Of a stretch of DNA of 64,000 nucleotides, positions 1-64,000 are shown piece after piece. Under the pieces are notes generated by a model that saw only the letters and a program-made list of their open reading frames with translations, was not told the origin of the DNA and did not search any database. Each line of letters opens with the position of its first letter. The first letter of the stretch is position 1. The position numbers and the translations under genes were made by a program. Origin of the DNA: Nanobdellota archaeon (GTDB lineage Archaea; Nanobdellota; Nanobdellia; Pacearchaeales; GW2011-AR1); assembly GCA_030647965.1 (NCBI GenBank), contig JAUSIT010000016.1, forward strand, positions 8,429 through 72,428, in the 5' to 3' direction.

Positions 1-13
1 TTGAAAAAATAAA

Positions 14-511
14 TTAATCTTTTAAAAATTGCTCAAGTTTGTCAAAAGCATTTTTTCTTTTATTTTCTTCTTTTTCTATTTCTAAACTTCTTACTTTAGA
101 TTCTATAGAATTATATAATTTTTTAACGTCTTCTTTTCTTTGTTCACTTGTTTCAAAGATCTTCTCACATTCATCTGTTTCTCCATCATATACTTCTATA
201 TTATACTGAGTCCAATGTTCCCTTTCTGTTTCTCCAGCCATATCCTGATGCCAGCTTACCCCAGAACTTTTAATAATTGAGAATAATTGTTTTGTTTCAA
301 GATTATAATATTGCCAAGAATTATGGTTACCACTGCCCCCAGAAGTTGAATAGGGTAATGAATCAAATTCCTTTCGTTTTCCTGCATTAAATTGGGTGAT
401 ATGTAATCTTGAAAGTTTGTCGATAATATTCTTTTCAATTTGTTCTTTCATTTTATCTTGTTTCATTTTATTATATTGGGCAAGGTTGTTCTCTTTTATC
501 ACTTGCCTCAA
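14..511 (-). CDS. hypothetical protein, Glu/Lys-rich; overlaps upstream ORF 471..725 (possible frameshifted single gene)
   Basis: ORF track only; no recognisable motifs. Confidence 0.3.
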   Translation of the reverse strand: MRQVIKENNLAQYNKMKQDKMKEQIEKNIIDKLSRLHITQFNAGKRKEFDSLPYSTSGGSGNHNSWQYYNLETKQLFSIIKSSGVSWHQDMAGETEREHWTQYNIEVYDGETDECEKIFETSEQRKEDVKKLYNSIESKVRSLEIEKEENKRKNAFDKLEQFLKD

Positions 512-725
512 TTAGAACCTGTTGAAGAGTATAATTTGAATGTGCTCTTTCATATTCCGATTTTTGATAATCAGATGCATCATAGGGTAGACCTACAGAT
601 TCATTTCTCATGTTTCTTCCAATCATAGGTATCTTTGCCCACATCATATCTACAATCAAACTTCTTTCTTCTTCGCTAAGCTGTTTACTCGTACCATCTT
701 CTATTGAATTTGTTTTATCTATCAT
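471..725 (-). CDS. hypothetical protein (possibly N-terminal part of the gene continuing in 14..511)
   Basis: ORF track; 41-nt overlap with downstream ORF on the same strand. Confidence 0.25.
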   Translation of the reverse strand: MIDKTNSIEDGTSKQLSEEERSLIVDMMWAKIPMIGRNMRNESVGLPYDASDYQKSEYERAHSNYTLQQVLIEASDKREQPCPI

Positions 726-819
726 TTAATAATATTAACTAGCAACTATAAAAATCTTTGTTGCCACAATATAACAACAGATAATAAGATTTAAATATGT
801 TGAATGAATTAATAAGAAT

Positions 820-1551
820 ATGGAAATAGAAGAAACTCTTAGGGAAATAGGATTAACCAATGACGAAGCTATTGTTTATTTAGCTATGCTTAAAATAGGT
901 TCAAGTTTAGCAAGCAAAATATCTGAAGAAACTAAAATAAATCGTTCTCATACCTATCAATTGCTTGAAAGATTAATTACAAAAGGCTTTGTAAGTTATG
1001 TAATACGAGAAAATCGAAAGTATTTTTCAGCATTAAATCCTGTAAAGATTATTGAAATAATAAAAGAAAGAGAGCAAAAATTAAATAATATTCTGCCAAA
1101 TCTTTTACAATTGACTGCTTTTACAAAAGAAAAACCAATTGTGGAGATATTGGAAGGGAAAGAAGGGATAAAAACAATATTAAATGATATTCTAAAAATA
1201 AAAAAAGAATGGGTTGCGTTTGGAAGTTCTGGAAAAGGACAAGAAGTGCTGTCCTTTTATGCAGAGCATTTTGAAAAAGAAAGAGAAAAATTGAAGATAA
1301 ATTTAAGAGGCATACTAGATAACTCTGAGTCAGGAATAAAGAGGGGCAAGGAACTTGCTAAAAGAAAATACACTCAAATAAAACATGTACGTGAAGAATA
1401 TTCTAATCCTTCTTCAACCTGGATATATGGTGAGAGAATGGCCTTTGTAATTTGGAGTAAAGAGCATTCATTTGCTATAAGAATTGTTAGTAAAGAAATT
1501 GCAAACAATTTTAAGTCTCATTTTGAAGTTTTGTGGAAGAATGCAAAATAA
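820..1551 (+). CDS. TrmB-family transcriptional regulator
   Basis: N-terminal HTH 'LTNDEAIVYLAMLKIGSSLASKISEETKINRSHTYQLLERLITKGFV' typical of TrmB; TATA-like TTTAAATA about 25 nt upstream. Confidence 0.6.
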   Translation: MEIEETLREIGLTNDEAIVYLAMLKIGSSLASKISEETKINRSHTYQLLERLITKGFVSYVIRENRKYFSALNPVKIIEIIKEREQKLNNILPNLLQLTAFTKEKPIVEILEGKEGIKTILNDILKIKKEWVAFGSSGKGQEVLSFYAEHFEKEREKLKINLRGILDNSESGIKRGKELAKRKYTQIKHVREEYSNPSSTWIYGERMAFVIWSKEHSFAIRIVSKEIANNFKSHFEVLWKNAK

Positions 1552-1600
1552 TAATTAAATATTTTTAAGTCTAATTATTTATATTAGTTTGAAAAAAGAA

Positions 1601-2446
1601 TCAAGTAAATCTATATTTCTGATTGTCTAATTGTTCATGTGAACTAAAATTAACTTTAATATATCCTTTTCCTAAAAAGTTTTTCATATGTGTAAAAAGA
1701 TTTATCTGATCCATAACTGCCCAATTAAGAATATTTTCTTTATTTTCTCCTAAAAATTGAGAAGGGTCTAAACTGAACATTTGCTGGGTTAGCATTTCTA
1801 CTTGATTTTTTAATTCTAATGGTGGAATTGTTTGATAGTATTCTATTCCTTTTGAAGTAAGTTGATAATCAGAAATACCATATGAAGAGCATATTTTTGA
1901 AACAACTTTTGAATTTGGATTAATCATTTTAGAAAGAAGAGAACAACCAATCATTTGAACAATATCATTTGAACCTGGCACTGCAGATATAATCTTCATC
2001 ATTTTTCTATAATCTTCATCATTTATCTGTCTTTTTGAATCTAAAAACTTTGAATTAGGATGTATATGATATATTGTTAAATTATTATTTTTTTTGGCAA
2101 GGTCTGAAAATTCATCAATATTAGCAAAAATAATTGGTCCTTCATTTAAGATTTTTCCACGAATACCGATTTCATACCATATTTTTTTTTGAGGTAAATA
2201 AGCCCACATTTCTTCAGCAGCATTATTTTCAAGCAAATTTCTCATATCTTTAATTCCTTGTTCTTCGTTTTTAGGGCATATTGTCTGAATATGATCATTA
2301 TAGTTTATAACTAAATTAGGAACATATTTTGGCTTTCTTAATTTTTCAGAAAAGTTTTCAGTTTTTTCACATGAAAGTAATGAGCCTCCTGCTAAAATTG
2401 CACCCCCTGCTTCTGCAATTTTTTCTAGAAAAATTCTTCTTTCCAT
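1601..2446 (-). CDS. hypothetical secreted/lipoprotein with twin-arginine-like signal
   Basis: N-terminus MERRIFLEK + hydrophobic stretch + Cys (RRxFL Tat-like motif, lipobox-like). Confidence 0.45.
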   Translation of the reverse strand: MERRIFLEKIAEAGGAILAGGSLLSCEKTENFSEKLRKPKYVPNLVINYNDHIQTICPKNEEQGIKDMRNLLENNAAEEMWAYLPQKKIWYEIGIRGKILNEGPIIFANIDEFSDLAKKNNNLTIYHIHPNSKFLDSKRQINDEDYRKMMKIISAVPGSNDIVQMIGCSLLSKMINPNSKVVSKICSSYGISDYQLTSKGIEYYQTIPPLELKNQVEMLTQQMFSLDPSQFLGENKENILNWAVMDQINLFTHMKNFLGKGYIKVNFSSHEQLDNQKYRFT

Positions 2447-2494
2447 AGCGATTAAGGGATTAAATAGAACTATTTAAAGGTTATTATGTGTGAA

Positions 2495-2646
2495 TACAAC
2501 TGCGTTGAAATAATTTGCTTTAACAAGCAATTATACCAAGATTGTCTAGCGACAAAAGATTTCGCTCTTGCAATAAGTACGCAATATAGAAGAGCAAAAT
2601 CTTTTGAATTGACGATTTATTAATAATAGGCACCGTTAGGTGGCTT
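2495..2646. repeat. structured intergenic repeat family, copy A (inverted orientation relative to copies B/C)
   Basis: Reverse complement matches 16300-16375 and 17960-18090 (e.g. ttgtcgctagacaatcttRgtataattgcttgttaaagcaaaYtatYtcaacgYagttg); internal hairpin 2554..2605. Confidence 0.6.
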
Positions 2647-2706
2647 AATATTCTCATAAAGTGCTATCATCAGTAAATATAAAATCTTCTCTTATATGAG
2701 ATATTC

Positions 2707-4152
2707 TCAATAAGTCTTTGCAACATATAGATAGTAATCTGCAGGTTTATTACAAATAATACATTTTTCAGCTTTTTTCAGTTTTTCATCTGAAATAAAC
2801 AAAGCTTTTGCTCCGCCTGTTTCTGATTTTAAACTATCTTCACACTCAGTCATTTTACAAAAAGGTACAATCGCCACTTTTTTATCAATTATTATTTTTT
2901 TAAGTTCATTTAAGCTTGAAGCTTTTTCTGTTTTATCATAAAATAATTTTTTTGATTTTTCATACATTGATTTTTGTATATCTTCTAAAATTTTTGGAAT
3001 TTCTTTTTTTAAACTTGCTATTTTTATTGATTGTTTTTTTCCATTATCTCTTCTTACTGTAACTGCCTCTTTTTTATCTAAATCTCTTTCACCTAATTCA
3101 ATTCTTATTGGAATTCCTTTTAGTTCATATTCATTAAATTTAAAGCCAGGCCTATATTCTTCCCTATCATCTAAAATAGGTTCAAATTCTTTTAATTCTA
3201 ATTTTATTTTTTCTGCTTCTTTTAAGATTTTATTTTTATTATCCTCAGTAAATATTGGGACAATTACTATTTTATTTTGTGCAATTTTTGGAGGAAGAAC
3301 TAAACCCTTTGAATCAGAATGAATTGCAAATAAAACGCCCAACATTCTTGTAGTAATTGCAAAAGTATTTTGCCAGACATACTGCTCTTTTTTATTTTCA
3401 TCTAAAAATTTAATATCATATGCTTTTGAAAAATTTTGACCATCATGATGAAATGCAGGCCCTTCTGTTGCTTTTCCATTGGGCAAAATATAATGAATTT
3501 TTTCTGAAAAAACACCTCCGGCAAACTTTTCATTTTCTGTTTTTCTTCCAATCATGCCATATAAAGCAAGATAGTTTTCACATATTTCTTGATAGATAGT
3601 TAAAATTTCCTTACTTTCTTTTAATGAATCTTTTTCATTTGCAAATGCAGTGTGTCCTTCATTCCATAAAAATTCTCTATTTCTAAAAAATGGAACAGGA
3701 TGCTTAAATTCCCATCTTATTACATTATTCCATTGATTTAATCTTAATGGCAAATCTCTCCAGCTTCTAATCCATTTTGAATAAGATGAATACATTATTG
3801 CTTCTGAAGTTGGCCTTATTGCTAATCTTTCACTTAATTTTGTATTTCCTGTTTCTGTAACCCATGCAACTTCTGGAGAAAAACCTGCTACATGTTCTTT
3901 TTCTTTTGCAAATAATTTTTCAGGGATTAATAATGGGAAATAAACATTTTTTATTCCTGATTTTTTAAATCTTAAATCACATTCTTGTTGAATTTTTTCC
4001 CAAATTGCATAGGCTGTTGGCTTAAATACAATGCAACCAGAAACATCAGTATAATCTGCTAAATCTGCTTTTAGCATTAATTGAGTAAACCATTCTGAAA
4101 AATCATCTTTTTCAACATTTATTCCTTTTGTATCTTTTTTCTCTTTTTCCAT
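2707..4152 (-). CDS. proS: proline--tRNA ligase, archaeal/eukaryotic type
   Basis: 481 aa; class II aaRS core with C-terminal zinc-binding domain typical of archaeal-type ProRS. Confidence 0.85.
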   Translation of the reverse strand: MEKEKKDTKGINVEKDDFSEWFTQLMLKADLADYTDVSGCIVFKPTAYAIWEKIQQECDLRFKKSGIKNVYFPLLIPEKLFAKEKEHVAGFSPEVAWVTETGNTKLSERLAIRPTSEAIMYSSYSKWIRSWRDLPLRLNQWNNVIRWEFKHPVPFFRNREFLWNEGHTAFANEKDSLKESKEILTIYQEICENYLALYGMIGRKTENEKFAGGVFSEKIHYILPNGKATEGPAFHHDGQNFSKAYDIKFLDENKKEQYVWQNTFAITTRMLGVLFAIHSDSKGLVLPPKIAQNKIVIVPIFTEDNKNKILKEAEKIKLELKEFEPILDDREEYRPGFKFNEYELKGIPIRIELGERDLDKKEAVTVRRDNGKKQSIKIASLKKEIPKILEDIQKSMYEKSKKLFYDKTEKASSLNELKKIIIDKKVAIVPFCKMTECEDSLKSETGGAKALFISDEKLKKAEKCIICNKPADYYLYVAKTY

Positions 4153-4311
4153 TAATTAATCAATGATTTTACGTTTAAAAATCTGTTGAAATACTACCAA
4201 AATTTTTATATACTCTTAAAAAGCTATAGTAAAAGACCAAAATTTTGACTTTTCCTAATAAGTCAAGGCTTACGACAGAGGAAATTTCAAAGTCCTTGAC
4301 TATACAATAAA

Positions 4312-4656
4312 ATGGCTGAAATAAAACAAAATGAAAATATGCCTTATTTTTTTCTAATTAGTAATAAATATACATTAGGTACTCCCCGAGGAATAGCTAT
4401 TTCCGAAAGGACAATAGATATCCTATTTCATGATCTTGCACATAATTATAAATTACAGACAAAATTAAATTTAGCTTCAGCAATGCTTTTTGGAAGGGGA
4501 ATAGACTTAGTAAGCCATACAGCATCATATTTGGCTGCGTTTGCTAATAATCCTAATGAAGAAGGACAAAGAAGAGATTATTTAGTTAATAATGGAATAG
4601 TCAGAATTTTGGTAAAAGATGATATATTAAGAGATGAAGTTAGAAAAGCAATATAA
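4312..4656 (+). CDS. hypothetical protein
   Basis: ORF track only. Confidence 0.35.
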   Translation: MAEIKQNENMPYFFLISNKYTLGTPRGIAISERTIDILFHDLAHNYKLQTKLNLASAMLFGRGIDLVSHTASYLAAFANNPNEEGQRRDYLVNNGIVRILVKDDILRDEVRKAI

Positions 4657-4749
4657 TTTTTTATCTTTTAGCAACTTATCAATAATTTTTAATTCTAAAT
4701 TCTAAATAAAACAAATAGGGTATAGAACATTATTAACTAAAAGTGATTA

Positions 4750-5142
4750 TTATCTTTTAAGAAATGAGTTTATTCTTTCTTGTGGAACTAAAACATTCAT
4801 TTCTACTTTTCCTGAAAATGCTTCTTGACAATAATCATCGATTGCAACAGGTTTATCTTCAACCATAGGGTCATAAACAAGTCCATTTGAATAACATACT
4901 TGATGTGCGCCCCATTTTATTCTCCCCTGATATAACCGGGGAGTTATTGTTTCTCTGTTAAATTTATCAATTAAACGCCCTTCAACTACTAAAATACTAG
5001 GTTTTTTACCCTCATTGGATAATATTTTTGCAATATGTATTGCAATAAGGCCGCAGCTTTCACTATAATTTCCATCAGGAGTTTTATAATCATTTGCTAG
5101 TGTTTGATGTTTGCTAGCCATATATTCTAATATTGATTCCAT
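4750..5142 (-). CDS. hypothetical protein
   Basis: ORF track only. Confidence 0.35.
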   Translation of the reverse strand: MESILEYMASKHQTLANDYKTPDGNYSESCGLIAIHIAKILSNEGKKPSILVVEGRLIDKFNRETITPRLYQGRIKWGAHQVCYSNGLVYDPMVEDKPVAIDDYCQEAFSGKVEMNVLVPQERINSFLKR

Positions 5143-5215
5143 AAAATTTAGTCTTTTATTCCATATTTAAATGTTTTTTCAATATATTTAAAAGCCAAAT
5201 TTTCTTTAAGAAAAT

Positions 5216-5917
5216 ATGGACAAGAAAAAACTGGTGAAAAATATTTTTTTATGTTTGACAGGACCTAAAGAACATTTTTTAAAACAATTAAAAGAAGTTG
5301 AAGAATATAAAATAACAGAAGTTTGTGTGTTTTTGACTTTTCTTAATCCTGAACAAAGAAAAGAAATTTATAAATTATTATTAAAATCCTGCATTAAAAA
5401 TATTCCTTTAGTTCATATAAGGCATGATATGGTCAATGAAGAAATTGAATTTTTTATTAAAAATTTTAATACTAAATATTTTAATACTCATGAAGAAAGT
5501 TTTGATGAAAAAGAAAAGAAATTAGGATTTTTATATACTGAAAAATGGAAAAAACATTATGATAAATTACTTGTTGAATTGCGTTATCGTAATTCAGATT
5601 TTAAAAATTTAGATATGAAAAAAATAGGGGGATTTTGTATTGACCTTTCTCATTTCAAAGCTGCTGAAGATAGAAAAACAACAGAATATAATTTTATAAT
5701 GCAATATAAAACTAATAAAAATCTTTTTGTTGCAAACCATTTGAATGGTTATGATTTAAAGAAAAAACTTGAAATGCATGGTGTAAAAAATTTAAGCAAT
5801 TTTGATTATCTTAAAACAATTCCTGAATTTTTATTTGGGGAGATTATTTCATTTGAGATGGAGAATTCAATTAAAGAACAGATTGAATTTAAGAAATATC
5901 TTGTAAATTTTCTTTAA
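5216..5917 (+). CDS. hypothetical protein
   Basis: ORF track only. Confidence 0.4.
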   Translation: MDKKKLVKNIFLCLTGPKEHFLKQLKEVEEYKITEVCVFLTFLNPEQRKEIYKLLLKSCIKNIPLVHIRHDMVNEEIEFFIKNFNTKYFNTHEESFDEKEKKLGFLYTEKWKKHYDKLLVELRYRNSDFKNLDMKKIGGFCIDLSHFKAAEDRKTTEYNFIMQYKTNKNLFVANHLNGYDLKKKLEMHGVKNLSNFDYLKTIPEFLFGEIISFEMENSIKEQIEFKKYLVNFL

Positions 5918-6127
5918 TTATATTTGTCCTGTTTCTGAAAACTTTTTCATTGCTCTTTCAAGCATAACTTGAGGTGCAAAGCCTTTGTGACTGCATGCTT
6001 TCATAAAGTCATCATAGACTTTTCTGTCAACATTATAGTCAAGTCTTCTTTTTTGTGCATCTGGTGGTGTTGCTGCCATATATAGATATAATAAATTTGT
6101 TTTATAAATGTAACTGATTGTGGGCAA
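5918..6127 (-). CDS. small DNA-binding protein, ribbon-helix-helix-like
   Basis: 'KRRLDYNVDRKVYDDFMKACSHKGFAPQVMLERAMKKF' resembles RHH/CopG fold. Confidence 0.3.
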   Translation of the reverse strand: MPTISYIYKTNLLYLYMAATPPDAQKRRLDYNVDRKVYDDFMKACSHKGFAPQVMLERAMKKFSETGQI

Positions 6128-6158
6128 GATTTAAATACAAAAAATACAAATAATCTAA

Positions 6159-6908
6159 ATGAATGAAATAATCTTATATTCTATTTTAAGTGTTTTTATT
6201 ATTAGTCTTATTTCTTTGATCGGAGTTTTATTTCTTTCATTTAAAACAGATAAATTAAACACAATTCTTATTTATTTTATTAGTTTTTCAGCAGGAGCTT
6301 TATTTGGAGATGTTTTTATTCATTTAATTCCTAGTTTGGTTAAAGAAAATGAGTTTAGTGTTTTTAGTGCTTTGTTTATTTTGTTTGGAATTTTAATATT
6401 TTTTATTTTAGAAAAGATTTTACACTGGCAGCATTGCCATATGCCAATTACAAAGACACATGTTCATACTTTTGCTTATATGAATTTAGTTGGAGATTCT
6501 TTACATAATTTTATTGATGGTTTAATTATTGCTGCAAGTTATCTTGTAAGCATTCCGATAGGTATTGCAACAACTCTTGCTGTTGTTTTACATGAAATTC
6601 CTCAAGAAATCGGAGATTTTGGAGTATTATTGCATGGCGGATTTTCAAAATCAAGAGCACTTTTAGTTAATTTTATAACTGCTTTAACTGCATTTGCAGG
6701 ATTATTTATAGGATTATGGTTGGGAGAGATTATTCCTAATATAAGCTTATTTTTCATTTCAATTGCTGCAGGAGGCTTTATTTATATTGCAGGTAGTGAT
6801 TTAATACCTGAATTACATAAAGAAACCTCTTTTTCAAAGTCTTTAGTTCAAACACTAGCATTTATCTTAGGAATCTTAGTTATGTTTTCTTTGCTGTTAA
6901 TTGAGTAA
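6159..6908 (+). CDS. zupT: ZIP-family zinc/metal transporter
   Basis: Multi-TM protein with ZIP signature 'HEIPQEIGDFGVL' and His-rich loop; TATA-like element about 25 nt upstream. Confidence 0.7.
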   Translation: MNEIILYSILSVFIISLISLIGVLFLSFKTDKLNTILIYFISFSAGALFGDVFIHLIPSLVKENEFSVFSALFILFGILIFFILEKILHWQHCHMPITKTHVHTFAYMNLVGDSLHNFIDGLIIAASYLVSIPIGIATTLAVVLHEIPQEIGDFGVLLHGGFSKSRALLVNFITALTAFAGLFIGLWLGEIIPNISLFFISIAAGGFIYIAGSDLIPELHKETSFSKSLVQTLAFILGILVMFSLLLIE

Positions 6909-7036
6909 AATACTCTTAAAACAAGGTAAAATTCTAAGACACATAAATTTATAAGCGTAAAAAAAATATAAAATTATGAAAAATAGTAGATTAGGAAACT
7001 ATTCTATTATTATGAGTGTAAGGAGGATTTATACAT

Positions 7037-7240
7037 ATGGGAAGATTTAACGACGGACCAAGAAGTGGCGGAAGTGGCGGATTTGGCGGTGGAAACCGAT
7101 TTAGAAGTTTCGAACCAAGAGAAATGTCAAAAGCAACCTGCTCTGAATGTGGAAAGGAATGCGAAGTTCCATTCAAACCTACAGAAGGCAAGCCAGTTTA
7201 TTGCAAAGAATGTTATATGAAGAAAAAGCCAAGATTTTAA
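7037..7240 (+). CDS. small Gly/Arg-rich zinc-ribbon protein
   Basis: CSECGKEC...CKEC (CxxC-x17-CxxC); AGGAGG SD upstream. Confidence 0.5.
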   Translation: MGRFNDGPRSGGSGGFGGGNRFRSFEPREMSKATCSECGKECEVPFKPTEGKPVYCKECYMKKKPRF

Positions 7241-7360
7241 TTAATCTAGGTTTTATTTAATTATAATATAAGACAATTTTTATTTTTTTTATTTAATATT
7301 TTTCTAGAAAAAGGGGTTAGAAAGGGTAATCGACGACTAATTGTACGATCTATTACCACA

Positions 7361-7415
7361 ATGTTTAAATAGTGTAATAAATACACTAAGTATGTGTATA
7401 ACACACACTAAGTAA
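7361..7415 (+). promoter_or_regulatory. conserved TATA + palindromic block shared with 12470..12535 and (related) 18121..18154; candidate NAD-regulon operator
   Basis: aatgtttaaatagtgtaataaatacactaagtatgtgtataacacacactaagtaa; palindromes agtgta-N5-tacact. Confidence 0.45.
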
Positions 7416-7439
7416 AAAACATACGACAAAATAAAAAAT

Positions 7440-7618
7440 CCCAATCACAGCAAGCTGTGGGGTATTTTTTAAATGTCGAGAATCTACGGATTCTTGAGCA
7501 CACTCCAAAACAAAATTCTCCAAGGAGAATTTTTCAAAGTTTTGGATGCCTCCAAATGGGACGACGACAAATCGTAACAAGCTACGAAGTATAAGACCCA
7601 TTTAGAGTAATCAAAAAA
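7440..7618 (+). promoter_or_regulatory. long hairpin-rich leader upstream of NAD salvage operon
   Basis: Consecutive hairpins: cccaatcacagc/gctgtgggg; cgagaatc-tacg-gattcttg; aaattctcc-aa-ggagaattt; tttgga-tgcc-tccaaa. Confidence 0.4.
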
Positions 7619-8758
7619 ATGACACAAAGAAAAAATATAAACATTGCAAGAGATTACCTTGATTTTACTGATAAATATTTTCAGAGAACAAGACAAATAC
7701 TTGAAGAAGAAGGAATAAACCCTATTGTTAGATATCAATTATTTGTAAGAAAGCCGGGAATTGTAAAAGGGGTTGATGAAGCTGTTGATTTTATTAAAAG
7801 TGTTGCTGGAAACAAGGGAAAAATTTATGCTTTAAGGGATGGAAATTCTTATGATTCATGTGAACCTTTGATAAAACTAGAGGGAAGGGTACAGGATTTT
7901 GTTAATCCTGAAACAGCATATCTTGGAATTATATCAGGAGCTTTAACAGAAAACATAAATATGGTTGATGTAAGAGAAAAAGCAAGAGATATTTTCAATG
8001 CTGCACAAGGCAAACCAGTTCTTTATATGGGCGCAAGGCATTTTGATTATTCATTAGATGAAGAAATAGCAAAAATCTGTCAAGAAGAAGGATTTATTGG
8101 ATGTTCAACAGATATTGGAGCAAAAGCCTGGAATGCAAAAGGTCTAGGAACAACTCCTCATGCTTTGATTGTAAGTTATGCTGCATATATGGATGAAAAT
8201 GGAATAAAAGGAAATGCAACTGTTGAAGCAGCAAAAGGATTTGACAAATATATTGAAAAAGATGTTGCAAGAATAATGTTAATTGATACATTTAATAGAG
8301 AAATTACAGATTCAATTGAAACAGCAAAAGCAGTTCCAAGTTTAAAAGGAGTTAGAATAGATACTTGTGGAGAAAATTATACACAAGGTTCTGTTGGTTT
8401 AAAACTTCCAGAATTAGATGTTCCTGAAAAATATCTAAGAGGAAAAGGAGTTACAATTGCAGGAGTTTGGGGCTTAAGAAAAGCATTAGTTGAAAATGGT
8501 TTTGGAAATTTAGGGCAAGTAGTTTCTTCTGGATTTAATGCAGAAAAAACAAAAGCATTTTTAAAAGCAGACAAAGCATTTCAAGATATGTATGGATTTC
8601 CTTTATTTACATTATTTGGAACAGGAAGCATTGCAAATCCAACAATGGCAACCGCAGATATTGTTGCATATTTTAATGAAAAACAAGGAAAATGGAAAGA
8701 AATGCACAAAGTTGGAAGACCTGAAATTCAAACAAGCAGATTGGAGGAAATAAAATGA
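7619..8758 (+). CDS. pncB: nicotinate (or nicotinamide) phosphoribosyltransferase
   Basis: 379 aa; similarity by eye to archaeal NAPRT; first gene of NAD salvage operon with overlapping start/stops. Confidence 0.55.
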   Translation: MTQRKNINIARDYLDFTDKYFQRTRQILEEEGINPIVRYQLFVRKPGIVKGVDEAVDFIKSVAGNKGKIYALRDGNSYDSCEPLIKLEGRVQDFVNPETAYLGIISGALTENINMVDVREKARDIFNAAQGKPVLYMGARHFDYSLDEEIAKICQEEGFIGCSTDIGAKAWNAKGLGTTPHALIVSYAAYMDENGIKGNATVEAAKGFDKYIEKDVARIMLIDTFNREITDSIETAKAVPSLKGVRIDTCGENYTQGSVGLKLPELDVPEKYLRGKGVTIAGVWGLRKALVENGFGNLGQVVSSGFNAEKTKAFLKADKAFQDMYGFPLFTLFGTGSIANPTMATADIVAYFNEKQGKWKEMHKVGRPEIQTSRLEEIK

Positions 8759-9471
8759 AAGTATTTTATGATGTAGACACACAAAATGATTTTATGAATT
8801 CAAATGGAGCATTATATGTTCCTGATGCAGAGCTAATAAAACCAAATTTGATATTATTGACTGATTATGCAGAAGGCGAAAAATATAATGAAAAAAGATT
8901 TCCAATAATTGGCTCTGTTGACAGGCATTTTGGTAGTGAAGAATATAAAGAAAGAGAAGGAGAACTTGCTAAATGGGGAGGGCCTTTTCCAGACCATTGC
9001 ATGGATAAGAGTGAAGGATATAGAAAAATAGCTGAGACATTTTTATGGACAGATAATTTTAGGGGAGATGGTTGTAGTCATACTTCTCTTTATATGGAAA
9101 ATAGATTAGATTCTTTGATAGATTATAAATTAATGCAGAAAGCTCTTGAAACAATACGTTTTAAATATCAAAATTGGGGGCCATCTGCAGTTTATTTTGA
9201 AAAACAAAGTTATGATGTTTTTACAAATCCTGCAATTGATTGTTTTTTGAGATTAGCAAAAATAGATGAAGCAGTAGTTTATGGAGTTGCAACTGATTAT
9301 TGTGTTAAAGCAGCTGTTCTTGGAATGCAAGAAAGAGGAATTAAATGTTATGTTGTAGAAGATGCAATAAAAGGAGTTTTTCCAGAATCTACACAAAAAG
9401 CTCTCGAAGAAATGACTAATGCTGGAGCAGAGCTTGTAACAACACAGGATGTTTTGGAGGGAAGAATATGA
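8755..9471 (+). CDS. pncA: nicotinamidase / isochorismatase-family hydrolase
   Basis: Isochorismatase fold motif 'VYGVATDYCVKAAVLGMQERGIKCYVVEDA' with catalytic Cys. Confidence 0.65.
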   Translation: MKVFYDVDTQNDFMNSNGALYVPDAELIKPNLILLTDYAEGEKYNEKRFPIIGSVDRHFGSEEYKEREGELAKWGGPFPDHCMDKSEGYRKIAETFLWTDNFRGDGCSHTSLYMENRLDSLIDYKLMQKALETIRFKYQNWGPSAVYFEKQSYDVFTNPAIDCFLRLAKIDEAVVYGVATDYCVKAAVLGMQERGIKCYVVEDAIKGVFPESTQKALEEMTNAGAELVTTQDVLEGRI

Positions 9472-10364
9472 CTGGAATAAAACTAGCAAGAATGAATTCT
9501 GAACTTGTTGCAGATGAGATTGGGGATTTTATTATTAATGAAATAGTGCCAATTGGATATACTGGCGGGGTGATTGGTTTATCTGGTGGAGTTGATTCTA
9601 CTACTTCTGCAGCACTTGCAAAAAGAGCATTTGATAAATATAATTTAAATTCAAATAAAAAATTAGAATTAGTTGGATGCATAATGCCTTCTAATACAAA
9701 TTCAAGTGATGATGAAAGAGATGCAAGAAAAGTTGCAGATAGATTAGGAATTAGATATGAAATTATTCCTATTGAACCTGTTATTGAAGGTTTTAGAAAA
9801 GTTATTCCAAAAATAATTGAAAGTTCTTATATAAAAGGAAATTTAAAAGCAGAAATTCGTGCTACTTTACTTCATCAATTAGCAGGTTATGAAAAAAAGC
9901 TTGTTATTGGAACAGGAAATAGAGACGAAGATTTTGGAGTTGGTTATTATACTTTATTTGGAGATGGTGCTGTTCATATGAGCCCACTTGGAGGACTACC
10001 AAAAAGACTTGTTAGGCAAATGGCATGTTATTTAGGATTTTCTGATTTAGCAAATAGAATTCCAACAGCAGGACTTGAAGCAGGACAGACTGATTTTAAA
10101 GATTTAGGATATTATTATGAAACCGTTGAAGGAATTTCAGAAGGAAAATTGCAAGGATTTTCTAGATTAGAAATAATCAATGATGATTTAATTAAAGAGC
10201 TTGCAAGAAAAGATATTTCAGATTATACACAAATTTATGGAAAGAGCAAATTTTCTTCAGCAAAAGAAATAGTAAATAATGTTTTTATGAGAATGGAAAT
10301 TGCAAAAGCAAAAGGAAAAATTGTTTCACCGCCTCAACCTAAAATAAGTTTGGGGTATTTGTAA
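9468..10364 (+). CDS. nadE: NH3-dependent NAD+ synthetase
   Basis: PP-loop 'GLSGGVDSTTSAAL'. Confidence 0.75.
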   Translation: MTGIKLARMNSELVADEIGDFIINEIVPIGYTGGVIGLSGGVDSTTSAALAKRAFDKYNLNSNKKLELVGCIMPSNTNSSDDERDARKVADRLGIRYEIIPIEPVIEGFRKVIPKIIESSYIKGNLKAEIRATLLHQLAGYEKKLVIGTGNRDEDFGVGYYTLFGDGAVHMSPLGGLPKRLVRQMACYLGFSDLANRIPTAGLEAGQTDFKDLGYYYETVEGISEGKLQGFSRLEIINDDLIKELARKDISDYTQIYGKSKFSSAKEIVNNVFMRMEIAKAKGKIVSPPQPKISLGYL

Positions 10365-10365
10365 A

Positions 10366-10779
10366 ATGGAATATAAAAATCCCGGAGCAACTGTGGATTT
10401 GATTGTTGAAAAAGAAGGCAAAATACTTTTGATTAAAAGAAAAGATGAGCCATTTAAAGAAATGTATGCTCTTCCTGGCGGTTATTTAGAATGTGGAAAA
10501 GAAAATTTAAAACAAGCAGGGGCAAGAGAGTTATATGAAGAAACTAATTTAAGGACTAATTTAGAAAATTTATTTCTTGTAGGAGTTTATTCTGAACCAA
10601 ATAGAGATCCAAGAGGGCACGTAATATCTCATGCTTATTTTGTCAGAGATTACACTGGAGATGCTAAAGCAGGAGATGATGCAAAAGAGCTTGCATGGTT
10701 TGAATTAGATAAACTTCCAAAACTTGCATTTGACCATGATAAAATAATAAATGATTTTTTGAGGTTAAATGGGAGATAA
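10366..10779 (+). CDS. Nudix hydrolase (ADP-ribose pyrophosphatase-like)
   Basis: Nudix box 'GGYLECGKENLKQAGARELYEETNL'; paralogous to N-domain of 18155..18817. Confidence 0.7.
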   Translation: MEYKNPGATVDLIVEKEGKILLIKRKDEPFKEMYALPGGYLECGKENLKQAGARELYEETNLRTNLENLFLVGVYSEPNRDPRGHVISHAYFVRDYTGDAKAGDDAKELAWFELDKLPKLAFDHDKIINDFLRLNGR

Positions 10780-11221
10780 AATGAAATATATAGAATGCCC
10801 TGAAGTTTATAATAAAAAAGGAAATGAAAAATCTTTATTTATTGCTGGGGGCATAACTGAATGTGGAAACTGGCAGAATGATTTTATTGATTCACTAAAA
10901 AATGAAAATCTTATTGTATTAAATCCTAGAAGAAAAAATTTTGATATAAATGATGAAGAAATTTCTATTGCTCAAATAAAATGGGAATATGAACATTTGA
11001 AAAAAGCATCTGCAATTTCTTTTTGGTTTACATCTGAAACTCTTTGCCCAATAACATTATATGAATTAGGAAAAGTACAAGCTAGTAGAAAGCCTGTTTT
11101 TTTAGGAGTTCATCCAGCTTACAAAAGAAAATTTGATTTAGAAGTTCAGACAGGATTGATAAGACCTGAAACTAAAATTGTTTATTCACTAAATGATTTA
11201 TCTAAGCAGGTGATTGAATGA
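10769..11221 (+). CDS. nucleoside 2-deoxyribosyltransferase-like protein
   Basis: Weak resemblance ('YELGKVQASRKPVF'); placed in NAD/nucleotide cluster. Confidence 0.3.
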   Translation: MGDKMKYIECPEVYNKKGNEKSLFIAGGITECGNWQNDFIDSLKNENLIVLNPRRKNFDINDEEISIAQIKWEYEHLKKASAISFWFTSETLCPITLYELGKVQASRKPVFLGVHPAYKRKFDLEVQTGLIRPETKIVYSLNDLSKQVIE

Positions 11222-11771
11222 AGTGAAAATGACAAATAAAGAAAAATATGAAGCAACTTTGATTGGATGTGCAATTGGAGATGTTTTGGGAATGCCTATT
11301 GAAGGTTGGAAAAGAGAACAGATTAAAAAATATGTTGGAAAAGTTAGAGAGTTTATTGACCCTGTTCTTTTATATGATGAAAAAGGAGAATTGTTAAGAG
11401 AAGATGAATTTGGAAGATTAAAATATTACACAAAAAATCTTAAAAAAGGAGAGTATACTGACGATACAATTTTAACAATTGCAATTGCAGAATCAATTGC
11501 AGAAAAAAAATATCTTGATTTGGATGATAATGCAAAAAAGCAATTAGATGCATTTTTATCTGATAAGTCTCCTGATGGAAAATTCAAGAGCGGATTTGGA
11601 AAAACAACAAAAGATGGATTTTACAATTTATCAAAAGGAATTTCTCCTTTAGAATCAGGAGTTATTGGAGGACCTGGTGCTGCCCCTTCAATGAAAATTT
11701 CTCCTGTTGGATTATATATGAATGCTGTTAAAGATTATGAAAATGGATTGTTATGTCAGAAATGTGGTTAA
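11214..11771 (+). CDS. ADP-ribosylglycohydrolase family protein, N-terminal fragment (gene interrupted)
   Basis: 'LIGCAIGDVLGMPIEGW', 'YTDDTILTIAIAESI', 'GPGAAPSMKISPVGL' typical of the ARH/DraG family; ends at TAA 11769. Confidence 0.7.
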   Translation: MNEVKMTNKEKYEATLIGCAIGDVLGMPIEGWKREQIKKYVGKVREFIDPVLLYDEKGELLREDEFGRLKYYTKNLKKGEYTDDTILTIAIAESIAEKKYLDLDDNAKKQLDAFLSDKSPDGKFKSGFGKTTKDGFYNLSKGISPLESGVIGGPGAAPSMKISPVGLYMNAVKDYENGLLCQKCG

Positions 11772-11870
11772 AACCGCACCCTTTAGGGTGCTCATTTCTG
11801 AGCATCCTAAAAACAAGTGCCAATCAAACCCACACTTTTAAGTGTGGGTGGCACATTGTTTTTTTGATTT
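11762..11870 (+). other. in-frame, stop-rich, highly structured insert inside ADP-ribosylglycohydrolase gene (candidate intron / bypass element / small insertion)
   Basis: Two nested hairpin modules, each with TTTA loop: 11756-11801 (tcagaaatg...catttctga enclosing gcaccc-ttta-gggtgc) and 11814-11858 (gtgcc...ggcac enclosing acccacact-ttta-agtgtgggt); 5 in-frame stops. Confidence 0.6.
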
Positions 11871-12380
11871 TCAGAATTAATTGGAAAAATAACTCATTTA
11901 GATTCTCGTTCAATTGCAGGAGGAGTTGTTCAGGCACATTGCATTTATAGTCTGCTTCAAAATGTTTCTAAAGATGAATTTTTAGATTCTGCATCGTTTA
12001 TATGCGAGAGATTTGAAAAACCAATTTTAAAAGAATATACTCTTTCTGAAAAAGGAAATTTATTAAGCGGAATTGATTGGGTAAAAAATAATTCAGAAGT
12101 TAGTGATGAGGAAGCTTTTAAAGTTTTAAGGAATTCAAGCAATGTTTTTGAATGTCATCCATTTGCATTATTTATGTTTCAGAAATACTGGAATAATCCT
12201 ATTGAAGGCCTTATTGAAACAGTAAATTTCGGTGGGGATTGTGATACTACTGGTGCAATTTATGGTTCTCTTTGTGGTGCTAAAAATGGAATGATTTTTC
12301 CTGCTAAATGGATAGAACCTCTAAAAGACTTTGAAAAAATCAAAAAAATTGCTGATAGAATATTTGAACTTAAAGTTTAA
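11868..12380 (+). CDS. ADP-ribosylglycohydrolase family protein, C-terminal fragment (same frame as N-fragment)
   Basis: Translation from 11868: FSELIGKITHLDSRSIAGGVVQAHCIYSL...NFGGDCDTTGAIYGSLCGAKNG (conserved ARH C-terminal metal-site motif). Confidence 0.7.
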   Translation, partial: FSELIGKITHLDSRSIAGGVVQAHCIYSLLQNVSKDEFLDSASFICERFEKPILKEYTLSEKGNLLSGIDWVKNNSEVSDEEAFKVLRNSSNVFECHPFALFMFQKYWNNPIEGLIETVNFGGDCDTTGAIYGSLCGAKNGMIFPAKWIEPLKDFEKIKKIADRIFELKV

Positions 12381-12469
12381 TTTATTAATTTGTTATTTTC
12401 TCGTCGGTTTTTATAATTTCTATTTTTCCGCAATTTTCTTAAAATATTATTATCTAATTCTATACCATA

Positions 12470-12535
12470 ATGTTTAAATAGTGTATAACATACAATAACT
12501 ATGTGTATAAGTTACACTAAGGTAAGGTAATTTCT
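12470..12535 (+). promoter_or_regulatory. conserved TATA + palindromic block (second copy), upstream of NMNAT-like gene
   Basis: taatgtttaaatagtgtataacatacaataactatgtgtataagttacactaaggtaagg; outer palindrome tagtgtaac...gttacacta. Confidence 0.45.
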
Positions 12536-12570
12536 ACACAAATCAGATAAATTAGACAGAAAACAAAAAA

Positions 12571-13341
12571 ATGAAGCTTGGAAAAGTCGGATTAATAGGA
12601 AGGTTTAAGCCAGTACATAATGGAGCTGCACTTATGCTTGAAACAGTATGTGAAAAAGCAGAAAGTGTGATAATTGGAATAGGCAGCTCAAATAAGTACA
12701 ATGCACGAAATCCTTTTCTGCCTGAAGAATCAGAAGAAATGGTAAGATTAGTTCTTGAAAAATTTTCAAATCAAAAAAATCCTTTAGTTTATTCTGGGAA
12801 TTTTTTGGATGAAGGAAATTCGAGTGAATTTCCTGCCCTGAAAATTAAACAAATTTTCAGTGATCTGAAATTAAAACCAGTAAGCCTACAACCAAATTAT
12901 AAAGAATTGAATTTTAATTTCAGACATTATGAAATCTTGCATGTGCCTGATTTTTCACACATACTCCAATATAGCAACGGAGAAAAATGGAAGGAATATG
13001 TCTGTGGGCAATTTGGAGAGCTGGATAATTTTGTAACTTCAAATGATTTTGTAAAAGAATTACTAAAAGACAGATATAATATAATTCATCCTTCTGAATT
13101 AATTCCAAAAGAAAAGCAAATTTTACTGAAAGCAACAGAGGTAAGGCTTGAAATGGCCAGATTTGGAAATTGGAAAAAATTAGTTCCTGAAAAAATTTCT
13201 GAATATCTTGAAAAAAATAATCTTGTATCAAGATTTCAAAATGAATTTGGATTGCAAACTCTAGCTTTGCTGTCTGAAAATCTTAATTTAAATGAAACAG
13301 AAGATGCTGCAGAAGAAAAATTGCATGCACAGGAGTTATAA
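12571..13341 (+). CDS. nicotinamide-nucleotide adenylyltransferase-like protein (archaeal NadM family) with divergent HxGH motif and C-terminal extension
   Basis: 'LIGRFKPVHNGAAL' (HKGH->HNGA), 'IIGIGSSNKY..RNPF', 'VYSGNFL', 'YSNGEKWKEYV' match archaeal NMNAT. Confidence 0.55.
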   Translation: MKLGKVGLIGRFKPVHNGAALMLETVCEKAESVIIGIGSSNKYNARNPFLPEESEEMVRLVLEKFSNQKNPLVYSGNFLDEGNSSEFPALKIKQIFSDLKLKPVSLQPNYKELNFNFRHYEILHVPDFSHILQYSNGEKWKEYVCGQFGELDNFVTSNDFVKELLKDRYNIIHPSELIPKEKQILLKATEVRLEMARFGNWKKLVPEKISEYLEKNNLVSRFQNEFGLQTLALLSENLNLNETEDAAEEKLHAQEL

Positions 13342-14135
13342 TGGCAACAATAGGAAATTATAGAGTTTTAACTCAAATTGGAGAGGGCGGATTTGGAAGA
13401 GTTTTTCAGGCAGAACATTTAGTTCTTGGAGAAAAAGCATGTTTAAAACAAAATATAAACAGTTCTGTAGAAGATGTTGAATTATTAAAGCACGAAGTAA
13501 AACTACTTTGGAATTTAGATGAATATCATTCTATTCCTTCTGTAAAAGATTTTATCCAATTAGACAGGACAAATGCAGTGCTTGTTATGAAATATATAGA
13601 CGGAAAAACTTTGGAAGATATTGTTGAAAAAAAAGGTCCTCTATATCCTGAAGATGCATGTTGGATAACAGAAAGATTGCTTGGAGCATTATTTTATGCT
13701 CATTGTTATGGGACTATTCATTCTGATGTTAAACCTCAAAATGTATTTGTTGAACCAAGAAAACATGATATTAAATTAATTGATTTTGGATTGGCAAGTT
13801 ACAAGCCAGGCAGCCATACTAAACCTGCAGGTTATACCCCAAAATATGCTGCACCAGAACTAGTTAATGGAAATCCTCCAATTCCTCAAACAGATCTTTA
13901 TGGAGTTGGAATGGTAATGTTAAGAGCTTTAGGAGGGGATATTGCAAAAAAAAGTTTTAGAAGCGATACTCCTGAAGAAATCACTGAATTTTGCAATGAA
14001 TTATTGAGATATAATCCTCTTGAAAGGCCATCGTGGGAAAAAAATAATCCTTTAGAGAGATTAGCTAATGTTCGTGAGAAAGTTTTCGGAAGAAGACATT
14101 CCAGCGATGATAAACTGAAAGGAGGTGGAATGTAA
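13341..14135 (+). CDS. Hanks-type serine/threonine protein kinase
   Basis: Gly loop 'IGEGGFGRVF', catalytic loop 'HSDVKPQNVFV', 'DFGLA', 'APE'. Confidence 0.7.
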   Translation: MATIGNYRVLTQIGEGGFGRVFQAEHLVLGEKACLKQNINSSVEDVELLKHEVKLLWNLDEYHSIPSVKDFIQLDRTNAVLVMKYIDGKTLEDIVEKKGPLYPEDACWITERLLGALFYAHCYGTIHSDVKPQNVFVEPRKHDIKLIDFGLASYKPGSHTKPAGYTPKYAAPELVNGNPPIPQTDLYGVGMVMLRALGGDIAKKSFRSDTPEEITEFCNELLRYNPLERPSWEKNNPLERLANVREKVFGRRHSSDDKLKGGGM

Positions 14136-15099
14136 AATGTATGCATGGGGCGGCTCAACAGCAGATTGGGCAGGAAAAAGTAAATATGACTTTGGCTCTG
14201 CAAGAGCAAGATATGACAAAATTGCAGCAACTGCAGCATCAAGAACTTATACAAGAAGAAACGAGCCAGATATGGCTCTTGTTGATGCAAGAGGAAAAAC
14301 ACTTACAAGTGAAAGTGAAAATCCTTTAATAATTGCAGTAGATGTTACTGGTTCAATGGCAGAATGGCCTGCTGAAATTTTTGACAGGTTGCCTTTGTTA
14401 TATCAAACTCTTGGCAAATATAGGCCAGATTTAGATATAGTATTTGCAGCAATTGGGGATGCAACATGTGATTCATATCCTTTGCAAGTAAATGATTTTG
14501 CAAAAGACACAGGTGAGTTAGAAAAAAAACTAAAAGCACTTGGATGTGAGGGCGGCGGAGGCGGCCATATCACAGAGAGTTATGAATTATTTGGCTATTT
14601 TATGCAAGAGCATTGTAATACTCCAAAAGCAAAATCTCCATTTTTATTAATATATGGAGATGAAGCTTTTTATGACAAAGTAGACCCAAGGCAAGTTAAG
14701 CATTATATCGGAGATGATTTGCAGTCTCCATTAGATACCAAAGAAGTATGGCAAAATTTAATGCAGAAATACAATGTGTATTATATGCAAAAACCATATG
14801 GTGGTGGATATGATTCCAGCACTACTCAAAAAGTTAAAGAGCTTTGGGGAGATGCTTTGGGAAAAGAGAGAATTATACAGTTGCCAAGCATGGAGAGAGC
14901 AGTAGATGTTGCAATAGGATTAATTGCAAAGCAATGGGGGGAATTTAGCGATTTTAAGCTAAGCATGGACGCAAGACATGATGACCCTAGCCTTAAAGAT
15001 TCTGTATATAAATCTCTAAGACATATTGACGCAGATCCTGCACCAACTTCAGTAATGGCTAAAACAGGTTCAGTAAAAACCAAGTCATTATTGAGTTAA
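14125..15099 (+). CDS. von Willebrand factor type A (vWA) domain protein
   Basis: MIDAS-like 'IIAVDVTGSM'; start overlaps kinase stop. Confidence 0.6.
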   Translation: MECKMYAWGGSTADWAGKSKYDFGSARARYDKIAATAASRTYTRRNEPDMALVDARGKTLTSESENPLIIAVDVTGSMAEWPAEIFDRLPLLYQTLGKYRPDLDIVFAAIGDATCDSYPLQVNDFAKDTGELEKKLKALGCEGGGGGHITESYELFGYFMQEHCNTPKAKSPFLLIYGDEAFYDKVDPRQVKHYIGDDLQSPLDTKEVWQNLMQKYNVYYMQKPYGGGYDSSTTQKVKELWGDALGKERIIQLPSMERAVDVAIGLIAKQWGEFSDFKLSMDARHDDPSLKDSVYKSLRHIDADPAPTSVMAKTGSVKTKSLLS

Positions 15100-15203
15100 A
15101 TTTAAAGAAAAAATTTATTTTTTTATTTTTTTATTTTAATTAAGCAAGAAGAAATTAAACAAGACAGAGATATCAAAAAAATGAAACAAACAAAACAAGC
15201 AAA

Positions 15204-16112
15204 ATGAAGAAAACAATAAATGCAATTGTGACAATGCCACCATATGCACCATTTATAGACGAGGTTATAGAACATCCTCTTGTAAAAGGAATAAGGCTCA
15301 ATATAGTTATGCCTATAAAAAAAGATAAAAGAGAAGAATTATTGAAAGGCCTTTATGAAAAAACAAAAAACAAAAATAAGGAATTGTGGCTTGATTTAAA
15401 ATGCAGGCAGTTAAGAACTGAAAATTATGGAGTTCCTCCATTTACAGAAATTGAATTGAGCCATAAAATACAGGTTTATACTCCATGCAAAGCATATTTT
15501 TCAGATAGAAGCATAAGTGCAACTATTTTAGAAGTTGATGGAAATAAATTAATAATGCAAGAAGGTCCAAAAAGAGTTATTGGGCCAGGGGAGTCTGTAA
15601 CAATTCCTCATCCGACACTTCAGATTGAAGGCTATTTAACAGACAAAGATAAAGAGTATATTGAAACCGGAAATAAAATTGGGCTTAAGAATTATATGCT
15701 CTCTTTTGTTGAAAAAAAAGAAGATATCGAAGAATTAAAAAAATACTGCAAAGATGCAACTATAATTTCTAAGATAGAATCTCAAAAAGGTATTGATAAT
15801 CTCAAGGAAATTAATACTAGATTAATGGCTGCACGGGGAGATTTGTATATGGAGCTTAATTGGCCTCATGAAATAATTTTTGCAGTTGAAAAAATTCTTG
15901 CAAAAGATGAAAATGCAATGGTCGCTTCAAGAATTTTTTCCTCCCTAGAAGAAAGGCTAGAGCCATCATGTGAAGATTTAGGGGATGTAGATAATCTTTT
16001 GAGAATGGGATATAAAACTTTTATGTTCGGAGATGACATTTGCTTTAAAAAAGATTCTATAATTGGTGCATTGAATTTGCTTTCAATAATGGCAAGGAGG
16101 TATGTGGGATAA
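15204..16112 (+). CDS. pyruvate kinase-like TIM-barrel domain protein (truncated relative to PK)
   Basis: 'LWLDLKCRQLRT' (cf. LDTKGPEIR), 'ISKIESQKGIDNLKEI', 'LMAARGDLYMEL' (cf. MVARGDLG). Confidence 0.4.
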   Translation: MKKTINAIVTMPPYAPFIDEVIEHPLVKGIRLNIVMPIKKDKREELLKGLYEKTKNKNKELWLDLKCRQLRTENYGVPPFTEIELSHKIQVYTPCKAYFSDRSISATILEVDGNKLIMQEGPKRVIGPGESVTIPHPTLQIEGYLTDKDKEYIETGNKIGLKNYMLSFVEKKEDIEELKKYCKDATIISKIESQKGIDNLKEINTRLMAARGDLYMELNWPHEIIFAVEKILAKDENAMVASRIFSSLEERLEPSCEDLGDVDNLLRMGYKTFMFGDDICFKKDSIIGALNLLSIMARRYVG

Positions 16113-16184
16113 ATATTGCACTATGAAAAGTAATATTGCTACATAAAAATATTATCATTAAACTCTTTAAGTAATGCTACCAGT

Positions 16185-16375
16185 ACGGGAAAAAATTTTG
16201 CTCTTGTATCTTTATGTTATATATTATAAGAGCAAAATTTTTTGTTAGACAAGAAACAGGGTTAAGGCTTGTTCAACATTATTATCTCATCAGGTATTAA
16301 TTAATGGTGATTGTCGCTAGACAATCTTAGTATAATTGCTTGTTAAAGCAAACTATCTCAACGTAGTTGCATATC
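16185..16375. repeat. structured intergenic repeat family, copy B (with partial internal duplication)
   Basis: hairpin aaaattttgctctt-N22-aagagcaaaatttt; shared 3' block ttgtcgctagacaatcttagtataattgcttgttaaagcaaactatctcaacgtagttgcatat. Confidence 0.6.
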
Positions 16376-16437
16376 AAGTTTAGTAATTTACCTAACTCTC
16401 GCATAAAATTCATAAACACAAAAAACATTAGTATAAC

Positions 16438-17010
16438 ATGAAAAAAATAGCAATTTTTGGAGGAAGTTTTAATCCAATACATAACAGTCATGTAAATATA
16501 GTAAAAAATTTAATTGATTCTAAAATAGTTGATGAAGTCTGGATTTTACCATGCAGAAAACATGTTTTTAATAAAACTCTTGCAAAAGAAAAAGATAGAG
16601 TTAAAATGATTAAATTAGCCTTAGAAAATATAAAAAATGTTAAAATTTGCAATATTGAATTAAAATCAAAAGAAAAAAGTTATACTATAAAAACTCTTAG
16701 AAGAATAAAAAGGAAATTTGGGAAAAAATATAAATTTTTTATTATAATTGGTTCTGATATTATTTATGAAGTAAAAAAATGGTATAAATATCAAGAACTG
16801 TTTAATGAGGTTGAATTTATTGTATTTAAAAGAAAGGGATATTTAATTAAAAAAGTGAACGGCATGAAGATTTACCATATTATTAATAAAAAAGAAAGTG
16901 GGCTTTCTTCAACAGAAATTAGGAAAAGAGCAATGCAGGGCAAATCTTTTAAAGCGCTTGTTCCAGTAAAAGTTAGTAAATATATACTCGAGAAGAAGTT
17001 ATACCTATGA
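16438..17010 (+). CDS. nadD: nicotinate-nucleotide adenylyltransferase (bacterial NadD-type)
   Basis: 'IAIFGGSFNPIHNSHV' nucleotidyltransferase motif, about 190 aa. Confidence 0.65.
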   Translation: MKKIAIFGGSFNPIHNSHVNIVKNLIDSKIVDEVWILPCRKHVFNKTLAKEKDRVKMIKLALENIKNVKICNIELKSKEKSYTIKTLRRIKRKFGKKYKFFIIIGSDIIYEVKKWYKYQELFNEVEFIVFKRKGYLIKKVNGMKIYHIINKKESGLSSTEIRKRAMQGKSFKALVPVKVSKYILEKKLYL

Positions 17011-17879
17011 AAATACAAACATTTACAATTGTTGCAGGAACTGCAGCATGCAATGCAAAATGCCCATATTGTGTTTCAAAAATGACTCCTCATCAAGGAG
17101 TTGGATTTGAAAAGCCTGTTGTAAACTGGCTTAATTTTGACAAAGCATGCAGGCTTGCACAAATCAGCAATGTCAGCACTGTTTTAATTACTGGAAAGGG
17201 TGAGCCAACATTATACCCTGAACAAATTACAGAATTTCTTAAAAGATTAAAAAAATTTGATTTTCCTTTAATTGAAATTCAGACAAATGCTCTTTCTTTT
17301 GGCAAAGATTTCAAAAAATATGAAAAACATCTTAAACAATGGAGAGAATTGGGATTAAACACAATTGCAATTTCTTTTGTTAGTGATAAAAAAGAAGAAA
17401 ATAAAAAAATTTATACTCCTGATTCAGATTATATTGATTTAGAAGATACTATAAAAAAATTACATAATCTTGGATTTTCTATCAGATTAAGCTGCATCAT
17501 GCTAAAGGGAGTTATGGATAGTGTTGAAAAAGTAAAAAAATTAGCTGAAAATGCAAAAAAATGGAATGTTGAACAACTAACTGTTCGTTCTGTAAAAGCA
17601 TCTGATTATTCTGAAGATAGTGATGTTTACAAATATGCAAAAGAACACGAACTTAGTGATGGACAAATTTTAGATATAGGAAAATTTCTTGAGAAAAATG
17701 CAAAAAAATTAATGACACTAGACCACGGAGCAGTTGTATATGATTTAGACGGACAAAATATATGCATAACAGATTGTTTAACTATAAAATCAAATACAGA
17801 AGAATTAAGACAGTTAATATTTTTCCCAGATGGACATTTAAGATATGATTGGAGATATGCTGGCGCAGTGATTATATAA
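17007..17879 (+). CDS. radical SAM domain protein
   Basis: 'CNAKCPYC' CxxxCxxC near N-terminus, 'TGKGEPTL'; start overlaps nadD stop. Confidence 0.55.
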   Translation: MKIQTFTIVAGTAACNAKCPYCVSKMTPHQGVGFEKPVVNWLNFDKACRLAQISNVSTVLITGKGEPTLYPEQITEFLKRLKKFDFPLIEIQTNALSFGKDFKKYEKHLKQWRELGLNTIAISFVSDKKEENKKIYTPDSDYIDLEDTIKKLHNLGFSIRLSCIMLKGVMDSVEKVKKLAENAKKWNVEQLTVRSVKASDYSEDSDVYKYAKEHELSDGQILDIGKFLEKNAKKLMTLDHGAVVYDLDGQNICITDCLTIKSNTEELRQLIFFPDGHLRYDWRYAGAVII

Positions 17880-17934
17880 TACAAAACTATAAAATTTACA
17901 CTTGCAAATTATTGCACTTCGTTAAAATACTAGG

Positions 17935-18090
17935 TCGCTTAGTGGCTCCTATCTATTAATTAATAAATCGTGATTGAAAAAGTTTCGCCCTTATATTCTT
18001 AGGTTATTTATTGTAAGAGTAAAACTTTTTTGTTAGACAATTATATTATCCTTGTTCAGTGAACAAACTATTTCAACGCAGTTGCATATG
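17935..18090. repeat. structured intergenic repeat family, copy C
   Basis: taattaataaatcgtgattgaaaaag + hairpin + ttgttagacaattatattatccttgttcagtgaacaaactatttcaacgcagttgcatat. Confidence 0.6.
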
Positions 18091-18120
18091 AGGTCTTTAA
18101 ATTTATATCATAGATAGAAT

Positions 18121-18154
18121 AAATTTAAATAGCTTATTGTAATAATAACACTAT
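18121..18154 (+). promoter_or_regulatory. TATA (aaatttaaatag) plus element related to the 7361/12470 motif directly upstream of the NrtR-like gene
   Basis: cttattgtaataataacactat; reverse complement atagtgttattattacaataag resembles atagtgtaataaatacactaag at 7368. Confidence 0.35.
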
Positions 18155-18817
18155 ATGGAAAAAGAGTTTGAAAAGCCTTCTGTAACTGTTGACATAGTTA
18201 TTTTTACTGTATTTGAAAAAGAGTTAAAAGTTCTTCTTGTAAAAAGAAATATTGAGCCATTTAAGGGCATGTGGGCGATTCCTGGGGGGTTTGTAAGAAT
18301 GAATGAATCTTTGGAAGATGCTGCAAAAAGAGAGCTATCTGAAGAAACTGGTGTAAAAGATGTTTATCTTGAACAACTTTATACATTTGGAGATATAAAA
18401 AGAGATCCTCGAGGGAGAGTTATTACTGTTTCTTATTATGCTTTAGTAAAGCCAGAAGGAATAAAATTAAGTGCTTCAACAGATGTATCAGAAGCAAAAT
18501 GGTTTTCTATTTCTAAAATACCTAAACTTGCATTTGACCATAAAAAAATATTGGAATATGCTTTAAAGAGATTAAAATGGAAATTTGAATATAGTTTGAC
18601 TGCTTTTTCACTTTTACCTGAAAAATTTACATTAGGTCAGATTCAAAATATATATGAAATTGTTTTTGAGAAAAAATTTGACAAAAGAAACTTTGCCAAG
18701 AAATTAAAGTCCCTTAATATTTTAAAAACAGAAACAATTGAAAAAAATGTTTCATTTAGGCCCCCTCAAACATATTCATTGAAAAAAGATATAAAAGAAG
18801 TTATTGAGATTTTGTAG
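18155..18817 (+). CDS. NrtR-like Nudix-related transcriptional regulator (Nudix N-domain + C-terminal winged-helix-like domain)
   Basis: Nudix box '[24 protein letters not shown]'; C-terminal '[32 protein letters not shown]' as in NrtR family. Confidence 0.5.
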
Positions 18818-18854
18818 GATTAGGGAAATAGATGGTGAGAGCTGATTAAATTGA

Positions 18855-19259
18855 CTAATTAATAACAAAAGTATTTTTTATTCTCTCAGACTTACCCCAG
18901 TATCTTAAGAAGAACGCTGCAAGAATTATCCCCATCAAATTACCTAATGGGTCTCCACTGATAAAAAAAGATATTGCTTGAAGAACAATTATCATAATCA
19001 AAAATGATTTATTGACTTTTTTTGCATTTTTCTTTTTAGCAAGAATGCTATAAACACAATAAGTTCCTAAGACGAATATTCCTCCAAAATAAACTAAATG
19101 ACCTGCAATTATTCCAACTTCTTCGGTCGTTGTTATGTTGGACTGGATAATCTTTTCTATCAACAAAAATAAAGAACCTAAAGATAATAGGATAATTAAT
19201 ATTAGATAGACAAGTAGCCATCCCTTAATTCCAGTAATCCTCTTTGCTTTTTCAGGCAT
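18855..19259 (-). CDS. small integral membrane protein
   Basis: 4 predicted hydrophobic helices. Confidence 0.4.
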   Translation of the reverse strand: MPEKAKRITGIKGWLLVYLILIILLSLGSLFLLIEKIIQSNITTTEEVGIIAGHLVYFGGIFVLGTYCVYSILAKKKNAKKVNKSFLIMIIVLQAISFFISGDPLGNLMGIILAAFFLRYWGKSERIKNTFVIN

Positions 19260-19375
19260 GAATATTTCAGTAGTTCTTTATTTTTAAATCCTGCGAAAAT
19301 GGAAAATACGGACACTTAATGCACTAGAAAAAGTTAAAAGACATATTTATAAATTATAATCTTCTTAAATATTAA

Positions 19376-19540
19376 TGGAAAAGAGTGTGTATGAAATTGC
19401 AGGGGAACCGGGTATTGTTTTTGTTTTAGCTTTTATAATATTCTCATTTGTTTTTAAATTGAAACCAATTACTACTTTAGTTTTAAGTGTAATCTTGGGA
19501 GGGGTTGTTTGGTTTGTTCGGCAACAAACAAAAAAATAAA
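19376..19540 (+). CDS. small membrane protein (54 aa)
   Basis: MEKSVYEIAGEPGIVFVLAFIIFSFVFKL...; not in ORF track (<60 aa), read from sequence. Confidence 0.3.
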
Positions 19541-19897
19541 ATGAAGAAAATAAAACCTTTAAAATTAAAACTAGATAGATTTCATGTAACAAAAATAGGG
19601 GATAGAACATTAACTCCTGCACAAAAAAGGAAATTAAAAGAAGTAGTTGGTTATAGATGCCAAAAATGTCATAAGGAATTTGATGCAAGATATTTACAGA
19701 TACATCATAAAAAATCAATAGCAAGTTATAAAAATAAAATTACGGGTGTTGATTTACCAGTTTATACTTTAGGACGAAAACATATTCCAAACTATGATCG
19801 ACAAAAAAGCAAATTAGAAGTTGTCTGTTTAAAATGCCATGATAAGACAAAGAAAAAAAGAAAGAAGAAGAAACCTGTTTGGCAACATTATTTTTAG
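19541..19897 (+). CDS. HNH endonuclease domain protein
   Basis: 'CQKCHK...LQIHHKK...CLKCHDK' HNH/zinc motif; ORF track start 19505, ATG at 19541 more likely. Confidence 0.5.
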   Translation: MKKIKPLKLKLDRFHVTKIGDRTLTPAQKRKLKEVVGYRCQKCHKEFDARYLQIHHKKSIASYKNKITGVDLPVYTLGRKHIPNYDRQKSKLEVVCLKCHDKTKKKRKKKKPVWQHYF

Positions 19898-20083
19898 AAA
19901 AAATGACTAATCCATTAATTTTAACATTACAAGAAGAAATAATAAAAATACCTATGACTTTTAATCAAGTAATACTCTATTTCTTAATTATAATGATTAT
20001 TTGTTTAGTTTTTATTATAGTTAAAATTAAAAAAGATCGAAGAAAAAATAATAAAAGTTAGGATTTATTCCACCTTTTTATAC

Positions 20084-21667
20084 TCAAATCCTGCAACTCT
20101 CATCATCTTTTAAGTTAGTCATATAATGTAAGGCCTTAATCTGCTCTTTTATTTCTTCTAAAACTGCGTTTAAATGAGCTGGGACAAACTTTATTGTGCC
20201 TGCACATTCATGGCCTCCGCCGTCAATATTTGCTTGAGGGAATTTTTTCTTTAGATTATCCATTATCTTTTGAACAGGAAGCACTGGCTTTGTTGCTCTT
20301 ATAATAGTCATATCTGAAAGATAACCAATTGTGATTACAGGCATATTTTCTTTTCCTTCTGCAACTAAATCATGAATCATACCAACAACTTTTCCAGGAT
20401 TTGGATATTTGAATCTTACAGTGTATTTTTCAATGTCAATTGTTGAGAAAGTTATTCCTTCTATATCTTGAGTTCTTAAATAAGGCATTGTGCTTTGCAA
20501 TTGTGTTTCAACTCCTTTTTGAACTTCTTCATTTATTGTTTTAACAAGTTCTTGTTTTGTAAAAAGTTCTTCAAACAATCCCTTGCCAGCATCATATTTT
20601 AAATTATATGCAATAAAATCAATTGCAATTCCTATTTTTTCTAAAAATGCTCTTTCTTTTCCTGTATTTTTAATATAATCTTGTGTTTCTTGAATATTAG
20701 TTCGATCACTTATTGCAGCAACTGCTGGATAAAGTGGACCATCAAAATCTTCAAAAATAAATCTTGCAACTTCATAAGATAACATTCCTGCACTTGTCTG
20801 ACTATCTAAACCTTCAATGTATGGATTTAAATGAAATGAAAGATAAGGATCTACTGCTGTTTTTTTATCTTTTATAATAACTGGATTGTGATGGTCAATA
20901 ACTATTACTTCATATCCTAAATTTTTTAAAATTTTCAAACCAGTAACATCTTCTGGTGTTGAACCATTATCTAAAACAACAATTAATGGTTTTTCCTGTC
21001 CATGACCCTCTATTAATCTTTTTGAAAGAACAATGTCTCTGAAAACATCACTTACTTCATAAAAAGGAGCTTTGCTTGGGGATCTATATACATTAAAATC
21101 AGGATTAAGTCCTATTTTTTCAATAAACCTTTTACAAGAGTGTTCAATTACAAGGCCTGAAATAATCCCATCTGAATCTGCATGATGTCTTATCATAATT
21201 GATTGATTTTCAAGAATTGCTTTTCTTATTCTTCTCGCAATATCAATAAATCTATATCTTAATTTTTCATATCTTTCAGATTCAATACTAAATGTTTTTC
21301 TAACAGGCTCGCTGTTTTTTTTAATAATCTCAGAAAAATCTGCATCAGATCTTTCCATTCTGAAAATTTCAATTTGTATTTTTCCTGCTCTTTCAATTAC
21401 TTCGCCTGAAAGTTTTACAACATTTCCTGCCTGAAATTCTGAATTTTTAGTTACAGCGTCTGCTGTTCCATAACCATCACTTACTGTAAATATAACTGGC
21501 CCTGGCTGAGATTTTCTTAATATTTTTACAAGACCTTCAAAATAATCTCCATCAACTAAATCAATAATTGGTTTTGATTCATTTCTCGTAGTTCTATTGC
21601 CAGAATATTGCTGTTGTTCTCCAGGATACTCTCTTTTTTTTGGAAATGGTTTTTTATCGTATTTCAT
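20084..21667 (-). CDS. RecJ-like DHH-family phosphoesterase/nuclease (archaeal GAN/Cdc45-like)
   Basis: DHH motifs 'IRHHADSDGI', 'VIVIDHHNP'; N-terminal OB-like region. Confidence 0.65.
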   Translation of the reverse strand: MKYDKKPFPKKREYPGEQQQYSGNRTTRNESKPIIDLVDGDYFEGLVKILRKSQPGPVIFTVSDGYGTADAVTKNSEFQAGNVVKLSGEVIERAGKIQIEIFRMERSDADFSEIIKKNSEPVRKTFSIESERYEKLRYRFIDIARRIRKAILENQSIMIRHHADSDGIISGLVIEHSCKRFIEKIGLNPDFNVYRSPSKAPFYEVSDVFRDIVLSKRLIEGHGQEKPLIVVLDNGSTPEDVTGLKILKNLGYEVIVIDHHNPVIIKDKKTAVDPYLSFHLNPYIEGLDSQTSAGMLSYEVARFIFEDFDGPLYPAVAAISDRTNIQETQDYIKNTGKERAFLEKIGIAIDFIAYNLKYDAGKGLFEELFTKQELVKTINEEVQKGVETQLQSTMPYLRTQDIEGITFSTIDIEKYTVRFKYPNPGKVVGMIHDLVAEGKENMPVITIGYLSDMTIIRATKPVLPVQKIMDNLKKKFPQANIDGGGHECAGTIKFVPAHLNAVLEEIKEQIKALHYMTNLKDDESCRI

Positions 21668-21761
21668 GTTTCTGATAAATAATAGGTATTTTTAAACTTA
21701 TATAATTTACTATAAGTAATAAGAACTTTTATTAATTGTAATTTGTTCTTTATTTTAATTT

Positions 21762-21868
21762 GGGCTTATAGTTCAATGGATAGAATGCCAGGCTTCGGTG
21801 GGCTTACTTTATTTAGTTAAAGAAGATGGAGAAACCTGTTGATCGAGGTTCGAATCCTCGTAGGCCCA
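21762..21868 (+). tRNA. intron-containing tRNA, anticodon read as TCG (Arg), about 36-nt intron 3' of position 37
   Basis: Acceptor GGGCTTA/TAGGCCC, D-arm GTTC..GAAT, anticodon stem CCAGG, loop CTTCGG, T-arm CGAGG-TTCGAAT-CCTCG; intron GAAG can pair with loop CTTC; no encoded CCA. Confidence 0.6.
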
Positions 21869-21934
21869 TTTTGTTGTTTTTCCATAGTAGTTACAAAAGA
21901 AAAGATTTAAAAATACTTCTAAATTCTGTAAATT

Positions 21935-22543
21935 ATGATAAAAATAGTACCAACTGATGTTGAAGGAATGTATCAAAAACTTGTAGATATAAAAACATCA
22001 CATGAAATGCAATCTGCTTCATTAGATTTTTTGTTAGGAATGATGAATAAAGAGCAGAATATAACAACCCAAATACCTGCTAAAACAACTATTTTGCCTA
22101 AAGAAAAACATTTTTCATTTGAAGGGACTTTGCTCCCAAGCCCATTAGAAAGTATTAGTGGGGGGATGTATTCAAATGGTATTAATTATCATGGAAGATT
22201 TTTAATTTGCTTAGAAGATTATACAAAATATCATGAATTTTTAAAAAAAATTGCAAGCAAATTTCCTGATGAATTAAATTTTGGAAAATCTTTACTTTTT
22301 TGTTTAAATGAAGGATTGCCAGAAGATATTAGAAATAAAACTCCTTATTTTGAATTATCTAAATCCTCAGGTCATTCTTGGTTAGGTTTTTCATTTGGAG
22401 AATCAGGAACTGCAAAAAGAAATTTATCTTCTTTACCTGATTTTAAATCAGATATGGATTATACTACTAAGATATTAACCAAGATAATTAATTCTTGTTA
22501 TGATAAAGAATTACCTGATTTGGAATTGCCTCTTTATTTTTAA
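21935..22543 (+). CDS. hypothetical protein
   Basis: ORF track only. Confidence 0.35.
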   Translation: MIKIVPTDVEGMYQKLVDIKTSHEMQSASLDFLLGMMNKEQNITTQIPAKTTILPKEKHFSFEGTLLPSPLESISGGMYSNGINYHGRFLICLEDYTKYHEFLKKIASKFPDELNFGKSLLFCLNEGLPEDIRNKTPYFELSKSSGHSWLGFSFGESGTAKRNLSSLPDFKSDMDYTTKILTKIINSCYDKELPDLELPLYF

Positions 22544-22549
22544 TTTTCT

Positions 22550-23392
22550 TTAATTTTCAATTAAAATCGCTGCAACAACGCAAAGAACCATTATTGAGGT
22601 TGCAATTATCTGTCTTAGAGTTAGTTTTTCTTTTAAAAAGATTTTTGCAAAGGCCAGAATAAATACTGGGCTTAAAATAAATAATATTGTTGTAAATACA
22701 ATTCCATATGCCCCATATCCCCAATATAATATTATTCTATAAAAAATCCAAATAATAGCTACCCCGAAGATATATGAATATGTTTTTTTGTTAATTCCTT
22801 TTAACGAAGGCATAAATATTAACAAGCTAACTATAAAAATAAACAAGCATCTTAAAAAATAAAATGTAAATGAAGAATAATAATCTAAAATTGCTTTTGA
22901 AGCAACTAACTCAATGGCAAAAAACAAGCTTGAAATTAAAGCAGAAATTATATATTTATTACAAACAAGATGATGTTTTTTAATATGTGTTGCAACTAGG
23001 GCAATGCTTGCAATTATTGCTAAAGCAATGAGTGAAAAATTTCTTTCTGATGAATAAATTATAACTGCTAAAAAAACAGTAAATAATGGCTGAGTCAGTC
23101 TTATTGGCTCTAATTCTGAAATTTTTTCCCATTTATATGCATAAAAAAGAGTAAGATTTGCAATAATCGATGCAATTATAACTACTGAAAAAATCAAGAT
23201 ATTTTTTAATAAAAAAGCTTCAGGAGTTATTTTCCAGAAAAAATAAAGAAAAGGAAGCATAACAGCAGCTATTGCAAAAAAACTAAGAACATTATAATTT
23301 TTATAATTAAGAAATTTTTTCATCAACAGTCTTTTTTCAAAAATTGTGCCTGTTGCTTCTAACAATGCTCCTATTACTGGTAAATAAATCAT
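22550..23392 (-). CDS. EamA/DMT-family membrane transporter
   Basis: about 10 TM helices in two repeated halves. Confidence 0.5.
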   Translation of the reverse strand: MIYLPVIGALLEATGTIFEKRLLMKKFLNYKNYNVLSFFAIAAVMLPFLYFFWKITPEAFLLKNILIFSVVIIASIIANLTLFYAYKWEKISELEPIRLTQPLFTVFLAVIIYSSERNFSLIALAIIASIALVATHIKKHHLVCNKYIISALISSLFFAIELVASKAILDYYSSFTFYFLRCLFIFIVSLLIFMPSLKGINKKTYSYIFGVAIIWIFYRIILYWGYGAYGIVFTTILFILSPVFILAFAKIFLKEKLTLRQIIATSIMVLCVVAAILIEN

Positions 23393-23421
23393 ATTGCCCC
23401 TTTTTTCATTTTTAATCTAAA

Positions 23422-24804
23422 TTATTTTAAAAATTTCAACAAACAATTCTTTGTTGTTTGATAATCCGCTCTTCTGCTTGAAAGTTTCATAACTTCGCCT
23501 ATTAAAAAATTAAGAGATTCTTGCTTTCCTGCTTTAAAATCTTCAGCTGCTTTTGGATTTTTCTTTATAGCATCTTTGCAAAAATTTTCAATCTCGCTGG
23601 AATCTGAAATCTTTGAAATATCTGATTTTTGCTTTATTGAAAAACTATTTGGAATAAATTCATTCATTATCTGCTTTGCTTTTAATTCTGTAATTTCTTT
23701 TTTATCAATTGCTTTTATTAGTTCTGCTAAATGTTCTGGATTAATATTTACTTCTTCTAGTGTTTTTTTATTGTAATTTAGTATTCTTAATAATTCAATT
23801 GTAACCCATGAAATATATTTTTTTGCATCAACTTGTTTTGCTAGAGCTTCAAAAAAATCAACTAGTTCTAAATTTTTTGTAAGAATTTCTGCATTTGCTT
23901 TGTCAATTTTGTATTTTGTTAAAAGTTTGTTTAATTTTTCATCAGGAGTTTCTGGGAGATTTTGTTTTAACTTGCTAACTTCTTTTTCATCTATTTTCAC
24001 AACAGGTAAATCTGGTTCTGGAATAAATCTATAATCTTCAGCACCTTCTTTTTCTCTCATTTTTATTGTTTTTCCTTTTGATTCATCATAAGTTAAAGTT
24101 TCTCTTTTTTGCTCAATTTTATTTCTGTAATTTTCAAGCTGTCTTTTAATCTCATATTCAATTGCTCTTTTTATTTTGTCTAAAGAATTAATATTTTTTA
24201 TTTCAACTCTTTCCCCATATGTTGAAACATTTACATCAACTTTAATTCCTGCACTTTTTTTTATTGCTTTTATATAAGATAAAGCAATAACTAAATTTTT
24301 TAGCCATTCTATAACATTATCTGCTGAACGAAAATCAGGTTCTGTTACAATTTCTATTAAAGGCAGACCAGAACGATTATAATCAATTTTTCCTGTATCT
24401 GGATTCCATCTTGCAGGGTCTTCTTCTAAGTGAGTTTCTGTTATTTTTATTCCATGGAATTTTCCATCTTCTGAGCAAGGAGTTGAATAAGCTCCTGAAA
24501 TTGTATTTTGATAGCCCTTAGGTATATCTGGCCATGAATAGTGTTTTCTTTGCCAGACTAATCTTTTGTCATGATTTACTCTGCATCCTAAAATTAAAGA
24601 AATTTGAATTAATTTTTTCATTGCTTCTTTATTTGGAAGCATAGGTTTTGAACCTGGCTGACCTGTGCAAATGGGACAGATTCTTGTATTTGGTTTTTCA
24701 TCTTTTTCAGAAATTGCCTTGCATTTGCAAAATAATTTTTCTTTTGTATTTAAATATCCATGAATTTCTAATCCGATTTTCAAAGGAAAACTCTTTTCAA
24801 CCAT
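23422..24804 (-). CDS. gatB: aspartyl/glutamyl-tRNA amidotransferase subunit B
   Basis: 'LEIHGYLNTKEKLFCKC', 'PNTRICPICTGQPGSKPMLN', 'WQRKHYSWPDIPKGYQ', C-terminal YqeY-like domain. Confidence 0.8.
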   Translation of the reverse strand: MVEKSFPLKIGLEIHGYLNTKEKLFCKCKAISEKDEKPNTRICPICTGQPGSKPMLPNKEAMKKLIQISLILGCRVNHDKRLVWQRKHYSWPDIPKGYQNTISGAYSTPCSEDGKFHGIKITETHLEEDPARWNPDTGKIDYNRSGLPLIEIVTEPDFRSADNVIEWLKNLVIALSYIKAIKKSAGIKVDVNVSTYGERVEIKNINSLDKIKRAIEYEIKRQLENYRNKIEQKRETLTYDESKGKTIKMREKEGAEDYRFIPEPDLPVVKIDEKEVSKLKQNLPETPDEKLNKLLTKYKIDKANAEILTKNLELVDFFEALAKQVDAKKYISWVTIELLRILNYNKKTLEEVNINPEHLAELIKAIDKKEITELKAKQIMNEFIPNSFSIKQKSDISKISDSSEIENFCKDAIKKNPKAAEDFKAGKQESLNFLIGEVMKLSSRRADYQTTKNCLLKFLK

Positions 24805-24879
24805 ATTTTAAATATGAAATCTGGGTTTTTATTTGTTTTGAAACTTGGGTGATTGAATAAATAACTTTTTAAAATATTT

Positions 24880-25107
24880 CTAGTAAAACTTCAACTTGAT
24901 TAAAACAATTAAAGAAACTGCTAAGCTAATCAAATTTGCTATTGCTAAGCTATTTAGGCCAGAAATAAAACCATCATAAACTAAAAATGCAACACCCAAA
25001 GAATAAATAATAATAAATGAGGCATAAATTTTTTTCTTTTTACCCATAAGTAAAAATTGAATAATCCAGCCAATAATTATTAATGTTAAACCAATAAATG
25101 CAATCAT
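24880..25107 (-). CDS. small membrane protein
   Basis: two hydrophobic helices. Confidence 0.3.
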   Translation of the reverse strand: MIAFIGLTLIIIGWIIQFLLMGKKKKIYASFIIIYSLGVAFLVYDGFISGLNSLAIANLISLAVSLIVLIKLKFY

Positions 25108-25352
25108 TTTCTTTTATATACCTTCCAAGCTAAAATTAAAGCAGAAAGTGTTGCAATAAAAAATGAGGGGTATAAAATATTTGGGCTAATTTCCATGCCC
25201 CTTAATTTAATAAAATCATAAAAAACATAAATTCCAAAAGTAATTAAAAAAAACCACCCATAAATTTTTTTCTTAGAAATCATAATAATTCCTAAAACTG
25301 CTATGGCTAACTCAATTAGAATCGAAATATATTGTAAAAATTCCATCACCAT
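25104..25352 (-). CDS. small membrane protein
   Basis: two hydrophobic helices; overlaps downstream ORF start. Confidence 0.3.
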   Translation of the reverse strand: MVMEFLQYISILIELAIAVLGIIMISKKKIYGWFFLITFGIYVFYDFIKLRGMEISPNILYPSFFIATLSALILAWKVYKRK

Positions 25353-25438
25353 CTTATAAAAAAATGAGATTCAAAACTATTTAAATTTTTGCATTAAAAA
25401 TACATATATTAAATTACATTAATGCTTATAAATCTCAA

Positions 25439-25984
25439 GTGTTAATTATTAAAATGGAAAAAGAAGCAAAAATTTTAATTGCTGGAAAAAATTTAGATTA
25501 TTGCTTAATACAATCTGATGAAGAAAAAATAAAACAGATGGCTTTTCCAAAAATTTCTCCAGATTATTCTAGTTATGATTATTGGGAAAATGTCCTGGAA
25601 AGTTTGCAAATTAAAGAACAAAATCCAATAGCCGGAAACAGATTAATACCTTTTGGATTAATTCATTCTATTGAAAAGACATATGGAAATGAAAAAAATT
25701 ATGATAATCTGGTTAGTTATACTTTAAATTTTTTTAAACAAGCTGAAGATTATGGACAAAAATATAGTGCCCCTTATGTTTTAATTGGAGATTTAAGTGC
25801 AGAAAATATTGGCTCTATCTGGAGTAATGCTAAATTTTCAGGAAAAGCACAATTAATGATTGAAAATCCTAACATCGAACCTAAAGAAATAAAGATTTCA
25901 CATCATTATCCTAATAGAAGATACGATATTAGAAGAAACGCATATCCTTTAGGACATGAACCTCCAAAAGAAGAAAAATTGTAA
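25439..25984 (+). CDS. hypothetical protein
   Basis: ORF track only. Confidence 0.35.
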   Translation: MLIIKMEKEAKILIAGKNLDYCLIQSDEEKIKQMAFPKISPDYSSYDYWENVLESLQIKEQNPIAGNRLIPFGLIHSIEKTYGNEKNYDNLVSYTLNFFKQAEDYGQKYSAPYVLIGDLSAENIGSIWSNAKFSGKAQLMIENPNIEPKEIKISHHYPNRRYDIRRNAYPLGHEPPKEEKL

Positions 25985-26036
25985 AATAAATTAGATTAAT
26001 CAATAAATATTTAAATAAGATTATTATAAGATTATT

Positions 26037-26618
26037 ATGGAAAAGTGGATGAAAATATTATTAATTTCTTTAGCGGTTTTAATTGTTATTGGGGGAGTAA
26101 TTTGGGCAGTTTATTATTTTAATTCAGATGCATATAAAATAAAAAATGCTGAATCTTTTTGGAATAAAACAGTTAGTGATGCGATTAAACAAAAAGATAG
26201 TTCTATTTGTGAAAAAATGGATGACGAAAAATTACGAAATTATTTCTCACCAAGATTCGCTTGTTATATCAATGTAGCTCGTTCTTTGAAAGATAGTTCT
26301 ATTTGTGAACAATCAAATGAGCCCAATACCTGTTATGTAGAGATAGTATCTGAATTAAAAGATAAATCTATTTGTGAAAAAATAATAAACTTAGATATTA
26401 AATTAGATATTAAAAGTGAGTGTTATGATAGATTAGCTAGAGCTACTTTAGATGAATCTTTTTGTAATTTAATAACTAGTAACTATCTGAAGATGGAGGG
26501 ATTTGATTTAGTTGATAATTGTTTATTAGATATAGCCATAAAAAAGAAAGATAAATCTATTTGTGAAAAAATAAATGACACTTTTTTTAAAAAAACATGT
26601 CTTTCTAATTTTAATTAA
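26037..26618 (+). CDS. secreted/membrane-anchored repeat protein (five KDxSICE repeats)
   Basis: N-terminal TM/signal; repeats KDSSICEK, KDSSICEQ, KDKSICEKI (x3). Confidence 0.45.
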   Translation: MEKWMKILLISLAVLIVIGGVIWAVYYFNSDAYKIKNAESFWNKTVSDAIKQKDSSICEKMDDEKLRNYFSPRFACYINVARSLKDSSICEQSNEPNTCYVEIVSELKDKSICEKIINLDIKLDIKSECYDRLARATLDESFCNLITSNYLKMEGFDLVDNCLLDIAIKKKDKSICEKINDTFFKKTCLSNFN

Positions 26619-26660
26619 ATAAATATTTTATTAATTAAAATAAATTATTAGATAATTATT

Positions 26661-28244
26661 ATGAAAACTTGGTTAAAAATATCATTAAGTATATTAGTTT
26701 TTTTATTTATTAATATAATCTTCTTTGTTTCTTATAGCCAATATGGGGAAGTTCGTCAAGTTTCATTCTTATTAAGCCAAGAATATATGCATTCAATAGA
26801 TGATTGTTCAGTTTCCCGGATTATTGAACAAAAAGTAGACTATGCTAATAAAAAGATAGGTCCATATTGCTTAAATCCTTTTTTAAGGATACTTGTAACT
26901 AAAGAAAATTCTTGTGCACAACTCCAAAAAAGAATTAATAATGTTAGTGAAAATTTATTTGAATTAAAGAAATATTGTACAAAGCTAAATAATGAAAAAT
27001 CTAGTGAAAATATTGAAAAAAATAAAATCTGTGGAAATTTAACATGTTCAGAATATCAATCTTGCATTAATAATAAATGTAGTTTGGATAGCTTAGACTA
27101 CAAATTAGGATTAGTTTATGTTTATAATAATAAAGATACATATAATTCTAATTGGAAAGGAGAATTTGAAGAAATTAATAAAAAAGTAGAAAAAGGAATT
27201 AAAGAATCTACTAATAATAAAATAAATGCTTCAATTACAATTTTAGGAGAAGTTAAAACAGATAATTTTTGCTGGAATCCTGCGAGAATAGGGGTTATTT
27301 GTCAAAAAGATAATTCTTCAAGTAATAATATCTATTATGATAAACTACCGGACTCTTCGTTTGTGGGGGGAGAGCCAACATTATATTGTAATTCGATAAA
27401 ATTTATTGATTGTGAAAATTGTAAGGCTGAATTAGTTAAAAAAGAAGAAAGTAGTTATGGAAATAAAATCTGTAATAAAGGGGATGAAAAATGGGAAACT
27501 ATGCCTGGAAAATGTAATTCTAATTTTAAAACTTTTTATTGTGATGGTTCAACAGGAAATCTAACAATTGATTGTACTCTTTGTGGATGTGAAAATAATT
27601 TAATTTGTGATGAATATAGTGGGAGATGTATGAATTCTCTTGATAATAAACTTTATAAAATTAAATCTGATTGTGAAAATCCTTTATATCAAACAAGTTT
27701 ATTTGAAAGCTATAGATTTGGGTTATTAAAAGAACAAATAAGCAGTGAACTAAATTTTAATTTTGAAAATTATGATGGGATCTTTATTATAATAGGTAAT
27801 TATGGTTATCCCTTAAAAAATGATCCTCTATTTTTAGAATGGGATTGTAATAAAGGATTTGGTTATCCAATTATCGGGGGATATTCTAATTTAGTTATGG
27901 CTGAAAATTTTATAAAATCTGATGGTGGATTGATTGATTGTAGCACTACTCACAATAAAAGATTATCTTATGAAGCAAGAGGGTGGCATAGTATGGTTCA
28001 TGAAATATTGCATAAATTAGGTGCACTGGATGTTTATGATACTGGAACTGCATTTGGGTTAGAAAATGAGAAAAAAGAAGCTTCAATAATGGACTTAAGA
28101 ATAAATGAAAGTATTATGGGTAATAATTTCAAAAGTTGTATGGAAGATGGAAATCTTGAAAAAGATGATAATGTTTGCACTAACCAAGAATTAGATGAAA
28201 TTTATTTAGATGAATATAATAAACAGAAAATTGGCTTGTATTGA
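26661..28244 (+). CDS. secreted Cys-rich protein with HExxH zinc-metalloprotease-like motif
   Basis: N-terminal TM/signal; many Cys; 'MVHEILHKLGALDVYD'. Confidence 0.45.
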   Translation: MKTWLKISLSILVFLFINIIFFVSYSQYGEVRQVSFLLSQEYMHSIDDCSVSRIIEQKVDYANKKIGPYCLNPFLRILVTKENSCAQLQKRINNVSENLFELKKYCTKLNNEKSSENIEKNKICGNLTCSEYQSCINNKCSLDSLDYKLGLVYVYNNKDTYNSNWKGEFEEINKKVEKGIKESTNNKINASITILGEVKTDNFCWNPARIGVICQKDNSSSNNIYYDKLPDSSFVGGEPTLYCNSIKFIDCENCKAELVKKEESSYGNKICNKGDEKWETMPGKCNSNFKTFYCDGSTGNLTIDCTLCGCENNLICDEYSGRCMNSLDNKLYKIKSDCENPLYQTSLFESYRFGLLKEQISSELNFNFENYDGIFIIIGNYGYPLKNDPLFLEWDCNKGFGYPIIGGYSNLVMAENFIKSDGGLIDCSTTHNKRLSYEARGWHSMVHEILHKLGALDVYDTGTAFGLENEKKEASIMDLRINESIMGNNFKSCMEDGNLEKDDNVCTNQELDEIYLDEYNKQKIGLY

Positions 28245-28277
28245 AAGATTTTTATATCCTTTATTATTAATATAATT

Positions 28278-29561
28278 ATGAAAGAAAAAATATTAAATGT
28301 TGGGGACAAGGTAGTTCTTAATACTAAAGAAAAAGATTTTGAAGGATTTGTTCTAGAAAGCTATGATTCTGAAATTGTTTTATTGAAATTAAATTCAGGT
28401 TATAATATTGGAATAAGGGAAAATGAAATTTTAAATGTAAAAGTTATTGAAAAGGCAAAATCTGAAAAGAAAAAAGAATTTAGTATTAGCCAGACAAAAG
28501 GCCTACCAAATATTGCAATGATTATTACAGGAGGAACAATATCTTCAAGATTAGACCCAAAAACAGGGGGAGTTATTTATACTGATGAAGAAGAAATTTT
28601 AAATATTTCTCCTGAATTAAAAAAAATATGCAATATTATAAAAGTTGAAAAACCATTTATGAAATGGAGTGAAAATATGTCTTTTGCAGACTGGAAAGTT
28701 TTAGCAGAAACTTCTGAGAAATTATTAAATGAGGATAAAATTGAAGGAATAATAATAACCCATGGAACAGATTTTTTACACTATTCATCTGCTGCATTGT
28801 CTTTTTTCTTAAGAGACTTAAACAAACCGGTTGCAATTACATATTCTCAGAGAAGTATTGATAGAGGTTCAACAGATGCTTCACTAAATTTGCTTTGTGC
28901 TGCAAAATATGCTGCTTCTGAAATTGCAGAAGTTGCAATAATTGGTCATAAAGATTTAGATGATGAATATTGTTTAGCAATGCCTGGAACAAAAGTAAGA
29001 AAAATGCATTCTTCAAGAAGAGATACATTCAAAGTTATAAATGACAAACCAATTGCAGAGATTTCTGAAAAAGAGTTTAATATTTTAAGAGTATTTAATG
29101 CAAAAAATAAAAATAAAGTTAAATTAGATTCTGTTTATAATGATAAAGTTGCTTTAGTTATGGTTTATCCTGGCCAAGATCCTGAAATTTTAGATTATTA
29201 TATTGAAAAAGGCTACAAAGGAATTATTTTAGAATTATCTGGTTTAGGTCATGTTCCTTCTTCTGAACAGGCAAAATTTAATTGGATTCCAAAAATAAAA
29301 AAAGCAATTGATAAAGGAATTATAATTTGTGGAACAGCACAGACAATTTATGGAAGAGTTAATCCAAAAGTTTATTCAGCAGGAAGAGATTTAGAAAAAA
29401 CAGGATTGATTTTTTTAAAAGATATGCTTTCAGAAACTGCTTTTATCAAGCTTGCCTGGGTTTTAGGACATAGCAAATGGGCAAAGGATAAGGAAGTTGT
29501 AAAAGAAAAAATGCTTGAAAATGTTTCTGGCGAGTTTAATGAAAGATTAGGGTTTGAGTGA
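28278..29561 (+). CDS. gatD: Glu-tRNA(Gln) amidotransferase subunit D (asparaginase-like)
   Basis: L-asparaginase fold 'IAMIITGGTISS', 'ITHGTDFL'; N-terminal extension typical of GatD. Confidence 0.8.
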   Translation: MKEKILNVGDKVVLNTKEKDFEGFVLESYDSEIVLLKLNSGYNIGIRENEILNVKVIEKAKSEKKKEFSISQTKGLPNIAMIITGGTISSRLDPKTGGVIYTDEEEILNISPELKKICNIIKVEKPFMKWSENMSFADWKVLAETSEKLLNEDKIEGIIITHGTDFLHYSSAALSFFLRDLNKPVAITYSQRSIDRGSTDASLNLLCAAKYAASEIAEVAIIGHKDLDDEYCLAMPGTKVRKMHSSRRDTFKVINDKPIAEISEKEFNILRVFNAKNKNKVKLDSVYNDKVALVMVYPGQDPEILDYYIEKGYKGIILELSGLGHVPSSEQAKFNWIPKIKKAIDKGIIICGTAQTIYGRVNPKVYSAGRDLEKTGLIFLKDMLSETAFIKLAWVLGHSKWAKDKEVVKEKMLENVSGEFNERLGFE

Positions 29562-29624
29562 AAAACCGAAATATTTATAAATTATAGTGGTTATAACAAT
29601 TATAATAAATATAACTAATATAAA

Positions 29625-29831
29625 ATGGCTGAAACTACTATTGCTTTAACAAACGATCTTAAAGAGAAAATAAAAGAATTTGGAAATAAGGGAGAAACTT
29701 ATTCAGAAATAATTTCAAAATTAATTGTAATTGCAAAAGAAAGGCAGTTGCAGTATTTGTTAATGGATGAGAAAAATACTATTTCTATAGATGAAGCATT
29801 GTTAAATGCTAAAAAAAGATGGCAAAAGTAA
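29625..29831 (+). CDS. small putative antitoxin-like protein
   Basis: 68 aa, overlaps downstream gene by 13 nt. Confidence 0.3.
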   Translation: MAETTIALTNDLKEKIKEFGNKGETYSEIISKLIVIAKERQLQYLLMDEKNTISIDEALLNAKKRWQK

Positions 29832-30157
29832 TAGTAACTAAGAAATTAGAAGATGAAATTAATAAAAAATTTAAAGGTGAATCTGTTAAAATTTTTGAGT
29901 TAATATATTCTTTAAAAGATAATCCAAAAAAAGGAAAGCCAATTGGACAAGTTGGGGGAATTTTAATCAAAGAAATTAAGTATAAATCTTTTAGATTTTA
30001 TTTTATAACCGATGGAATGAAAATAAAACTCCTTAATATTGAAGAATTAAGTGATTTATTAATTAAATTTGTTCGAATATCTGATAAAAAAGAGCAGCAA
30101 AAGACAATAGATGAAATAAAAAAAATATTAAGAGAATTTGGAGAAAACGCTCTTTAA
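29819..30157 (+). CDS. putative RelE/ParE-like toxin
   Basis: 'NPKKGKPIGQVGGILIKEIKYKSFRFYFITDG' resembles the RelE/ParE core. Confidence 0.3.
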   Translation: MAKVIVTKKLEDEINKKFKGESVKIFELIYSLKDNPKKGKPIGQVGGILIKEIKYKSFRFYFITDGMKIKLLNIEELSDLLIKFVRISDKKEQQKTIDEIKKILREFGENAL

Positions 30158-30496
30158 ATGAAATCTATAAGCATGAAAAAAGAAAATTCATTATTAATAA
30201 ATTTTTTAGGAGAAAATCCTGTATTTAGAATTATAGATTTTTTAATTGAAAATAAAGGAATAGGTATAACAAAAAAAGAAATTATAGAAGGTGCTGGAAT
30301 TTCAAGGGCTGCTCTGTTTAAGTATTGGAATCAAATAGAAGCACAAGAAATTGTCGTTATAACCAGAAAATTTGGCAAGACAAAATTATATGCTTTAAAC
30401 TCAAGAAATCCAATAATAAAAAAATTACTTGAATTAGAAAGTATATTAATTGGAAAAGCATTGGATAAACATGCTTTAATTGAGATTAAAGTTTGA
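30158..30496 (+). CDS. winged-helix DNA-binding protein
   Basis: 'ITKKEIIEGAGISRAALFKYWNQIE' HTH-like. Confidence 0.35.
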   Translation: MKSISMKKENSLLINFLGENPVFRIIDFLIENKGIGITKKEIIEGAGISRAALFKYWNQIEAQEIVVITRKFGKTKLYALNSRNPIIKKLLELESILIGKALDKHALIEIKV

Positions 30497-30539
30497 GAAC
30501 TTTATTAAATAGCTTAATAACTTAATAGTCCGTTAGGGT

Positions 30540-30824
30540 TTGAATAAAATGAACAAGGCAAAAGGCTATGAAGCAATAGGGATAGAACTTGAGGATTTTC
30601 TTAAAAGATATAAACCTAATCATTGGAAAGAACCTTTAGGCAGTGTTTTTATAATTGATTCTGTTATGCCAAAAACGGCAAAAGAATTTGTTGCATCTTT
30701 TCAAAATGGAACATTGCCTGAAACACTAAAAAAGCAGGAAGGTTTTTTTGATAATCCTAATGTTGCACAAGCAGTAAAAGAATTTTTTGACAAAGGAGAT
30801 TATAAAAAATATTTGAAAGAATAA
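30540..30824 (+). CDS. hypothetical protein
   Basis: ORF track only. Confidence 0.3.
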   Translation: MNKMNKAKGYEAIGIELEDFLKRYKPNHWKEPLGSVFIIDSVMPKTAKEFVASFQNGTLPETLKKQEGFFDNPNVAQAVKEFFDKGDYKKYLKE

Positions 30825-30835
30825 TTTAAACAAAT

Positions 30836-31048
30836 TTATTCTGATTTCTTTAGGCTGTCAACAGGCATTATTATGTAACCATAACTTATTGGTTTAATAT
30901 TTGGAGAATAGCAAGAATCAATTAGTGCAGTTTTTTCCTGAACTTTATAAGGATATGGGATTAATCCTTCTTCTGAAGAATTGCCCGTAGGATTATTACA
31001 TGCAAATAATACTGGCAAAACTAAAATAGCTAATAATGATTTTTTCAT
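30836..31048 (-). CDS. small lipoprotein
   Basis: Signal + 'LFAC' lipobox-like. Confidence 0.35.
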   Translation of the reverse strand: MKKSLLAILVLPVLFACNNPTGNSSEEGLIPYPYKVQEKTALIDSCYSPNIKPISYGYIIMPVDSLKKSE

Positions 31049-31087
31049 AAATCTATTAATGATCTTAAATTTTTAAAGATTTAGATG

Positions 31088-31621
31088 CTATTGCAATAAT
31101 CTAATTAATTTTTCAGATATTAGCAGACTATCTCGATAACTATCTTGAGATTTATATACTAGATCATTAAAACCTGCGTCTCTTAGCATTTGATTCATAG
31201 TACTGCTTGACGGATCTGCTGATTCTCCACTTGAACAACCTGTGTAAGCCACCATAATTAAATCTGAATCTAAATCTCTTATTTTTTTTATTAGATCAAA
31301 ACTCGGTTGATATATTCTTTTTCTAATTGCATTGCTTTCCATACTCTTTACTTCATCTGAATCTAAAAAATCTTTATCATAGGGAAAATGGCTTACTAAA
31401 CCCTCGTAGGGTTTGGAATATTTTATTTTGTCAGCAATTAAATCCATAGTACTTTCTCTTAAATTGCTAGATAAATCAATGTTAAAATCTTTAGTTATTG
31501 CATTACTTATTAAATTTCTTCTATTACGAATATCATCTAATAATCTTGTATCTCCCCTTAATCTAAAACGCATAGCTTCTTCAATAGATAATTCTTTATC
31601 TACATATAGTACTGTTTTCAT
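31088..31621 (-). CDS. hypothetical protein
   Basis: ORF track only. Confidence 0.35.
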   Translation of the reverse strand: MKTVLYVDKELSIEEAMRFRLRGDTRLLDDIRNRRNLISNAITKDFNIDLSSNLRESTMDLIADKIKYSKPYEGLVSHFPYDKDFLDSDEVKSMESNAIRKRIYQPSFDLIKKIRDLDSDLIMVAYTGCSSGESADPSSSTMNQMLRDAGFNDLVYKSQDSYRDSLLISEKLIRLLQ

Positions 31622-31687
31622 AAAAAAGATAAATTTATTAGATTTATAATAATTTTCAATATTGAATATATACTAATCTTACTAAAC

Positions 31688-32686
31688 TTAAAACTCCATT
31701 TCTATTCTTAATTCTGTTAAAACTAAAACAAACTTGCTAATCATCATAAAATGTGTTTCAATGCTTTTGCTCTGGTCTTTTAGTTTTTCTTTCATTTTAA
31801 AATGCTCATTATAGATTTTATAATCGTTTTCACCTAATTCTATTGCATTTTCTCTACTAAACTTATAAAATAGATTATAATACATCTCAAAATGTTTTTT
31901 AACCATTTCAATTAGTGGAAGAACGTCTTTTACTGGCTTTTTAGATATTGCAAGATGTTTTCCAATATATTTGAATTCATCTCCAACTAATTCTAAAATA
32001 AATAATGTTGAAAATAATAATCGTTTTTTTCCTTCTGGAAATGAAGCAGATAGTTTTTTTAAAATTCTACAGCAATAATCGACAAATCTATCAACATTTA
32101 AGTCAATTGTATGAATTTCCTTACATAAATTAGAATCATTGATTTCATTTTTATCTATTGCTTCAATTACTCTTTCAAACATCTGTAAAATAACAAGAAA
32201 GACCCTTCTCATTGAGTTTTCAAATTCTTTTACAGTTGGCTCACCCATTTCTTTTACAATACAGTAATCTTTTCCTGTTTCTATAATTCCCATTCCAATA
32301 AATCTATCAACCATCCCCTGAATCATTGCTAAGGCAGGTTTTGAAGGAACTTTTTCTCCTAATTTTGAATAATCAAATTGGGTTGTATAAAAATGATAGG
32401 CATCTTTGTAATCTTTTTTATTTGAATCAAACTTAATTTTTATTTCATCAGAACCAGCCCTATATGCTGATTGGAAAAATCTCCATAATAAAGGTATTGT
32501 AAAATTAGTTATATCTATTTCGGCAATTTTTTCAGGCATATTTTGATGCCCGTTTATGACTAAAGAAGAATCTCTTTCAATTAAATCTATTTCATCCCCT
32601 GCTTTAAGATTTAACTTCTTTACCCATTCAGTTGGCAGAGTTAATGTTAAGGTATTATGGCCTTGTTTTATGATTTTTCGTTTCAT
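31688..32686 (-). CDS. AbrB/SpoVT-like N-terminal DNA-binding domain protein
   Basis: 'MKRKIIKQGHNTLTLTLPTEWVKKLNLKAGDEIDLIE' swapped-hairpin-like. Confidence 0.4.
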   Translation of the reverse strand: MKRKIIKQGHNTLTLTLPTEWVKKLNLKAGDEIDLIERDSSLVINGHQNMPEKIAEIDITNFTIPLLWRFFQSAYRAGSDEIKIKFDSNKKDYKDAYHFYTTQFDYSKLGEKVPSKPALAMIQGMVDRFIGMGIIETGKDYCIVKEMGEPTVKEFENSMRRVFLVILQMFERVIEAIDKNEINDSNLCKEIHTIDLNVDRFVDYCCRILKKLSASFPEGKKRLLFSTLFILELVGDEFKYIGKHLAISKKPVKDVLPLIEMVKKHFEMYYNLFYKFSRENAIELGENDYKIYNEHFKMKEKLKDQSKSIETHFMMISKFVLVLTELRIEMEF

Positions 32687-32817
32687 TTTGTCTAAATCCT
32701 AACACCTAATGTAAATACCTAATTCAATATATTTAAATGTTTTCACAATATATTCACTAGTGAAAGAATGTGAATATATAAAAGAGTATATTCACAATTG
32801 ATAAAAGATAAATATCC

Positions 32818-33072
32818 TTGAGTCTTGTTTTTATTATGGTTAAAGAATTAGAACAAGAAGCAACATCCAACTTTGTTAAAGAGCAATGCGGATATTGTGA
32901 TCATGTTCTTTTAATTCCAAAAGAAGTTTATAATGAAATTGCCTTGCAAAGAGAAAAAACAGGACATAATATTGGTCTTTCAATGAGGGGCAGATATAAT
33001 GATGCTTATATAAGCAATTGCGGGTATTTTTATTGTAATGACACTTGTTTTACAAGATTTACAGAAGATTAA
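32818..33072 (+). CDS. small Cys-rich protein (candidate precursor/partner of adjacent radical SAM-SPASM enzyme)
   Basis: 84 aa with CGYCDH...CGYFYCNDTC. Confidence 0.35.
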   Translation: MSLVFIMVKELEQEATSNFVKEQCGYCDHVLLIPKEVYNEIALQREKTGHNIGLSMRGRYNDAYISNCGYFYCNDTCFTRFTED

Positions 33073-34391
33073 ATTCTAGTTCTATAAATCGATTAATTTC
33101 TGACATTAGGGCATTTTTCTTTTCACTATTCACACTATTTTTTATTATTAAGATATATTGGAACAAGAAAAATATTGACAAAAGATATAATCAAAATTTT
33201 TTTGTTTTTACTATGCAAACAATAGAAAAATCAGTTATGCCTGCTGAAACAAGAGAAAAATTCCAGTATTTTTTAAATAGGGGACAGACACCATATAATT
33301 ATGAAAAACAATTTTTAAGAGGATATTTAAATCTGGCAATAGAGATTATAAATGAAAAAAATCCAGTGCCTTATGAACTTGAAATCCAACCAACTTCTCA
33401 GTGCAATGCTTTTTGCAATCATTGCTTTGGAAAAAATTCTGCAAAAATTAAAGATAAAATTAATTCAAGAGAAGCCATGGATATAATTGTTAAACGAGTT
33501 CTTGACTTTAAACAAGATGGATATGAAGTTGAAAAAGTAAAATTCTGCGGTTCAACAGGTGAACCTTTAATGAATCCATTTACACCCTATGCTATTAGTG
33601 AATTTTATAATAAAAAATACCTAAGACTTTTTACAAATGGGATAAAATTAGCTGAAAATAAAAATAACATTTACTATCTAAAAATTTTATCAAAAGTAAA
33701 TAATACTATGTTAAGTTTAGATGCAGGAACAACAGAAACATTGCATAAAATAAAACCTGGCTCAAAAAATATTATTCTTGAAGATATTTTAGCAACAATA
33801 AAACCTATAAAAGATTTAGCTCATCAAAAAATAGAATTTGATGTTAGTTATGTTATTACCCAAGATAATTATTCTGAAATTATTGAAGCAACAAAAAAAG
33901 TAAAAGAAGCAGGAGCTGATTTAATTAGATTTAGAATTGATTTAACAGATAGGCTTGTTTCAGAGCAACATAGTGATGAAATTATAAATAAACTTAATAT
34001 TGCAAAAGAATATGGGGATGAAAATTTTAAAGTTATTCCAATTCATAGTGATAAGGAAATATGTGAAACAGATGACAATCACTTTAGTTCAAGATGTTCC
34101 AAATTAAAATGTTTTACTTCAAAATTATGGACTTGTATTGGCTCTGACGGAAATTTATATCCTTGTGGGCATATGGTTGATGCAAATGTAGAAAAATATG
34201 GTAATATTTTTATCCAAAATCTTAATGAAATTTGGAATAGTCAAAGAAAAAAAGAACTAAATAATAAACTTCCATTAGAAACATGCCATACTTGCTCACC
34301 ATTTTCATTAAGAATAAATGAGTTTATGACTTTTCTTTCAGAATTGCCTAAAAAAGAAGCACAACAATTAGTTCAAGGAGTTAAAAAATGA
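33045..34391 (+). CDS. radical SAM protein with C-terminal SPASM-like Cys cluster
   Basis: 'CNAFCNHC' CxxxCxxC; C-terminal 'CSKLKC...CIGSDGNLYPCGH...CHTC'; true start may be internal (ATG about 33204). Confidence 0.55.
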   Translation: MFYKIYRRLNSSSINRLISDIRAFFFSLFTLFFIIKIYWNKKNIDKRYNQNFFVFTMQTIEKSVMPAETREKFQYFLNRGQTPYNYEKQFLRGYLNLAIEIINEKNPVPYELEIQPTSQCNAFCNHCFGKNSAKIKDKINSREAMDIIVKRVLDFKQDGYEVEKVKFCGSTGEPLMNPFTPYAISEFYNKKYLRLFTNGIKLAENKNNIYYLKILSKVNNTMLSLDAGTTETLHKIKPGSKNIILEDILATIKPIKDLAHQKIEFDVSYVITQDNYSEIIEATKKVKEAGADLIRFRIDLTDRLVSEQHSDEIINKLNIAKEYGDENFKVIPIHSDKEICETDDNHFSSRCSKLKCFTSKLWTCIGSDGNLYPCGHMVDANVEKYGNIFIQNLNEIWNSQRKKELNNKLPLETCHTCSPFSLRINEFMTFLSELPKKEAQQLVQGVKK

Positions 34392-34960
34392 ATGAGCCAA
34401 CAAAATGTTCTGGAAAATATTCAGTATGGATAATGCCTGAAAAGAAAATTTATGATAAATTTTCAAATTTAATTTATCAACTAAGCCAAAAATATGATTT
34501 TCCATTTTTTGAACCGCATATTACATTAATTGGAAAATTATCTGGAGAAAAAAAAGATTTAATTGAAAAAACTAGTAGATTAACATCTTCTGTTAATCTT
34601 GAAACAATTAAACTTAATTATATTGATAGAGTTTTTGATGATTATTTTCGTTCTGTTTTTATAAGAGCACAAAAAACAATAAATATCCTAGACGTTAATA
34701 TTAAGGCTAAAGAAATTTTTAATCAAGGTGATCCAAAAAGATATTTTCCTTTTTATCAGCCTCATTTAAGTTTGGCTTATGGGAATTTTTCACCAAAAAT
34801 AAAAGAAAGGATTGTTTCAGATATATTAAAAGAATTTAATATAACTTCAAAAACAGATTTTAATTTAGATTTAAAATTTGAAGCAGATAAAATTTGTTTA
34901 TATTCGACTGAAGGAAAAGTTGAAAATTGGTATAACTCCGGAGGTTTTTCTTTAAAATGA
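34388..34960 (+). CDS. 2H phosphoesterase (LigT/CPDase-like)
   Basis: Two HxT/SxL motifs 'PHITLIG' and 'PHLSLAYG'. Confidence 0.5.
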   Translation: MNEPTKCSGKYSVWIMPEKKIYDKFSNLIYQLSQKYDFPFFEPHITLIGKLSGEKKDLIEKTSRLTSSVNLETIKLNYIDRVFDDYFRSVFIRAQKTINILDVNIKAKEIFNQGDPKRYFPFYQPHLSLAYGNFSPKIKERIVSDILKEFNITSKTDFNLDLKFEADKICLYSTEGKVENWYNSGGFSLK

Positions 34961-35505
34961 AAAAACATTGTGTCCGATTGTATGAATTAAGTTACCCTAT
35001 TCAGAGACATGATCAGATAAGACCTGAGAATATTGGAAAAGATAAAAAATATTATGACGAACTTCAATATTTTGAACAGTATATGGAAACTCTTAAAAAA
35101 AATAATATTGATTTAAAAACTTTAAACCCTAGAGATCCTAATCTTGCCCCAGAAGAAGTGGCTGTTGCATTTTATAATCATGAAGCATCAGAAATCTTTA
35201 GAAATGATAATGATTTAGAATGGGTAGTTAAAATTTTTAAACCAAACTCTAAATTTAATGTATTGGTCGATAGATGGTCTGGTTATGATGAATTTTATGA
35301 TTCTGTAACAGAACTAGAATCTGAAAATTTAAAAGTAATTTACACATATTCATCAGTCTATTTTGGCAGTGAAACAAATCAAATTTTAGAGATAAACAAT
35401 AAAAAAAACGCAGAAAATACTTTAATTTGTGTTGAAAATAGAAATTCTCATATTAATAATGAAAAAATAAATGATTTAATCTTATATATTGACAAAAATG
35501 CTTAA
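34957..35505 (+). CDS. hypothetical protein
   Basis: ORF track only. Confidence 0.35.
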   Translation: MKKHCVRLYELSYPIQRHDQIRPENIGKDKKYYDELQYFEQYMETLKKNNIDLKTLNPRDPNLAPEEVAVAFYNHEASEIFRNDNDLEWVVKIFKPNSKFNVLVDRWSGYDEFYDSVTELESENLKVIYTYSSVYFGSETNQILEINNKKNAENTLICVENRNSHINNEKINDLILYIDKNA

Positions 35506-36334
35506 TAAAAAACTTACTAATTTTCTTAGAACATCTTTGTTGGCAGGAATGTTAACGTTTTCTTTTGGAAATACACAGGCTCAAACAAATGAAAGATTTT
35601 TTGATGCAAAACTTGGGTTAAATTATGAATCTTCTATACTAAGAAAAATAGAAAATGTTCCATTAGAAATAAGAACAGTTGATAAAAAAAATTCAGATCA
35701 AATTATAAATGGAAATGTTGCAGGAGAGAAAAATTATGAATTTCCTGATTTTTTACCAATTATTAGTTTAAGAGCAGGAAATAAAACTACTTTATCAGAT
35801 AATTTAAACCTAAATTTAGGTGTTGGTCTTGAAACAGGCCTTTCTATTATGGCTATGGGGGATGAAGAAGAAACTTCAAATGCAGCATATAAAAGAGCGT
35901 GTGAATGGCCTATTTATGATTCTCCTAGATATGAGATATATCCTGCATTTATACATCAATCAAATAAATGGGTAAAACCAAGTATTTTTTCAGAATTAGA
36001 AATAAATGTTAAAAAAAATCCTTTTGATTTAAAAGATTTACATTTAATTTTAGGGTATAGGGTATATCCTGAAAAAATAATTGCTACAAATGGATGGAAT
36101 GATGGAACAAAAACAGATATAATGAAAAAATATGAATTATCAAATCTTTTAGTTGGCGGGCCATATATTACATTTACTACAGATACAAAAGATAAAAAAG
36201 AGATAACGATTTATCTTAATGCAGGATTAAATCATTTAATAAGTAATAAGCCAAAGGATTTTGGAAATAAAGCAGATTTTGCTTTTAGAAAAGCTAGTTT
36301 ATTTATGGGTATGGGAATGTATGTAAGATTTTAA
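35489..36334 (+). CDS. secreted hypothetical protein
   Basis: N-terminal signal-like; C-terminal ...YVRF. Confidence 0.35.
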   Translation: MTKMLNKKLTNFLRTSLLAGMLTFSFGNTQAQTNERFFDAKLGLNYESSILRKIENVPLEIRTVDKKNSDQIINGNVAGEKNYEFPDFLPIISLRAGNKTTLSDNLNLNLGVGLETGLSIMAMGDEEETSNAAYKRACEWPIYDSPRYEIYPAFIHQSNKWVKPSIFSELEINVKKNPFDLKDLHLILGYRVYPEKIIATNGWNDGTKTDIMKKYELSNLLVGGPYITFTTDTKDKKEITIYLNAGLNHLISNKPKDFGNKADFAFRKASLFMGMGMYVRF

Positions 36335-36388
36335 GATTTTAAGATTTTAATTCTTTAAACTTATAAATGCTGATTACTAAACCATTAT

Positions 36389-37552
36389 ATGAAATCCTCA
36401 AATGCATTTACAATAACTGCTAAAGACAAAAAAACAAAAGCAAGAGCAGGAATTTTGCATACAAGAAAAGGAAAAATTGAAACACCTTTTTTTATGCCTG
36501 TTGCAACTAAAACTGCTGTTAAGCATATATCTCCTGAAGACTTACATGAAATGAAAGCAAAAGCAATAATCTCAAATGCATTAATTTTATTTTTAAGGCC
36601 TGGTTCTGATATAATTAAAAAAATGGGGGGAATTGGAAAATTTATGAATTACAAAGGAATTAATGTAACTGATTCTGGGGGTTTTCAAATGTATTCTGAA
36701 AAATTTTTAATTAAAACAGAAGAAAATGGAGTTTGGTTTAATAGTCCTTTTGACGGTACAAAGCATTTTATAACTCCTGAAAAAAATATGCAAATTCAGT
36801 TAGATTTGGGAGGGGATGTTGCAATGTGCTTAGATAATATGCCTTTAATGGAAAATACAAAGGGAGAAATTGAAGAAGCAATAAGAAAAACATTTAATTG
36901 GGCTCAAAAATGCAAAAAAGAACATGATAAACTTCAAAAAAATATTCCTAAAGGAAAAAAACAATTGCTTTTTGGGATTTGCCAGGGTGGAATTTATGAA
37001 GATTTAAGAAAAACTTCTGCAACAGAAATGTCTCAGATTGATTTTGATGGATTTTCTATTGGAGGACTTGCACTTGGAGAGGAAAAAAAAGATGAATATA
37101 AAATGATTGAAATACAAAAACAAATACTTCCTGAAAATAAGCCATGTTATTTAATGGGTGCAGGAAATCCTATTGAACTTTTAGAAGCAATTTCAAGAGG
37201 AATTGATATGTTTGATTCAAGATTTCCAACTCAAAATGCAAGAAGAGGAACTATTTTTACAAGCAAAGGAAAATTAAAAATTTTAAGAAAAGAGTATAAA
37301 ACAGATAAAAATCCATTAGATAAAGGGTGCAAGTGTTTTGTATGCAAAAATCATTCAAGAGCATATATTAGGCATTTATTATTAAGAGAAGAAGCAACAG
37401 GAATGAGATTAGCAACATTTCATAATCTATATTTCTTGCAAAACTTAATGGAAAAGTCGAGAGCTGAAATTAAAAAGGGGAAGTTTTTGGAATTCAAGAA
37501 TAAAATGAAGAAGATTTATCAAAAAAATAATATACCTTCGCCTGCTTTATAG
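36389..37552 (+). CDS. tgt: tRNA-guanine transglycosylase
   Basis: 'TPFFMPVATKTAVK', Zn site 'CKCFVCKNH'; no PUA domain. Confidence 0.8.
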   Translation: MKSSNAFTITAKDKKTKARAGILHTRKGKIETPFFMPVATKTAVKHISPEDLHEMKAKAIISNALILFLRPGSDIIKKMGGIGKFMNYKGINVTDSGGFQMYSEKFLIKTEENGVWFNSPFDGTKHFITPEKNMQIQLDLGGDVAMCLDNMPLMENTKGEIEEAIRKTFNWAQKCKKEHDKLQKNIPKGKKQLLFGICQGGIYEDLRKTSATEMSQIDFDGFSIGGLALGEEKKDEYKMIEIQKQILPENKPCYLMGAGNPIELLEAISRGIDMFDSRFPTQNARRGTIFTSKGKLKILRKEYKTDKNPLDKGCKCFVCKNHSRAYIRHLLLREEATGMRLATFHNLYFLQNLMEKSRAEIKKGKFLEFKNKMKKIYQKNNIPSPAL

Positions 37553-37658
37553 AATTATATTATTTTTAGGATGCCCAAAACTTAATAAGTTAAATTAGCA
37601 TGTATTATAAATAAAACTCCAAGTTTATGGACATGAATCAAAAGGCCTTAGATAATAA

Positions 37659-38411
37659 ATGATAAAAGAGAATATTCTTAAAATAAAATCTGAAATTCCT
37701 GAAAATATTAAAATTATTGCTGCAACTAAAACAAGAAGCATAGATGAAATAAAAGAAGCTCTTTATTCTGTGATAAAAATAATAGGGGAAAATTATGTTC
37801 AAGAAGCAGAAGCAAAGTTTAATTTTTTGAAAGAATTGAAAAAAACTGCTGATGTTCGAAATGTAGTTCAAATTGCTTCCCAAGAAGAGATACATTTCGG
37901 AGCATCCCAAAAACCTAATAAACCGGAGGGTTTTTCTGATTTTGAAATTCATTTAATAGGTCATTTACAAAGAAACAAAACAAAAAAAGCTGTTGAAATT
38001 TTTGATTTAATCCAGACAGTTGATTCTATGGAAATTGCAAGAGAAATTGATAAGAGATGTTCTGAAATAAATAAGATAATGCCTGTTTTAATTGAAATAA
38101 ATATTGCCAAAGAAGAAAATAAAACCGGCTGTATGCCTGAAAATGTTTTTAAATTAGCAGAAGAAATTTCCAAGCTTAAAAATATTAAATTAAGAGGAAT
38201 TATGGCAATAGGGCCAAATTTTGATGACAAAGAAAAACTAAGACCTTATTTTAATGAAGCTAAAGAGATATTTGAAGAGTTAAAAAAAACAAATAAAGAA
38301 ATTGAAATTTTATCAATAGGAATGTCTGATTCTTGCAAGATTGCAATTGAATGCGGTTCTAATATGGTTAGAATTGGAACTTCTATTTTTGGGGAAAGGA
38401 TCCCTAAATAA
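37659..38411 (+). CDS. YggS/PROSC-family PLP-binding protein
   Basis: 'KIIAATKTRS', 'HLIGHLQRNKTKKAV'. Confidence 0.65.
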   Translation: MIKENILKIKSEIPENIKIIAATKTRSIDEIKEALYSVIKIIGENYVQEAEAKFNFLKELKKTADVRNVVQIASQEEIHFGASQKPNKPEGFSDFEIHLIGHLQRNKTKKAVEIFDLIQTVDSMEIAREIDKRCSEINKIMPVLIEINIAKEENKTGCMPENVFKLAEEISKLKNIKLRGIMAIGPNFDDKEKLRPYFNEAKEIFEELKKTNKEIEILSIGMSDSCKIAIECGSNMVRIGTSIFGERIPK

Positions 38412-38475
38412 ATAGTGTAACTCTCTAGTGGTTAAAAAACATAAAGTTTATAAATAATAGGATTAATTTAATCAG

Positions 38476-39267
38476 ATGACATATAATTCATTATTTGATA
38501 AAATCCTAAAAGGAGATCCTTCATTTAGAAAAGATCTTGTACAACAACAATATTTTGGAAGCTTGGAAAATGTTTTATCGGAAATAGAAGAAAATTTAAT
38601 TTCAAGTAAACCATATAATATTAATTTAGCATTACACCCCCCAAGAATAATAAGGGCAGTAATAGATTATAAAATTGAAAATCCTTTTCAAAAAGAGCCA
38701 GAAATTCTTTTAAGAGAAGCTATACAATTAGGATTAGATGTTTACAAAGGAAATTCTAATGTTATTGAAGAAATTAAGCAATTAAAAGAAAATATTGAAA
38801 AAAATAATGATGAGCTTTTAAAAAAAACACTTGAACAACCCATAGATAAACTTAGCTGGGATGCAACTAATCCTAAACTATCAAAAAGAACTGCAGATGA
38901 ACTAATAAAAGAAACAAAAGGGCAAGAAATTTTGTATATTGCTCTTGCACATGGAGGAATTGCTGCAGGAATGGACAGTTTTTTAAGATATTGTGATAAA
39001 ACTAATAATTATGATTCTTCTTTTTATGTTTCAAGATTTTCAATGCAAAAATTAAAAGATCTAAAACCGCAATTAACCAATACTGAAATAGAATATTTAC
39101 AAAAATTAGCGATTAGAAAAAGAGTAGTTATTTTTGATGAAGATTCGTATTCTGGAACAACATTAGATGAAGCAAATTATTTTTTTAAAACAGAAGTTTT
39201 TCCAAATAAAACAATAATTAATGCAGTTAATTCTGACGCAAGAATTAATAACATTAAATTCCTATAA
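38476..39267 (+). CDS. phosphoribosyltransferase-domain protein
   Basis: PRPP-binding-like 'VVIFDEDSYSGTTL'. Confidence 0.4.
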   Translation: MTYNSLFDKILKGDPSFRKDLVQQQYFGSLENVLSEIEENLISSKPYNINLALHPPRIIRAVIDYKIENPFQKEPEILLREAIQLGLDVYKGNSNVIEEIKQLKENIEKNNDELLKKTLEQPIDKLSWDATNPKLSKRTADELIKETKGQEILYIALAHGGIAAGMDSFLRYCDKTNNYDSSFYVSRFSMQKLKDLKPQLTNTEIEYLQKLAIRKRVVIFDEDSYSGTTLDEANYFFKTEVFPNKTIINAVNSDARINNIKFL

Positions 39268-39358
39268 TTTAAAAAAATAAAGAAATTGCTTAAAATCTAA
39301 ATTCCAGCAATTTCTGTCTTTCTAATTTAAAAATAAAAAATAAAATTTATTTATTTAC

Positions 39359-39694
39359 TTATTTCTTTTTACTTGAAGAAGGTCTTATATCTTTTTCAGC
39401 AAATTCAACTTCTATACCGCCAATTTGTTTAGCAAAAAGATTGTAGATTACACTCATTACAATTCCTGCAATAAAATATAATACTCCCATTAAAATAGGC
39501 ATTATAATTAATGCTGCCCAACCCATTGTGGAATATGCAGTATAATCTGCTCCGAGTGCTGTAGCATATGTTGGGGAATTATACATTGTAGAAATTACTC
39601 CAATCATAACTCCAACTACAAAGCCATATAAAACTCCAAATAATCCTGAAATTTTAGCTATAGACAAAGATCCTAATTTTTTTATTTCTTGCAT
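39359..39694 (-). CDS. small membrane protein
   Basis: three hydrophobic helices. Confidence 0.35.
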   Translation of the reverse strand: MQEIKKLGSLSIAKISGLFGVLYGFVVGVMIGVISTMYNSPTYATALGADYTAYSTMGWAALIIMPILMGVLYFIAGIVMSVIYNLFAKQIGGIEVEFAEKDIRPSSSKKK

Positions 39695-39774
39695 TTTAAC
39701 CTCCTTTTATCTTTTATATACTAGAAAAAAAGATTATTTAAAGGTTTTTGAATTATTAATTAAACTATCTAACT

Positions 39775-39935
39775 TAGCATGCAACTCTGTTGAGATAGTT
39801 TGTTCAAATGAACAATGATAATATAATTGCCTGCGGCAATTGACGATTAATTAATAACTAATCAGGAGCTGCAAAAAGTTTTACTCTTACAATAGGTAAC
39901 TCAAGATAGAAGAGTAAAACTTTTTCTAGGCGACT
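39775..39935. repeat. structured intergenic repeat family, copy D (modules rearranged)
   Basis: hairpin aaaagttttactctt-N21-aagagtaaaactttt; reverse complement carries ttgttcatttgaacaaactatctcaacagagttgcatgct. Confidence 0.55.
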
Positions 39936-40067
39936 TCTTATAAGAACAAAATGCAATAATTGATAAATGTAAATTTTACAGATTTACTTGATATAAATAG
40001 ACAAGTATGGTTCAATCTTGATTGAAGTCATAACTGGATTTATAAATAAAAATTTGCTTAATAATCT

Positions 40068-40370
40068 ATGAAATTAAAAGAATTTTTCAGGCCAACATGG
40101 GGTAAGATTATTTTAACTTTGTTCATACCTGCTTTTTATTCTCAAATTGGGCAGACTTTTTGTTACCCATGTCATTCTGGAGAATATTGCCCACCATGCA
40201 ACCAGCCATTTTTATTTATGCCATTAATACTTGCCATATTTTCTTTTATAAATTATCCTCATCAAGACATTCAATATTTGATATTATTCTTTTTAATTGG
40301 ACTAGTTTTATCTTATACTATTTCATGTATTATAATTTTCTTTTTTAAAAAGTTGAGAAATAAGAACTGA
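40068..40370 (+). CDS. small membrane protein
   Basis: hydrophobic helices. Confidence 0.3.
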   Translation: MKLKEFFRPTWGKIILTLFIPAFYSQIGQTFCYPCHSGEYCPPCNQPFLFMPLILAIFSFINYPHQDIQYLILFFLIGLVLSYTISCIIIFFFKKLRNKN

Positions 40371-40403
40371 AAAATTTATTAACCAACTTCTTTTATTCTG
40401 ATT

Positions 40404-41846
40404 ATGGAAAAAGAACCTGAAAAAATAAATTACAAAGAACTTGGGCTTAAATCAGGTCTGGAAATACATCAACAGTTAAATACTAATAAATTATTCTGTA
40501 ATTGCCCTTCTATTTTAAGAAATGATAATCCCCTTTTTACTATTAAAAGAAAATTAAACCCAGTTATTGGAGAAACAGGAGACATTGATATTGCTGCTGA
40601 ATATGAAAAATCCAAAAATAAAACTTTCAATTATGAAGTTTATGACACAAATTGTTTAGTTGAATTGGATGAAGAACCCCCTCATAATATAAATTTAGAT
40701 TCATTAAAAATTGCATTAGAAGTTGCTATTCTTACAAATTGCAAAATCTTTCCTGTGACTCAGATAATGAGAAAAACAGTTATTGATGGTTCAAATACTT
40801 CTGGTTTTCAGAGAACAGTTTTAATTGCACATGAGGGTTATATTGAAACATCTGAAGGAAGAGTTGGAATTGAAACAATAGGATTAGAAGAAGATGCAGC
40901 TAGAATTATTTCTTCAAAAGAAAATGAAACAACTTATAGATTAGATAGATTAGGAATACCTTTAATTGAAATTGCAACAAAGCCTGATTTAAAATCTCCT
41001 GAACAGATTAAAGAAGCTGCTTTAAAGATTGGAGAAATATTAAGAATGTGTGATGTTAAAAGAGGAATAGGAACAATTAGGCAAGATTTAAATATTTCAA
41101 TAAAAAATAGCAAAAGAGTTGAAATAAAAGGTTTTCAAGAGCCAAAAATTATGATCAAAACAGTTGAATTAGAAGTCAAAAGACAGCTTGAACTTGTAAA
41201 TCAGAGCAAGAGCATAAATGAAGTGAGAAAGTCTTTGCCAGATGGCTCTACTAGTTTTTTAAGGCCTATGCCGGGAGCAGCAAGAATGTATCCTGAAACA
41301 GATTGTGTTTTATTAAAGATATCAAGAGATTTAATTAATGAAGTTAAAAAAACACTTCCACAGCCAAAAGAAGATTTAACAGGTTATTTGAAAAAATACG
41401 GCTTAAATGACGAACTTATCAAGCTTTTAGTGCAAAATGAAAAAGTTGAAGAATTCAAGTATTTAGTTCAGGTTCAAAACTATCCTAATTTAATTGCAAA
41501 AATGCTTATTGTTTTTCCAAAAGAAATTGCTGTTAAGGATAAGAAAAATATTAATGAAATTGAAAAGTTGCTTAATCAAGATATATTGGAAGCTGTTTTA
41601 AATGAGATAAACAAAACTATTTCTGAAAATGATGTTAAAATTGTTCTTCAAAAAATTTCGGAAGGCAAAAAGCTTAAAGATGCTTTAACAAAAGAAAAAA
41701 TAGATATTTCTTCTGAAATTGAAAAGCTAATAAAAGAAAAACCTGGCTTAAGTATGAATGGTTATATGGGTTTAGTAATGGCTAAATTCAAAGGCCAGGT
41801 TTCTGGCAAAGAGATAATGGATGAGCTGAAAAAAAGGATGAAATAG
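40404..41846 (+). CDS. gatE: Glu-tRNA(Gln) amidotransferase subunit E
   Basis: 'YKELGLKSGLEIHQQLNTNKLFCNCPS', 'RKLNPVIGETGDIDIAAEYE' typical of GatE rather than GatB. Confidence 0.75.
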   Translation: MEKEPEKINYKELGLKSGLEIHQQLNTNKLFCNCPSILRNDNPLFTIKRKLNPVIGETGDIDIAAEYEKSKNKTFNYEVYDTNCLVELDEEPPHNINLDSLKIALEVAILTNCKIFPVTQIMRKTVIDGSNTSGFQRTVLIAHEGYIETSEGRVGIETIGLEEDAARIISSKENETTYRLDRLGIPLIEIATKPDLKSPEQIKEAALKIGEILRMCDVKRGIGTIRQDLNISIKNSKRVEIKGFQEPKIMIKTVELEVKRQLELVNQSKSINEVRKSLPDGSTSFLRPMPGAARMYPETDCVLLKISRDLINEVKKTLPQPKEDLTGYLKKYGLNDELIKLLVQNEKVEEFKYLVQVQNYPNLIAKMLIVFPKEIAVKDKKNINEIEKLLNQDILEAVLNEINKTISENDVKIVLQKISEGKKLKDALTKEKIDISSEIEKLIKEKPGLSMNGYMGLVMAKFKGQVSGKEIMDELKKRMK

Positions 41847-41982
41847 CTTCCAATTAGGTGAAAAACCTGAAAAACCCTTGATAAATCCTTAAAATCACTT
41901 CTGATTACCCCTAATTCTTAGTAGTTTAGATGGTTATTTATGTGTCATTTCTAAAAGGTAACAAAACAAAAGGTTTATAAAG

Positions 41983-42435
41983 TTGTTATTCCATAGTTAT
42001 AACATGTTAAAAGATGATATTTCAGTGAGTGAAAAAACCTTGCTTAGCATGGAATACCCTGAAAAACCTTTTGAAGACGATTCTTTTCAAATGGGAAAAG
42101 AAAAAGTTGAATCATTAAGAGAGCTTGTTGTTGAAATTGAAGAACTGATAAAAAATAGAGAAAGTTTAAGCAAAAGCATATGTAATGAAGGTGAAAAAAT
42201 GAAAACAGACTTATCTAATTTTATAAATGAAAATAAATTTCAGGACCCACAAAATTCCAAAGAAAGAAGTGAATTAAGAAAAAAACAAATTGAAATTTCT
42301 GAATTACAATTAAAAGAAAGAGTAGAATGCTGGAAAGATATTGCATTGCTTAAAAGAGAATTAAGAGAACATGTTAAAGATTTGAAAGACAGGGAGGATA
42401 GAGTTAATAGTTTAAATAAACTCTGGGAAAATTAA
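41983..42435 (+). CDS. coiled-coil protein (first gene of FHA/kinase/ATPase operon)
   Basis: Charged heptad-rich sequence. Confidence 0.35.
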   Translation: MLFHSYNMLKDDISVSEKTLLSMEYPEKPFEDDSFQMGKEKVESLRELVVEIEELIKNRESLSKSICNEGEKMKTDLSNFINENKFQDPQNSKERSELRKKQIEISELQLKERVECWKDIALLKRELREHVKDLKDREDRVNSLNKLWEN

Positions 42436-42440
42436 ATAAA

Positions 42441-42896
42441 ATGATACAAGCATATTTAACAGACACTAATGCAAAAAGAACATACGATTTATCTAGATTA
42501 TTATTATCTAAATCTAATGATATAATCACAATAGGAAGACAAAATCAAAGAAATGATATTGTTTTAGGAAAAGATGATTTTGATGAATTAATTAGTAATA
42601 AAGAATTATTAAAAGAATTAATAAGTGTTTCTAGAATGCATGCTTCTTTAGAATATAAATTTCAAACATATACTCCTGATTGCAGTGGATTTTTTATGAG
42701 AGATGCTCATTCAACATTTGGAACAAAAATCTTAAGAGGGAAGGGATTAATTTCAATTTCTCAAAATGAAGGAATAACTTTAGCTAATGTTCCTGTTCCA
42801 ATAATTCTTGATAAAAATAAAATATTATTACAAAATGAAGACCAAATATTTTTTGCACAGTATGGTCCTGTTATTTACAAGGAGGCACAAATATGA
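42441..42896 (+). CDS. FHA domain protein
   Basis: 'ITIGRQNQRNDIVLGKD...VSRMHASLEY...DAHSTFGTKI' canonical FHA motifs. Confidence 0.7.
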   Translation: MIQAYLTDTNAKRTYDLSRLLLSKSNDIITIGRQNQRNDIVLGKDDFDELISNKELLKELISVSRMHASLEYKFQTYTPDCSGFFMRDAHSTFGTKILRGKGLISISQNEGITLANVPVPIILDKNKILLQNEDQIFFAQYGPVIYKEAQI

Positions 42897-43372
42897 AAAC
42901 TTTTGAACAAGAATTTGATTATGCAAGACCATTAGGTAGTGGAATTCATGGAAGCGTATATCAAATTTCAGATATTCATGCAGCAAAATTTTATGATGAA
43001 CAAAACGTTTCAGATCCTGATAAAGAATGTAAAATAGCAAAAGAATTATATAAAAATAATATAAATGTTCCTAAACCTGAAGGCGTTTTTAAAATAGATC
43101 TTAAAGCAAAGAATACTTTTCTTTCACAAAAACATGCTTTTGTTATGGAATATTTACCAGGATATATTTTAGAAGATGTACCTAGTAATGAAATAAAAAG
43201 ACTTGGATTAAATGAATTAGCTGAAATAGAATTAGAAAAAGCTAGAAAATTAGGATTTTTGACAATAGATTCTGAGCCTCGTAGAAATAATTCTAATCAA
43301 ATCTGGTGCCCAGACAGAAATAGAATTTACATAATTGATTTTGTAAATTGGGTAGATGGGAGGAAACTATGA
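42893..43372 (+). CDS. atypical small protein kinase-like protein (Bud32/RIO/Kdo-kinase-like fold), paralog 1
   Basis: Gly loop 'LGSGIHGSVYQ', 'AAKFY', hinge 'VMEYLPG', 'IYIIDF'. Confidence 0.45.
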   Translation: MKTFEQEFDYARPLGSGIHGSVYQISDIHAAKFYDEQNVSDPDKECKIAKELYKNNINVPKPEGVFKIDLKAKNTFLSQKHAFVMEYLPGYILEDVPSNEIKRLGLNELAEIELEKARKLGFLTIDSEPRRNNSNQIWCPDRNRIYIIDFVNWVDGRKL

Positions 43373-43911
43373 TACAAACATTTAGACAAGAATGGGATAG
43401 TGCAAAGAAACTTGCAAGAGAAGTATATCAAATTTCAGACAATCATATAGCAAAAACTTCAAAATTAATGTCAAACAAATTTATAGAACATCTAAAAAGA
43501 GAATATAGAATTACAAAAGAATTATATGAACAAGGAATAAATGTTCCTAAACCAGAAGGCATCTTTAATGTAAATCTTACATTTTTTGATTCAGTACATA
43601 AAGATTACGTATCTTTTACAAAACCTACTTTGGTAATGGAATATATCTCAGGTAAGAGTTTTGAACAAGTATCTGCGGAAACAGGATCTCAAATTGATGA
43701 AATGAATAAATTATGGAAATTAGCTTTTGAAGAGATAAACAAAGCTGAAAAATTAGGATTTGTTCCAGTAGATAGTGGTGAAGTAAATGATGGCAATCAA
43801 ATATGGTGTCCTGAAAGAAACAAAGTTTATTTGATTGATTTTGAATATTGGGGATACCATCCTCCTAAATTCTCACAAAAATTAAAATATTTTTGGAGGA
43901 ATTTAATATGA
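43348..43911 (+). CDS. atypical small protein kinase-like protein, paralog 2
   Basis: Parallels the upstream gene: 'ELYEQGINVPKPEGIF', 'VMEYISG', 'KLGFVPVDSGEVNDGNQIWCPERNKVYLIDF'. Confidence 0.45.
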   Translation: MGRWEETMIQTFRQEWDSAKKLAREVYQISDNHIAKTSKLMSNKFIEHLKREYRITKELYEQGINVPKPEGIFNVNLTFFDSVHKDYVSFTKPTLVMEYISGKSFEQVSAETGSQIDEMNKLWKLAFEEINKAEKLGFVPVDSGEVNDGNQIWCPERNKVYLIDFEYWGYHPPKFSQKLKYFWRNLI

Positions 43912-45836
43912 TACAAAAATTATCACCTGAAGAAATATGCATGAAGCTAAAACCTATATTTGGAAAAAAGATTGATGATATTTATTTAAGATATGCAATG
44001 GCTGACAGAGAAGAAAAAGAAGAAATACTTCAAGTTTTAAATACACTTTATAATAAAAATTTATCTCAATTACTTGATAATAAAATATTGTTAGAACCTC
44101 CATCTAGACTTTTAATGGATGGTGAATATCCTTTATCAATGATTAGCTATGCTGACAAACAATTATATCCATTTGCTTTAAGAGAAAAAGATTGGATAAG
44201 ACATGTATGTATTAGTGGAATGAGTGGAAGCGGAAAAACAACTTTAGCATTTCATATAATTAATAATTTTATAAAACACGAAAAGCCATTTTTAATTTTT
44301 GACTGGAAAAAGAGCTTTAGACCATTGATGTTAATTGACAATGAAATAATGTGTTTTACTGTTGGAAAAGATTCTGTAAGCAATTTATTTAAAGTAAATT
44401 TAAACAAGCCACCAAAAGATGTTTCTCCAAAAGAATGGATTAGTGTTTTATGTGACTTGCTTGCAGAAAGCTTTTTTGTTTCATTTGGTGTTCATAAAAT
44501 TTTAGTTGAAACTTTAGATGATGCATTTAAAGAATGGGGAGTTTACAATGGTTCTGAAAACTATCCAACATGGAATAATATTAAATGGTATTTAGAAGAA
44601 AGATCACATAAGGCAAAAGGAAGAGAAGCAACATGGTATGAAAGTGCATTAAGAATTGCATCTGTTCTTACATTTGGAGATTTTGGAAAAGTATGTAATT
44701 ACAAAGGCGAAGACAGCTTTTCAATTGAAGAATTATTAAATAAAAAAGTAATATTTGAATTAAACTCTCTTGGAAGTGTAGAGAAAAAGTTCTTTTGTGA
44801 ATTTTTGTTAACTTATATATACAAATTAAAAAAAGCAAGTCAGTCAAATTCAAATGGAAATTTTGAAAATGCAATTATAGTTGATGAAGCTCATAATATT
44901 TTCTTAAAAGGGGAGACACATTTTACAAAAGAATCTGTTACAGATATGATTTACAGAGAAATAAGAGAGTATGGAACAAGTTTAGTATGTCTTGACCAGC
45001 ATATATCAAAATTAAGTGATACTGTTAAAGGAAATAGTGCTTGTCATATTGCATTTCAACAGCAATTACCTCAAGATCTTTGGGATATTGGCGAATTAAT
45101 GCAATTAAAAGACAGAAAAAATTATTTTTCAATGCTTCCTGTTGGCTCTGCAATTGTAAGATTATCTGAAAGATTTAATTCTCCTTTTTTAATTGAAGTT
45201 CCTTCTGTTAAATTAAAAGATAAAGATCTAAATGACGAAGATATTAAATCAAAAATGAAATTTATATTTTCTGCAAGAGAAACTTTGAATAAAAAAGATG
45301 AGTTTCATAACTTAGTTGTTGGAAAAATTGAACAAAGATTTGAAAAAATAGATAAAAATGAAGTTTTAGATAAAGCTTTACAGGAAAATTTAGAAGTTGA
45401 GAAAGAAGCAATAAAAGGTCCATTTTCAAAAACTCAAAACAAAATATACGAAGCTGTTTTAGAAAGACTTTCAGAAGGAAAAGGACTAGCTGAAATTGAA
45501 AAAGAAATTGAAAAAGAAAGAATGCACTATGGATATAGTGTAAATGATATTTTAGAAGTTATAAACTATGTATTTGAAAACCAGTTCAGAGATATTATAG
45601 CTCAAAGAACAGAAATTGTAAAGCCAAGTGAAATGAATTTGCAAAATAAATTCTTAGATTATTTAAAACAAAACCCAGAACATAACAAAAGCACTGTTGA
45701 AATCTACAAAATTTTAGGCTTTTCAACAAGAAAGGGAAACATAATCAAAGATGAATTGCTTGAAAAGAACTTAATTAGAATTGAAGAGCAAAAAAACAAA
45801 ACAGGATGGAAGAAAATTATCACATTAAACAATTAA
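43893..45836 (+). CDS. HerA/FtsK/VirB4-like P-loop ATPase (DUF87-like)
   Basis: Walker A 'GMSGSGKTT', Walker B 'IIVDEAHNIF'. Confidence 0.55.
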   Translation: MEEFNMIQKLSPEEICMKLKPIFGKKIDDIYLRYAMADREEKEEILQVLNTLYNKNLSQLLDNKILLEPPSRLLMDGEYPLSMISYADKQLYPFALREKDWIRHVCISGMSGSGKTTLAFHIINNFIKHEKPFLIFDWKKSFRPLMLIDNEIMCFTVGKDSVSNLFKVNLNKPPKDVSPKEWISVLCDLLAESFFVSFGVHKILVETLDDAFKEWGVYNGSENYPTWNNIKWYLEERSHKAKGREATWYESALRIASVLTFGDFGKVCNYKGEDSFSIEELLNKKVIFELNSLGSVEKKFFCEFLLTYIYKLKKASQSNSNGNFENAIIVDEAHNIFLKGETHFTKESVTDMIYREIREYGTSLVCLDQHISKLSDTVKGNSACHIAFQQQLPQDLWDIGELMQLKDRKNYFSMLPVGSAIVRLSERFNSPFLIEVPSVKLKDKDLNDEDIKSKMKFIFSARETLNKKDEFHNLVVGKIEQRFEKIDKNEVLDKALQENLEVEKEAIKGPFSKTQNKIYEAVLERLSEGKGLAEIEKEIEKERMHYGYSVNDILEVINYVFENQFRDIIAQRTEIVKPSEMNLQNKFLDYLKQNPEHNKSTVEIYKILGFSTRKGNIIKDELLEKNLIRIEEQKNKTGWKKIITLNN

Positions 45837-46020
45837 CTATTACAAATCATAATCAAACAAATATAAATTAATAACAACGCAGCATAAAGACAACTTTTAA
45901 CAACACAATATAGAAATAACACAGACGCACAAGAGACAAACAGACAATAAAAATCTGAAATACCCTGCGAAACAAGATAAAAACAAGAAAGAAAGGAGAA
46001 ATATCTCAAAAGAAGATTAG

Positions 46021-46148
46021 TTTTAACTAGATTTAACCTTAATATATTCCTGAAATACCTATTTAATAGACTTCTAAATAGATTTTGAAATTGAAATAGC
46101 TTAATTTAAAACAAAAAGAATTGAAATAGCTTTTAACTGGGTTTAACA
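46021..46148. repeat. paired direct repeats at the compositional boundary
   Basis: ttttaactagatttaacc (46021-46038) / ttttaactgggtttaac (46131-46147); ttgaaatagctt at 46091 and 46121; preceded by AC-rich T-poor stretch 45840-45990. Confidence 0.5.
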
Positions 46149-46177
46149 AACAGAAACATCTCTGAAAGGAGAGGAAT

Positions 46178-46435
46178 ATGTATTATATCGCTGGGATATT
46201 TGTTCTTTTCGCATCTATCTTTCTCGGAGGAGAAAAAGAGCTAAAGATGCAGGTATTAATTGGCTGGGGAATTGGGATTATTGGCATGGCAATATGGTTC
46301 ATCGTAGGGGGGATTGAAAAGTTGGTAAAAGAAATCTCTGAACTAAGAAAAGAAATCTCCAAACCGAAGAAGGAAGAAGCTCCCCCGGAAACTGCCAGAA
46401 CTGACGAAGGTTCCCAAGCCAGCATGGTAAGATAA
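46178..46435 (+). CDS. small membrane protein
   Basis: SD gaaaggagagg; two TM helices. Confidence 0.45.
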   Translation: MYYIAGIFVLFASIFLGGEKELKMQVLIGWGIGIIGMAIWFIVGGIEKLVKEISELRKEISKPKKEEAPPETARTDEGSQASMVR

Positions 46436-46455
46436 AATTCTCTACGAAGATGATT

Positions 46456-46494
46456 AAGGGCCTTATTGCATTCAAAAGGGTGAGGCCCTTTAAT
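46456..46494 (+). terminator. intrinsic terminator-like hairpin
   Basis: aagggcct...aggccctt stem followed by taattt. Confidence 0.45.
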
Positions 46495-46522
46495 TTGAAA
46501 ATAATTATTTACCCCATATAAA
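46495..46522 (+). promoter_or_regulatory. sigma70-like promoter (TTGAAA ... TATAAA)
   Basis: ttgaaaataattatttaccccatataaa. Confidence 0.4.
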
Positions 46523-46562
46523 TAGCAATTCATAAATTGAAATATCTCTGAAAGGGGGAATT

Positions 46563-46742
46563 ATGTTAACTATAATAGTGATTTTTTCAGCATTACTTTT
46601 GAATTCATTTAAAGTATGGGGGGGTTTATGGGTATTCTTTTGGTTTATTAGAAAAGAAGGGACAATAATTTTTCCAATTATTAATCTTTATATGTGGGTA
46701 TGTTGGTATATGATTATTTTTACTCTTTTTTCAATACATTAA
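46563..46742 (+). CDS. small membrane peptide (59 aa)
   Basis: SD gaaagggggaattatg; hydrophobic. Confidence 0.35.
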   Translation: MLTIIVIFSALLLNSFKVWGGLWVFFWFIRKEGTIIFPIINLYMWVCWYMIIFTLFSIH

Positions 46743-46761
46743 CTTTTTCAAAGGAGGGAAT

Positions 46762-46905
46762 ATGTTCTTCTCATTTGTAATTCTGCCTCCCCCTGAAGTT
46801 AGCGACCCTGGAGCATATTTGGGGTGGATGATAATAAACTTCTTTTTGTGGTATTATATTCTTAATGGGATTGTAAACTTTAGTACCATGAAAAGAAAAA
46901 AGTGA
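46762..46905 (+). CDS. small membrane peptide (47 aa)
   Basis: SD caaaggagggaatatg. Confidence 0.3.
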   Translation: MFFSFVILPPPEVSDPGAYLGWMIINFFLWYYILNGIVNFSTMKRKK

Positions 46906-46951
46906 TAAAAATTAGCAAATGAGTAATTAAATCACAATCAATCTTTTTCAC

Positions 46952-47197
46952 ATGGAGAGTGTCATGAACCGCATAATATTAATTATCTTAGGCATTTTTC
47001 TTTTATCTTTTGGAATTGCATTGCTCTGCGATGTTAGTTATAATAATGAAGTTGAATCCCTGGACTTCTATTTGCTATCTGGAATGGTGCATTTTCACAA
47101 CTTTAACATAGGAGTTATTTATATTATCTGCGGGCTCATCGCACTTGGAGGCCTTTTCACTATTCGCTTTTCGAAATGCATTGCATACTTAATGTAA
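46952..47197 (+). CDS. small membrane protein
   Basis: two TM helices. Confidence 0.4.
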   Translation: MESVMNRIILIILGIFLLSFGIALLCDVSYNNEVESLDFYLLSGMVHFHNFNIGVIYIICGLIALGGLFTIRFSKCIAYLM

Positions 47198-47249
47198 TTT
47201 TTTATAGCAAACAAACAAAACAAACAACAATCAAAAAACGAGGTTTGTC

Positions 47250-47636
47250 ATGAAAAATCGGAGAGATTATATCTTTGGAATTTGTTTTGCTTGGGTAGTC
47301 TTAATCATGGTAATCTTTAGTGCCACAGATAGTTCCAAGAATTTCATCGGCTCTAATTTATTGGGTTACAGCACTTGCCCAAACTGTGGGGATAGCTGGT
47401 GGTGGAAAGAATCTAAGAGCATAACCTTTGATTCAAATATTAATGCAATCATCTTTGAAGAAGGAGTGATGATTTGCAAAGAGTGTGTTTTAAATCCCAA
47501 AACCCTTGATGAAAACAGGATTTGCAAAAATCTTTTGAAATGGAGCTGGGATGAAGAAAAAGTTCAGAAAGTCAAAGAGGCAATAATTCAATACAAAGAT
47601 TCTTCATTACAAGAACAAAATAAAATGTTATTCTAA
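47250..47636 (+). CDS. membrane-anchored zinc-ribbon protein
   Basis: 'CPNCGDSWWW...CKECV'. Confidence 0.45.
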   Translation: MKNRRDYIFGICFAWVVLIMVIFSATDSSKNFIGSNLLGYSTCPNCGDSWWWKESKSITFDSNINAIIFEEGVMICKECVLNPKTLDENRICKNLLKWSWDEEKVQKVKEAIIQYKDSSLQEQNKMLF

Positions 47637-47706
47637 CTGGAAGAATAATTTAGCAGTGAGCAAAGAGCAAATAATCAAAAACAACTTTTTTCTCTGGAGG
47701 TATATC

Positions 47707-48192
47707 ATGAATGAATATGTAAACATCTTCATTCTCGCAACAATCTGCGGGTCAATTGCTTACACCATGACTGAATCAGGGATTTTCGAGCCGTACAGAA
47801 TTTTTTGTAAAAACGTCTGCAAAAAGCTCGGAGAACTTTCCAGTTGCGGATATTGCACTGGTCACTGGGTGGCTTTCTTTTTGGTTGCAGTTTACCAACC
47901 CAGAATTGTTCACAGCAGTTTCTGGCTTCTGGATTATTTCCTGACTGCGATTCTTATTGCATGGATTTCTGGATTGTGGTGGAGATTTCATGTATTTGTC
48001 GGCCAGGTGATTGTAGCCCTGAAAGAAAAAAACAGAGTCTCTAAGGAAGAAAGACTTGCAATGATGGCATTATTTGAAGAGGGTAAAAATACAATCCCTC
48101 AAAGTAATGAGATCCCCGCAATTAAAAAGCAAAGAGCAAATAATATTATACCTTTTGAAAGAACAAACATTATTCCATTTAGAAGGGGGTGA
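47707..48192 (+). CDS. membrane protein
   Basis: SD ctggaggtatatcatg; ORF-track start 47656 lies inside promoter-like motif. Confidence 0.45.
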   Translation: MNEYVNIFILATICGSIAYTMTESGIFEPYRIFCKNVCKKLGELSSCGYCTGHWVAFFLVAVYQPRIVHSSFWLLDYFLTAILIAWISGLWWRFHVFVGQVIVALKEKNRVSKEERLAMMALFEEGKNTIPQSNEIPAIKKQRANNIIPFERTNIIPFRRG

Positions 48193-48197
48193 AAATA

Positions 48198-48371
48198 ATG
48201 TGGAAAATTAGACTAATATCTTCCCAGGAAATATTTGAATCACTTTCAGATGAAGAACCTGTTCAAGACACAATGAGCGGGGTATTATGCATTTCTTGGA
48301 CAAGTATTCAGGGAAAACCCTACACCCTTTACCCCGGGGTCGTTGCCACAGTTATCATCAAGGGAGAATAA
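48198..48371 (+). CDS. small protein (57 aa)
   Basis: SD agaagggggtgaaaataatg. Confidence 0.3.
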   Translation: MWKIRLISSQEIFESLSDEEPVQDTMSGVLCISWTSIQGKPYTLYPGVVATVIIKGE

Positions 48372-48390
48372 CTATTCAACATCTTCGCCA

Positions 48391-48426
48391 AGAGAGGCAT
48401 TATATTTCTATTATATAGTGCCTCTT
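48391..48426. repeat. 37-nt palindromic hairpin repeat, copy 1
   Basis: agagaggcattatatttctattatatagtgcctctt. Confidence 0.7.
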
Positions 48427-48481
48427 AAATTAAAAAAGCATTGAGCAATTAAACAAACAACTTTTTTCCAGGAGGCATGTC

Positions 48482-48844
48482 ATGTTAATCTTTGGAATTC
48501 TTTTGGCACTCGTTATCCTCGGGGTAGTAGTGTATCGTTTTGCACCAAAGGATGTTGGGAGCACTATCATGGTCCTCTCTTTGGGCATGATTCTTGTAAC
48601 TATGTTAACTATCCCACTCGCCAGAAATCAGTATATCCAAGAAATTTATGGTTTCAGGGATTTTAGCGAATTCTGCAAAGAAACTGGGGCCATAGGGTTT
48701 AAGCAGTCAGAAAATTATGACGAGTTTATGCAACAAGTCAAAGAAAAAAATATCTGGCTTGTCAGAACCCAACATTTTAATTCTGGCATCTGGTTTGATC
48801 TCTGGATTCCGGATGAAGTTGATTTGCTTGAACAGATTAAGTAA
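48482..48844 (+). CDS. membrane protein
   Basis: SD ccaggaggcatgtcatg. Confidence 0.45.
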   Translation: MLIFGILLALVILGVVVYRFAPKDVGSTIMVLSLGMILVTMLTIPLARNQYIQEIYGFRDFSEFCKETGAIGFKQSENYDEFMQQVKEKNIWLVRTQHFNSGIWFDLWIPDEVDLLEQIK

Positions 48845-49131
48845 CTGAAAACAATTTCACAAACAAAAACTTTTCACAATCTAAAACAAAAAAAGGAGTA
48901 GGCCATGAAAGCAATGAAATATGTTTTTATTATGGCCAGCGTTATTATCATTATTGCCGGAGCAATAGTGATGGTTATTCATCATCTCAAAAGCATAGCA
49001 GACAATCTTAACTGGATGCTCTTTGGCGATGGTGCTGGCATGAATGTTGTTCGCAAATAAATCGTTTACAAAAAACAATAATATACTAAACAAAAAAAAC
49101 TTTTCACAAAAACAATTTTCGGAGGTGTGTC

Positions 49132-49566
49132 ATGTCAAGAATGTTGGTTCTTATTATGGTTGCGCTTTTTGCGACCTGTGTTTTTAACGGCTGTGGAGAA
49201 TCTAAATATATTTACGGAGTTGTTTTAAATGAATATGGGACCATTGTCAAAAGGCAAAACTTTATTGAACGTTCTGAAGGAGCATTATTTGGAAACGATT
49301 CAATAAAGCTAAATGATCCTACCTATGTAATTCAATTTCAGGTGGTTTCTGTAAGAAGTTCTAAAAAAATATATGATTCCGGCCCTTACCTTGGAAAAAT
49401 TTATACTTTTCAAATTATGGGAGGGAGATATAATAATTTAGAAGCATTAAATATTGCAATACACAAAGGAACAAAAATCAGAATTCCCCAGAGCGAATTT
49501 AATTTTTATTTAAATGGTAATGTAGGCAAAATATTTGATTCAAATGTTAGTGTATTAGATGAATAA
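49132..49566 (+). CDS. lipoprotein
   Basis: 'LFATCVFNGCGES' lipobox-like; SD ggaggtg. Confidence 0.5.
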   Translation: MSRMLVLIMVALFATCVFNGCGESKYIYGVVLNEYGTIVKRQNFIERSEGALFGNDSIKLNDPTYVIQFQVVSVRSSKKIYDSGPYLGKIYTFQIMGGRYNNLEALNIAIHKGTKIRIPQSEFNFYLNGNVGKIFDSNVSVLDE

Positions 49567-49835
49567 TCCAATCTGAAAAAGAAAGGAGGTGAGAATAATG
49601 TTGCTAGGAACAATACTACAAATCGGAGGAGCAATAATTATGATTGTTAGTGTAATTGGTTTGAGCATTACACTATACAATAACCATAAATCAAACAAGC
49701 ATCCTGAAAGGAGGTGATCTAATCTATCTGTTTTTATTTTACAAATCTTAAAACGAAAGGAGATAAACAACAAACAAATGATTTACCTGATTCATCACTA
49801 TTTTCAAACTTCAATCATCAACAAGGAGAAATTCT

Positions 49836-50075
49836 GTGAAAGCTCTTATGATTGCTTTGCCTATCTGGGCGTGGATTATTGTTACGCTCATCGCTGTTTT
49901 TATTCTCTGGAACATTCTCGCCATCATCGGTGCGATCATCGGCCTGTTGTTCTGGGTCATCGGTTCGCTCATCCATTCCATCATCACTCTCGGCATTATC
50001 GGCCTGATTATTTGGGGCGGATACAAAGTCTGGAACTGGGTGAAAAACACCATCGGCAAGGAAACCATTTCGTAA
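49836..50075 (+). CDS. small membrane protein (GTG start)
   Basis: SD caaggagaaattctGTG; three hydrophobic helices. Confidence 0.45.
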   Translation: MKALMIALPIWAWIIVTLIAVFILWNILAIIGAIIGLLFWVIGSLIHSIITLGIIGLIIWGGYKVWNWVKNTIGKETIS

Positions 50076-50353
50076 TCTTCACACCGCCGCGAGAGAGCCT
50101 GATGATTAATTCTGAGCATTGGGCTCTCTTGCTTTTTTCAAAAAAGAAAAAGAAACGAGCAGTACATTTACAAAAAACAAAAGAGGCAATAAAATGTTAA
50201 GCTTGAAGAAAAAGATTGAAGCCAGAATCAGACTCCGTGTTTTTCTGGTAGCAAAATATGGAAAGCGCTGGTACAAACGCCCGCAATTTTTAAGATTAAT
50301 TAATAAGCGGACCAAGTGAAAACAATTTTACAATTTGAAGGGAGGTGAAAAAA

Positions 50354-50731
50354 ATGTCAAAGATGAATATCAGTACATCTCTACTGCTAATCCTTGCCAC
50401 AATGACTTTAATTCTTCTTGGTGCCGGATTTATTGAGCTGATAAAAATCGCAATATTATTAACTATAACCATTGCTTTTGTTCATGGCATAGTTAATTTT
50501 AAAATAAATTTCGGCAAAAAAGCATTGATCACATCGATTAGCAATAAAGTTACCATCTGTTTAAGTTTGGCAATACTATTGTTTTTCTTTGGAGGGCCAT
50601 TAGTGTTGCCTGTTAAATTATTTATATTAGTCTTTTTTGGAGAATTTGCAATATATGGAATCTGGATTTATGTAAAAAATAAATTCTTCAACAAGACTAT
50701 CCCGCCGACAACTCCTCCTGCATCAGCGTAA
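50354..50731 (+). CDS. membrane protein
   Basis: SD gggaggtgaaaaaaATG (track start 50345 is GTG within SD). Confidence 0.45.
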   Translation: MSKMNISTSLLLILATMTLILLGAGFIELIKIAILLTITIAFVHGIVNFKINFGKKALITSISNKVTICLSLAILLFFFGGPLVLPVKLFILVFFGEFAIYGIWIYVKNKFFNKTIPPTTPPASA

Positions 50732-50742
50732 CATCTTCGTCA

Positions 50743-50779
50743 AGAGAGGCATTATAGTTCTATTATATAGTGCCTCTCT
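50743..50779. repeat. 37-nt palindromic hairpin repeat, copy 2
   Basis: agagaggcattatagttctattatatagtgcctctct. Confidence 0.7.
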
Positions 50780-50956
50780 AAATTGAAAACAATTTAACTT
50801 TTGAAGGGAGGTGAACAATATGCGACGATGTTTCTACTCCAACCATAGAATGAGATAACCTACCTCAGGCGGTCCCCCGACATAATCCAAAGAGATTACA
50901 AGTCGGGACGCGTTACAAAAAAAGTTTTACAAAAATCGTTCTTGTTATGATTTTCA

Positions 50957-51000
50957 AAAGAGGGTTTGATATCTGAAATATTGAGCCCTCTTTAATTTTT
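50957..51000 (+). terminator. Rho-independent terminator (8-bp GC stem + T-run)
   Basis: aaagaggg...ccctcttt aattttt. Confidence 0.5.
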
Positions 51001-51027
51001 GAAAATAATTATTTGTTTTAATATAGA
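50999..51027 (+). promoter_or_regulatory. sigma70-like promoter TTGAAA-N17-TATAGA
   Basis: ttgaaaataattatttgttttaatataga; near-identical copy at 55023. Confidence 0.55.
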
Positions 51028-51084
51028 AAAAAATTAGCAGTGAGCAAACAATTTTTATAGGAGAAAAAAGAAAAGAGGTGAAAA

Positions 51085-51354
51085 ATGAAAACAATTTTTG
51101 TAGTACTTCTCCTCATTGCAGCAATTATTTTTCTAATAGTTGATTGCAATGAAAAAAGAAAAATCAGAAAGATTCAAAGGAGAAAGATCATGACCCAAAC
51201 CAAAGACGACCTCAGCATGACATCGTTTGGCATTCCTTACAGTCAACTCGATGATGAAAGGAGAAAACACATCGATCTGCTTTTTGCTCGACAGATTTAT
51301 CAAGAAGTCAAACCCCCACGAATTAACCTTAAGAAAGAAAGAGGGATGCAATGA
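51085..51354 (+). CDS. small membrane-anchored protein
   Basis: SD agaggtgaaaaATG. Confidence 0.45.
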   Translation: MKTIFVVLLLIAAIIFLIVDCNEKRKIRKIQRRKIMTQTKDDLSMTSFGIPYSQLDDERRKHIDLLFARQIYQEVKPPRINLKKERGMQ

Positions 51355-52079
51355 TAACTCGCAAAGTACAGATTATCGTCGCGCTGTTTTCTATTCTCTT
51401 TGTTTTGACTGCCCTTTCCATTGTTGGCCCTTGCAGCAAGGCTAACGGTGAAAACGCCAAGACTGAAACTCCGATTACTGCAAGCTGGGACAACACCTAT
51501 TCCAGCAAGTATGTATTCTGGGGAATCCAATTCAGCAACAAGGATGTCTATCAATCGCTCATCACTATTAACAAAGGGCATTCCACACTCTTTGTTTTCA
51601 GCAACAGGGATTTCGAAACCTCGACGTGGAATGAACACGATGTGTTTTTCGATTACACAACTCCTATCAACAAAATGGTAAATATGTCAGCGGGCTACAA
51701 CTATTACAACTGCCGGCTCGGCGACTGGGAAAGCTATAACGAAATTTACATTGGCGCCAGTTTCAATACTTTCCTCTCGCCGGCAATCAGCTATCACAAT
51801 ATTTTCGGCTTTGAAAACGGAAATTACTTCGAGGCCAGTGTATCCAAAAGCTTCCAGATCAACGACAAGATTACTCTTTTATCTTCTGGAAAACTTGGAT
51901 ACAACGACAAAGCATTCAGAACAGCCACGGATTTTAGCCATACTGAATGGGGAATATCTGCACCGATTACATATCTTCCCCATTTCATAATCTCACCGTT
52001 TGCAAAGTATTCATTTGCCCTGGCTGATGATCTCAAGAATGTTTTCTACGGCGGTGCGACTGCAAGTTACAAGTTCTGA
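51351..52079 (+). CDS. secreted beta-barrel-like protein ending in aromatic residue (OMP-like)
   Basis: Signal anchor, alternating amphipathic strands, C-terminal ...ASYKF. Confidence 0.4.
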   Translation: MITRKVQIIVALFSILFVLTALSIVGPCSKANGENAKTETPITASWDNTYSSKYVFWGIQFSNKDVYQSLITINKGHSTLFVFSNRDFETSTWNEHDVFFDYTTPINKMVNMSAGYNYYNCRLGDWESYNEIYIGASFNTFLSPAISYHNIFGFENGNYFEASVSKSFQINDKITLLSSGKLGYNDKAFRTATDFSHTEWGISAPITYLPHFIISPFAKYSFALADDLKNVFYGGATASYKF

Positions 52080-52096
52080 TTCTTTTACGGCGGACA

Positions 52097-52133
52097 AGAG
52101 AGGCATTATAGTTCTATTATATAGTGCCTCTCT
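52097..52133. repeat. 37-nt palindromic hairpin repeat, copy 3
   Basis: agagaggcattatagttctattatatagtgcctctct. Confidence 0.7.
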
Positions 52134-52198
52134 GAATTTTAGCAAACAGCAAAGAGCAAACAACATCACAAACAAACTTTTTCACGAGGAGAATCATC

Positions 52199-52684
52199 AT
52201 GTTTGGAAAATTCACATCTTTTGTGATCGCACTTATAATCACTTCCATTGTGGCGATCGGGATTTATCACAACAAAATCAATTATAATACTATTTTCAAC
52301 GAAGAAGAAATTTCGTCAAGCATTGAAGAGCCCACAAACGAATTAATTACTTTTAATATTCCTGTAATATTTGCTGATGGGGCTCAAGGACAAGTCAAAG
52401 GAATATTTTATTATCATTATTCAAATTTATTTGATTCATCAGAAATTAAAGTAATTAAAGATCGTAAAATGTTCCTCCTGAATGAAATCCACAAGGCATT
52501 ATGGATTATTGCAGTAAATTTTACTGCACCAATAACTCTTGATGAAAAAAAGAAATATGTTTCAGAGGTAATTTCTACAATCAACGAAAATCCAAGATTC
52601 AAAGATTCTAATCTCAAAATCTGGTTTATTGATTTTGGTCAAATTAAGCCCGGAGTTTTTGATCAAGGTCTTTTAATTCAGTAA
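52199..52684 (+). CDS. membrane-anchored hypothetical protein
   Basis: SD cacgaggagaatcatcATG. Confidence 0.45.
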   Translation: MFGKFTSFVIALIITSIVAIGIYHNKINYNTIFNEEEISSSIEEPTNELITFNIPVIFADGAQGQVKGIFYYHYSNLFDSSEIKVIKDRKMFLLNEIHKALWIIAVNFTAPITLDEKKKYVSEVISTINENPRFKDSNLKIWFIDFGQIKPGVFDQGLLIQ

Positions 52685-52768
52685 CCTTCCAGCGTTCAGA
52701 ATTGAGCAAAAACTTTTCTAAGAAAGGGGAACAATATGAAAATCCAAAAAAGAAGGGAGGTGAAAAAC

Positions 52769-53251
52769 ATGAAAAGATTTTTCTCATTCGCAACAATCTT
52801 GATAACATTGTTGCTTAGTTTGATTACGGGCTGTAGTGAAAATAATGAATCAAATTATAATAACTTCAGCTCAGATTCAGACTCAACAAAAACAGGGACC
52901 TCAATAGATTCGCTCAAAACCCCTGTTTCAATACTGACTGGAAAGATTGTCCAAATTCAAACAGGCAGTTTAATTGTCTATACAGGAAATGGATATGTCT
53001 TCCATGAATTCAAATATGTAATGGTCGAAGGAACTGATGGGGGATTTTATATTCTTATTTATCCCTATGCTGTGAAAGCAATCTGGGAAAAAGAAGCAAC
53101 TATAAAATTCAGGCCGTTACATAACGGGCAAATTGATTCAAACACCTTTATCAATCTTTTTCTATTCTCCCGCAATGATGCTTCATTCATTAATCATCTG
53201 CCAATCGAAGCAGATGGCATCATTATCAACAACGGAATTCAATACAAGTAA
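52769..53251 (+). CDS. lipoprotein
   Basis: 'LLSLITGCSENNE'; preceded by conserved 35-nt leader at 52733. Confidence 0.5.
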   Translation: MKRFFSFATILITLLLSLITGCSENNESNYNNFSSDSDSTKTGTSIDSLKTPVSILTGKIVQIQTGSLIVYTGNGYVFHEFKYVMVEGTDGGFYILIYPYAVKAIWEKEATIKFRPLHNGQIDSNTFINLFLFSRNDASFINHLPIEADGIIINNGIQYK

Positions 53252-53347
53252 CAGATTTTACAATCAACAGATTTTACAATCAACAGATTTTAAATTGGAG
53301 AAGGAGGAATTTATGAAAATCCAAAAACGAAGGGAGGTGAACAAATT

Positions 53348-53584
53348 ATGTGGATACTCCTCGAATGGTGTTTGGTAATCACAGTCGCAGTGTTTATCAT
53401 AAGCCAGATAATCCTCCCGCCCTTTATTAACAAGCGTTTTTTCTGGATTCTTCGGAAAAAAGAGAAAAAGCTCGATGCTGTTGGAAACGAGCTGATTGAT
53501 GCGCAGGTTGATTTAGAAGTGGCTGAAACTCGTGCGGCAGTCAAGAAAGTTCTGGATAAAACCAGTAAATTGAATCACAAGTAA
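53348..53584 (+). CDS. small membrane protein
   Basis: preceded by conserved leader at 53313. Confidence 0.45.
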   Translation: MWILLEWCLVITVAVFIISQIILPPFINKRFFWILRKKEKKLDAVGNELIDAQVDLEVAETRAAVKKVLDKTSKLNHK

Positions 53585-53643
53585 CAAAAATCTATTCATT
53601 CTTTTTCATTCACTTTTTTTCATATCTATCAAGGAGCTTTTCA

Positions 53644-54966
53644 ATGAATACTCCCACTCAGTATCGCGGGCTCAACCCCAAGGCTATTCTCCTCTCGATT
53701 CTCGGAGTAATCGCCCTCATCATCATGTTTTTCGCGTCCAAGACCATTTTCGAGAATGTCGACGCAGGGGAAATCGTCATCATCCAGGATCCGATTGATG
53801 GAGACCTTCATTTCTATACTGCCCAGGGTATGAAATTCCAGAAATTCGGCAAGGTCACCAAGTATCAGAAATCTTTCCAGTACTGGTTCAGTGTTGCGAC
53901 CGACCAGGGGAAAAAGCTTGACCAGTCCATCAAAATCCGCTACAACGACGGTGGTCATGCCCAAATCTCTGGAAGTGTGAGATGCGATCTTCCAATGGAT
54001 AATGAACATCTCACGTTGATTCATACCAAACTCGGCTCCCAAGTGGCACTTGAACACGAACTCGTTCGGCCGGTTTATGAAAAAGCCATTTATATGACTG
54101 GTCCGCTCATGTCTTCAAAAGAAAGCTATGCTGAAAAACGAAACATGATGATTTCGTACATCGAGGACCAGGCCAACTTAGGAGTTTATAAAACCGTCTC
54201 CAAAGAAGTAAAAGGAATTGACCCCATCACTGACGTCGAAAAAACTGTCACCCAGGTTGAGCTTGTGAAAGCTGACAACGCTCCTGGTAAAATCGCCCGT
54301 GAAGAAATTTCTCCTTTACAAACTTTTGGAGTCAAGGCCTATAACCTCAGTATAAATTCCATTACCTACGACGGCACTGTTGAAGCCCAGATCTCTTCCC
54401 AACAGAAAGCTATCATGGAAGTTCAAACGGCAATGGCCGAGGCCAAGAAAGCTGAACAGCGGGCGATCACTGTGACCAAAGAAGGTGAAGCCAATGCTGC
54501 CAAGTCCAAGTGGGAGCAGGAAGTCATCAAGGCCAAGATGGTTACTGAAGCTCAGCAGAAACTTGAAGTTGCTGAACTTGACCGCAAAGCGGCCGAACAA
54601 ACCAAACAACAGCAAATTCTTCTGGGCCAGGGTGAAGCTGAACGGAAGCGGCTGGTCATGTCTGCTGATGGTGCCCTCGAGAAAAAGCTCGAGACATATG
54701 CAGATGTCATGAAAACATTTGCTACTGAATTCGCTAAGCAAAAATGGGTGCCTGAAACTCTTCTTATGACTGGCGGAGAATCTGGTGGCAAGCAGTACAG
54801 CCCTGTAATGGATATGATGAATATGTTCATGGTCAAGACTGCTCGTGACCTCAATCTCGATATGACCATTCCTGCCGGACGAACAGTCAGAAGCCCTAGT
54901 TCAACCGACACATCTGAAGCGAAATCCGTGCCTGCATCTGGGTCAAGACCTTCCTCGAAGAAGTAA
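53644..54966 (+). CDS. SPFH/band-7 (prohibitin/flotillin-like) domain protein
   Basis: N-terminal TM, SPFH core, C-terminal Ala/Glu/Lys coiled coil; SD aaggagc. Confidence 0.55.
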   Translation: MNTPTQYRGLNPKAILLSILGVIALIIMFFASKTIFENVDAGEIVIIQDPIDGDLHFYTAQGMKFQKFGKVTKYQKSFQYWFSVATDQGKKLDQSIKIRYNDGGHAQISGSVRCDLPMDNEHLTLIHTKLGSQVALEHELVRPVYEKAIYMTGPLMSSKESYAEKRNMMISYIEDQANLGVYKTVSKEVKGIDPITDVEKTVTQVELVKADNAPGKIAREEISPLQTFGVKAYNLSINSITYDGTVEAQISSQQKAIMEVQTAMAEAKKAEQRAITVTKEGEANAAKSKWEQEVIKAKMVTEAQQKLEVAELDRKAAEQTKQQQILLGQGEAERKRLVMSADGALEKKLETYADVMKTFATEFAKQKWVPETLLMTGGESGGKQYSPVMDMMNMFMVKTARDLNLDMTIPAGRTVRSPSSTDTSEAKSVPASGSRPSSKK

Positions 54967-54982
54967 CACTCTGCATCGTCAA

Positions 54983-55019
54983 AGAGAGGCATTATAGTTC
55001 TATTATATAGTGCCTCTCT
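54983..55019. repeat. 37-nt palindromic hairpin repeat, copy 4
   Basis: agagaggcattatagttctattatatagtgcctctct. Confidence 0.7.
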
Positions 55020-55022
55020 GAT

Positions 55023-55051
55023 TTGAAAATAATTATTTGTTTTAATATAAA
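55023..55051 (+). promoter_or_regulatory. sigma70-like promoter TTGAAA-N17-TATAAA
   Basis: ttgaaaataattatttgttttaatataaa. Confidence 0.55.
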
Positions 55052-55106
55052 TAGAATTTAGCAATGAGCAAAAACTTTTAAAAACAATCAAAAAACGAGG
55101 CGTGTC

Positions 55107-55634
55107 ATGAAAAAGATTATTATTACTCAAGTGATTACGACAATCATTTTTCTGTCAGTATTTTTTATTGCTTCATATCTGACAAATAGTGCTATGTCGA
55201 TTTTTGCTGCACTAGCTATTGCAGGAGTAGCAATCAGTTTTGCAAGTGTTGCAATATCTCCATCTAGTAAAATAGAAGATGCTGCACTTCTTAGCGTCAT
55301 AGTAGGACTTACTGCTATGAGCGCTGCTCTTGCTTGCAGATATCCTGTTCATGATGATACATTTATCCTAACTGTTTTAATTCTTATTCTTTTAATAACA
55401 ATTTTAACAGCTTTTGGAATAAAAGCTATTGCTGAAAAACTCAATATTAATAATGAAAGGATATTATTTACTAGTTATTTAATGCAGTTTTCTGTAATAT
55501 TTTTTCCCATGCTAAACGCTGAAGTTGATTTAATATTGAAAACAATAATAATATTAATCACTCTTGCAGGTATTGGATGGATTCTGTTCAAATATCTTAA
55601 TGGTGATTTTAGCAAAAAACATGAAGGGAGGTGA
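55107..55634 (+). CDS. polytopic membrane protein
   Basis: 5-6 TM helices. Confidence 0.45.
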   Translation: MKKIIITQVITTIIFLSVFFIASYLTNSAMSIFAALAIAGVAISFASVAISPSSKIEDAALLSVIVGLTAMSAALACRYPVHDDTFILTVLILILLITILTAFGIKAIAEKLNINNERILFTSYLMQFSVIFFPMLNAEVDLILKTIIILITLAGIGWILFKYLNGDFSKKHEGR

Positions 55635-55772
55635 AAAATATGCTAGGTATAATGGTTCCAATATGCATTCTTCTTTGGATTCTCGCAGCGTTGCTGATAC
55701 TACTATGACGCTAACCCCTCAAGAAAGGAGAAAATAGTTATGAAAATCCGAAAAAGGGGGGAGGTGAATAAT

Positions 55773-55964
55773 ATGAATCTGGACGTAAACTCATGTCTTA
55801 TCGGAGTAATAATAACAGTAGCAGTTTACACTATATTGATTATCTTTTTTGCCAAGGATAATATCAACAATAACATTATCAAATTCAAAACCAAATGTCC
55901 GAGTTGTGGTCATGAAATCACCGAAGACAGAAAGGTAGAAGTGGGATTAAAAATTTCTGAATAA
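55773..55964 (+). CDS. small membrane-anchored zinc-ribbon protein
   Basis: 'CPSCGHEI'; preceded by conserved leader at 55739. Confidence 0.4.
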   Translation: MNLDVNSCLIGVIITVAVYTILIIFFAKDNINNNIIKFKTKCPSCGHEITEDRKVEVGLKISE

Positions 55965-56046
55965 CAATCAGAAAAGTAAGAAATTATTTTCACGAAAATA
56001 AAACATCAACATTTTTTCTTTAAGGAGGTGAATTTATTTGAGTGAC

Positions 56047-56316
56047 ATGAGGGCAATAGTACAAAGTATTATTCCTGTAGGAGAGCACGGGCCATATGTT
56101 GTAACAACTCTTGACCCAAACTCTGACCGTCTGATATCTGGCTCTATAACATTTTCACTTAGTTCAGATGTCTGGAAAGAAAAAAGATGGCCAACTCCAG
56201 GAACATTTGTTATGCTCAACTATCTTTCTAGAAAACCAGCAGGATGGAGAGCAGAACAAGCAAGACTTTATACTCCTGAAGACGAAGCAATGTTAACAAA
56301 ACCACCACAATCTTAA
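56047..56316 (+). CDS. hypothetical protein
   Basis: SD taaggaggtgaattt. Confidence 0.35.
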   Translation: MRAIVQSIIPVGEHGPYVVTTLDPNSDRLISGSITFSLSSDVWKEKRWPTPGTFVMLNYLSRKPAGWRAEQARLYTPEDEAMLTKPPQS

Positions 56317-56347
56317 CACAACAATCTAAAACGTGAAAGGAAAGAAC

Positions 56348-57037
56348 ATGGAATCAGAACCGAAACCTGAAAAAAGAGGATTTGGTCAAAGACTCATGAG
56401 GATAATTTTTGAAGATGAAGAAAAACCTTCCACTCAACAATCTTCCCAGGTCAACAAAAATCCTGATTCACCAACTCCGGCGCCTGTAGGAAATTTTGTT
56501 TCTCCTACGCCGACATCAACACCTGCACCTTTTATTTCTGGAAGTGCTGTGGACAAACAGCTTCTTGATTTTCTGAGAAGTCAAGTGAACAAAGCAGCAC
56601 CAGGAGTATTTTCACAATTCCAAACTCTGTTAGACAATCTTTCAAGTGTACTAACAGATCGTGCTCTTCTTTTCAGGGCTGCTTTCAAAGCTGCTGAAAC
56701 AGGCCACCAGATGAAAAAAGAAACTCTCGTGGCTGCTTTTCAGGCCAGACTTCAAATCCTCGAAAGTGAAAAACAAAAATTCGAGGAAGGAGTTGAAGCC
56801 CGGAGGAAAGAAGTAGTGGAAGGTAAGGAAAAACAAGTCAATCAGGTCAGCATTCAGATTGAAGAAATGAGCAATCAACTTTTAAAAGCTCAGGAATTGC
56901 TCAAGACCCTTACCAACGAAATCACTGAGCAAAATCAAAAAATCGAGACAAAGCAGAGAGAATTTCAGCTGGCTCATGCAGCTCTCGAAGCTGAACTCAT
57001 CAATGATCTCAACAACATCACAACTCACCTCAAGTAA
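56348..57037 (+). CDS. coiled-coil protein with Pro/Thr-rich linker
   Basis: track start 56333 is GTG; ATG at 56348. Confidence 0.4.
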   Translation: MESEPKPEKRGFGQRLMRIIFEDEEKPSTQQSSQVNKNPDSPTPAPVGNFVSPTPTSTPAPFISGSAVDKQLLDFLRSQVNKAAPGVFSQFQTLLDNLSSVLTDRALLFRAAFKAAETGHQMKKETLVAAFQARLQILESEKQKFEEGVEARRKEVVEGKEKQVNQVSIQIEEMSNQLLKAQELLKTLTNEITEQNQKIETKQREFQLAHAALEAELINDLNNITTHLK

Positions 57038-57069
57038 TAAGACAGCTTGCTGTCTAGAAAGGTTACAAA

Positions 57070-58146
57070 ATGAACTCTTCAAGTTTCACACCTAAATCGT
57101 TCTGGGAAAAACCCGAAGGAACATGGGGTATGGTTATTGGAGTTCTCGGAGCTCTTGGGCTCGGCTGGGTTCTTTACAAAGCCCTTCCGTTCATCATCGT
57201 GCTTCTCCAGAACGTTATCACTACAATACTCCTCGGCGTGGCTCTCTTCGCGATTCTCTGGGTGCTTTTTGACAAAAGATTCCAGATTCTGGTTTCTTCA
57301 ATGTACAAAAGCGCAGTGAGATTTATCGCCGGAATCTTTATCACCATCGACCCCATAGGTATTTTGAAAAACTATGTGGAGGGTCTCCAAGATAATCTGA
57401 ACAAGATGAGCACCCAGATCAGCAATCTTCGGGGGCAAATGCGCAATCTCGAAATTCTCATAAAACAAAACGAGAAAGAGCGCATCGATGCCCTTACCAT
57501 GGTCAAGAGAGCTCAAGAAGCTGGCAAAAGGGGAGTTGTTGTTCTCAAGGCCCGCAAAGCCGGCAGACTTGAAACTTCAAATGTCACGCTTCAGGACCTG
57601 TTCAATAAGATGGAATTATTGTTCAGAGTTCTGGAAAAAATGCGTGAGGCATCTGGACTTCTGATCGAAGATCTGGTTGATGAAATCGATGTCAAGTCTC
57701 GTGAGCGCAAAATGGTTTATGCTGGATGGTCTGCAATTCGTTCAGCTAAATCAATAATCAATGGTGAAAATGACAAGCGGGCAATGTTCGAGCAGACCAT
57801 GGATTATCTTGCTGCAGACTATGGTGAGAAAGTTGGCGAGATTGAAGATTTTGTCTCAATGTCTGCCGGCTTCCTCGATACCATTGACCTGCAGAACGGC
57901 GTCTATGAAGAAAACGCCATGAAGATGCTCGAAGAATGGGAAAGAAAGCCTGAGTCCATTCTTCTTGGCAATGACAACAAGCAGATTATCATCGCCGCAG
58001 CCAATGACCCGAATGATGTTTTCAATTTCGCGTTCGATATTAATGGAAAACCTGCTGACGCGAAGTTTGTGGAAATACCTCGGAAGACTGCAAAAGAGGG
58101 AGCTTCTGATGAAGGCTACCGCAAATTCCTCGACGATGATAAGTAA
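57070..58146 (+). CDS. membrane-anchored coiled-coil protein (PspA/TelA-like?)
   Basis: two N-terminal TM helices then long charged helical region. Confidence 0.35.
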   Translation: MNSSSFTPKSFWEKPEGTWGMVIGVLGALGLGWVLYKALPFIIVLLQNVITTILLGVALFAILWVLFDKRFQILVSSMYKSAVRFIAGIFITIDPIGILKNYVEGLQDNLNKMSTQISNLRGQMRNLEILIKQNEKERIDALTMVKRAQEAGKRGVVVLKARKAGRLETSNVTLQDLFNKMELLFRVLEKMREASGLLIEDLVDEIDVKSRERKMVYAGWSAIRSAKSIINGENDKRAMFEQTMDYLAADYGEKVGEIEDFVSMSAGFLDTIDLQNGVYEENAMKMLEEWERKPESILLGNDNKQIIIAAANDPNDVFNFAFDINGKPADAKFVEIPRKTAKEGASDEGYRKFLDDDK

Positions 58147-58228
58147 TCTTCAAGAATTACACCTCTGATTCATCTGCATTACTCACAGATTTATTTTCAA
58201 ACACTCAACAAAACGCAGGAGTAGTACC

Positions 58229-59812
58229 ATGAAGATGAACCCGTTTCCCAAGTTTGTGCTGATTGCAGTTATTGTCAGCGCGATTATTTTTGGCATTATG
58301 CAGCTCATCAAAGTTCCGGCAGTCAAGAACCTGGTCGCTCCCGAGGGCAAACAGGCGACAACCAGTGTGAGCAAGGACGTCAAGAAGGCCATGAAGGACG
58401 GCGCTGAAATCGTCAACGTCGGTGTTGTAACCTGGGGTGGTTATGCTGGTGGCCAGTATTTCAACAATGGCTTCAACCCCTCGAAAGATTCCCGCTACTT
58501 TAGCGAGTATGGAATCTTTGTCAAGTTCCAGGTTTTGGATGATTTCAATGCATCCAGAGCTGCATGGAAAAAAGGCGAAGTCGACCTTATGTGGGTTACT
58601 GCCGACGCCTATCCTACTGAAACTGCTGGTCTTATCGACGCTGGTTACAACCCCAGATTCATTTTTCAGGCTGACTGGTCAAGAAAAGGTGATGCAATCG
58701 TCGCGATCAACGGCATCAATTCTGTCGCAGACCTCAGTGGGAAAAAAATCGCTGTTGCACCTGGAACCCCGTCGCACAGTCTGCTTCTGAAAACTCTCGA
58801 AGCCAATAACATGAGCTATGAAAATATTACTCCTGTTATCGTTCCCTCTGCAATCGACGCTGCTGCAATGTTCAAAGCAGGCAAAGTTGATGCTGCAGTA
58901 GTATGGAGCCCTGATGATGCAGACTGTGTGCGGACTGTTCGTGGTTCGAAAGTTTTGATTTCAACAGGAACAGCTCCGTTCATCATCGCCGACGGATTTT
59001 TCGTAAATGCTCAGACTCTCGAGAAGAAACACGATGCTATTGTCTCCTTTGTCGAGGGTTTTCTACGCGGCGCTGCTGAAATTAACACAGATCCGGCTGC
59101 AAAGCAGAAAGCCATTCAGATTCTCATGACTGGTCTGAATCTTGATCAGCAGCTTGCTGAAAATGCGATTAACAACGTCCGCCTGACTACCTTTGGTGAC
59201 AATCTGAATTTCTTTGGATTGAATCAGAGCTATACTGGTGTAAAAGGTGAAGACCTTTACAATCAGATGGGCAAAATGTACAGCTCAATCAAAGTCGGTG
59301 ACTCTTTCCTGGCGCCTTCAAATCTGCCTGCCTGGAGAAATGTTACTGATTTGAGTATTATTCGTGAAATCCAGTCTCGCGGAAAACTGACTTCTGCCGG
59401 CGATGCTGCTGAAGGTGAAATCAAATTTACCAAAGCCAGCCAGAAGGATATAACTGCTACTGCATTATCCAGGAAATCCCTGACAGTTACTTTTGCGACT
59501 GGCTCGGCGGCGTTGGATCAAAATGCCAAACTCATTATTGAAATGGGTTTTGTCGATATTGCCAAACAGTTTGCCAGTGCACGTATTCGCATCATCGGCC
59601 ATACTGATAATGTCGGAAGCAGGGAAGGAAATATTTCCCTTTCCAAGAAACGCGCGAAATCAGTCGCGGACTTTCTCGTCAGTGAATATGGCTTTGATTC
59701 CAATCGCTTTATCATCGACGGCAAAGGTCCTGATGAACCGGCAAGCACCAATGACACTGAAGAAGGACGCGCTGCAAACCGGAGAACTGAATTCCAGCTT
59801 CTGAACAACTGA
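58229..59812 (+). CDS. NitT/TauT(SsuA/NMT1)-family substrate-binding protein fused to OmpA-like C-terminal domain
   Basis: SBP core; C-terminal 'IIGHTDNVGSREGNISLSKKRAKSVADFL...NRRTEF' OmpA/MotB peptidoglycan-binding motif. Confidence 0.55.
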   Translation: MKMNPFPKFVLIAVIVSAIIFGIMQLIKVPAVKNLVAPEGKQATTSVSKDVKKAMKDGAEIVNVGVVTWGGYAGGQYFNNGFNPSKDSRYFSEYGIFVKFQVLDDFNASRAAWKKGEVDLMWVTADAYPTETAGLIDAGYNPRFIFQADWSRKGDAIVAINGINSVADLSGKKIAVAPGTPSHSLLLKTLEANNMSYENITPVIVPSAIDAAAMFKAGKVDAAVVWSPDDADCVRTVRGSKVLISTGTAPFIIADGFFVNAQTLEKKHDAIVSFVEGFLRGAAEINTDPAAKQKAIQILMTGLNLDQQLAENAINNVRLTTFGDNLNFFGLNQSYTGVKGEDLYNQMGKMYSSIKVGDSFLAPSNLPAWRNVTDLSIIREIQSRGKLTSAGDAAEGEIKFTKASQKDITATALSRKSLTVTFATGSAALDQNAKLIIEMGFVDIAKQFASARIRIIGHTDNVGSREGNISLSKKRAKSVADFLVSEYGFDSNRFIIDGKGPDEPASTNDTEEGRAANRRTEFQLLNN

Positions 59813-59903
59813 TTCAACCTCACATTTAAACCAGACTGAATAAAAGAGTGGGATAAATTTTGATATTTGTCTCACTCTTTAAATTTCAGAAAGCGAGTTT
59901 TTT

Positions 59904-60722
59904 ATGAATGAGTTTCGCTTTAAAGATCTGTTTGAATTGCGAGGAGAACTTTCATCAAAGGTAAGCTTGATTTGTGAAATCATTGGAGTTGGATTTATTC
60001 TTGCTGCCTGGCAGATTATTACCCAATACAAAATTCTGCCAACAGGAATTTTTCCGTCGCCCTTAAAAATCCTGCTTGCTTTTCCTGAACTGCATTTTCA
60101 CGAGGGTCTGGTTCGCAATATGTTTTATTCATTAAAACTAAACCTCCTCGGCACTTTTGAAGCAGTTCTACTTGCAATTCCGCTCGGGTTTATCATCGGG
60201 CTTTTTCCTGGATTCAGGGCAATATCCTACAGATATATTAAGGCAGTAAGATATCTTGCCCTAACACTCCTCGTCGGGGTTTTCATTGCAATGTTCGGTA
60301 TTTTTGATATGATGAAAATTCAGTTTCTTGCATTTGCGATTTTCATCTATCTCTTGCCGACAGTGATTCAAAGAATTGATGAAACCTCGCAAGTTTACCT
60401 CGATACAATATATACTCTTGGAGCAAGAAAGTGGAAAACAATTCGTTATGTTTTCATACCTGATGTTCTTTCAAGAGTATATCCTGATATTGTAAACCTT
60501 GCTGCATTATCCTGGACTTACATTACCATCGCCGAGGTTGTCAATACTTCTTCTGGGGGCATTGGAGCACTTTCATTTCTTTCTTCAAGGCAATCAAGAA
60601 TTGACAAAACCTTTGCAATAATAATAGTCATTCTTTTAGTTGGCTTTATTATTGACAAGGTTCTCATTGCCCTTGGAAAAGCTCTCTTTCCGTATATGTA
60701 TGTAACAAAAGGAAGGAGATAA
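59904..60722 (+). CDS. ABC transporter permease (NitT/TauT family)
   Basis: 6 TM; 'LGARKWKTIRYVFIPDVL'. Confidence 0.6.
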   Translation: MNEFRFKDLFELRGELSSKVSLICEIIGVGFILAAWQIITQYKILPTGIFPSPLKILLAFPELHFHEGLVRNMFYSLKLNLLGTFEAVLLAIPLGFIIGLFPGFRAISYRYIKAVRYLALTLLVGVFIAMFGIFDMMKIQFLAFAIFIYLLPTVIQRIDETSQVYLDTIYTLGARKWKTIRYVFIPDVLSRVYPDIVNLAALSWTYITIAEVVNTSSGGIGALSFLSSRQSRIDKTFAIIIVILLVGFIIDKVLIALGKALFPYMYVTKGRR

Positions 60723-60723
60723 T

Positions 60724-61584
60724 ATGGACGTTCCTATCACTCCTGTTTCCCCTCTGCCTGCAAACGGGCTTAATCCTGTATATTTTCCTGATAGTCCTCT
60801 TCCTGATATTATTGAACTGCGTAATATTTCGCAGTCCTACGATGGAGGGAAAAATTGGATTATCAAGGATTTAAATTTCAGGATTGAAGACCAACCTGCA
60901 ATGGGCGAATTTATTGTTATCCTCGGAAGATCTGGATGTGGGAAATCAACACTGCTTCGCTATCTTTGTGGCCTTCAAAAACCAACGCAAGGTGAAGTGC
61001 TGATAAATGGAAAACCAAGAACAGAAGAAACAGTCATCGCCCAGGTTTTCCAGCAGTACTCTTCTTTTCCATGGTATAGTGTTCTTGAAAATGTCATGCT
61101 TCCTTTAATTATTCAAGGAGTTGACAGAAGACAAGCAAAAGAAAAAGCCATGGAGATGATTCAACGCGTCGGTCTTGAAGGTCATGAAAAAAAGTGGGCG
61201 CTCTATCCACTTCTTTCTGGAGGCCAACTGCAACGAGTTGCAATCGCTCGAAGCCTTATTTCAAATCCCCACATCCTTCTTATGGATGAACCATTCGGCG
61301 GTTTGGATACTTTCACAAGGCATCAAATGCAACTCATGCTTGCCTCAATCTGGGAAGTGCTTCAGTCAACTGTGATATTTGTAACTCATAATATTGACGA
61401 AGCAGTTTTCCTTGCAGATAAAATTTATATTATGTCTGCAAATCCAGGGCAGATTGTCAAGAAGTATCATGTTGATTTGCCCACGCATCGCGACAAAAGC
61501 ACAAAGCGCGACCCTCGATTCACCCAGTTAGTTTGGGAAATCGAAGATGGAATCGATGAAGTCGCGAAGGCGTGCGGGAAGTAA
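60724..61584 (+). CDS. ABC transporter ATP-binding protein
   Basis: Walker A 'GRSGCGKST', signature '[15 protein letters not shown]', Walker B 'ILLMDEPF'. Confidence 0.75.
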
Positions 61585-61832
61585 TTCCAAAAAAAATCCA
61601 GCCCTGCTGATGAGAACAACCAATAAGCAGCGTGAAACTCTGAACAGTATTCAGGTACGGCGTGAAACCAGAACATCGGGAAAGAAAACCATAAGCAGAA
61701 ATGCTAAGTGGAAATTGTTTCCTCGCCTGTGCAGTTTTATTTTTGCACATAAAAATGCTGACTAAGGGGCAAGTTGGATTTTTCAAAAAAGTAAACAATC
61801 TAACAAAAACATTTTTCAGAAAGAAGGACAGC

Positions 61833-62087
61833 ATGGAATTCATCGGTGCGTATTGGTGGTTATGGCTGATATTCTCTGTGATCTGCACAGGATATGCCAT
61901 ATTCAATCAGGTCAAGCGGATGAAAAACTTTCACCAAGTAATGCTCTCAAGAATGAACCCGGTCGCGGCATCCAATTCGTTCTTTTCTGGATTGATTCCT
62001 TTGATCATCTCGGGATTGCTGGCAACAGGGTTTAGTATACTCCTCGGGATTTCCATCGTCGTCAACATCATCCAGATGATCAAGTAA
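61833..62087 (+). CDS. small membrane protein
   Basis: ATG within ORF-track entry 61701..62087. Confidence 0.4.
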   Translation: MEFIGAYWWLWLIFSVICTGYAIFNQVKRMKNFHQVMLSRMNPVAASNSFFSGLIPLIISGLLATGFSILLGISIVVNIIQMIK

Positions 62088-62217
62088 TCTTCCGGCGTCG
62101 TCGAAGAGAGCCCAATAATAAATAAAAAAGCATTGAGCCCTCTTGCTTTTTTCAAAAGAAGCGAGCAGTTTTATGAATTTTCATTTTAACATTTCAAAAT
62201 TTTTCAAGGAGTATATC

Positions 62218-62784
62218 ATGAAATCGTTTTTGATGATTCTCGTGGCTATTTTTCTCGCCAGCTTCATGTTTCTGAATGTTCCTGAGGTTTACTGCCAGAG
62301 CAATTCTTCGAGTGAGCAGATTCTCGTCGATACCAAGGACCTTCCGGCTGACGTCGTCGCCCAGATTAAAGCGAAACAGAAAGTCGAGAGCGTCGGTAAG
62401 TGGGTTGGAATGGGCAAGGAAATCGGCGAAGCAATGAATGGTGCCATGACTGCCCTGGAAGAACATGTTGATAAAATCGGAAATACTCGCGTCGGGAAAT
62501 TCACCATGTTTCTTGTTGCTTACAAAGTCATCGGCACTGATATGATTCAGTTGCTTATCGGTCTTCCCTTACTCATCATCGGCACCATGATATTTATTAT
62601 AACTTGGTTCCGAAGCTGTGTTAAACGAAAAGTCAAAAAAATAACATACGCAGCGGTCGGTGATAAAAAGGTAATCTCTGAAACAAGCGAGACCCTTGAA
62701 AACCCCGATTATGACTACTGCTGGGCATCAGTAGTTGTATATGCAATCTTTCTTGGCATCTGCACTGCAATCATTTTCACATAA
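62218..62784 (+). CDS. secreted/membrane protein
   Basis: SD caaggagtatatcATG; signal + C-terminal TM. Confidence 0.45.
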   Translation: MKSFLMILVAIFLASFMFLNVPEVYCQSNSSSEQILVDTKDLPADVVAQIKAKQKVESVGKWVGMGKEIGEAMNGAMTALEEHVDKIGNTRVGKFTMFLVAYKVIGTDMIQLLIGLPLLIIGTMIFIITWFRSCVKRKVKKITYAAVGDKKVISETSETLENPDYDYCWASVVVYAIFLGICTAIIFT

Positions 62785-62853
62785 TCACATTCAATCTTCT
62801 AAACAAATTCAGGAGTTTAACAATCAAACGAATTTAAAGAGGAGGTGAAAAAC

Positions 62854-63048
62854 ATGACATGCTTAATATCTGCCTTTATCTGCCTGCTGGCGGCGATTGT
62901 TCTTCTGGCTCTCCTCTGGCCGATTTTCTGGGCAATCTTCAAAATCACTCTGGGGGTCTTTATCATTGCGATTATTTGGAAATGGTTGATGAAAAGGACC
63001 AAGGATAAACCTACTACTCCGACCCCGCCGACAAATCCCGCCATGTAA
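62854..63048 (+). CDS. small membrane protein with Pro/Thr-rich tail
   Basis: SD gaggaggtgaaaaacATG. Confidence 0.4.
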   Translation: MTCLISAFICLLAAIVLLALLWPIFWAIFKITLGVFIIAIIWKWLMKRTKDKPTTPTPPTNPAM

Positions 63049-63059
63049 CATCTGGCTCC

Positions 63060-63093
63060 GAGGGCATTATGATTTTAATTATATAGTGCCCTT
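63060..63093. repeat. palindromic hairpin repeat, variant copy 5
   Basis: gagggcattatgattttaattatatagtgccctt. Confidence 0.55.
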
Positions 63094-63137
63094 TTATTTT
63101 TAACAATTTAATAAAAAAGAAAAGAGGTGAAAAAACC

Positions 63138-63257
63138 ATGAAGAAAAAGAATGGAGTGTATCGGGTTTGTCCTAACTGCAAAACCGAAAACCCCAAGCAT
63201 TCCACTAAATGCCCGAGTTGCAAGCGCGATTTACGCAAGGGTAAAAGTGGTCAATAA
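63138..63257 (+). CDS. 39-aa zinc-ribbon peptide
   Basis: 'CPNCKTENPKHSTKCPSCK'; SD agaggtgaaaaaaccATG. Confidence 0.4.
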   Translation: MKKKNGVYRVCPNCKTENPKHSTKCPSCKRDLRKGKSGQ

Positions 63258-63286
63258 TAAGTAAGTTGTAAATCCTTTATTTAAAA

Positions 63287-63323
63287 AGAGAGGCACTATA
63301 ATTCTATTATATAGTGCCTCTCT
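63287..63323. repeat. 37-nt palindromic hairpin repeat, copy 6 (perfect arms)
   Basis: agagaggcactataattctattatatagtgcctctct. Confidence 0.7.
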
Positions 63324-63327
63324 TAAA

Positions 63328-63356
63328 TTGAAAATAATTCTCAATTTTTATATATA
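63328..63356 (+). promoter_or_regulatory. sigma70-like promoter TTGAAA-N17-TATATA
   Basis: ttgaaaataattctcaatttttatatata. Confidence 0.5.
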
Positions 63357-63409
63357 GAAAGAAACGAGCAGTTAAAAAACAAAACAATTTTTTTTCTTGG
63401 GGGTGTATT

Positions 63410-63829
63410 ATGAAAAAGTTTTGGTGGTGGGTGATTGGCTTGATTGCTTTGCCGTTAGTGGTTCTGGGTCTGAGTACATTTTTCGGGGCTGACAACACTA
63501 ACGAACTGGTCGTGCTTTCCACCCTTATTACAATCGGTGGGCTGATTCTGGTGGCAGCAAGTCAACAGTCCACAAAAACATTAAAGCCCCAGGTGCCTCC
63601 AGCTATAAGACATATCTATGTCTTTTCAGCCTCGGGAATTCTTCTGCTTCACTCTATTGTTGTTGGGAAAATTGGGAATAGTCCAACATGCAGCTTCCCT
63701 ATAGAATCTATTTCATGGGAAGATGATAAAGGAAATTCTCACCGACAATATCTTTCCGGTGCAGTCAGTGTTCATATTTCCAATGTTCCTCTTCCGGATT
63801 CTCTGACTCCGCCGGCACCGCAGAAGTAA
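63410..63829 (+). CDS. membrane protein
   Basis: SD ttgggggtgtattATG; three TM helices. Confidence 0.45.
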   Translation: MKKFWWWVIGLIALPLVVLGLSTFFGADNTNELVVLSTLITIGGLILVAASQQSTKTLKPQVPPAIRHIYVFSASGILLLHSIVVGKIGNSPTCSFPIESISWEDDKGNSHRQYLSGAVSVHISNVPLPDSLTPPAPQK

Positions 63830-63863
63830 TCTCCTGGCAGTAATCAATTGTTTTTCTCTGAAG

Positions 63864-63893
63864 GGGTGTCATAGTTCTATTCTATGATACCCT
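63864..63893. repeat. palindromic hairpin, variant copy 7
   Basis: gggtgtcatag-ttctatt-ctatgataccc (same loop, different stem). Confidence 0.45.
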
Positions 63894-64000
63894 TGGGATT
63901 TTAATAAAAATTTTTTTGCATTTTTTTTTTTGGCTTTCTATTATATACTTTAATATAGTATATTAAGATATATATGTTAGGATAGATAAATAACTAAGGG

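Follow-up and report, generated by a model that had tools for sequence, protein, structure and literature searches.

A recurrent sense-strand hairpin past stop codons in a bacterial-type gene island of a nanoarchaeal chromosome

A 37-nt palindrome punctuates an array of small genes in a bacterial-type island of an archaeal chromosome, and the hairpins that it forms are stable as sense-strand RNA only, owing to their G·U pairs. We think that these hairpins most likely mark transcript ends, with a 3'-end, attenuator or stabiliser role, and we put the probability of this reading at about 0.5.

The window, the 64-kb stretch of DNA that was analysed, comes from a Nanoarchaeota (DPANN) MAG, in which the island lies within the archaeal chromosome, both of its junctions being spanned by independent contigs (Table 1). 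The tiny genes of the island, given as about 30 in the first-pass annotation, number 35 and are all on the same strand. No paralogy was found among the 35 proteins, 28 of which are predicted to have one or more membrane helices. Small zinc-ribbon proteins also occur among the products. A GGAGG-type Shine-Dalgarno (SD) site stands 5' of most of the genes, and those of bacterial type include an OmpA-fused binding protein with its ABC transporter, an SPFH protein and a Gcw_chp-like protein. The flanking archaeal genes are leaderless, with TTTAAATA-type boxes ~25–33 nt upstream of their start codons. The likeness to a phage module that was first proposed does not extend to this setting: the island is bacterial in type, has a foreign GC content and lies between stretches of archaeal (DPANN) chromosome. 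We found in it neither structural nor replication genes of phages, and no direct repeats at its ends.

Table 1. Coordinates of the island, its hairpins and the associated modules (positions in the window).
Feature	Coordinates	Strand	Description	Adjoining elements
Island holding every 37-mer copy	46000..63900	+	17.9 kb; 35–45% GC vs 27% in flanks	
c48391 core hairpin	48391..48427	+	3 mismatches to consensus; 14–15 bp stem	19 nt past stop of gene 48198-48371; no promoter module downstream; leader motif AGCATTGAGCAA at 48437
c50743 core hairpin	50743..50779	+	preceded by CGTCAA	11 nt past stop of gene 50354-50731; truncated promoter module (TTGAAAACAATT at 50783), then 12-codon mini-ORF
c52097 core hairpin	52097..52133	+		17 nt past stop of 242-aa Gcw_chp-like gene 51351-52079; no promoter module; AGCAAAN heptads directly downstream, from 52141
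c54983 core hairpin	54983..55019	+		16 nt past stop of SPFH gene 53644-54966; full promoter-like module 55023-55051, then leader motif at 55060
c63287 core hairpin	63287..63323	+	15 perfect pairs; C-G in place of U·G	29 nt past stop of gene 63138-63257; promoter-like module 63328-63356, then GAAACGAGCAGT at 63361
v63060 variant hairpin	63060..63094	+	GAGGGCATTATG...ATAGTGCCCTT; two compensatory pair changes vs core	sole family copy with canonical U-tract (TTTTATTTTT)
v63864 variant hairpin	63862..63896	+	stem sequence differs, fully compensated: 13 pairs, 2 G·U; loop TTCTATT retained	final element ahead of AT-rich right flank
Non-family sense-strand hairpin	46456..46491	+	AAGGGCC...GGCCCTT	after gene 46178-46435; promoter-like module directly 3', at 46495
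Second-type hairpin with U-tract	50089..50139	+	GAGAGAGCC...GGCTCTCTTGCTTTTTT	after gene 49836-50075; then GAAACGAGCAGT at 50152
Canonical terminator-like hairpin	50957..50993	+	16 pairs, of which 3 G·U, with AATTTTT 3'; still recognisable as a relative of the 37-mer family, though the weakest (21 bits, E ~1e-3)	then promoter-like module at 50999
Intra-operon hairpin	59843..59880	+	kept in related contig L013, with compensatory A-U to G-C change	between binding-protein gene 58229-59812 and permease gene 59904-60722
Degenerate second-type hairpin with U-tract	62104..62152	+	AAGAGAGCCC...GAGCCCTCTTGCTTTTTT	after gene 61833-62087; CGTCGA on 5' side, GAAGCGAGCAGT at 62158 on 3' side
Module P, promoter-like	55023..55051	+	TTGAAA-17 nt-TATAAA	further starts 46495, 50999, 63328; truncated copy starts 50783
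Module U, leader	55058..55079	+	TTAGCAATGAGCAAAAACTTTT	related copies 47652, 48437, 51036, 52141/52148

When up to three mismatches are allowed, exactly five + strand copies of the 37-mer are found, at the positions first listed (48391, 50743, 52097, 54983 and 63287), and none in shuffled sequences; c50743, c52097 and c54983 are 100% identical to one another. The two variants that had been proposed, at ~63060 and ~63864, are true members of the family, with 57–59 bits in a covariance model built on all seven sequences, whereas the core copies reach 65–73 bits on the + strand and 17–32 bits on the − strand. Applied to the window and to nine related loci, this model detected no further members. 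The remaining 46 kb of the window, which is flanking archaeal DNA, holds zero copies of the 37-mer, and the related contig L013 has none of the family. No match to the 37-mer was found in any public collection scanned, its 23-nt core is present in 0 of 185,579 species-representative genomes, and no Rfam family matched the hairpin.

The fold and the placement described in the first-pass annotation stand. All seven sequences form a stem of 14–15 bp with a loop of 7–9 nt, at −14.3 to −23.2 kcal/mol, with folding z-scores between −5.9 and −7.7 in the core copies; v63864 scores −4.7 and v63060 −2.4. Every hairpin is on the + strand (7/7), begins 9–32 nt after a stop codon (7/7) and has its 3' end 40–87 nt from the next start codon. 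As RNA of the + strand, 10 of the 12 island hairpins gain 5–11 kcal/mol in stability, since their G·U pairs would be A·C on the opposite strand. Regarding covariation, 94.9% of the cells are paired, against 31–67% in a shifted-partner control, and 4/14 pairs are changed on both sides, although these statistics are weak with n = 7 sequences, 6–20 of 500 shuffles attaining the observed values. Six of the seven copies keep the TTCTATT loop and the CATTATA/TATAGTG upper stem, while the lower stem covaries.

A conserved top on a covarying base, with structure confined to the sense strand, is also what might be expected of a specific RNA site for a protein or nuclease (an RNase III-type enzyme, an antiterminator or a translational regulator) that cuts or controls a polycistronic message; several copies without a downstream promoter would imply read-through transcripts, possibly processed. 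The 14-bp stem is, however, shorter than the ~20 bp typical of RNase III substrates, the island yielded no candidate for the nuclease or binding protein, and the lack of an Rfam match is a further point against such a site, which we regard as improbable.

The borders of the repeat are sharp, with 89–100% identity inside the 37-mer and 37–73% in the flanks, compared with 49 ± 7% for random 30-mers. The left flank catcttcgNcaagagagg, thought at first to be conserved in several copies, is a good match in two only, identity outside the 37-mer being at random level. A discrete hairpin of ~40 nt with three identical copies and random flanks would therefore either have spread as one copied unit or have been held uniform through conversion or selection.

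Such a unit could be a REP-type miniature mobile palindrome that was imported with the island from a bacterial donor, its effects on transcripts being incidental. This possibility overlaps with a transcript-end role and differs from it on what made the copies identical (transposition, whether by a RAYT-like enzyme or another) and on whether they have an island-specific role. Like REPs (Di Nocera et al. 2013, PMC3733652), which are 20–40 nt extragenic palindromes near stop codons, the 37-mer lies between co-oriented genes as a self-contained unit, the sequence on either side being unrelated, and it is lineage-specific, as is usual for them. Moreover, unpaired CGTC followed by A residues stands 5' of c50743, c54983 and the hairpin at 62104 (CGCC at c48391), which recalls the CGTC-tagged REP superfamily found in Bacteroidetes among other phyla (PMC3733652). 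The CGTC families nevertheless have stems of 8–9 bp, loops of 4–5 nt and a CCA tail, and head-to-head dimers predominate in REP families (PMC3733652), whereas the 37-mer has a 14-bp stem, a 7–9 nt loop and no CCA tail, and its seven copies are all singletons in one orientation within one 18-kb island. No Y1-transposase (RAYT) match was obtained among the window ORFs scanned, and the absence of copies from the archaeal flanks, from L013 and from the species-representative genomes also argues against a mobile palindrome, so that we consider this origin unlikely. As for function, termination and mRNA stabilisation are the roles proposed for REPs (PMC3733652).

The AT-rich 3' arm (ATTATATAG) invites a comparison with the boxes of the flanking archaeal genes. 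If it served as a TATA box in the archaeal host, each unit would join a transcript end to the next promoter, and the bacterial-derived genes would be expressible in the archaeon. In the two copies without module P, the GAGCA/AGCA leader begins 24 nt past TATAG (c48391 to 48442 and c52097 to 52148), a spacing that fits a TATA box centred near −27, and there is a TTCTATTATATA copy without a hairpin at 63936. TATA-like strings are, however, inevitable at the top of an AT-rich palindromic stem, so the likeness may be incidental, and no purine-rich BRE lies upstream. The variant v63864 keeps the hairpin without the TATA string, and therefore the selected feature is the fold. Besides, the distance from hairpin to start codon and the strong SD sites of the island differ from the leaderless arrangement of the host genes. 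We consider a TATA function very doubtful.

The array of small, co-oriented genes, mostly of no assigned function, with a hairpin past stop codons had also been likened to a cassette array. In the integron sense, the hairpins would be ssDNA recombination sites of attC type, each ending a captured cassette; G·T pairs would likewise favour one DNA strand, and Nanoarchaeota MAGs are reported to carry integrons as well as integrase-less attC clusters (Ghaly et al. 2022, PMC9668308). Yet inspection of the sequence beside the stems reveals no R''/R' boxes (RYYYAAC / GTTRRRY), the stems are perfect, with no bulge or extrahelical bases, and 1–12 genes separate successive copies. Neither intI nor another tyrosine recombinase is present among the ORFs scanned in 65 kb, the island ends without direct repeats, and its cassettes, unlike those of integrons, bring their own promoter-like and SD signals. 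With the defining attC features missing, we reject this identification as extremely improbable.

The hairpin belongs to a set of three separable non-coding modules of the island: the hairpin (H), a sigma-70-like promoter (P, TTGAAA-17 nt-TATAxA) and an A/C-rich leader starting with a GAGCA motif (U), which stand in varying combinations ahead of unrelated genes. All five TTGAAAAYAATT sites of the 64-kb window lie directly 3' of island hairpins, and P is found 3' of four different hairpin types. U occurs with or without a hairpin, and a second leader type, GAARCGAGCAGT, stands at 50152, 62158 and 63361 and in L013, 5' of unrelated genes in both places. The modular syntax of hairpin, promoter-like element, leader and SD that was noted initially is real, its modules recurring in differing combinations beside unrelated genes, but a promoter-like module (TTGAAAATAATT-N-TATAxA) does not follow each core copy: it is complete at 54983 and 63287, truncated at 50743 and absent at 48391 and 52097. 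As to the recurring leader AGCA..GAGCAA, it holds at 47652, 48437, 51036, 52141/52148 and 55060; the site listed at 62130 is really the 3' arm of another terminator hairpin, and that listed at 63338 is a different motif, GAAACGAGCAGT at 63361.

This H/P/U architecture matches the PeSL (promoter-early stem-loop), a mobile regulatory terminator/promoter cassette of T4-type phages (Arbiol et al. 2010, PMC2839356; Comeau et al. 2014, PMC4122927). The defining features of PeSLs are a stem-loop directly 5' of a sigma-70-like promoter, then SD and start codon, and a setting in plastic regions where orphan genes abound (PMC2839356, PMC4122927). The likeness includes the order of stem-loop, −35/−10, SD and start codon, the repetition of cassettes between small unrelated co-oriented orphan genes of a plastic region, the occurrence of full copies alongside degraded ('half') ones, and one cassette adjoining different genes in related genomes; the PeSL stems of phage nt-1 (A3-4G3...C3T3-4) also resemble the AAGAG...CTCTT base of the island hairpins. 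In contrast with PeSLs, the island is not in a T4-like phage, carries no phage structural or replication genes and is flanked by archaeal chromosome; its hairpin is far more conserved than its promoter, has three identical sharp-bordered copies, is also found without promoter and lacks U-tracts in the core copies.

This last feature bears directly on the transcript-end reading. There is no U-tract 3' of the core copies (2–4 U within the next 8 nt, 5/5), and a terminator scan detected none of the five, which stands against a terminator role. With no U-tract, and with a complete promoter module downstream of two of them only, the core hairpins are therefore not canonical terminators, and the earlier description of a terminator plus promoter at each copy was overstated, three of the five lacking a complete promoter. 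If these three terminated efficiently, at least nine genes would be left unexpressed. Moreover, one 37-mer sequence is re-used five times, whereas intrinsic terminators normally vary from gene to gene.

Still in the manner of Rho-independent terminators and of the stabilisers of ABC operons, the hairpin is stable, sense-strand and located past a stop codon. Relatives have hairpins at the same places, which favours a 3'-end role: L008, L009 and L002 carry ordinary terminators, unrelated hairpins with U-tracts, 3' of the SPFH gene, and L013 (homologous, with the compensatory change) and L014 carry one 3' of the binding-protein gene. The malE-malF and hisJ-hisQ operons have the same binding-protein / hairpin / permease arrangement. 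Five other hairpins of the island share the style of the 37-mer, with a purine-rich 5' arm AAGAGRG and a pyrimidine-rich 3' arm.

In the role proposed here, the 37-mer would fold as a sense-strand RNA hairpin in the 3' untranslated or intercistronic stretch right past the stop codon. Together with the five hairpins of the same style, it would split the island, whose genes all run one way, into about a dozen units. Transcription would run through the copies without U-tract, which may both attenuate it and block 3'-to-5' exonucleases and may set the ratio of upstream to downstream message, while the hairpins with U-tracts (v63060, 50089, 50957 and 62104) may terminate outright. Archaeal termination relies on T-tracts and is not known to use hairpins, so signals of bacterial type may fail altogether in this host. 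The hairpin is a known kind of element, but a new sequence family in an unusual setting. Judging from its sequence, the conserved loop (TTCTATT, 6/7) and the three identical copies exceed what a generic terminator would need, and point to specific recognition or recent copying.

The 37-nt repeat is real, and it is confined to the island, the block of higher GC content at the right end of the window. Its consensus, searched with at most three mismatches, recovers exactly the five core copies reported in the first-pass annotation, all on the plus strand, and has no match in dinucleotide-preserving shuffles; the copies at 50743, 52097, and 54983 are identical. RNA folding bears out the hairpin proposed for them, giving the core copies a stem of 14–15 bp with a loop of 7–9 nt, at energies of −18.9 to −23.2 kcal/mol (z from −5.9 to −7.7), and the two variants, near 63060 and 63864, fold too, at −14.3 and −20.9 kcal/mol with z-scores of −2.4 and −4.7, respectively. 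A covariance model built from the seven-copy alignment scores all seven at 57–73 bits on the plus strand. The model detects no further copy in the 64-kb window, whose 46 kb of host DNA hold zero copies, and none in the related loci L002, L003, L008–L010, L013, and L014. With the filters off, the sole weak relative is the hairpin at 50957 (21 bits, E ~1e-3), and three other island hairpins score at chance level. Beyond the window, the 37-mer is absent from the scanned genome, viral, metagenome, phage, and plasmid collections: its exact 31-nt core has no match in viral (IMG/VR) and genome collections, its exact 23-nt core none in IMG/VR and 185,579 species-representative genomes, and one whole cassette, compared by blastn with phage and plasmid records, gave no match. 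A metagenome scan gave four loci, all of them chance or unrelated matches, one lying inside a coding region and three being a different palindrome. The only Rfam match in the window is a tRNA, and the island gives two chance-level matches at E ≤ 1.

The differences among copies preserve the pairing, with 94.9% of the cells of the seven-copy alignment paired, compared to 31–67% when the 3′ partners are slid by 1–3 columns. The 63060 variant exchanges two neighbouring pairs (A-U to G-C and G-C to A-U), and the 63864 variant has most of its stem rewritten, yet retains 13 pairs and the loop TTCTATT. Changes on both sides are found in 4 of the 14 pairs, a number equalled by 20 of 500 shuffles, and with seven sequences the covariation statistics are suggestive, not conclusive. 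Identity is 89–100% within the 37-mer and falls to 37–73% in the 30 nt on each side (random island 30-mers give 49 ± 7%), so the hairpin is a discrete unit of about 40 nt rather than the core of a longer duplication. The conserved left flank formerly ascribed to several copies is well shared only between 48391 and 50743. Gene duplication was rejected as the source of the repeats, since there is no paralogy among the 35 island proteins. Independent k=31 contigs of the same sequencing run, L001 (window 52106–55011) and L011 (from 54992), terminate within identical 37-mers; the repeat fragments assemblies of the island. A sixth exact match to the loop and 3′ arm, 40 nt past the last variant and outside any hairpin, may be what is left of half a copy after decay, or else a TATA-like site in its own right.

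Coordinates of the repeat copies and of other features of the window
Feature	Position	Sequence or detail
37-mer, core copies	48391, 50743, 52097, 54983, 63287	AGAGAGGCAYTATARTTCTATTATATAGTGCCTCTCT
37-mer, variants	63060, 63864	
Loop and 3′ arm outside any hairpin	63936–63947	TTCTATTATATA
Further sense-strand hairpins	46456–46491, 50089–50139, 50957–50993, 59843–59880, 62104–62152	
Leader motif	47652, 48437, 51036, 52141/52148, 55060	
Tandem heptads	47652–47672	AGCAGTG-AGCAAAG-AGCAAAT
Tandem heptads	52141–52161	AGCAAAC-AGCAAAG-AGCAAAC
Second leader	50152, 62158, 63361	GAARCGAGCAGT
Threefold block	52736–52768, 53313–53347, 55740–55772	ATGAAAATCCRAAAAAGRRGGGAGGTGAA
Mini-ORF and non-coding stretch	50820–50956	MRRCFYSNHRMR
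Non-coding gap	61585–61832	248 nt
Left junction	45837–46177	341 nt
Island genes	46178–63829	plus strand
Binding-protein/ABC operon	56.3–61.6 kb	
Low-GC genes before the island	41983–45836	
tRNA	21762–21868	plus strand
NrtR-type NUDIX regulator	18155–18817	
NAD-gene cluster	7619–11771	
Second palindrome family	2553–2606, 16189–16244, L011 9060–9113 (window ~64051–64104)	AAAARNTTTYGCTCTT, ~20-nt loop, AAGAGCAAAAYNTTTT

The location just after a stop codon holds for every copy, each beginning 9–32 nt past a stop, and where a gene follows within the window, as for six of the copies, the hairpin ends 40–87 nt before the next start codon. Folding of every intergenic stretch of the island revealed five more sense-strand hairpins, which resemble the 37-mer in style, the 5′ arm being purine-rich (AAGAGRG) and the 3′ arm reading CYCTCTT. 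Due to G·U pairs, 10 of the 12 island hairpins are 5–11 kcal/mol more stable as plus-strand than as minus-strand RNA; one of the remaining two is equally stable on either strand, and the other is the degenerate 62104 copy. We argue that three features together point to a structure acting in the transcript: the bias towards the sense strand, the compensatory changes, and the constant post-stop position. In our opinion, the 37-mer is best read, by analogy with known elements, as transcript punctuation of the PeSL/REP-like kind. A processing or regulatory site recognised by a protein is a rival explanation, which would account for the conserved loop.

The core copies had been described as terminators, and they do form a stable G+C-containing stem-loop on the transcribed strand after a stop codon, but they lack the U-rich tract: the next 8 nt contain 2–4 U, and a terminator scan made no call for any of the five. 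U-tracts follow the 63060 variant and the hairpins at 50089, 50957, and 62104, and the SPFH gene of three related loci (L008, L009, and L002) has ordinary, unrelated U-tract terminators in the matching position. Since the core copies have no U-tract and three of them are not followed by a complete promoter, we infer that they would most likely act by partial attenuation and 3′-end protection, and not by full termination. The hairpin in the gap that separates the binding-protein gene from the permease gene is kept in L013, a locus sharing this operon, with an A-U to G-C compensation; such a gap is a classical place for stabiliser or attenuator hairpins in transporter operons.

Alignment of the stretches 3′ of the hairpins separates two further modules. 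The first one, ATTTGAAAATAATTATTTGTTTTAATATAGA, is a predicted promoter that can be read from its sequence as TTGAAA-17 nt-TATAxA, and all five TTGAAAAYAATT sites of the window lie directly 3′ of island hairpins. The second is an A/C-rich leader, TTAGCARTGAGCAAA...AACTTTTTT, found with or without a hairpin. The recurring leader motif noticed earlier is borne out at the sites in the table (12 matches against 4.7 expected); of the other sites proposed for it, 62130 is really the 3′ arm of the 62104 hairpin and 63338 is not an AGCA motif. Two occurrences of the leader consist of three tandem heptads placed 36–56 nt 5′ of start codons, which may mark a start-site region or serve as a binding site. 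A second type of leader is also present in L013, before an unrelated gene, although the small genes upstream of the shared operon differ there, from which it follows that the non-coding syntax travels independently of the genes. A rival explanation from the archaeal side is that the 3′ arm of the hairpin is a TATA box, and in two copies without the promoter-like module the leader motif begins 24 nt past TATAG.

A close published counterpart is the PeSL cassette, in which a hairpin, a sigma-70-like promoter, and a Shine–Dalgarno (SD) sequence stand between orphan genes (PMC2839356, PMC4122927). A succession of stem-loop, putative −35 and −10 boxes, SD, and start codon can be read at four different hairpins here, those at 46456, 50957, 54983, and 63287, whereas the promoter is truncated after 50743 and absent after 48391 and 52097; the first-pass annotation, which had put a promoter-like block after each copy, is thus right for two core copies in full. 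The plastic orphan-gene region and the presence of the second leader beside different genes in L013 are points of likeness, and the set of hairpin, promoter, leader, and SD between unrelated orphan genes would, by this analogy, match PeSL cassettes. The only hint of possible recombination between copies, which in PeSL cassettes gives deletions, insertions, or mini-circles, is an indirect one, the mosaic of flanks. PeSLs reside in T4-type phages, whereas the flanks here are archaeal chromosome, no phage structural genes are found in the island, and its PHROG matches are to accessory-type families only.

The likeness to REPs is that of a discrete extragenic palindrome of 20–40 bp with unrelated flanks, sharp borders, and identical copies, and a rival explanation takes the 37-mer for a purely selfish REP of the donor genome. 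An unpaired CGTC precedes two of the seven copies and one of the island hairpins with a U-tract, and one further copy has CGCC; this recalls the REPs that bear an unpaired GTAG or CGTC tag at one end, the CGTC-tagged ones in particular. However, CGTC-tagged REPs have a stem of 8–9 bp, a loop of 4–5 nt, and a CCA tail, in contrast to 14 bp, 7–9 nt, and no CCA here, and REPs come in many copies, often as head-to-head dimers, whereas the 37-mer forms seven singletons in one orientation. A Pfam scan of ORFs from about 65 kb of the 95.9-kb contig gave no match to Y1_Tnp, the RAYT transposase. The cassette array suggested at first would, in the integron sense, need attC-like recombination sites, and the repeat fails their defining features. 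In attC sites, boxes R″ (RYYYAAC) and R′ (GTTRRRY) flank a stem that is imperfect and has extrahelical bases; each cassette of 1–2 ORFs carries a single site, and an integrase is encoded nearby. The 37-mers have no such boxes, perfect stems, and 1–12 genes between copies, and none of the scanned ORFs encodes a tyrosine recombinase. A CRISPR array was also rejected, as the spacings of 228–8304 nt are filled with genes instead of being similar-length spacers between repeats of 23–50 nt.

The setting of the repeats calls for more attention than the hairpins do. The GC content is 25–34% up to 46 kb, 34–45% across 46–64 kb, and about 25% past 63.9 kb, the flanks having 27% against 35–45% in the 17.9-kb island block (46000–63900). 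The low-GC part encodes ProRS with a ProRS-C_1 domain, which we take to be the archaeal/eukaryotic type, together with GatB, GatD, a GatE-like protein, TrmB, and TGT; its genes lie about 25–33 nt 3′ of TTTAAATA-type boxes, mostly without SD, and these gene starts are of the archaeal leaderless pattern. To the right of the island there is an NYN-domain gene on the minus strand, and, behind a TATA-like box, a gene that from the N-terminus of its product would encode an aspartyl-tRNA synthetase. NCBI labels the exact island proteins as 'MAG: ... [Nanoarchaeota archaeon]' (Q7S33_02360–02475, on a 95,896-bp contig). Independent contigs assembled by k-mers from SRR13727527, with 100% identity to the window, cross the left junction (44939–50441) and the right junction (54992–65229, reaching 1.2 kb past the window end; L011 9010–10238 corresponds to window 64001–65229). 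From these junction-spanning contigs and the archaeal flanks, the island is judged to be physically inserted in a DPANN chromosome, with the caveat that the two assemblies share their reads.

A huge-phage origin was considered, as suggested by the low GC content, the presence of aminoacyl-tRNA genes, and the best SPFH match, a 462-kb 'uncultured phage'. It was rejected because of the archaeal features of the flanks (GatD/GatE-type genes, TrmB, the intron-like tRNA insert, and leaderless genes behind TTTAAATA boxes) and of the Nanoarchaeota label on the exact proteins. The phage-type setting first proposed does not survive either, with flanks of archaeal chromosome and no match in a megablast of the island against phages. 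No att-like direct or inverted repeats of at least 13 nt were found at the island ends. The left junction is A/C-rich, contains the short direct repeats ATTGAAATAGCTT and TTTTAACTNGNTTTAAC, twice each, and ends in the ribosome-binding stretch ATCTCTGAAAGGRG, the same as before the second island gene. The low-GC genes just before it were rejected as the core of a mobile element; among their products are an FHA domain, weak matches to RIO/APH-type kinases, and a HerA-like ATPase.

Some other features of the low-GC DNA can be mentioned. The tRNA (Rfam, 54 bits) has a 38-nt insert in the anticodon loop and is probably an intron-bearing archaeal tRNA; ARAGORN in bacterial mode reported no tRNA in the window and so missed it. 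The NAD-gene cluster comprises a QRPTase_N phosphoribosyltransferase, an isochorismatase-fold (nicotinamidase-like) protein, NAD synthase, a NUDIX protein, a deoxyribosyltransferase-like protein, and an ADP-ribosylglycohydrolase. The NrtR-type regulator is separate from it, and its homologue in L008 (51% identity) adjoins the SPFH gene. A second, unrelated palindrome family has stems of 16–19 bp with A and T runs alongside, each in the gap after a gene, and may be a host terminator-like or small-RNA element.

The island carries 35 called genes, somewhat above the about 30 tiny genes of the first-pass annotation, most of them preceded by a GGAGG-type SD, and a membrane helix is predicted in 28 of the 35 proteins. 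The ten small proteins looked up, all encoded beside hairpin copies, have no relative among 15 billion sequences, each being a singleton. The operon encodes a coiled-coil protein, a 358-aa membrane protein, an OmpA-fused binding protein, a permease, and an ATPase. Its gene order is the same in L014, a contig with a 56% identical binding protein and Por_Secre_tail (type IX secretion) genes, judged by which it is taken to be from Bacteroidota; L013 has 76.5% nucleotide identity over 5.3 kb of the operon and different small genes upstream. For the binding protein, the named homologues come from Bacteroidota, Chitinivibrionales, Caldithrix, and candidate-phyla-radiation bins, and the SPFH family spans phages, candidate-phyla-radiation bins, and DPANN bins. 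A 242-aa protein has 405 relatives in a representative library, and Gcw_chp, a bacterial Pfam family that is a member of the outer-membrane beta-barrel clan, matches 13 of 36 sequences in an alignment of the query with 35 of its top-scoring relatives; AlphaFold on this protein without an alignment gave a pLDDT of 34, too low for use, and a PDB profile search with it no match. Proteins with lipoprotein-like signal sequences, as read from their N-termini, complete the bacterial-type set, in which the OmpA-fused binding protein with its ABC transporter, the Gcw_chp-like protein, and SPFH are also counted; the genes of this set all have strong SD sites. The block thus described resembles an island of cross-domain origin within a Nanoarchaeota MAG, with both junctions spanned by contigs of the same reads.

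Other non-coding elements of the island are the following. The threefold block includes the SD of the downstream gene and has its own upstream SD in each copy; two of the three copies are in frame with the gene, giving an N-terminal extension of the MKIQKRREV type, and the third, out of frame, would form an upstream ORF of 21 codons that overlaps the start of the gene. After the 50743 copy there is a 12-codon mini-ORF with a perfect SD, followed by about 100 nt of non-coding DNA, in which a strong hairpin is GC-rich (GGTCCCCCGAC...GTCGGGAC), and then by the 50957 terminator; this stretch has no Rfam match and may encode either a small RNA or a leader peptide that works with an attenuator. The non-coding gap after the ABC ATPase gene has a strong predicted fold, of −54.8 kcal/mol, and no called ORF.

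We consider it very unlikely that the hairpin, promoter-like, and leader modules are not just punctuation inherited from bacteria but the working linkers of a gene-shuffling platform in a DPANN archaeon, the 3′ arm doubling as a TATA box. Recombination between identical 37-mers and between shared promoter and leader modules would then swap, insert, and delete bacterial-derived membrane-protein genes, and the TATA-like 3′ arm would give each captured gene a transcript end and a start. If true, genes would here be captured across domains by a system that differs from integrons.

Read as transcript punctuation, the 37-mer hairpins are a new sequence family in a known class, that of repeated post-gene hairpins and terminator/promoter cassettes, and their main use is to mark the borders of transcription units and to explain breaks in assemblies. 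We think that the context is of more interest than the hairpin itself: 18 kb of bacterial-style genes and expression signals within a DPANN chromosome, with a non-coding syntax that recurs before unrelated orphan membrane proteins. If the repeats recombine, PeSL-type modular shuffling would reach beyond T4-like phages, and if the island is expressed, it would show how an episymbiotic archaeon acquires and regulates bacterial surface and transport genes.
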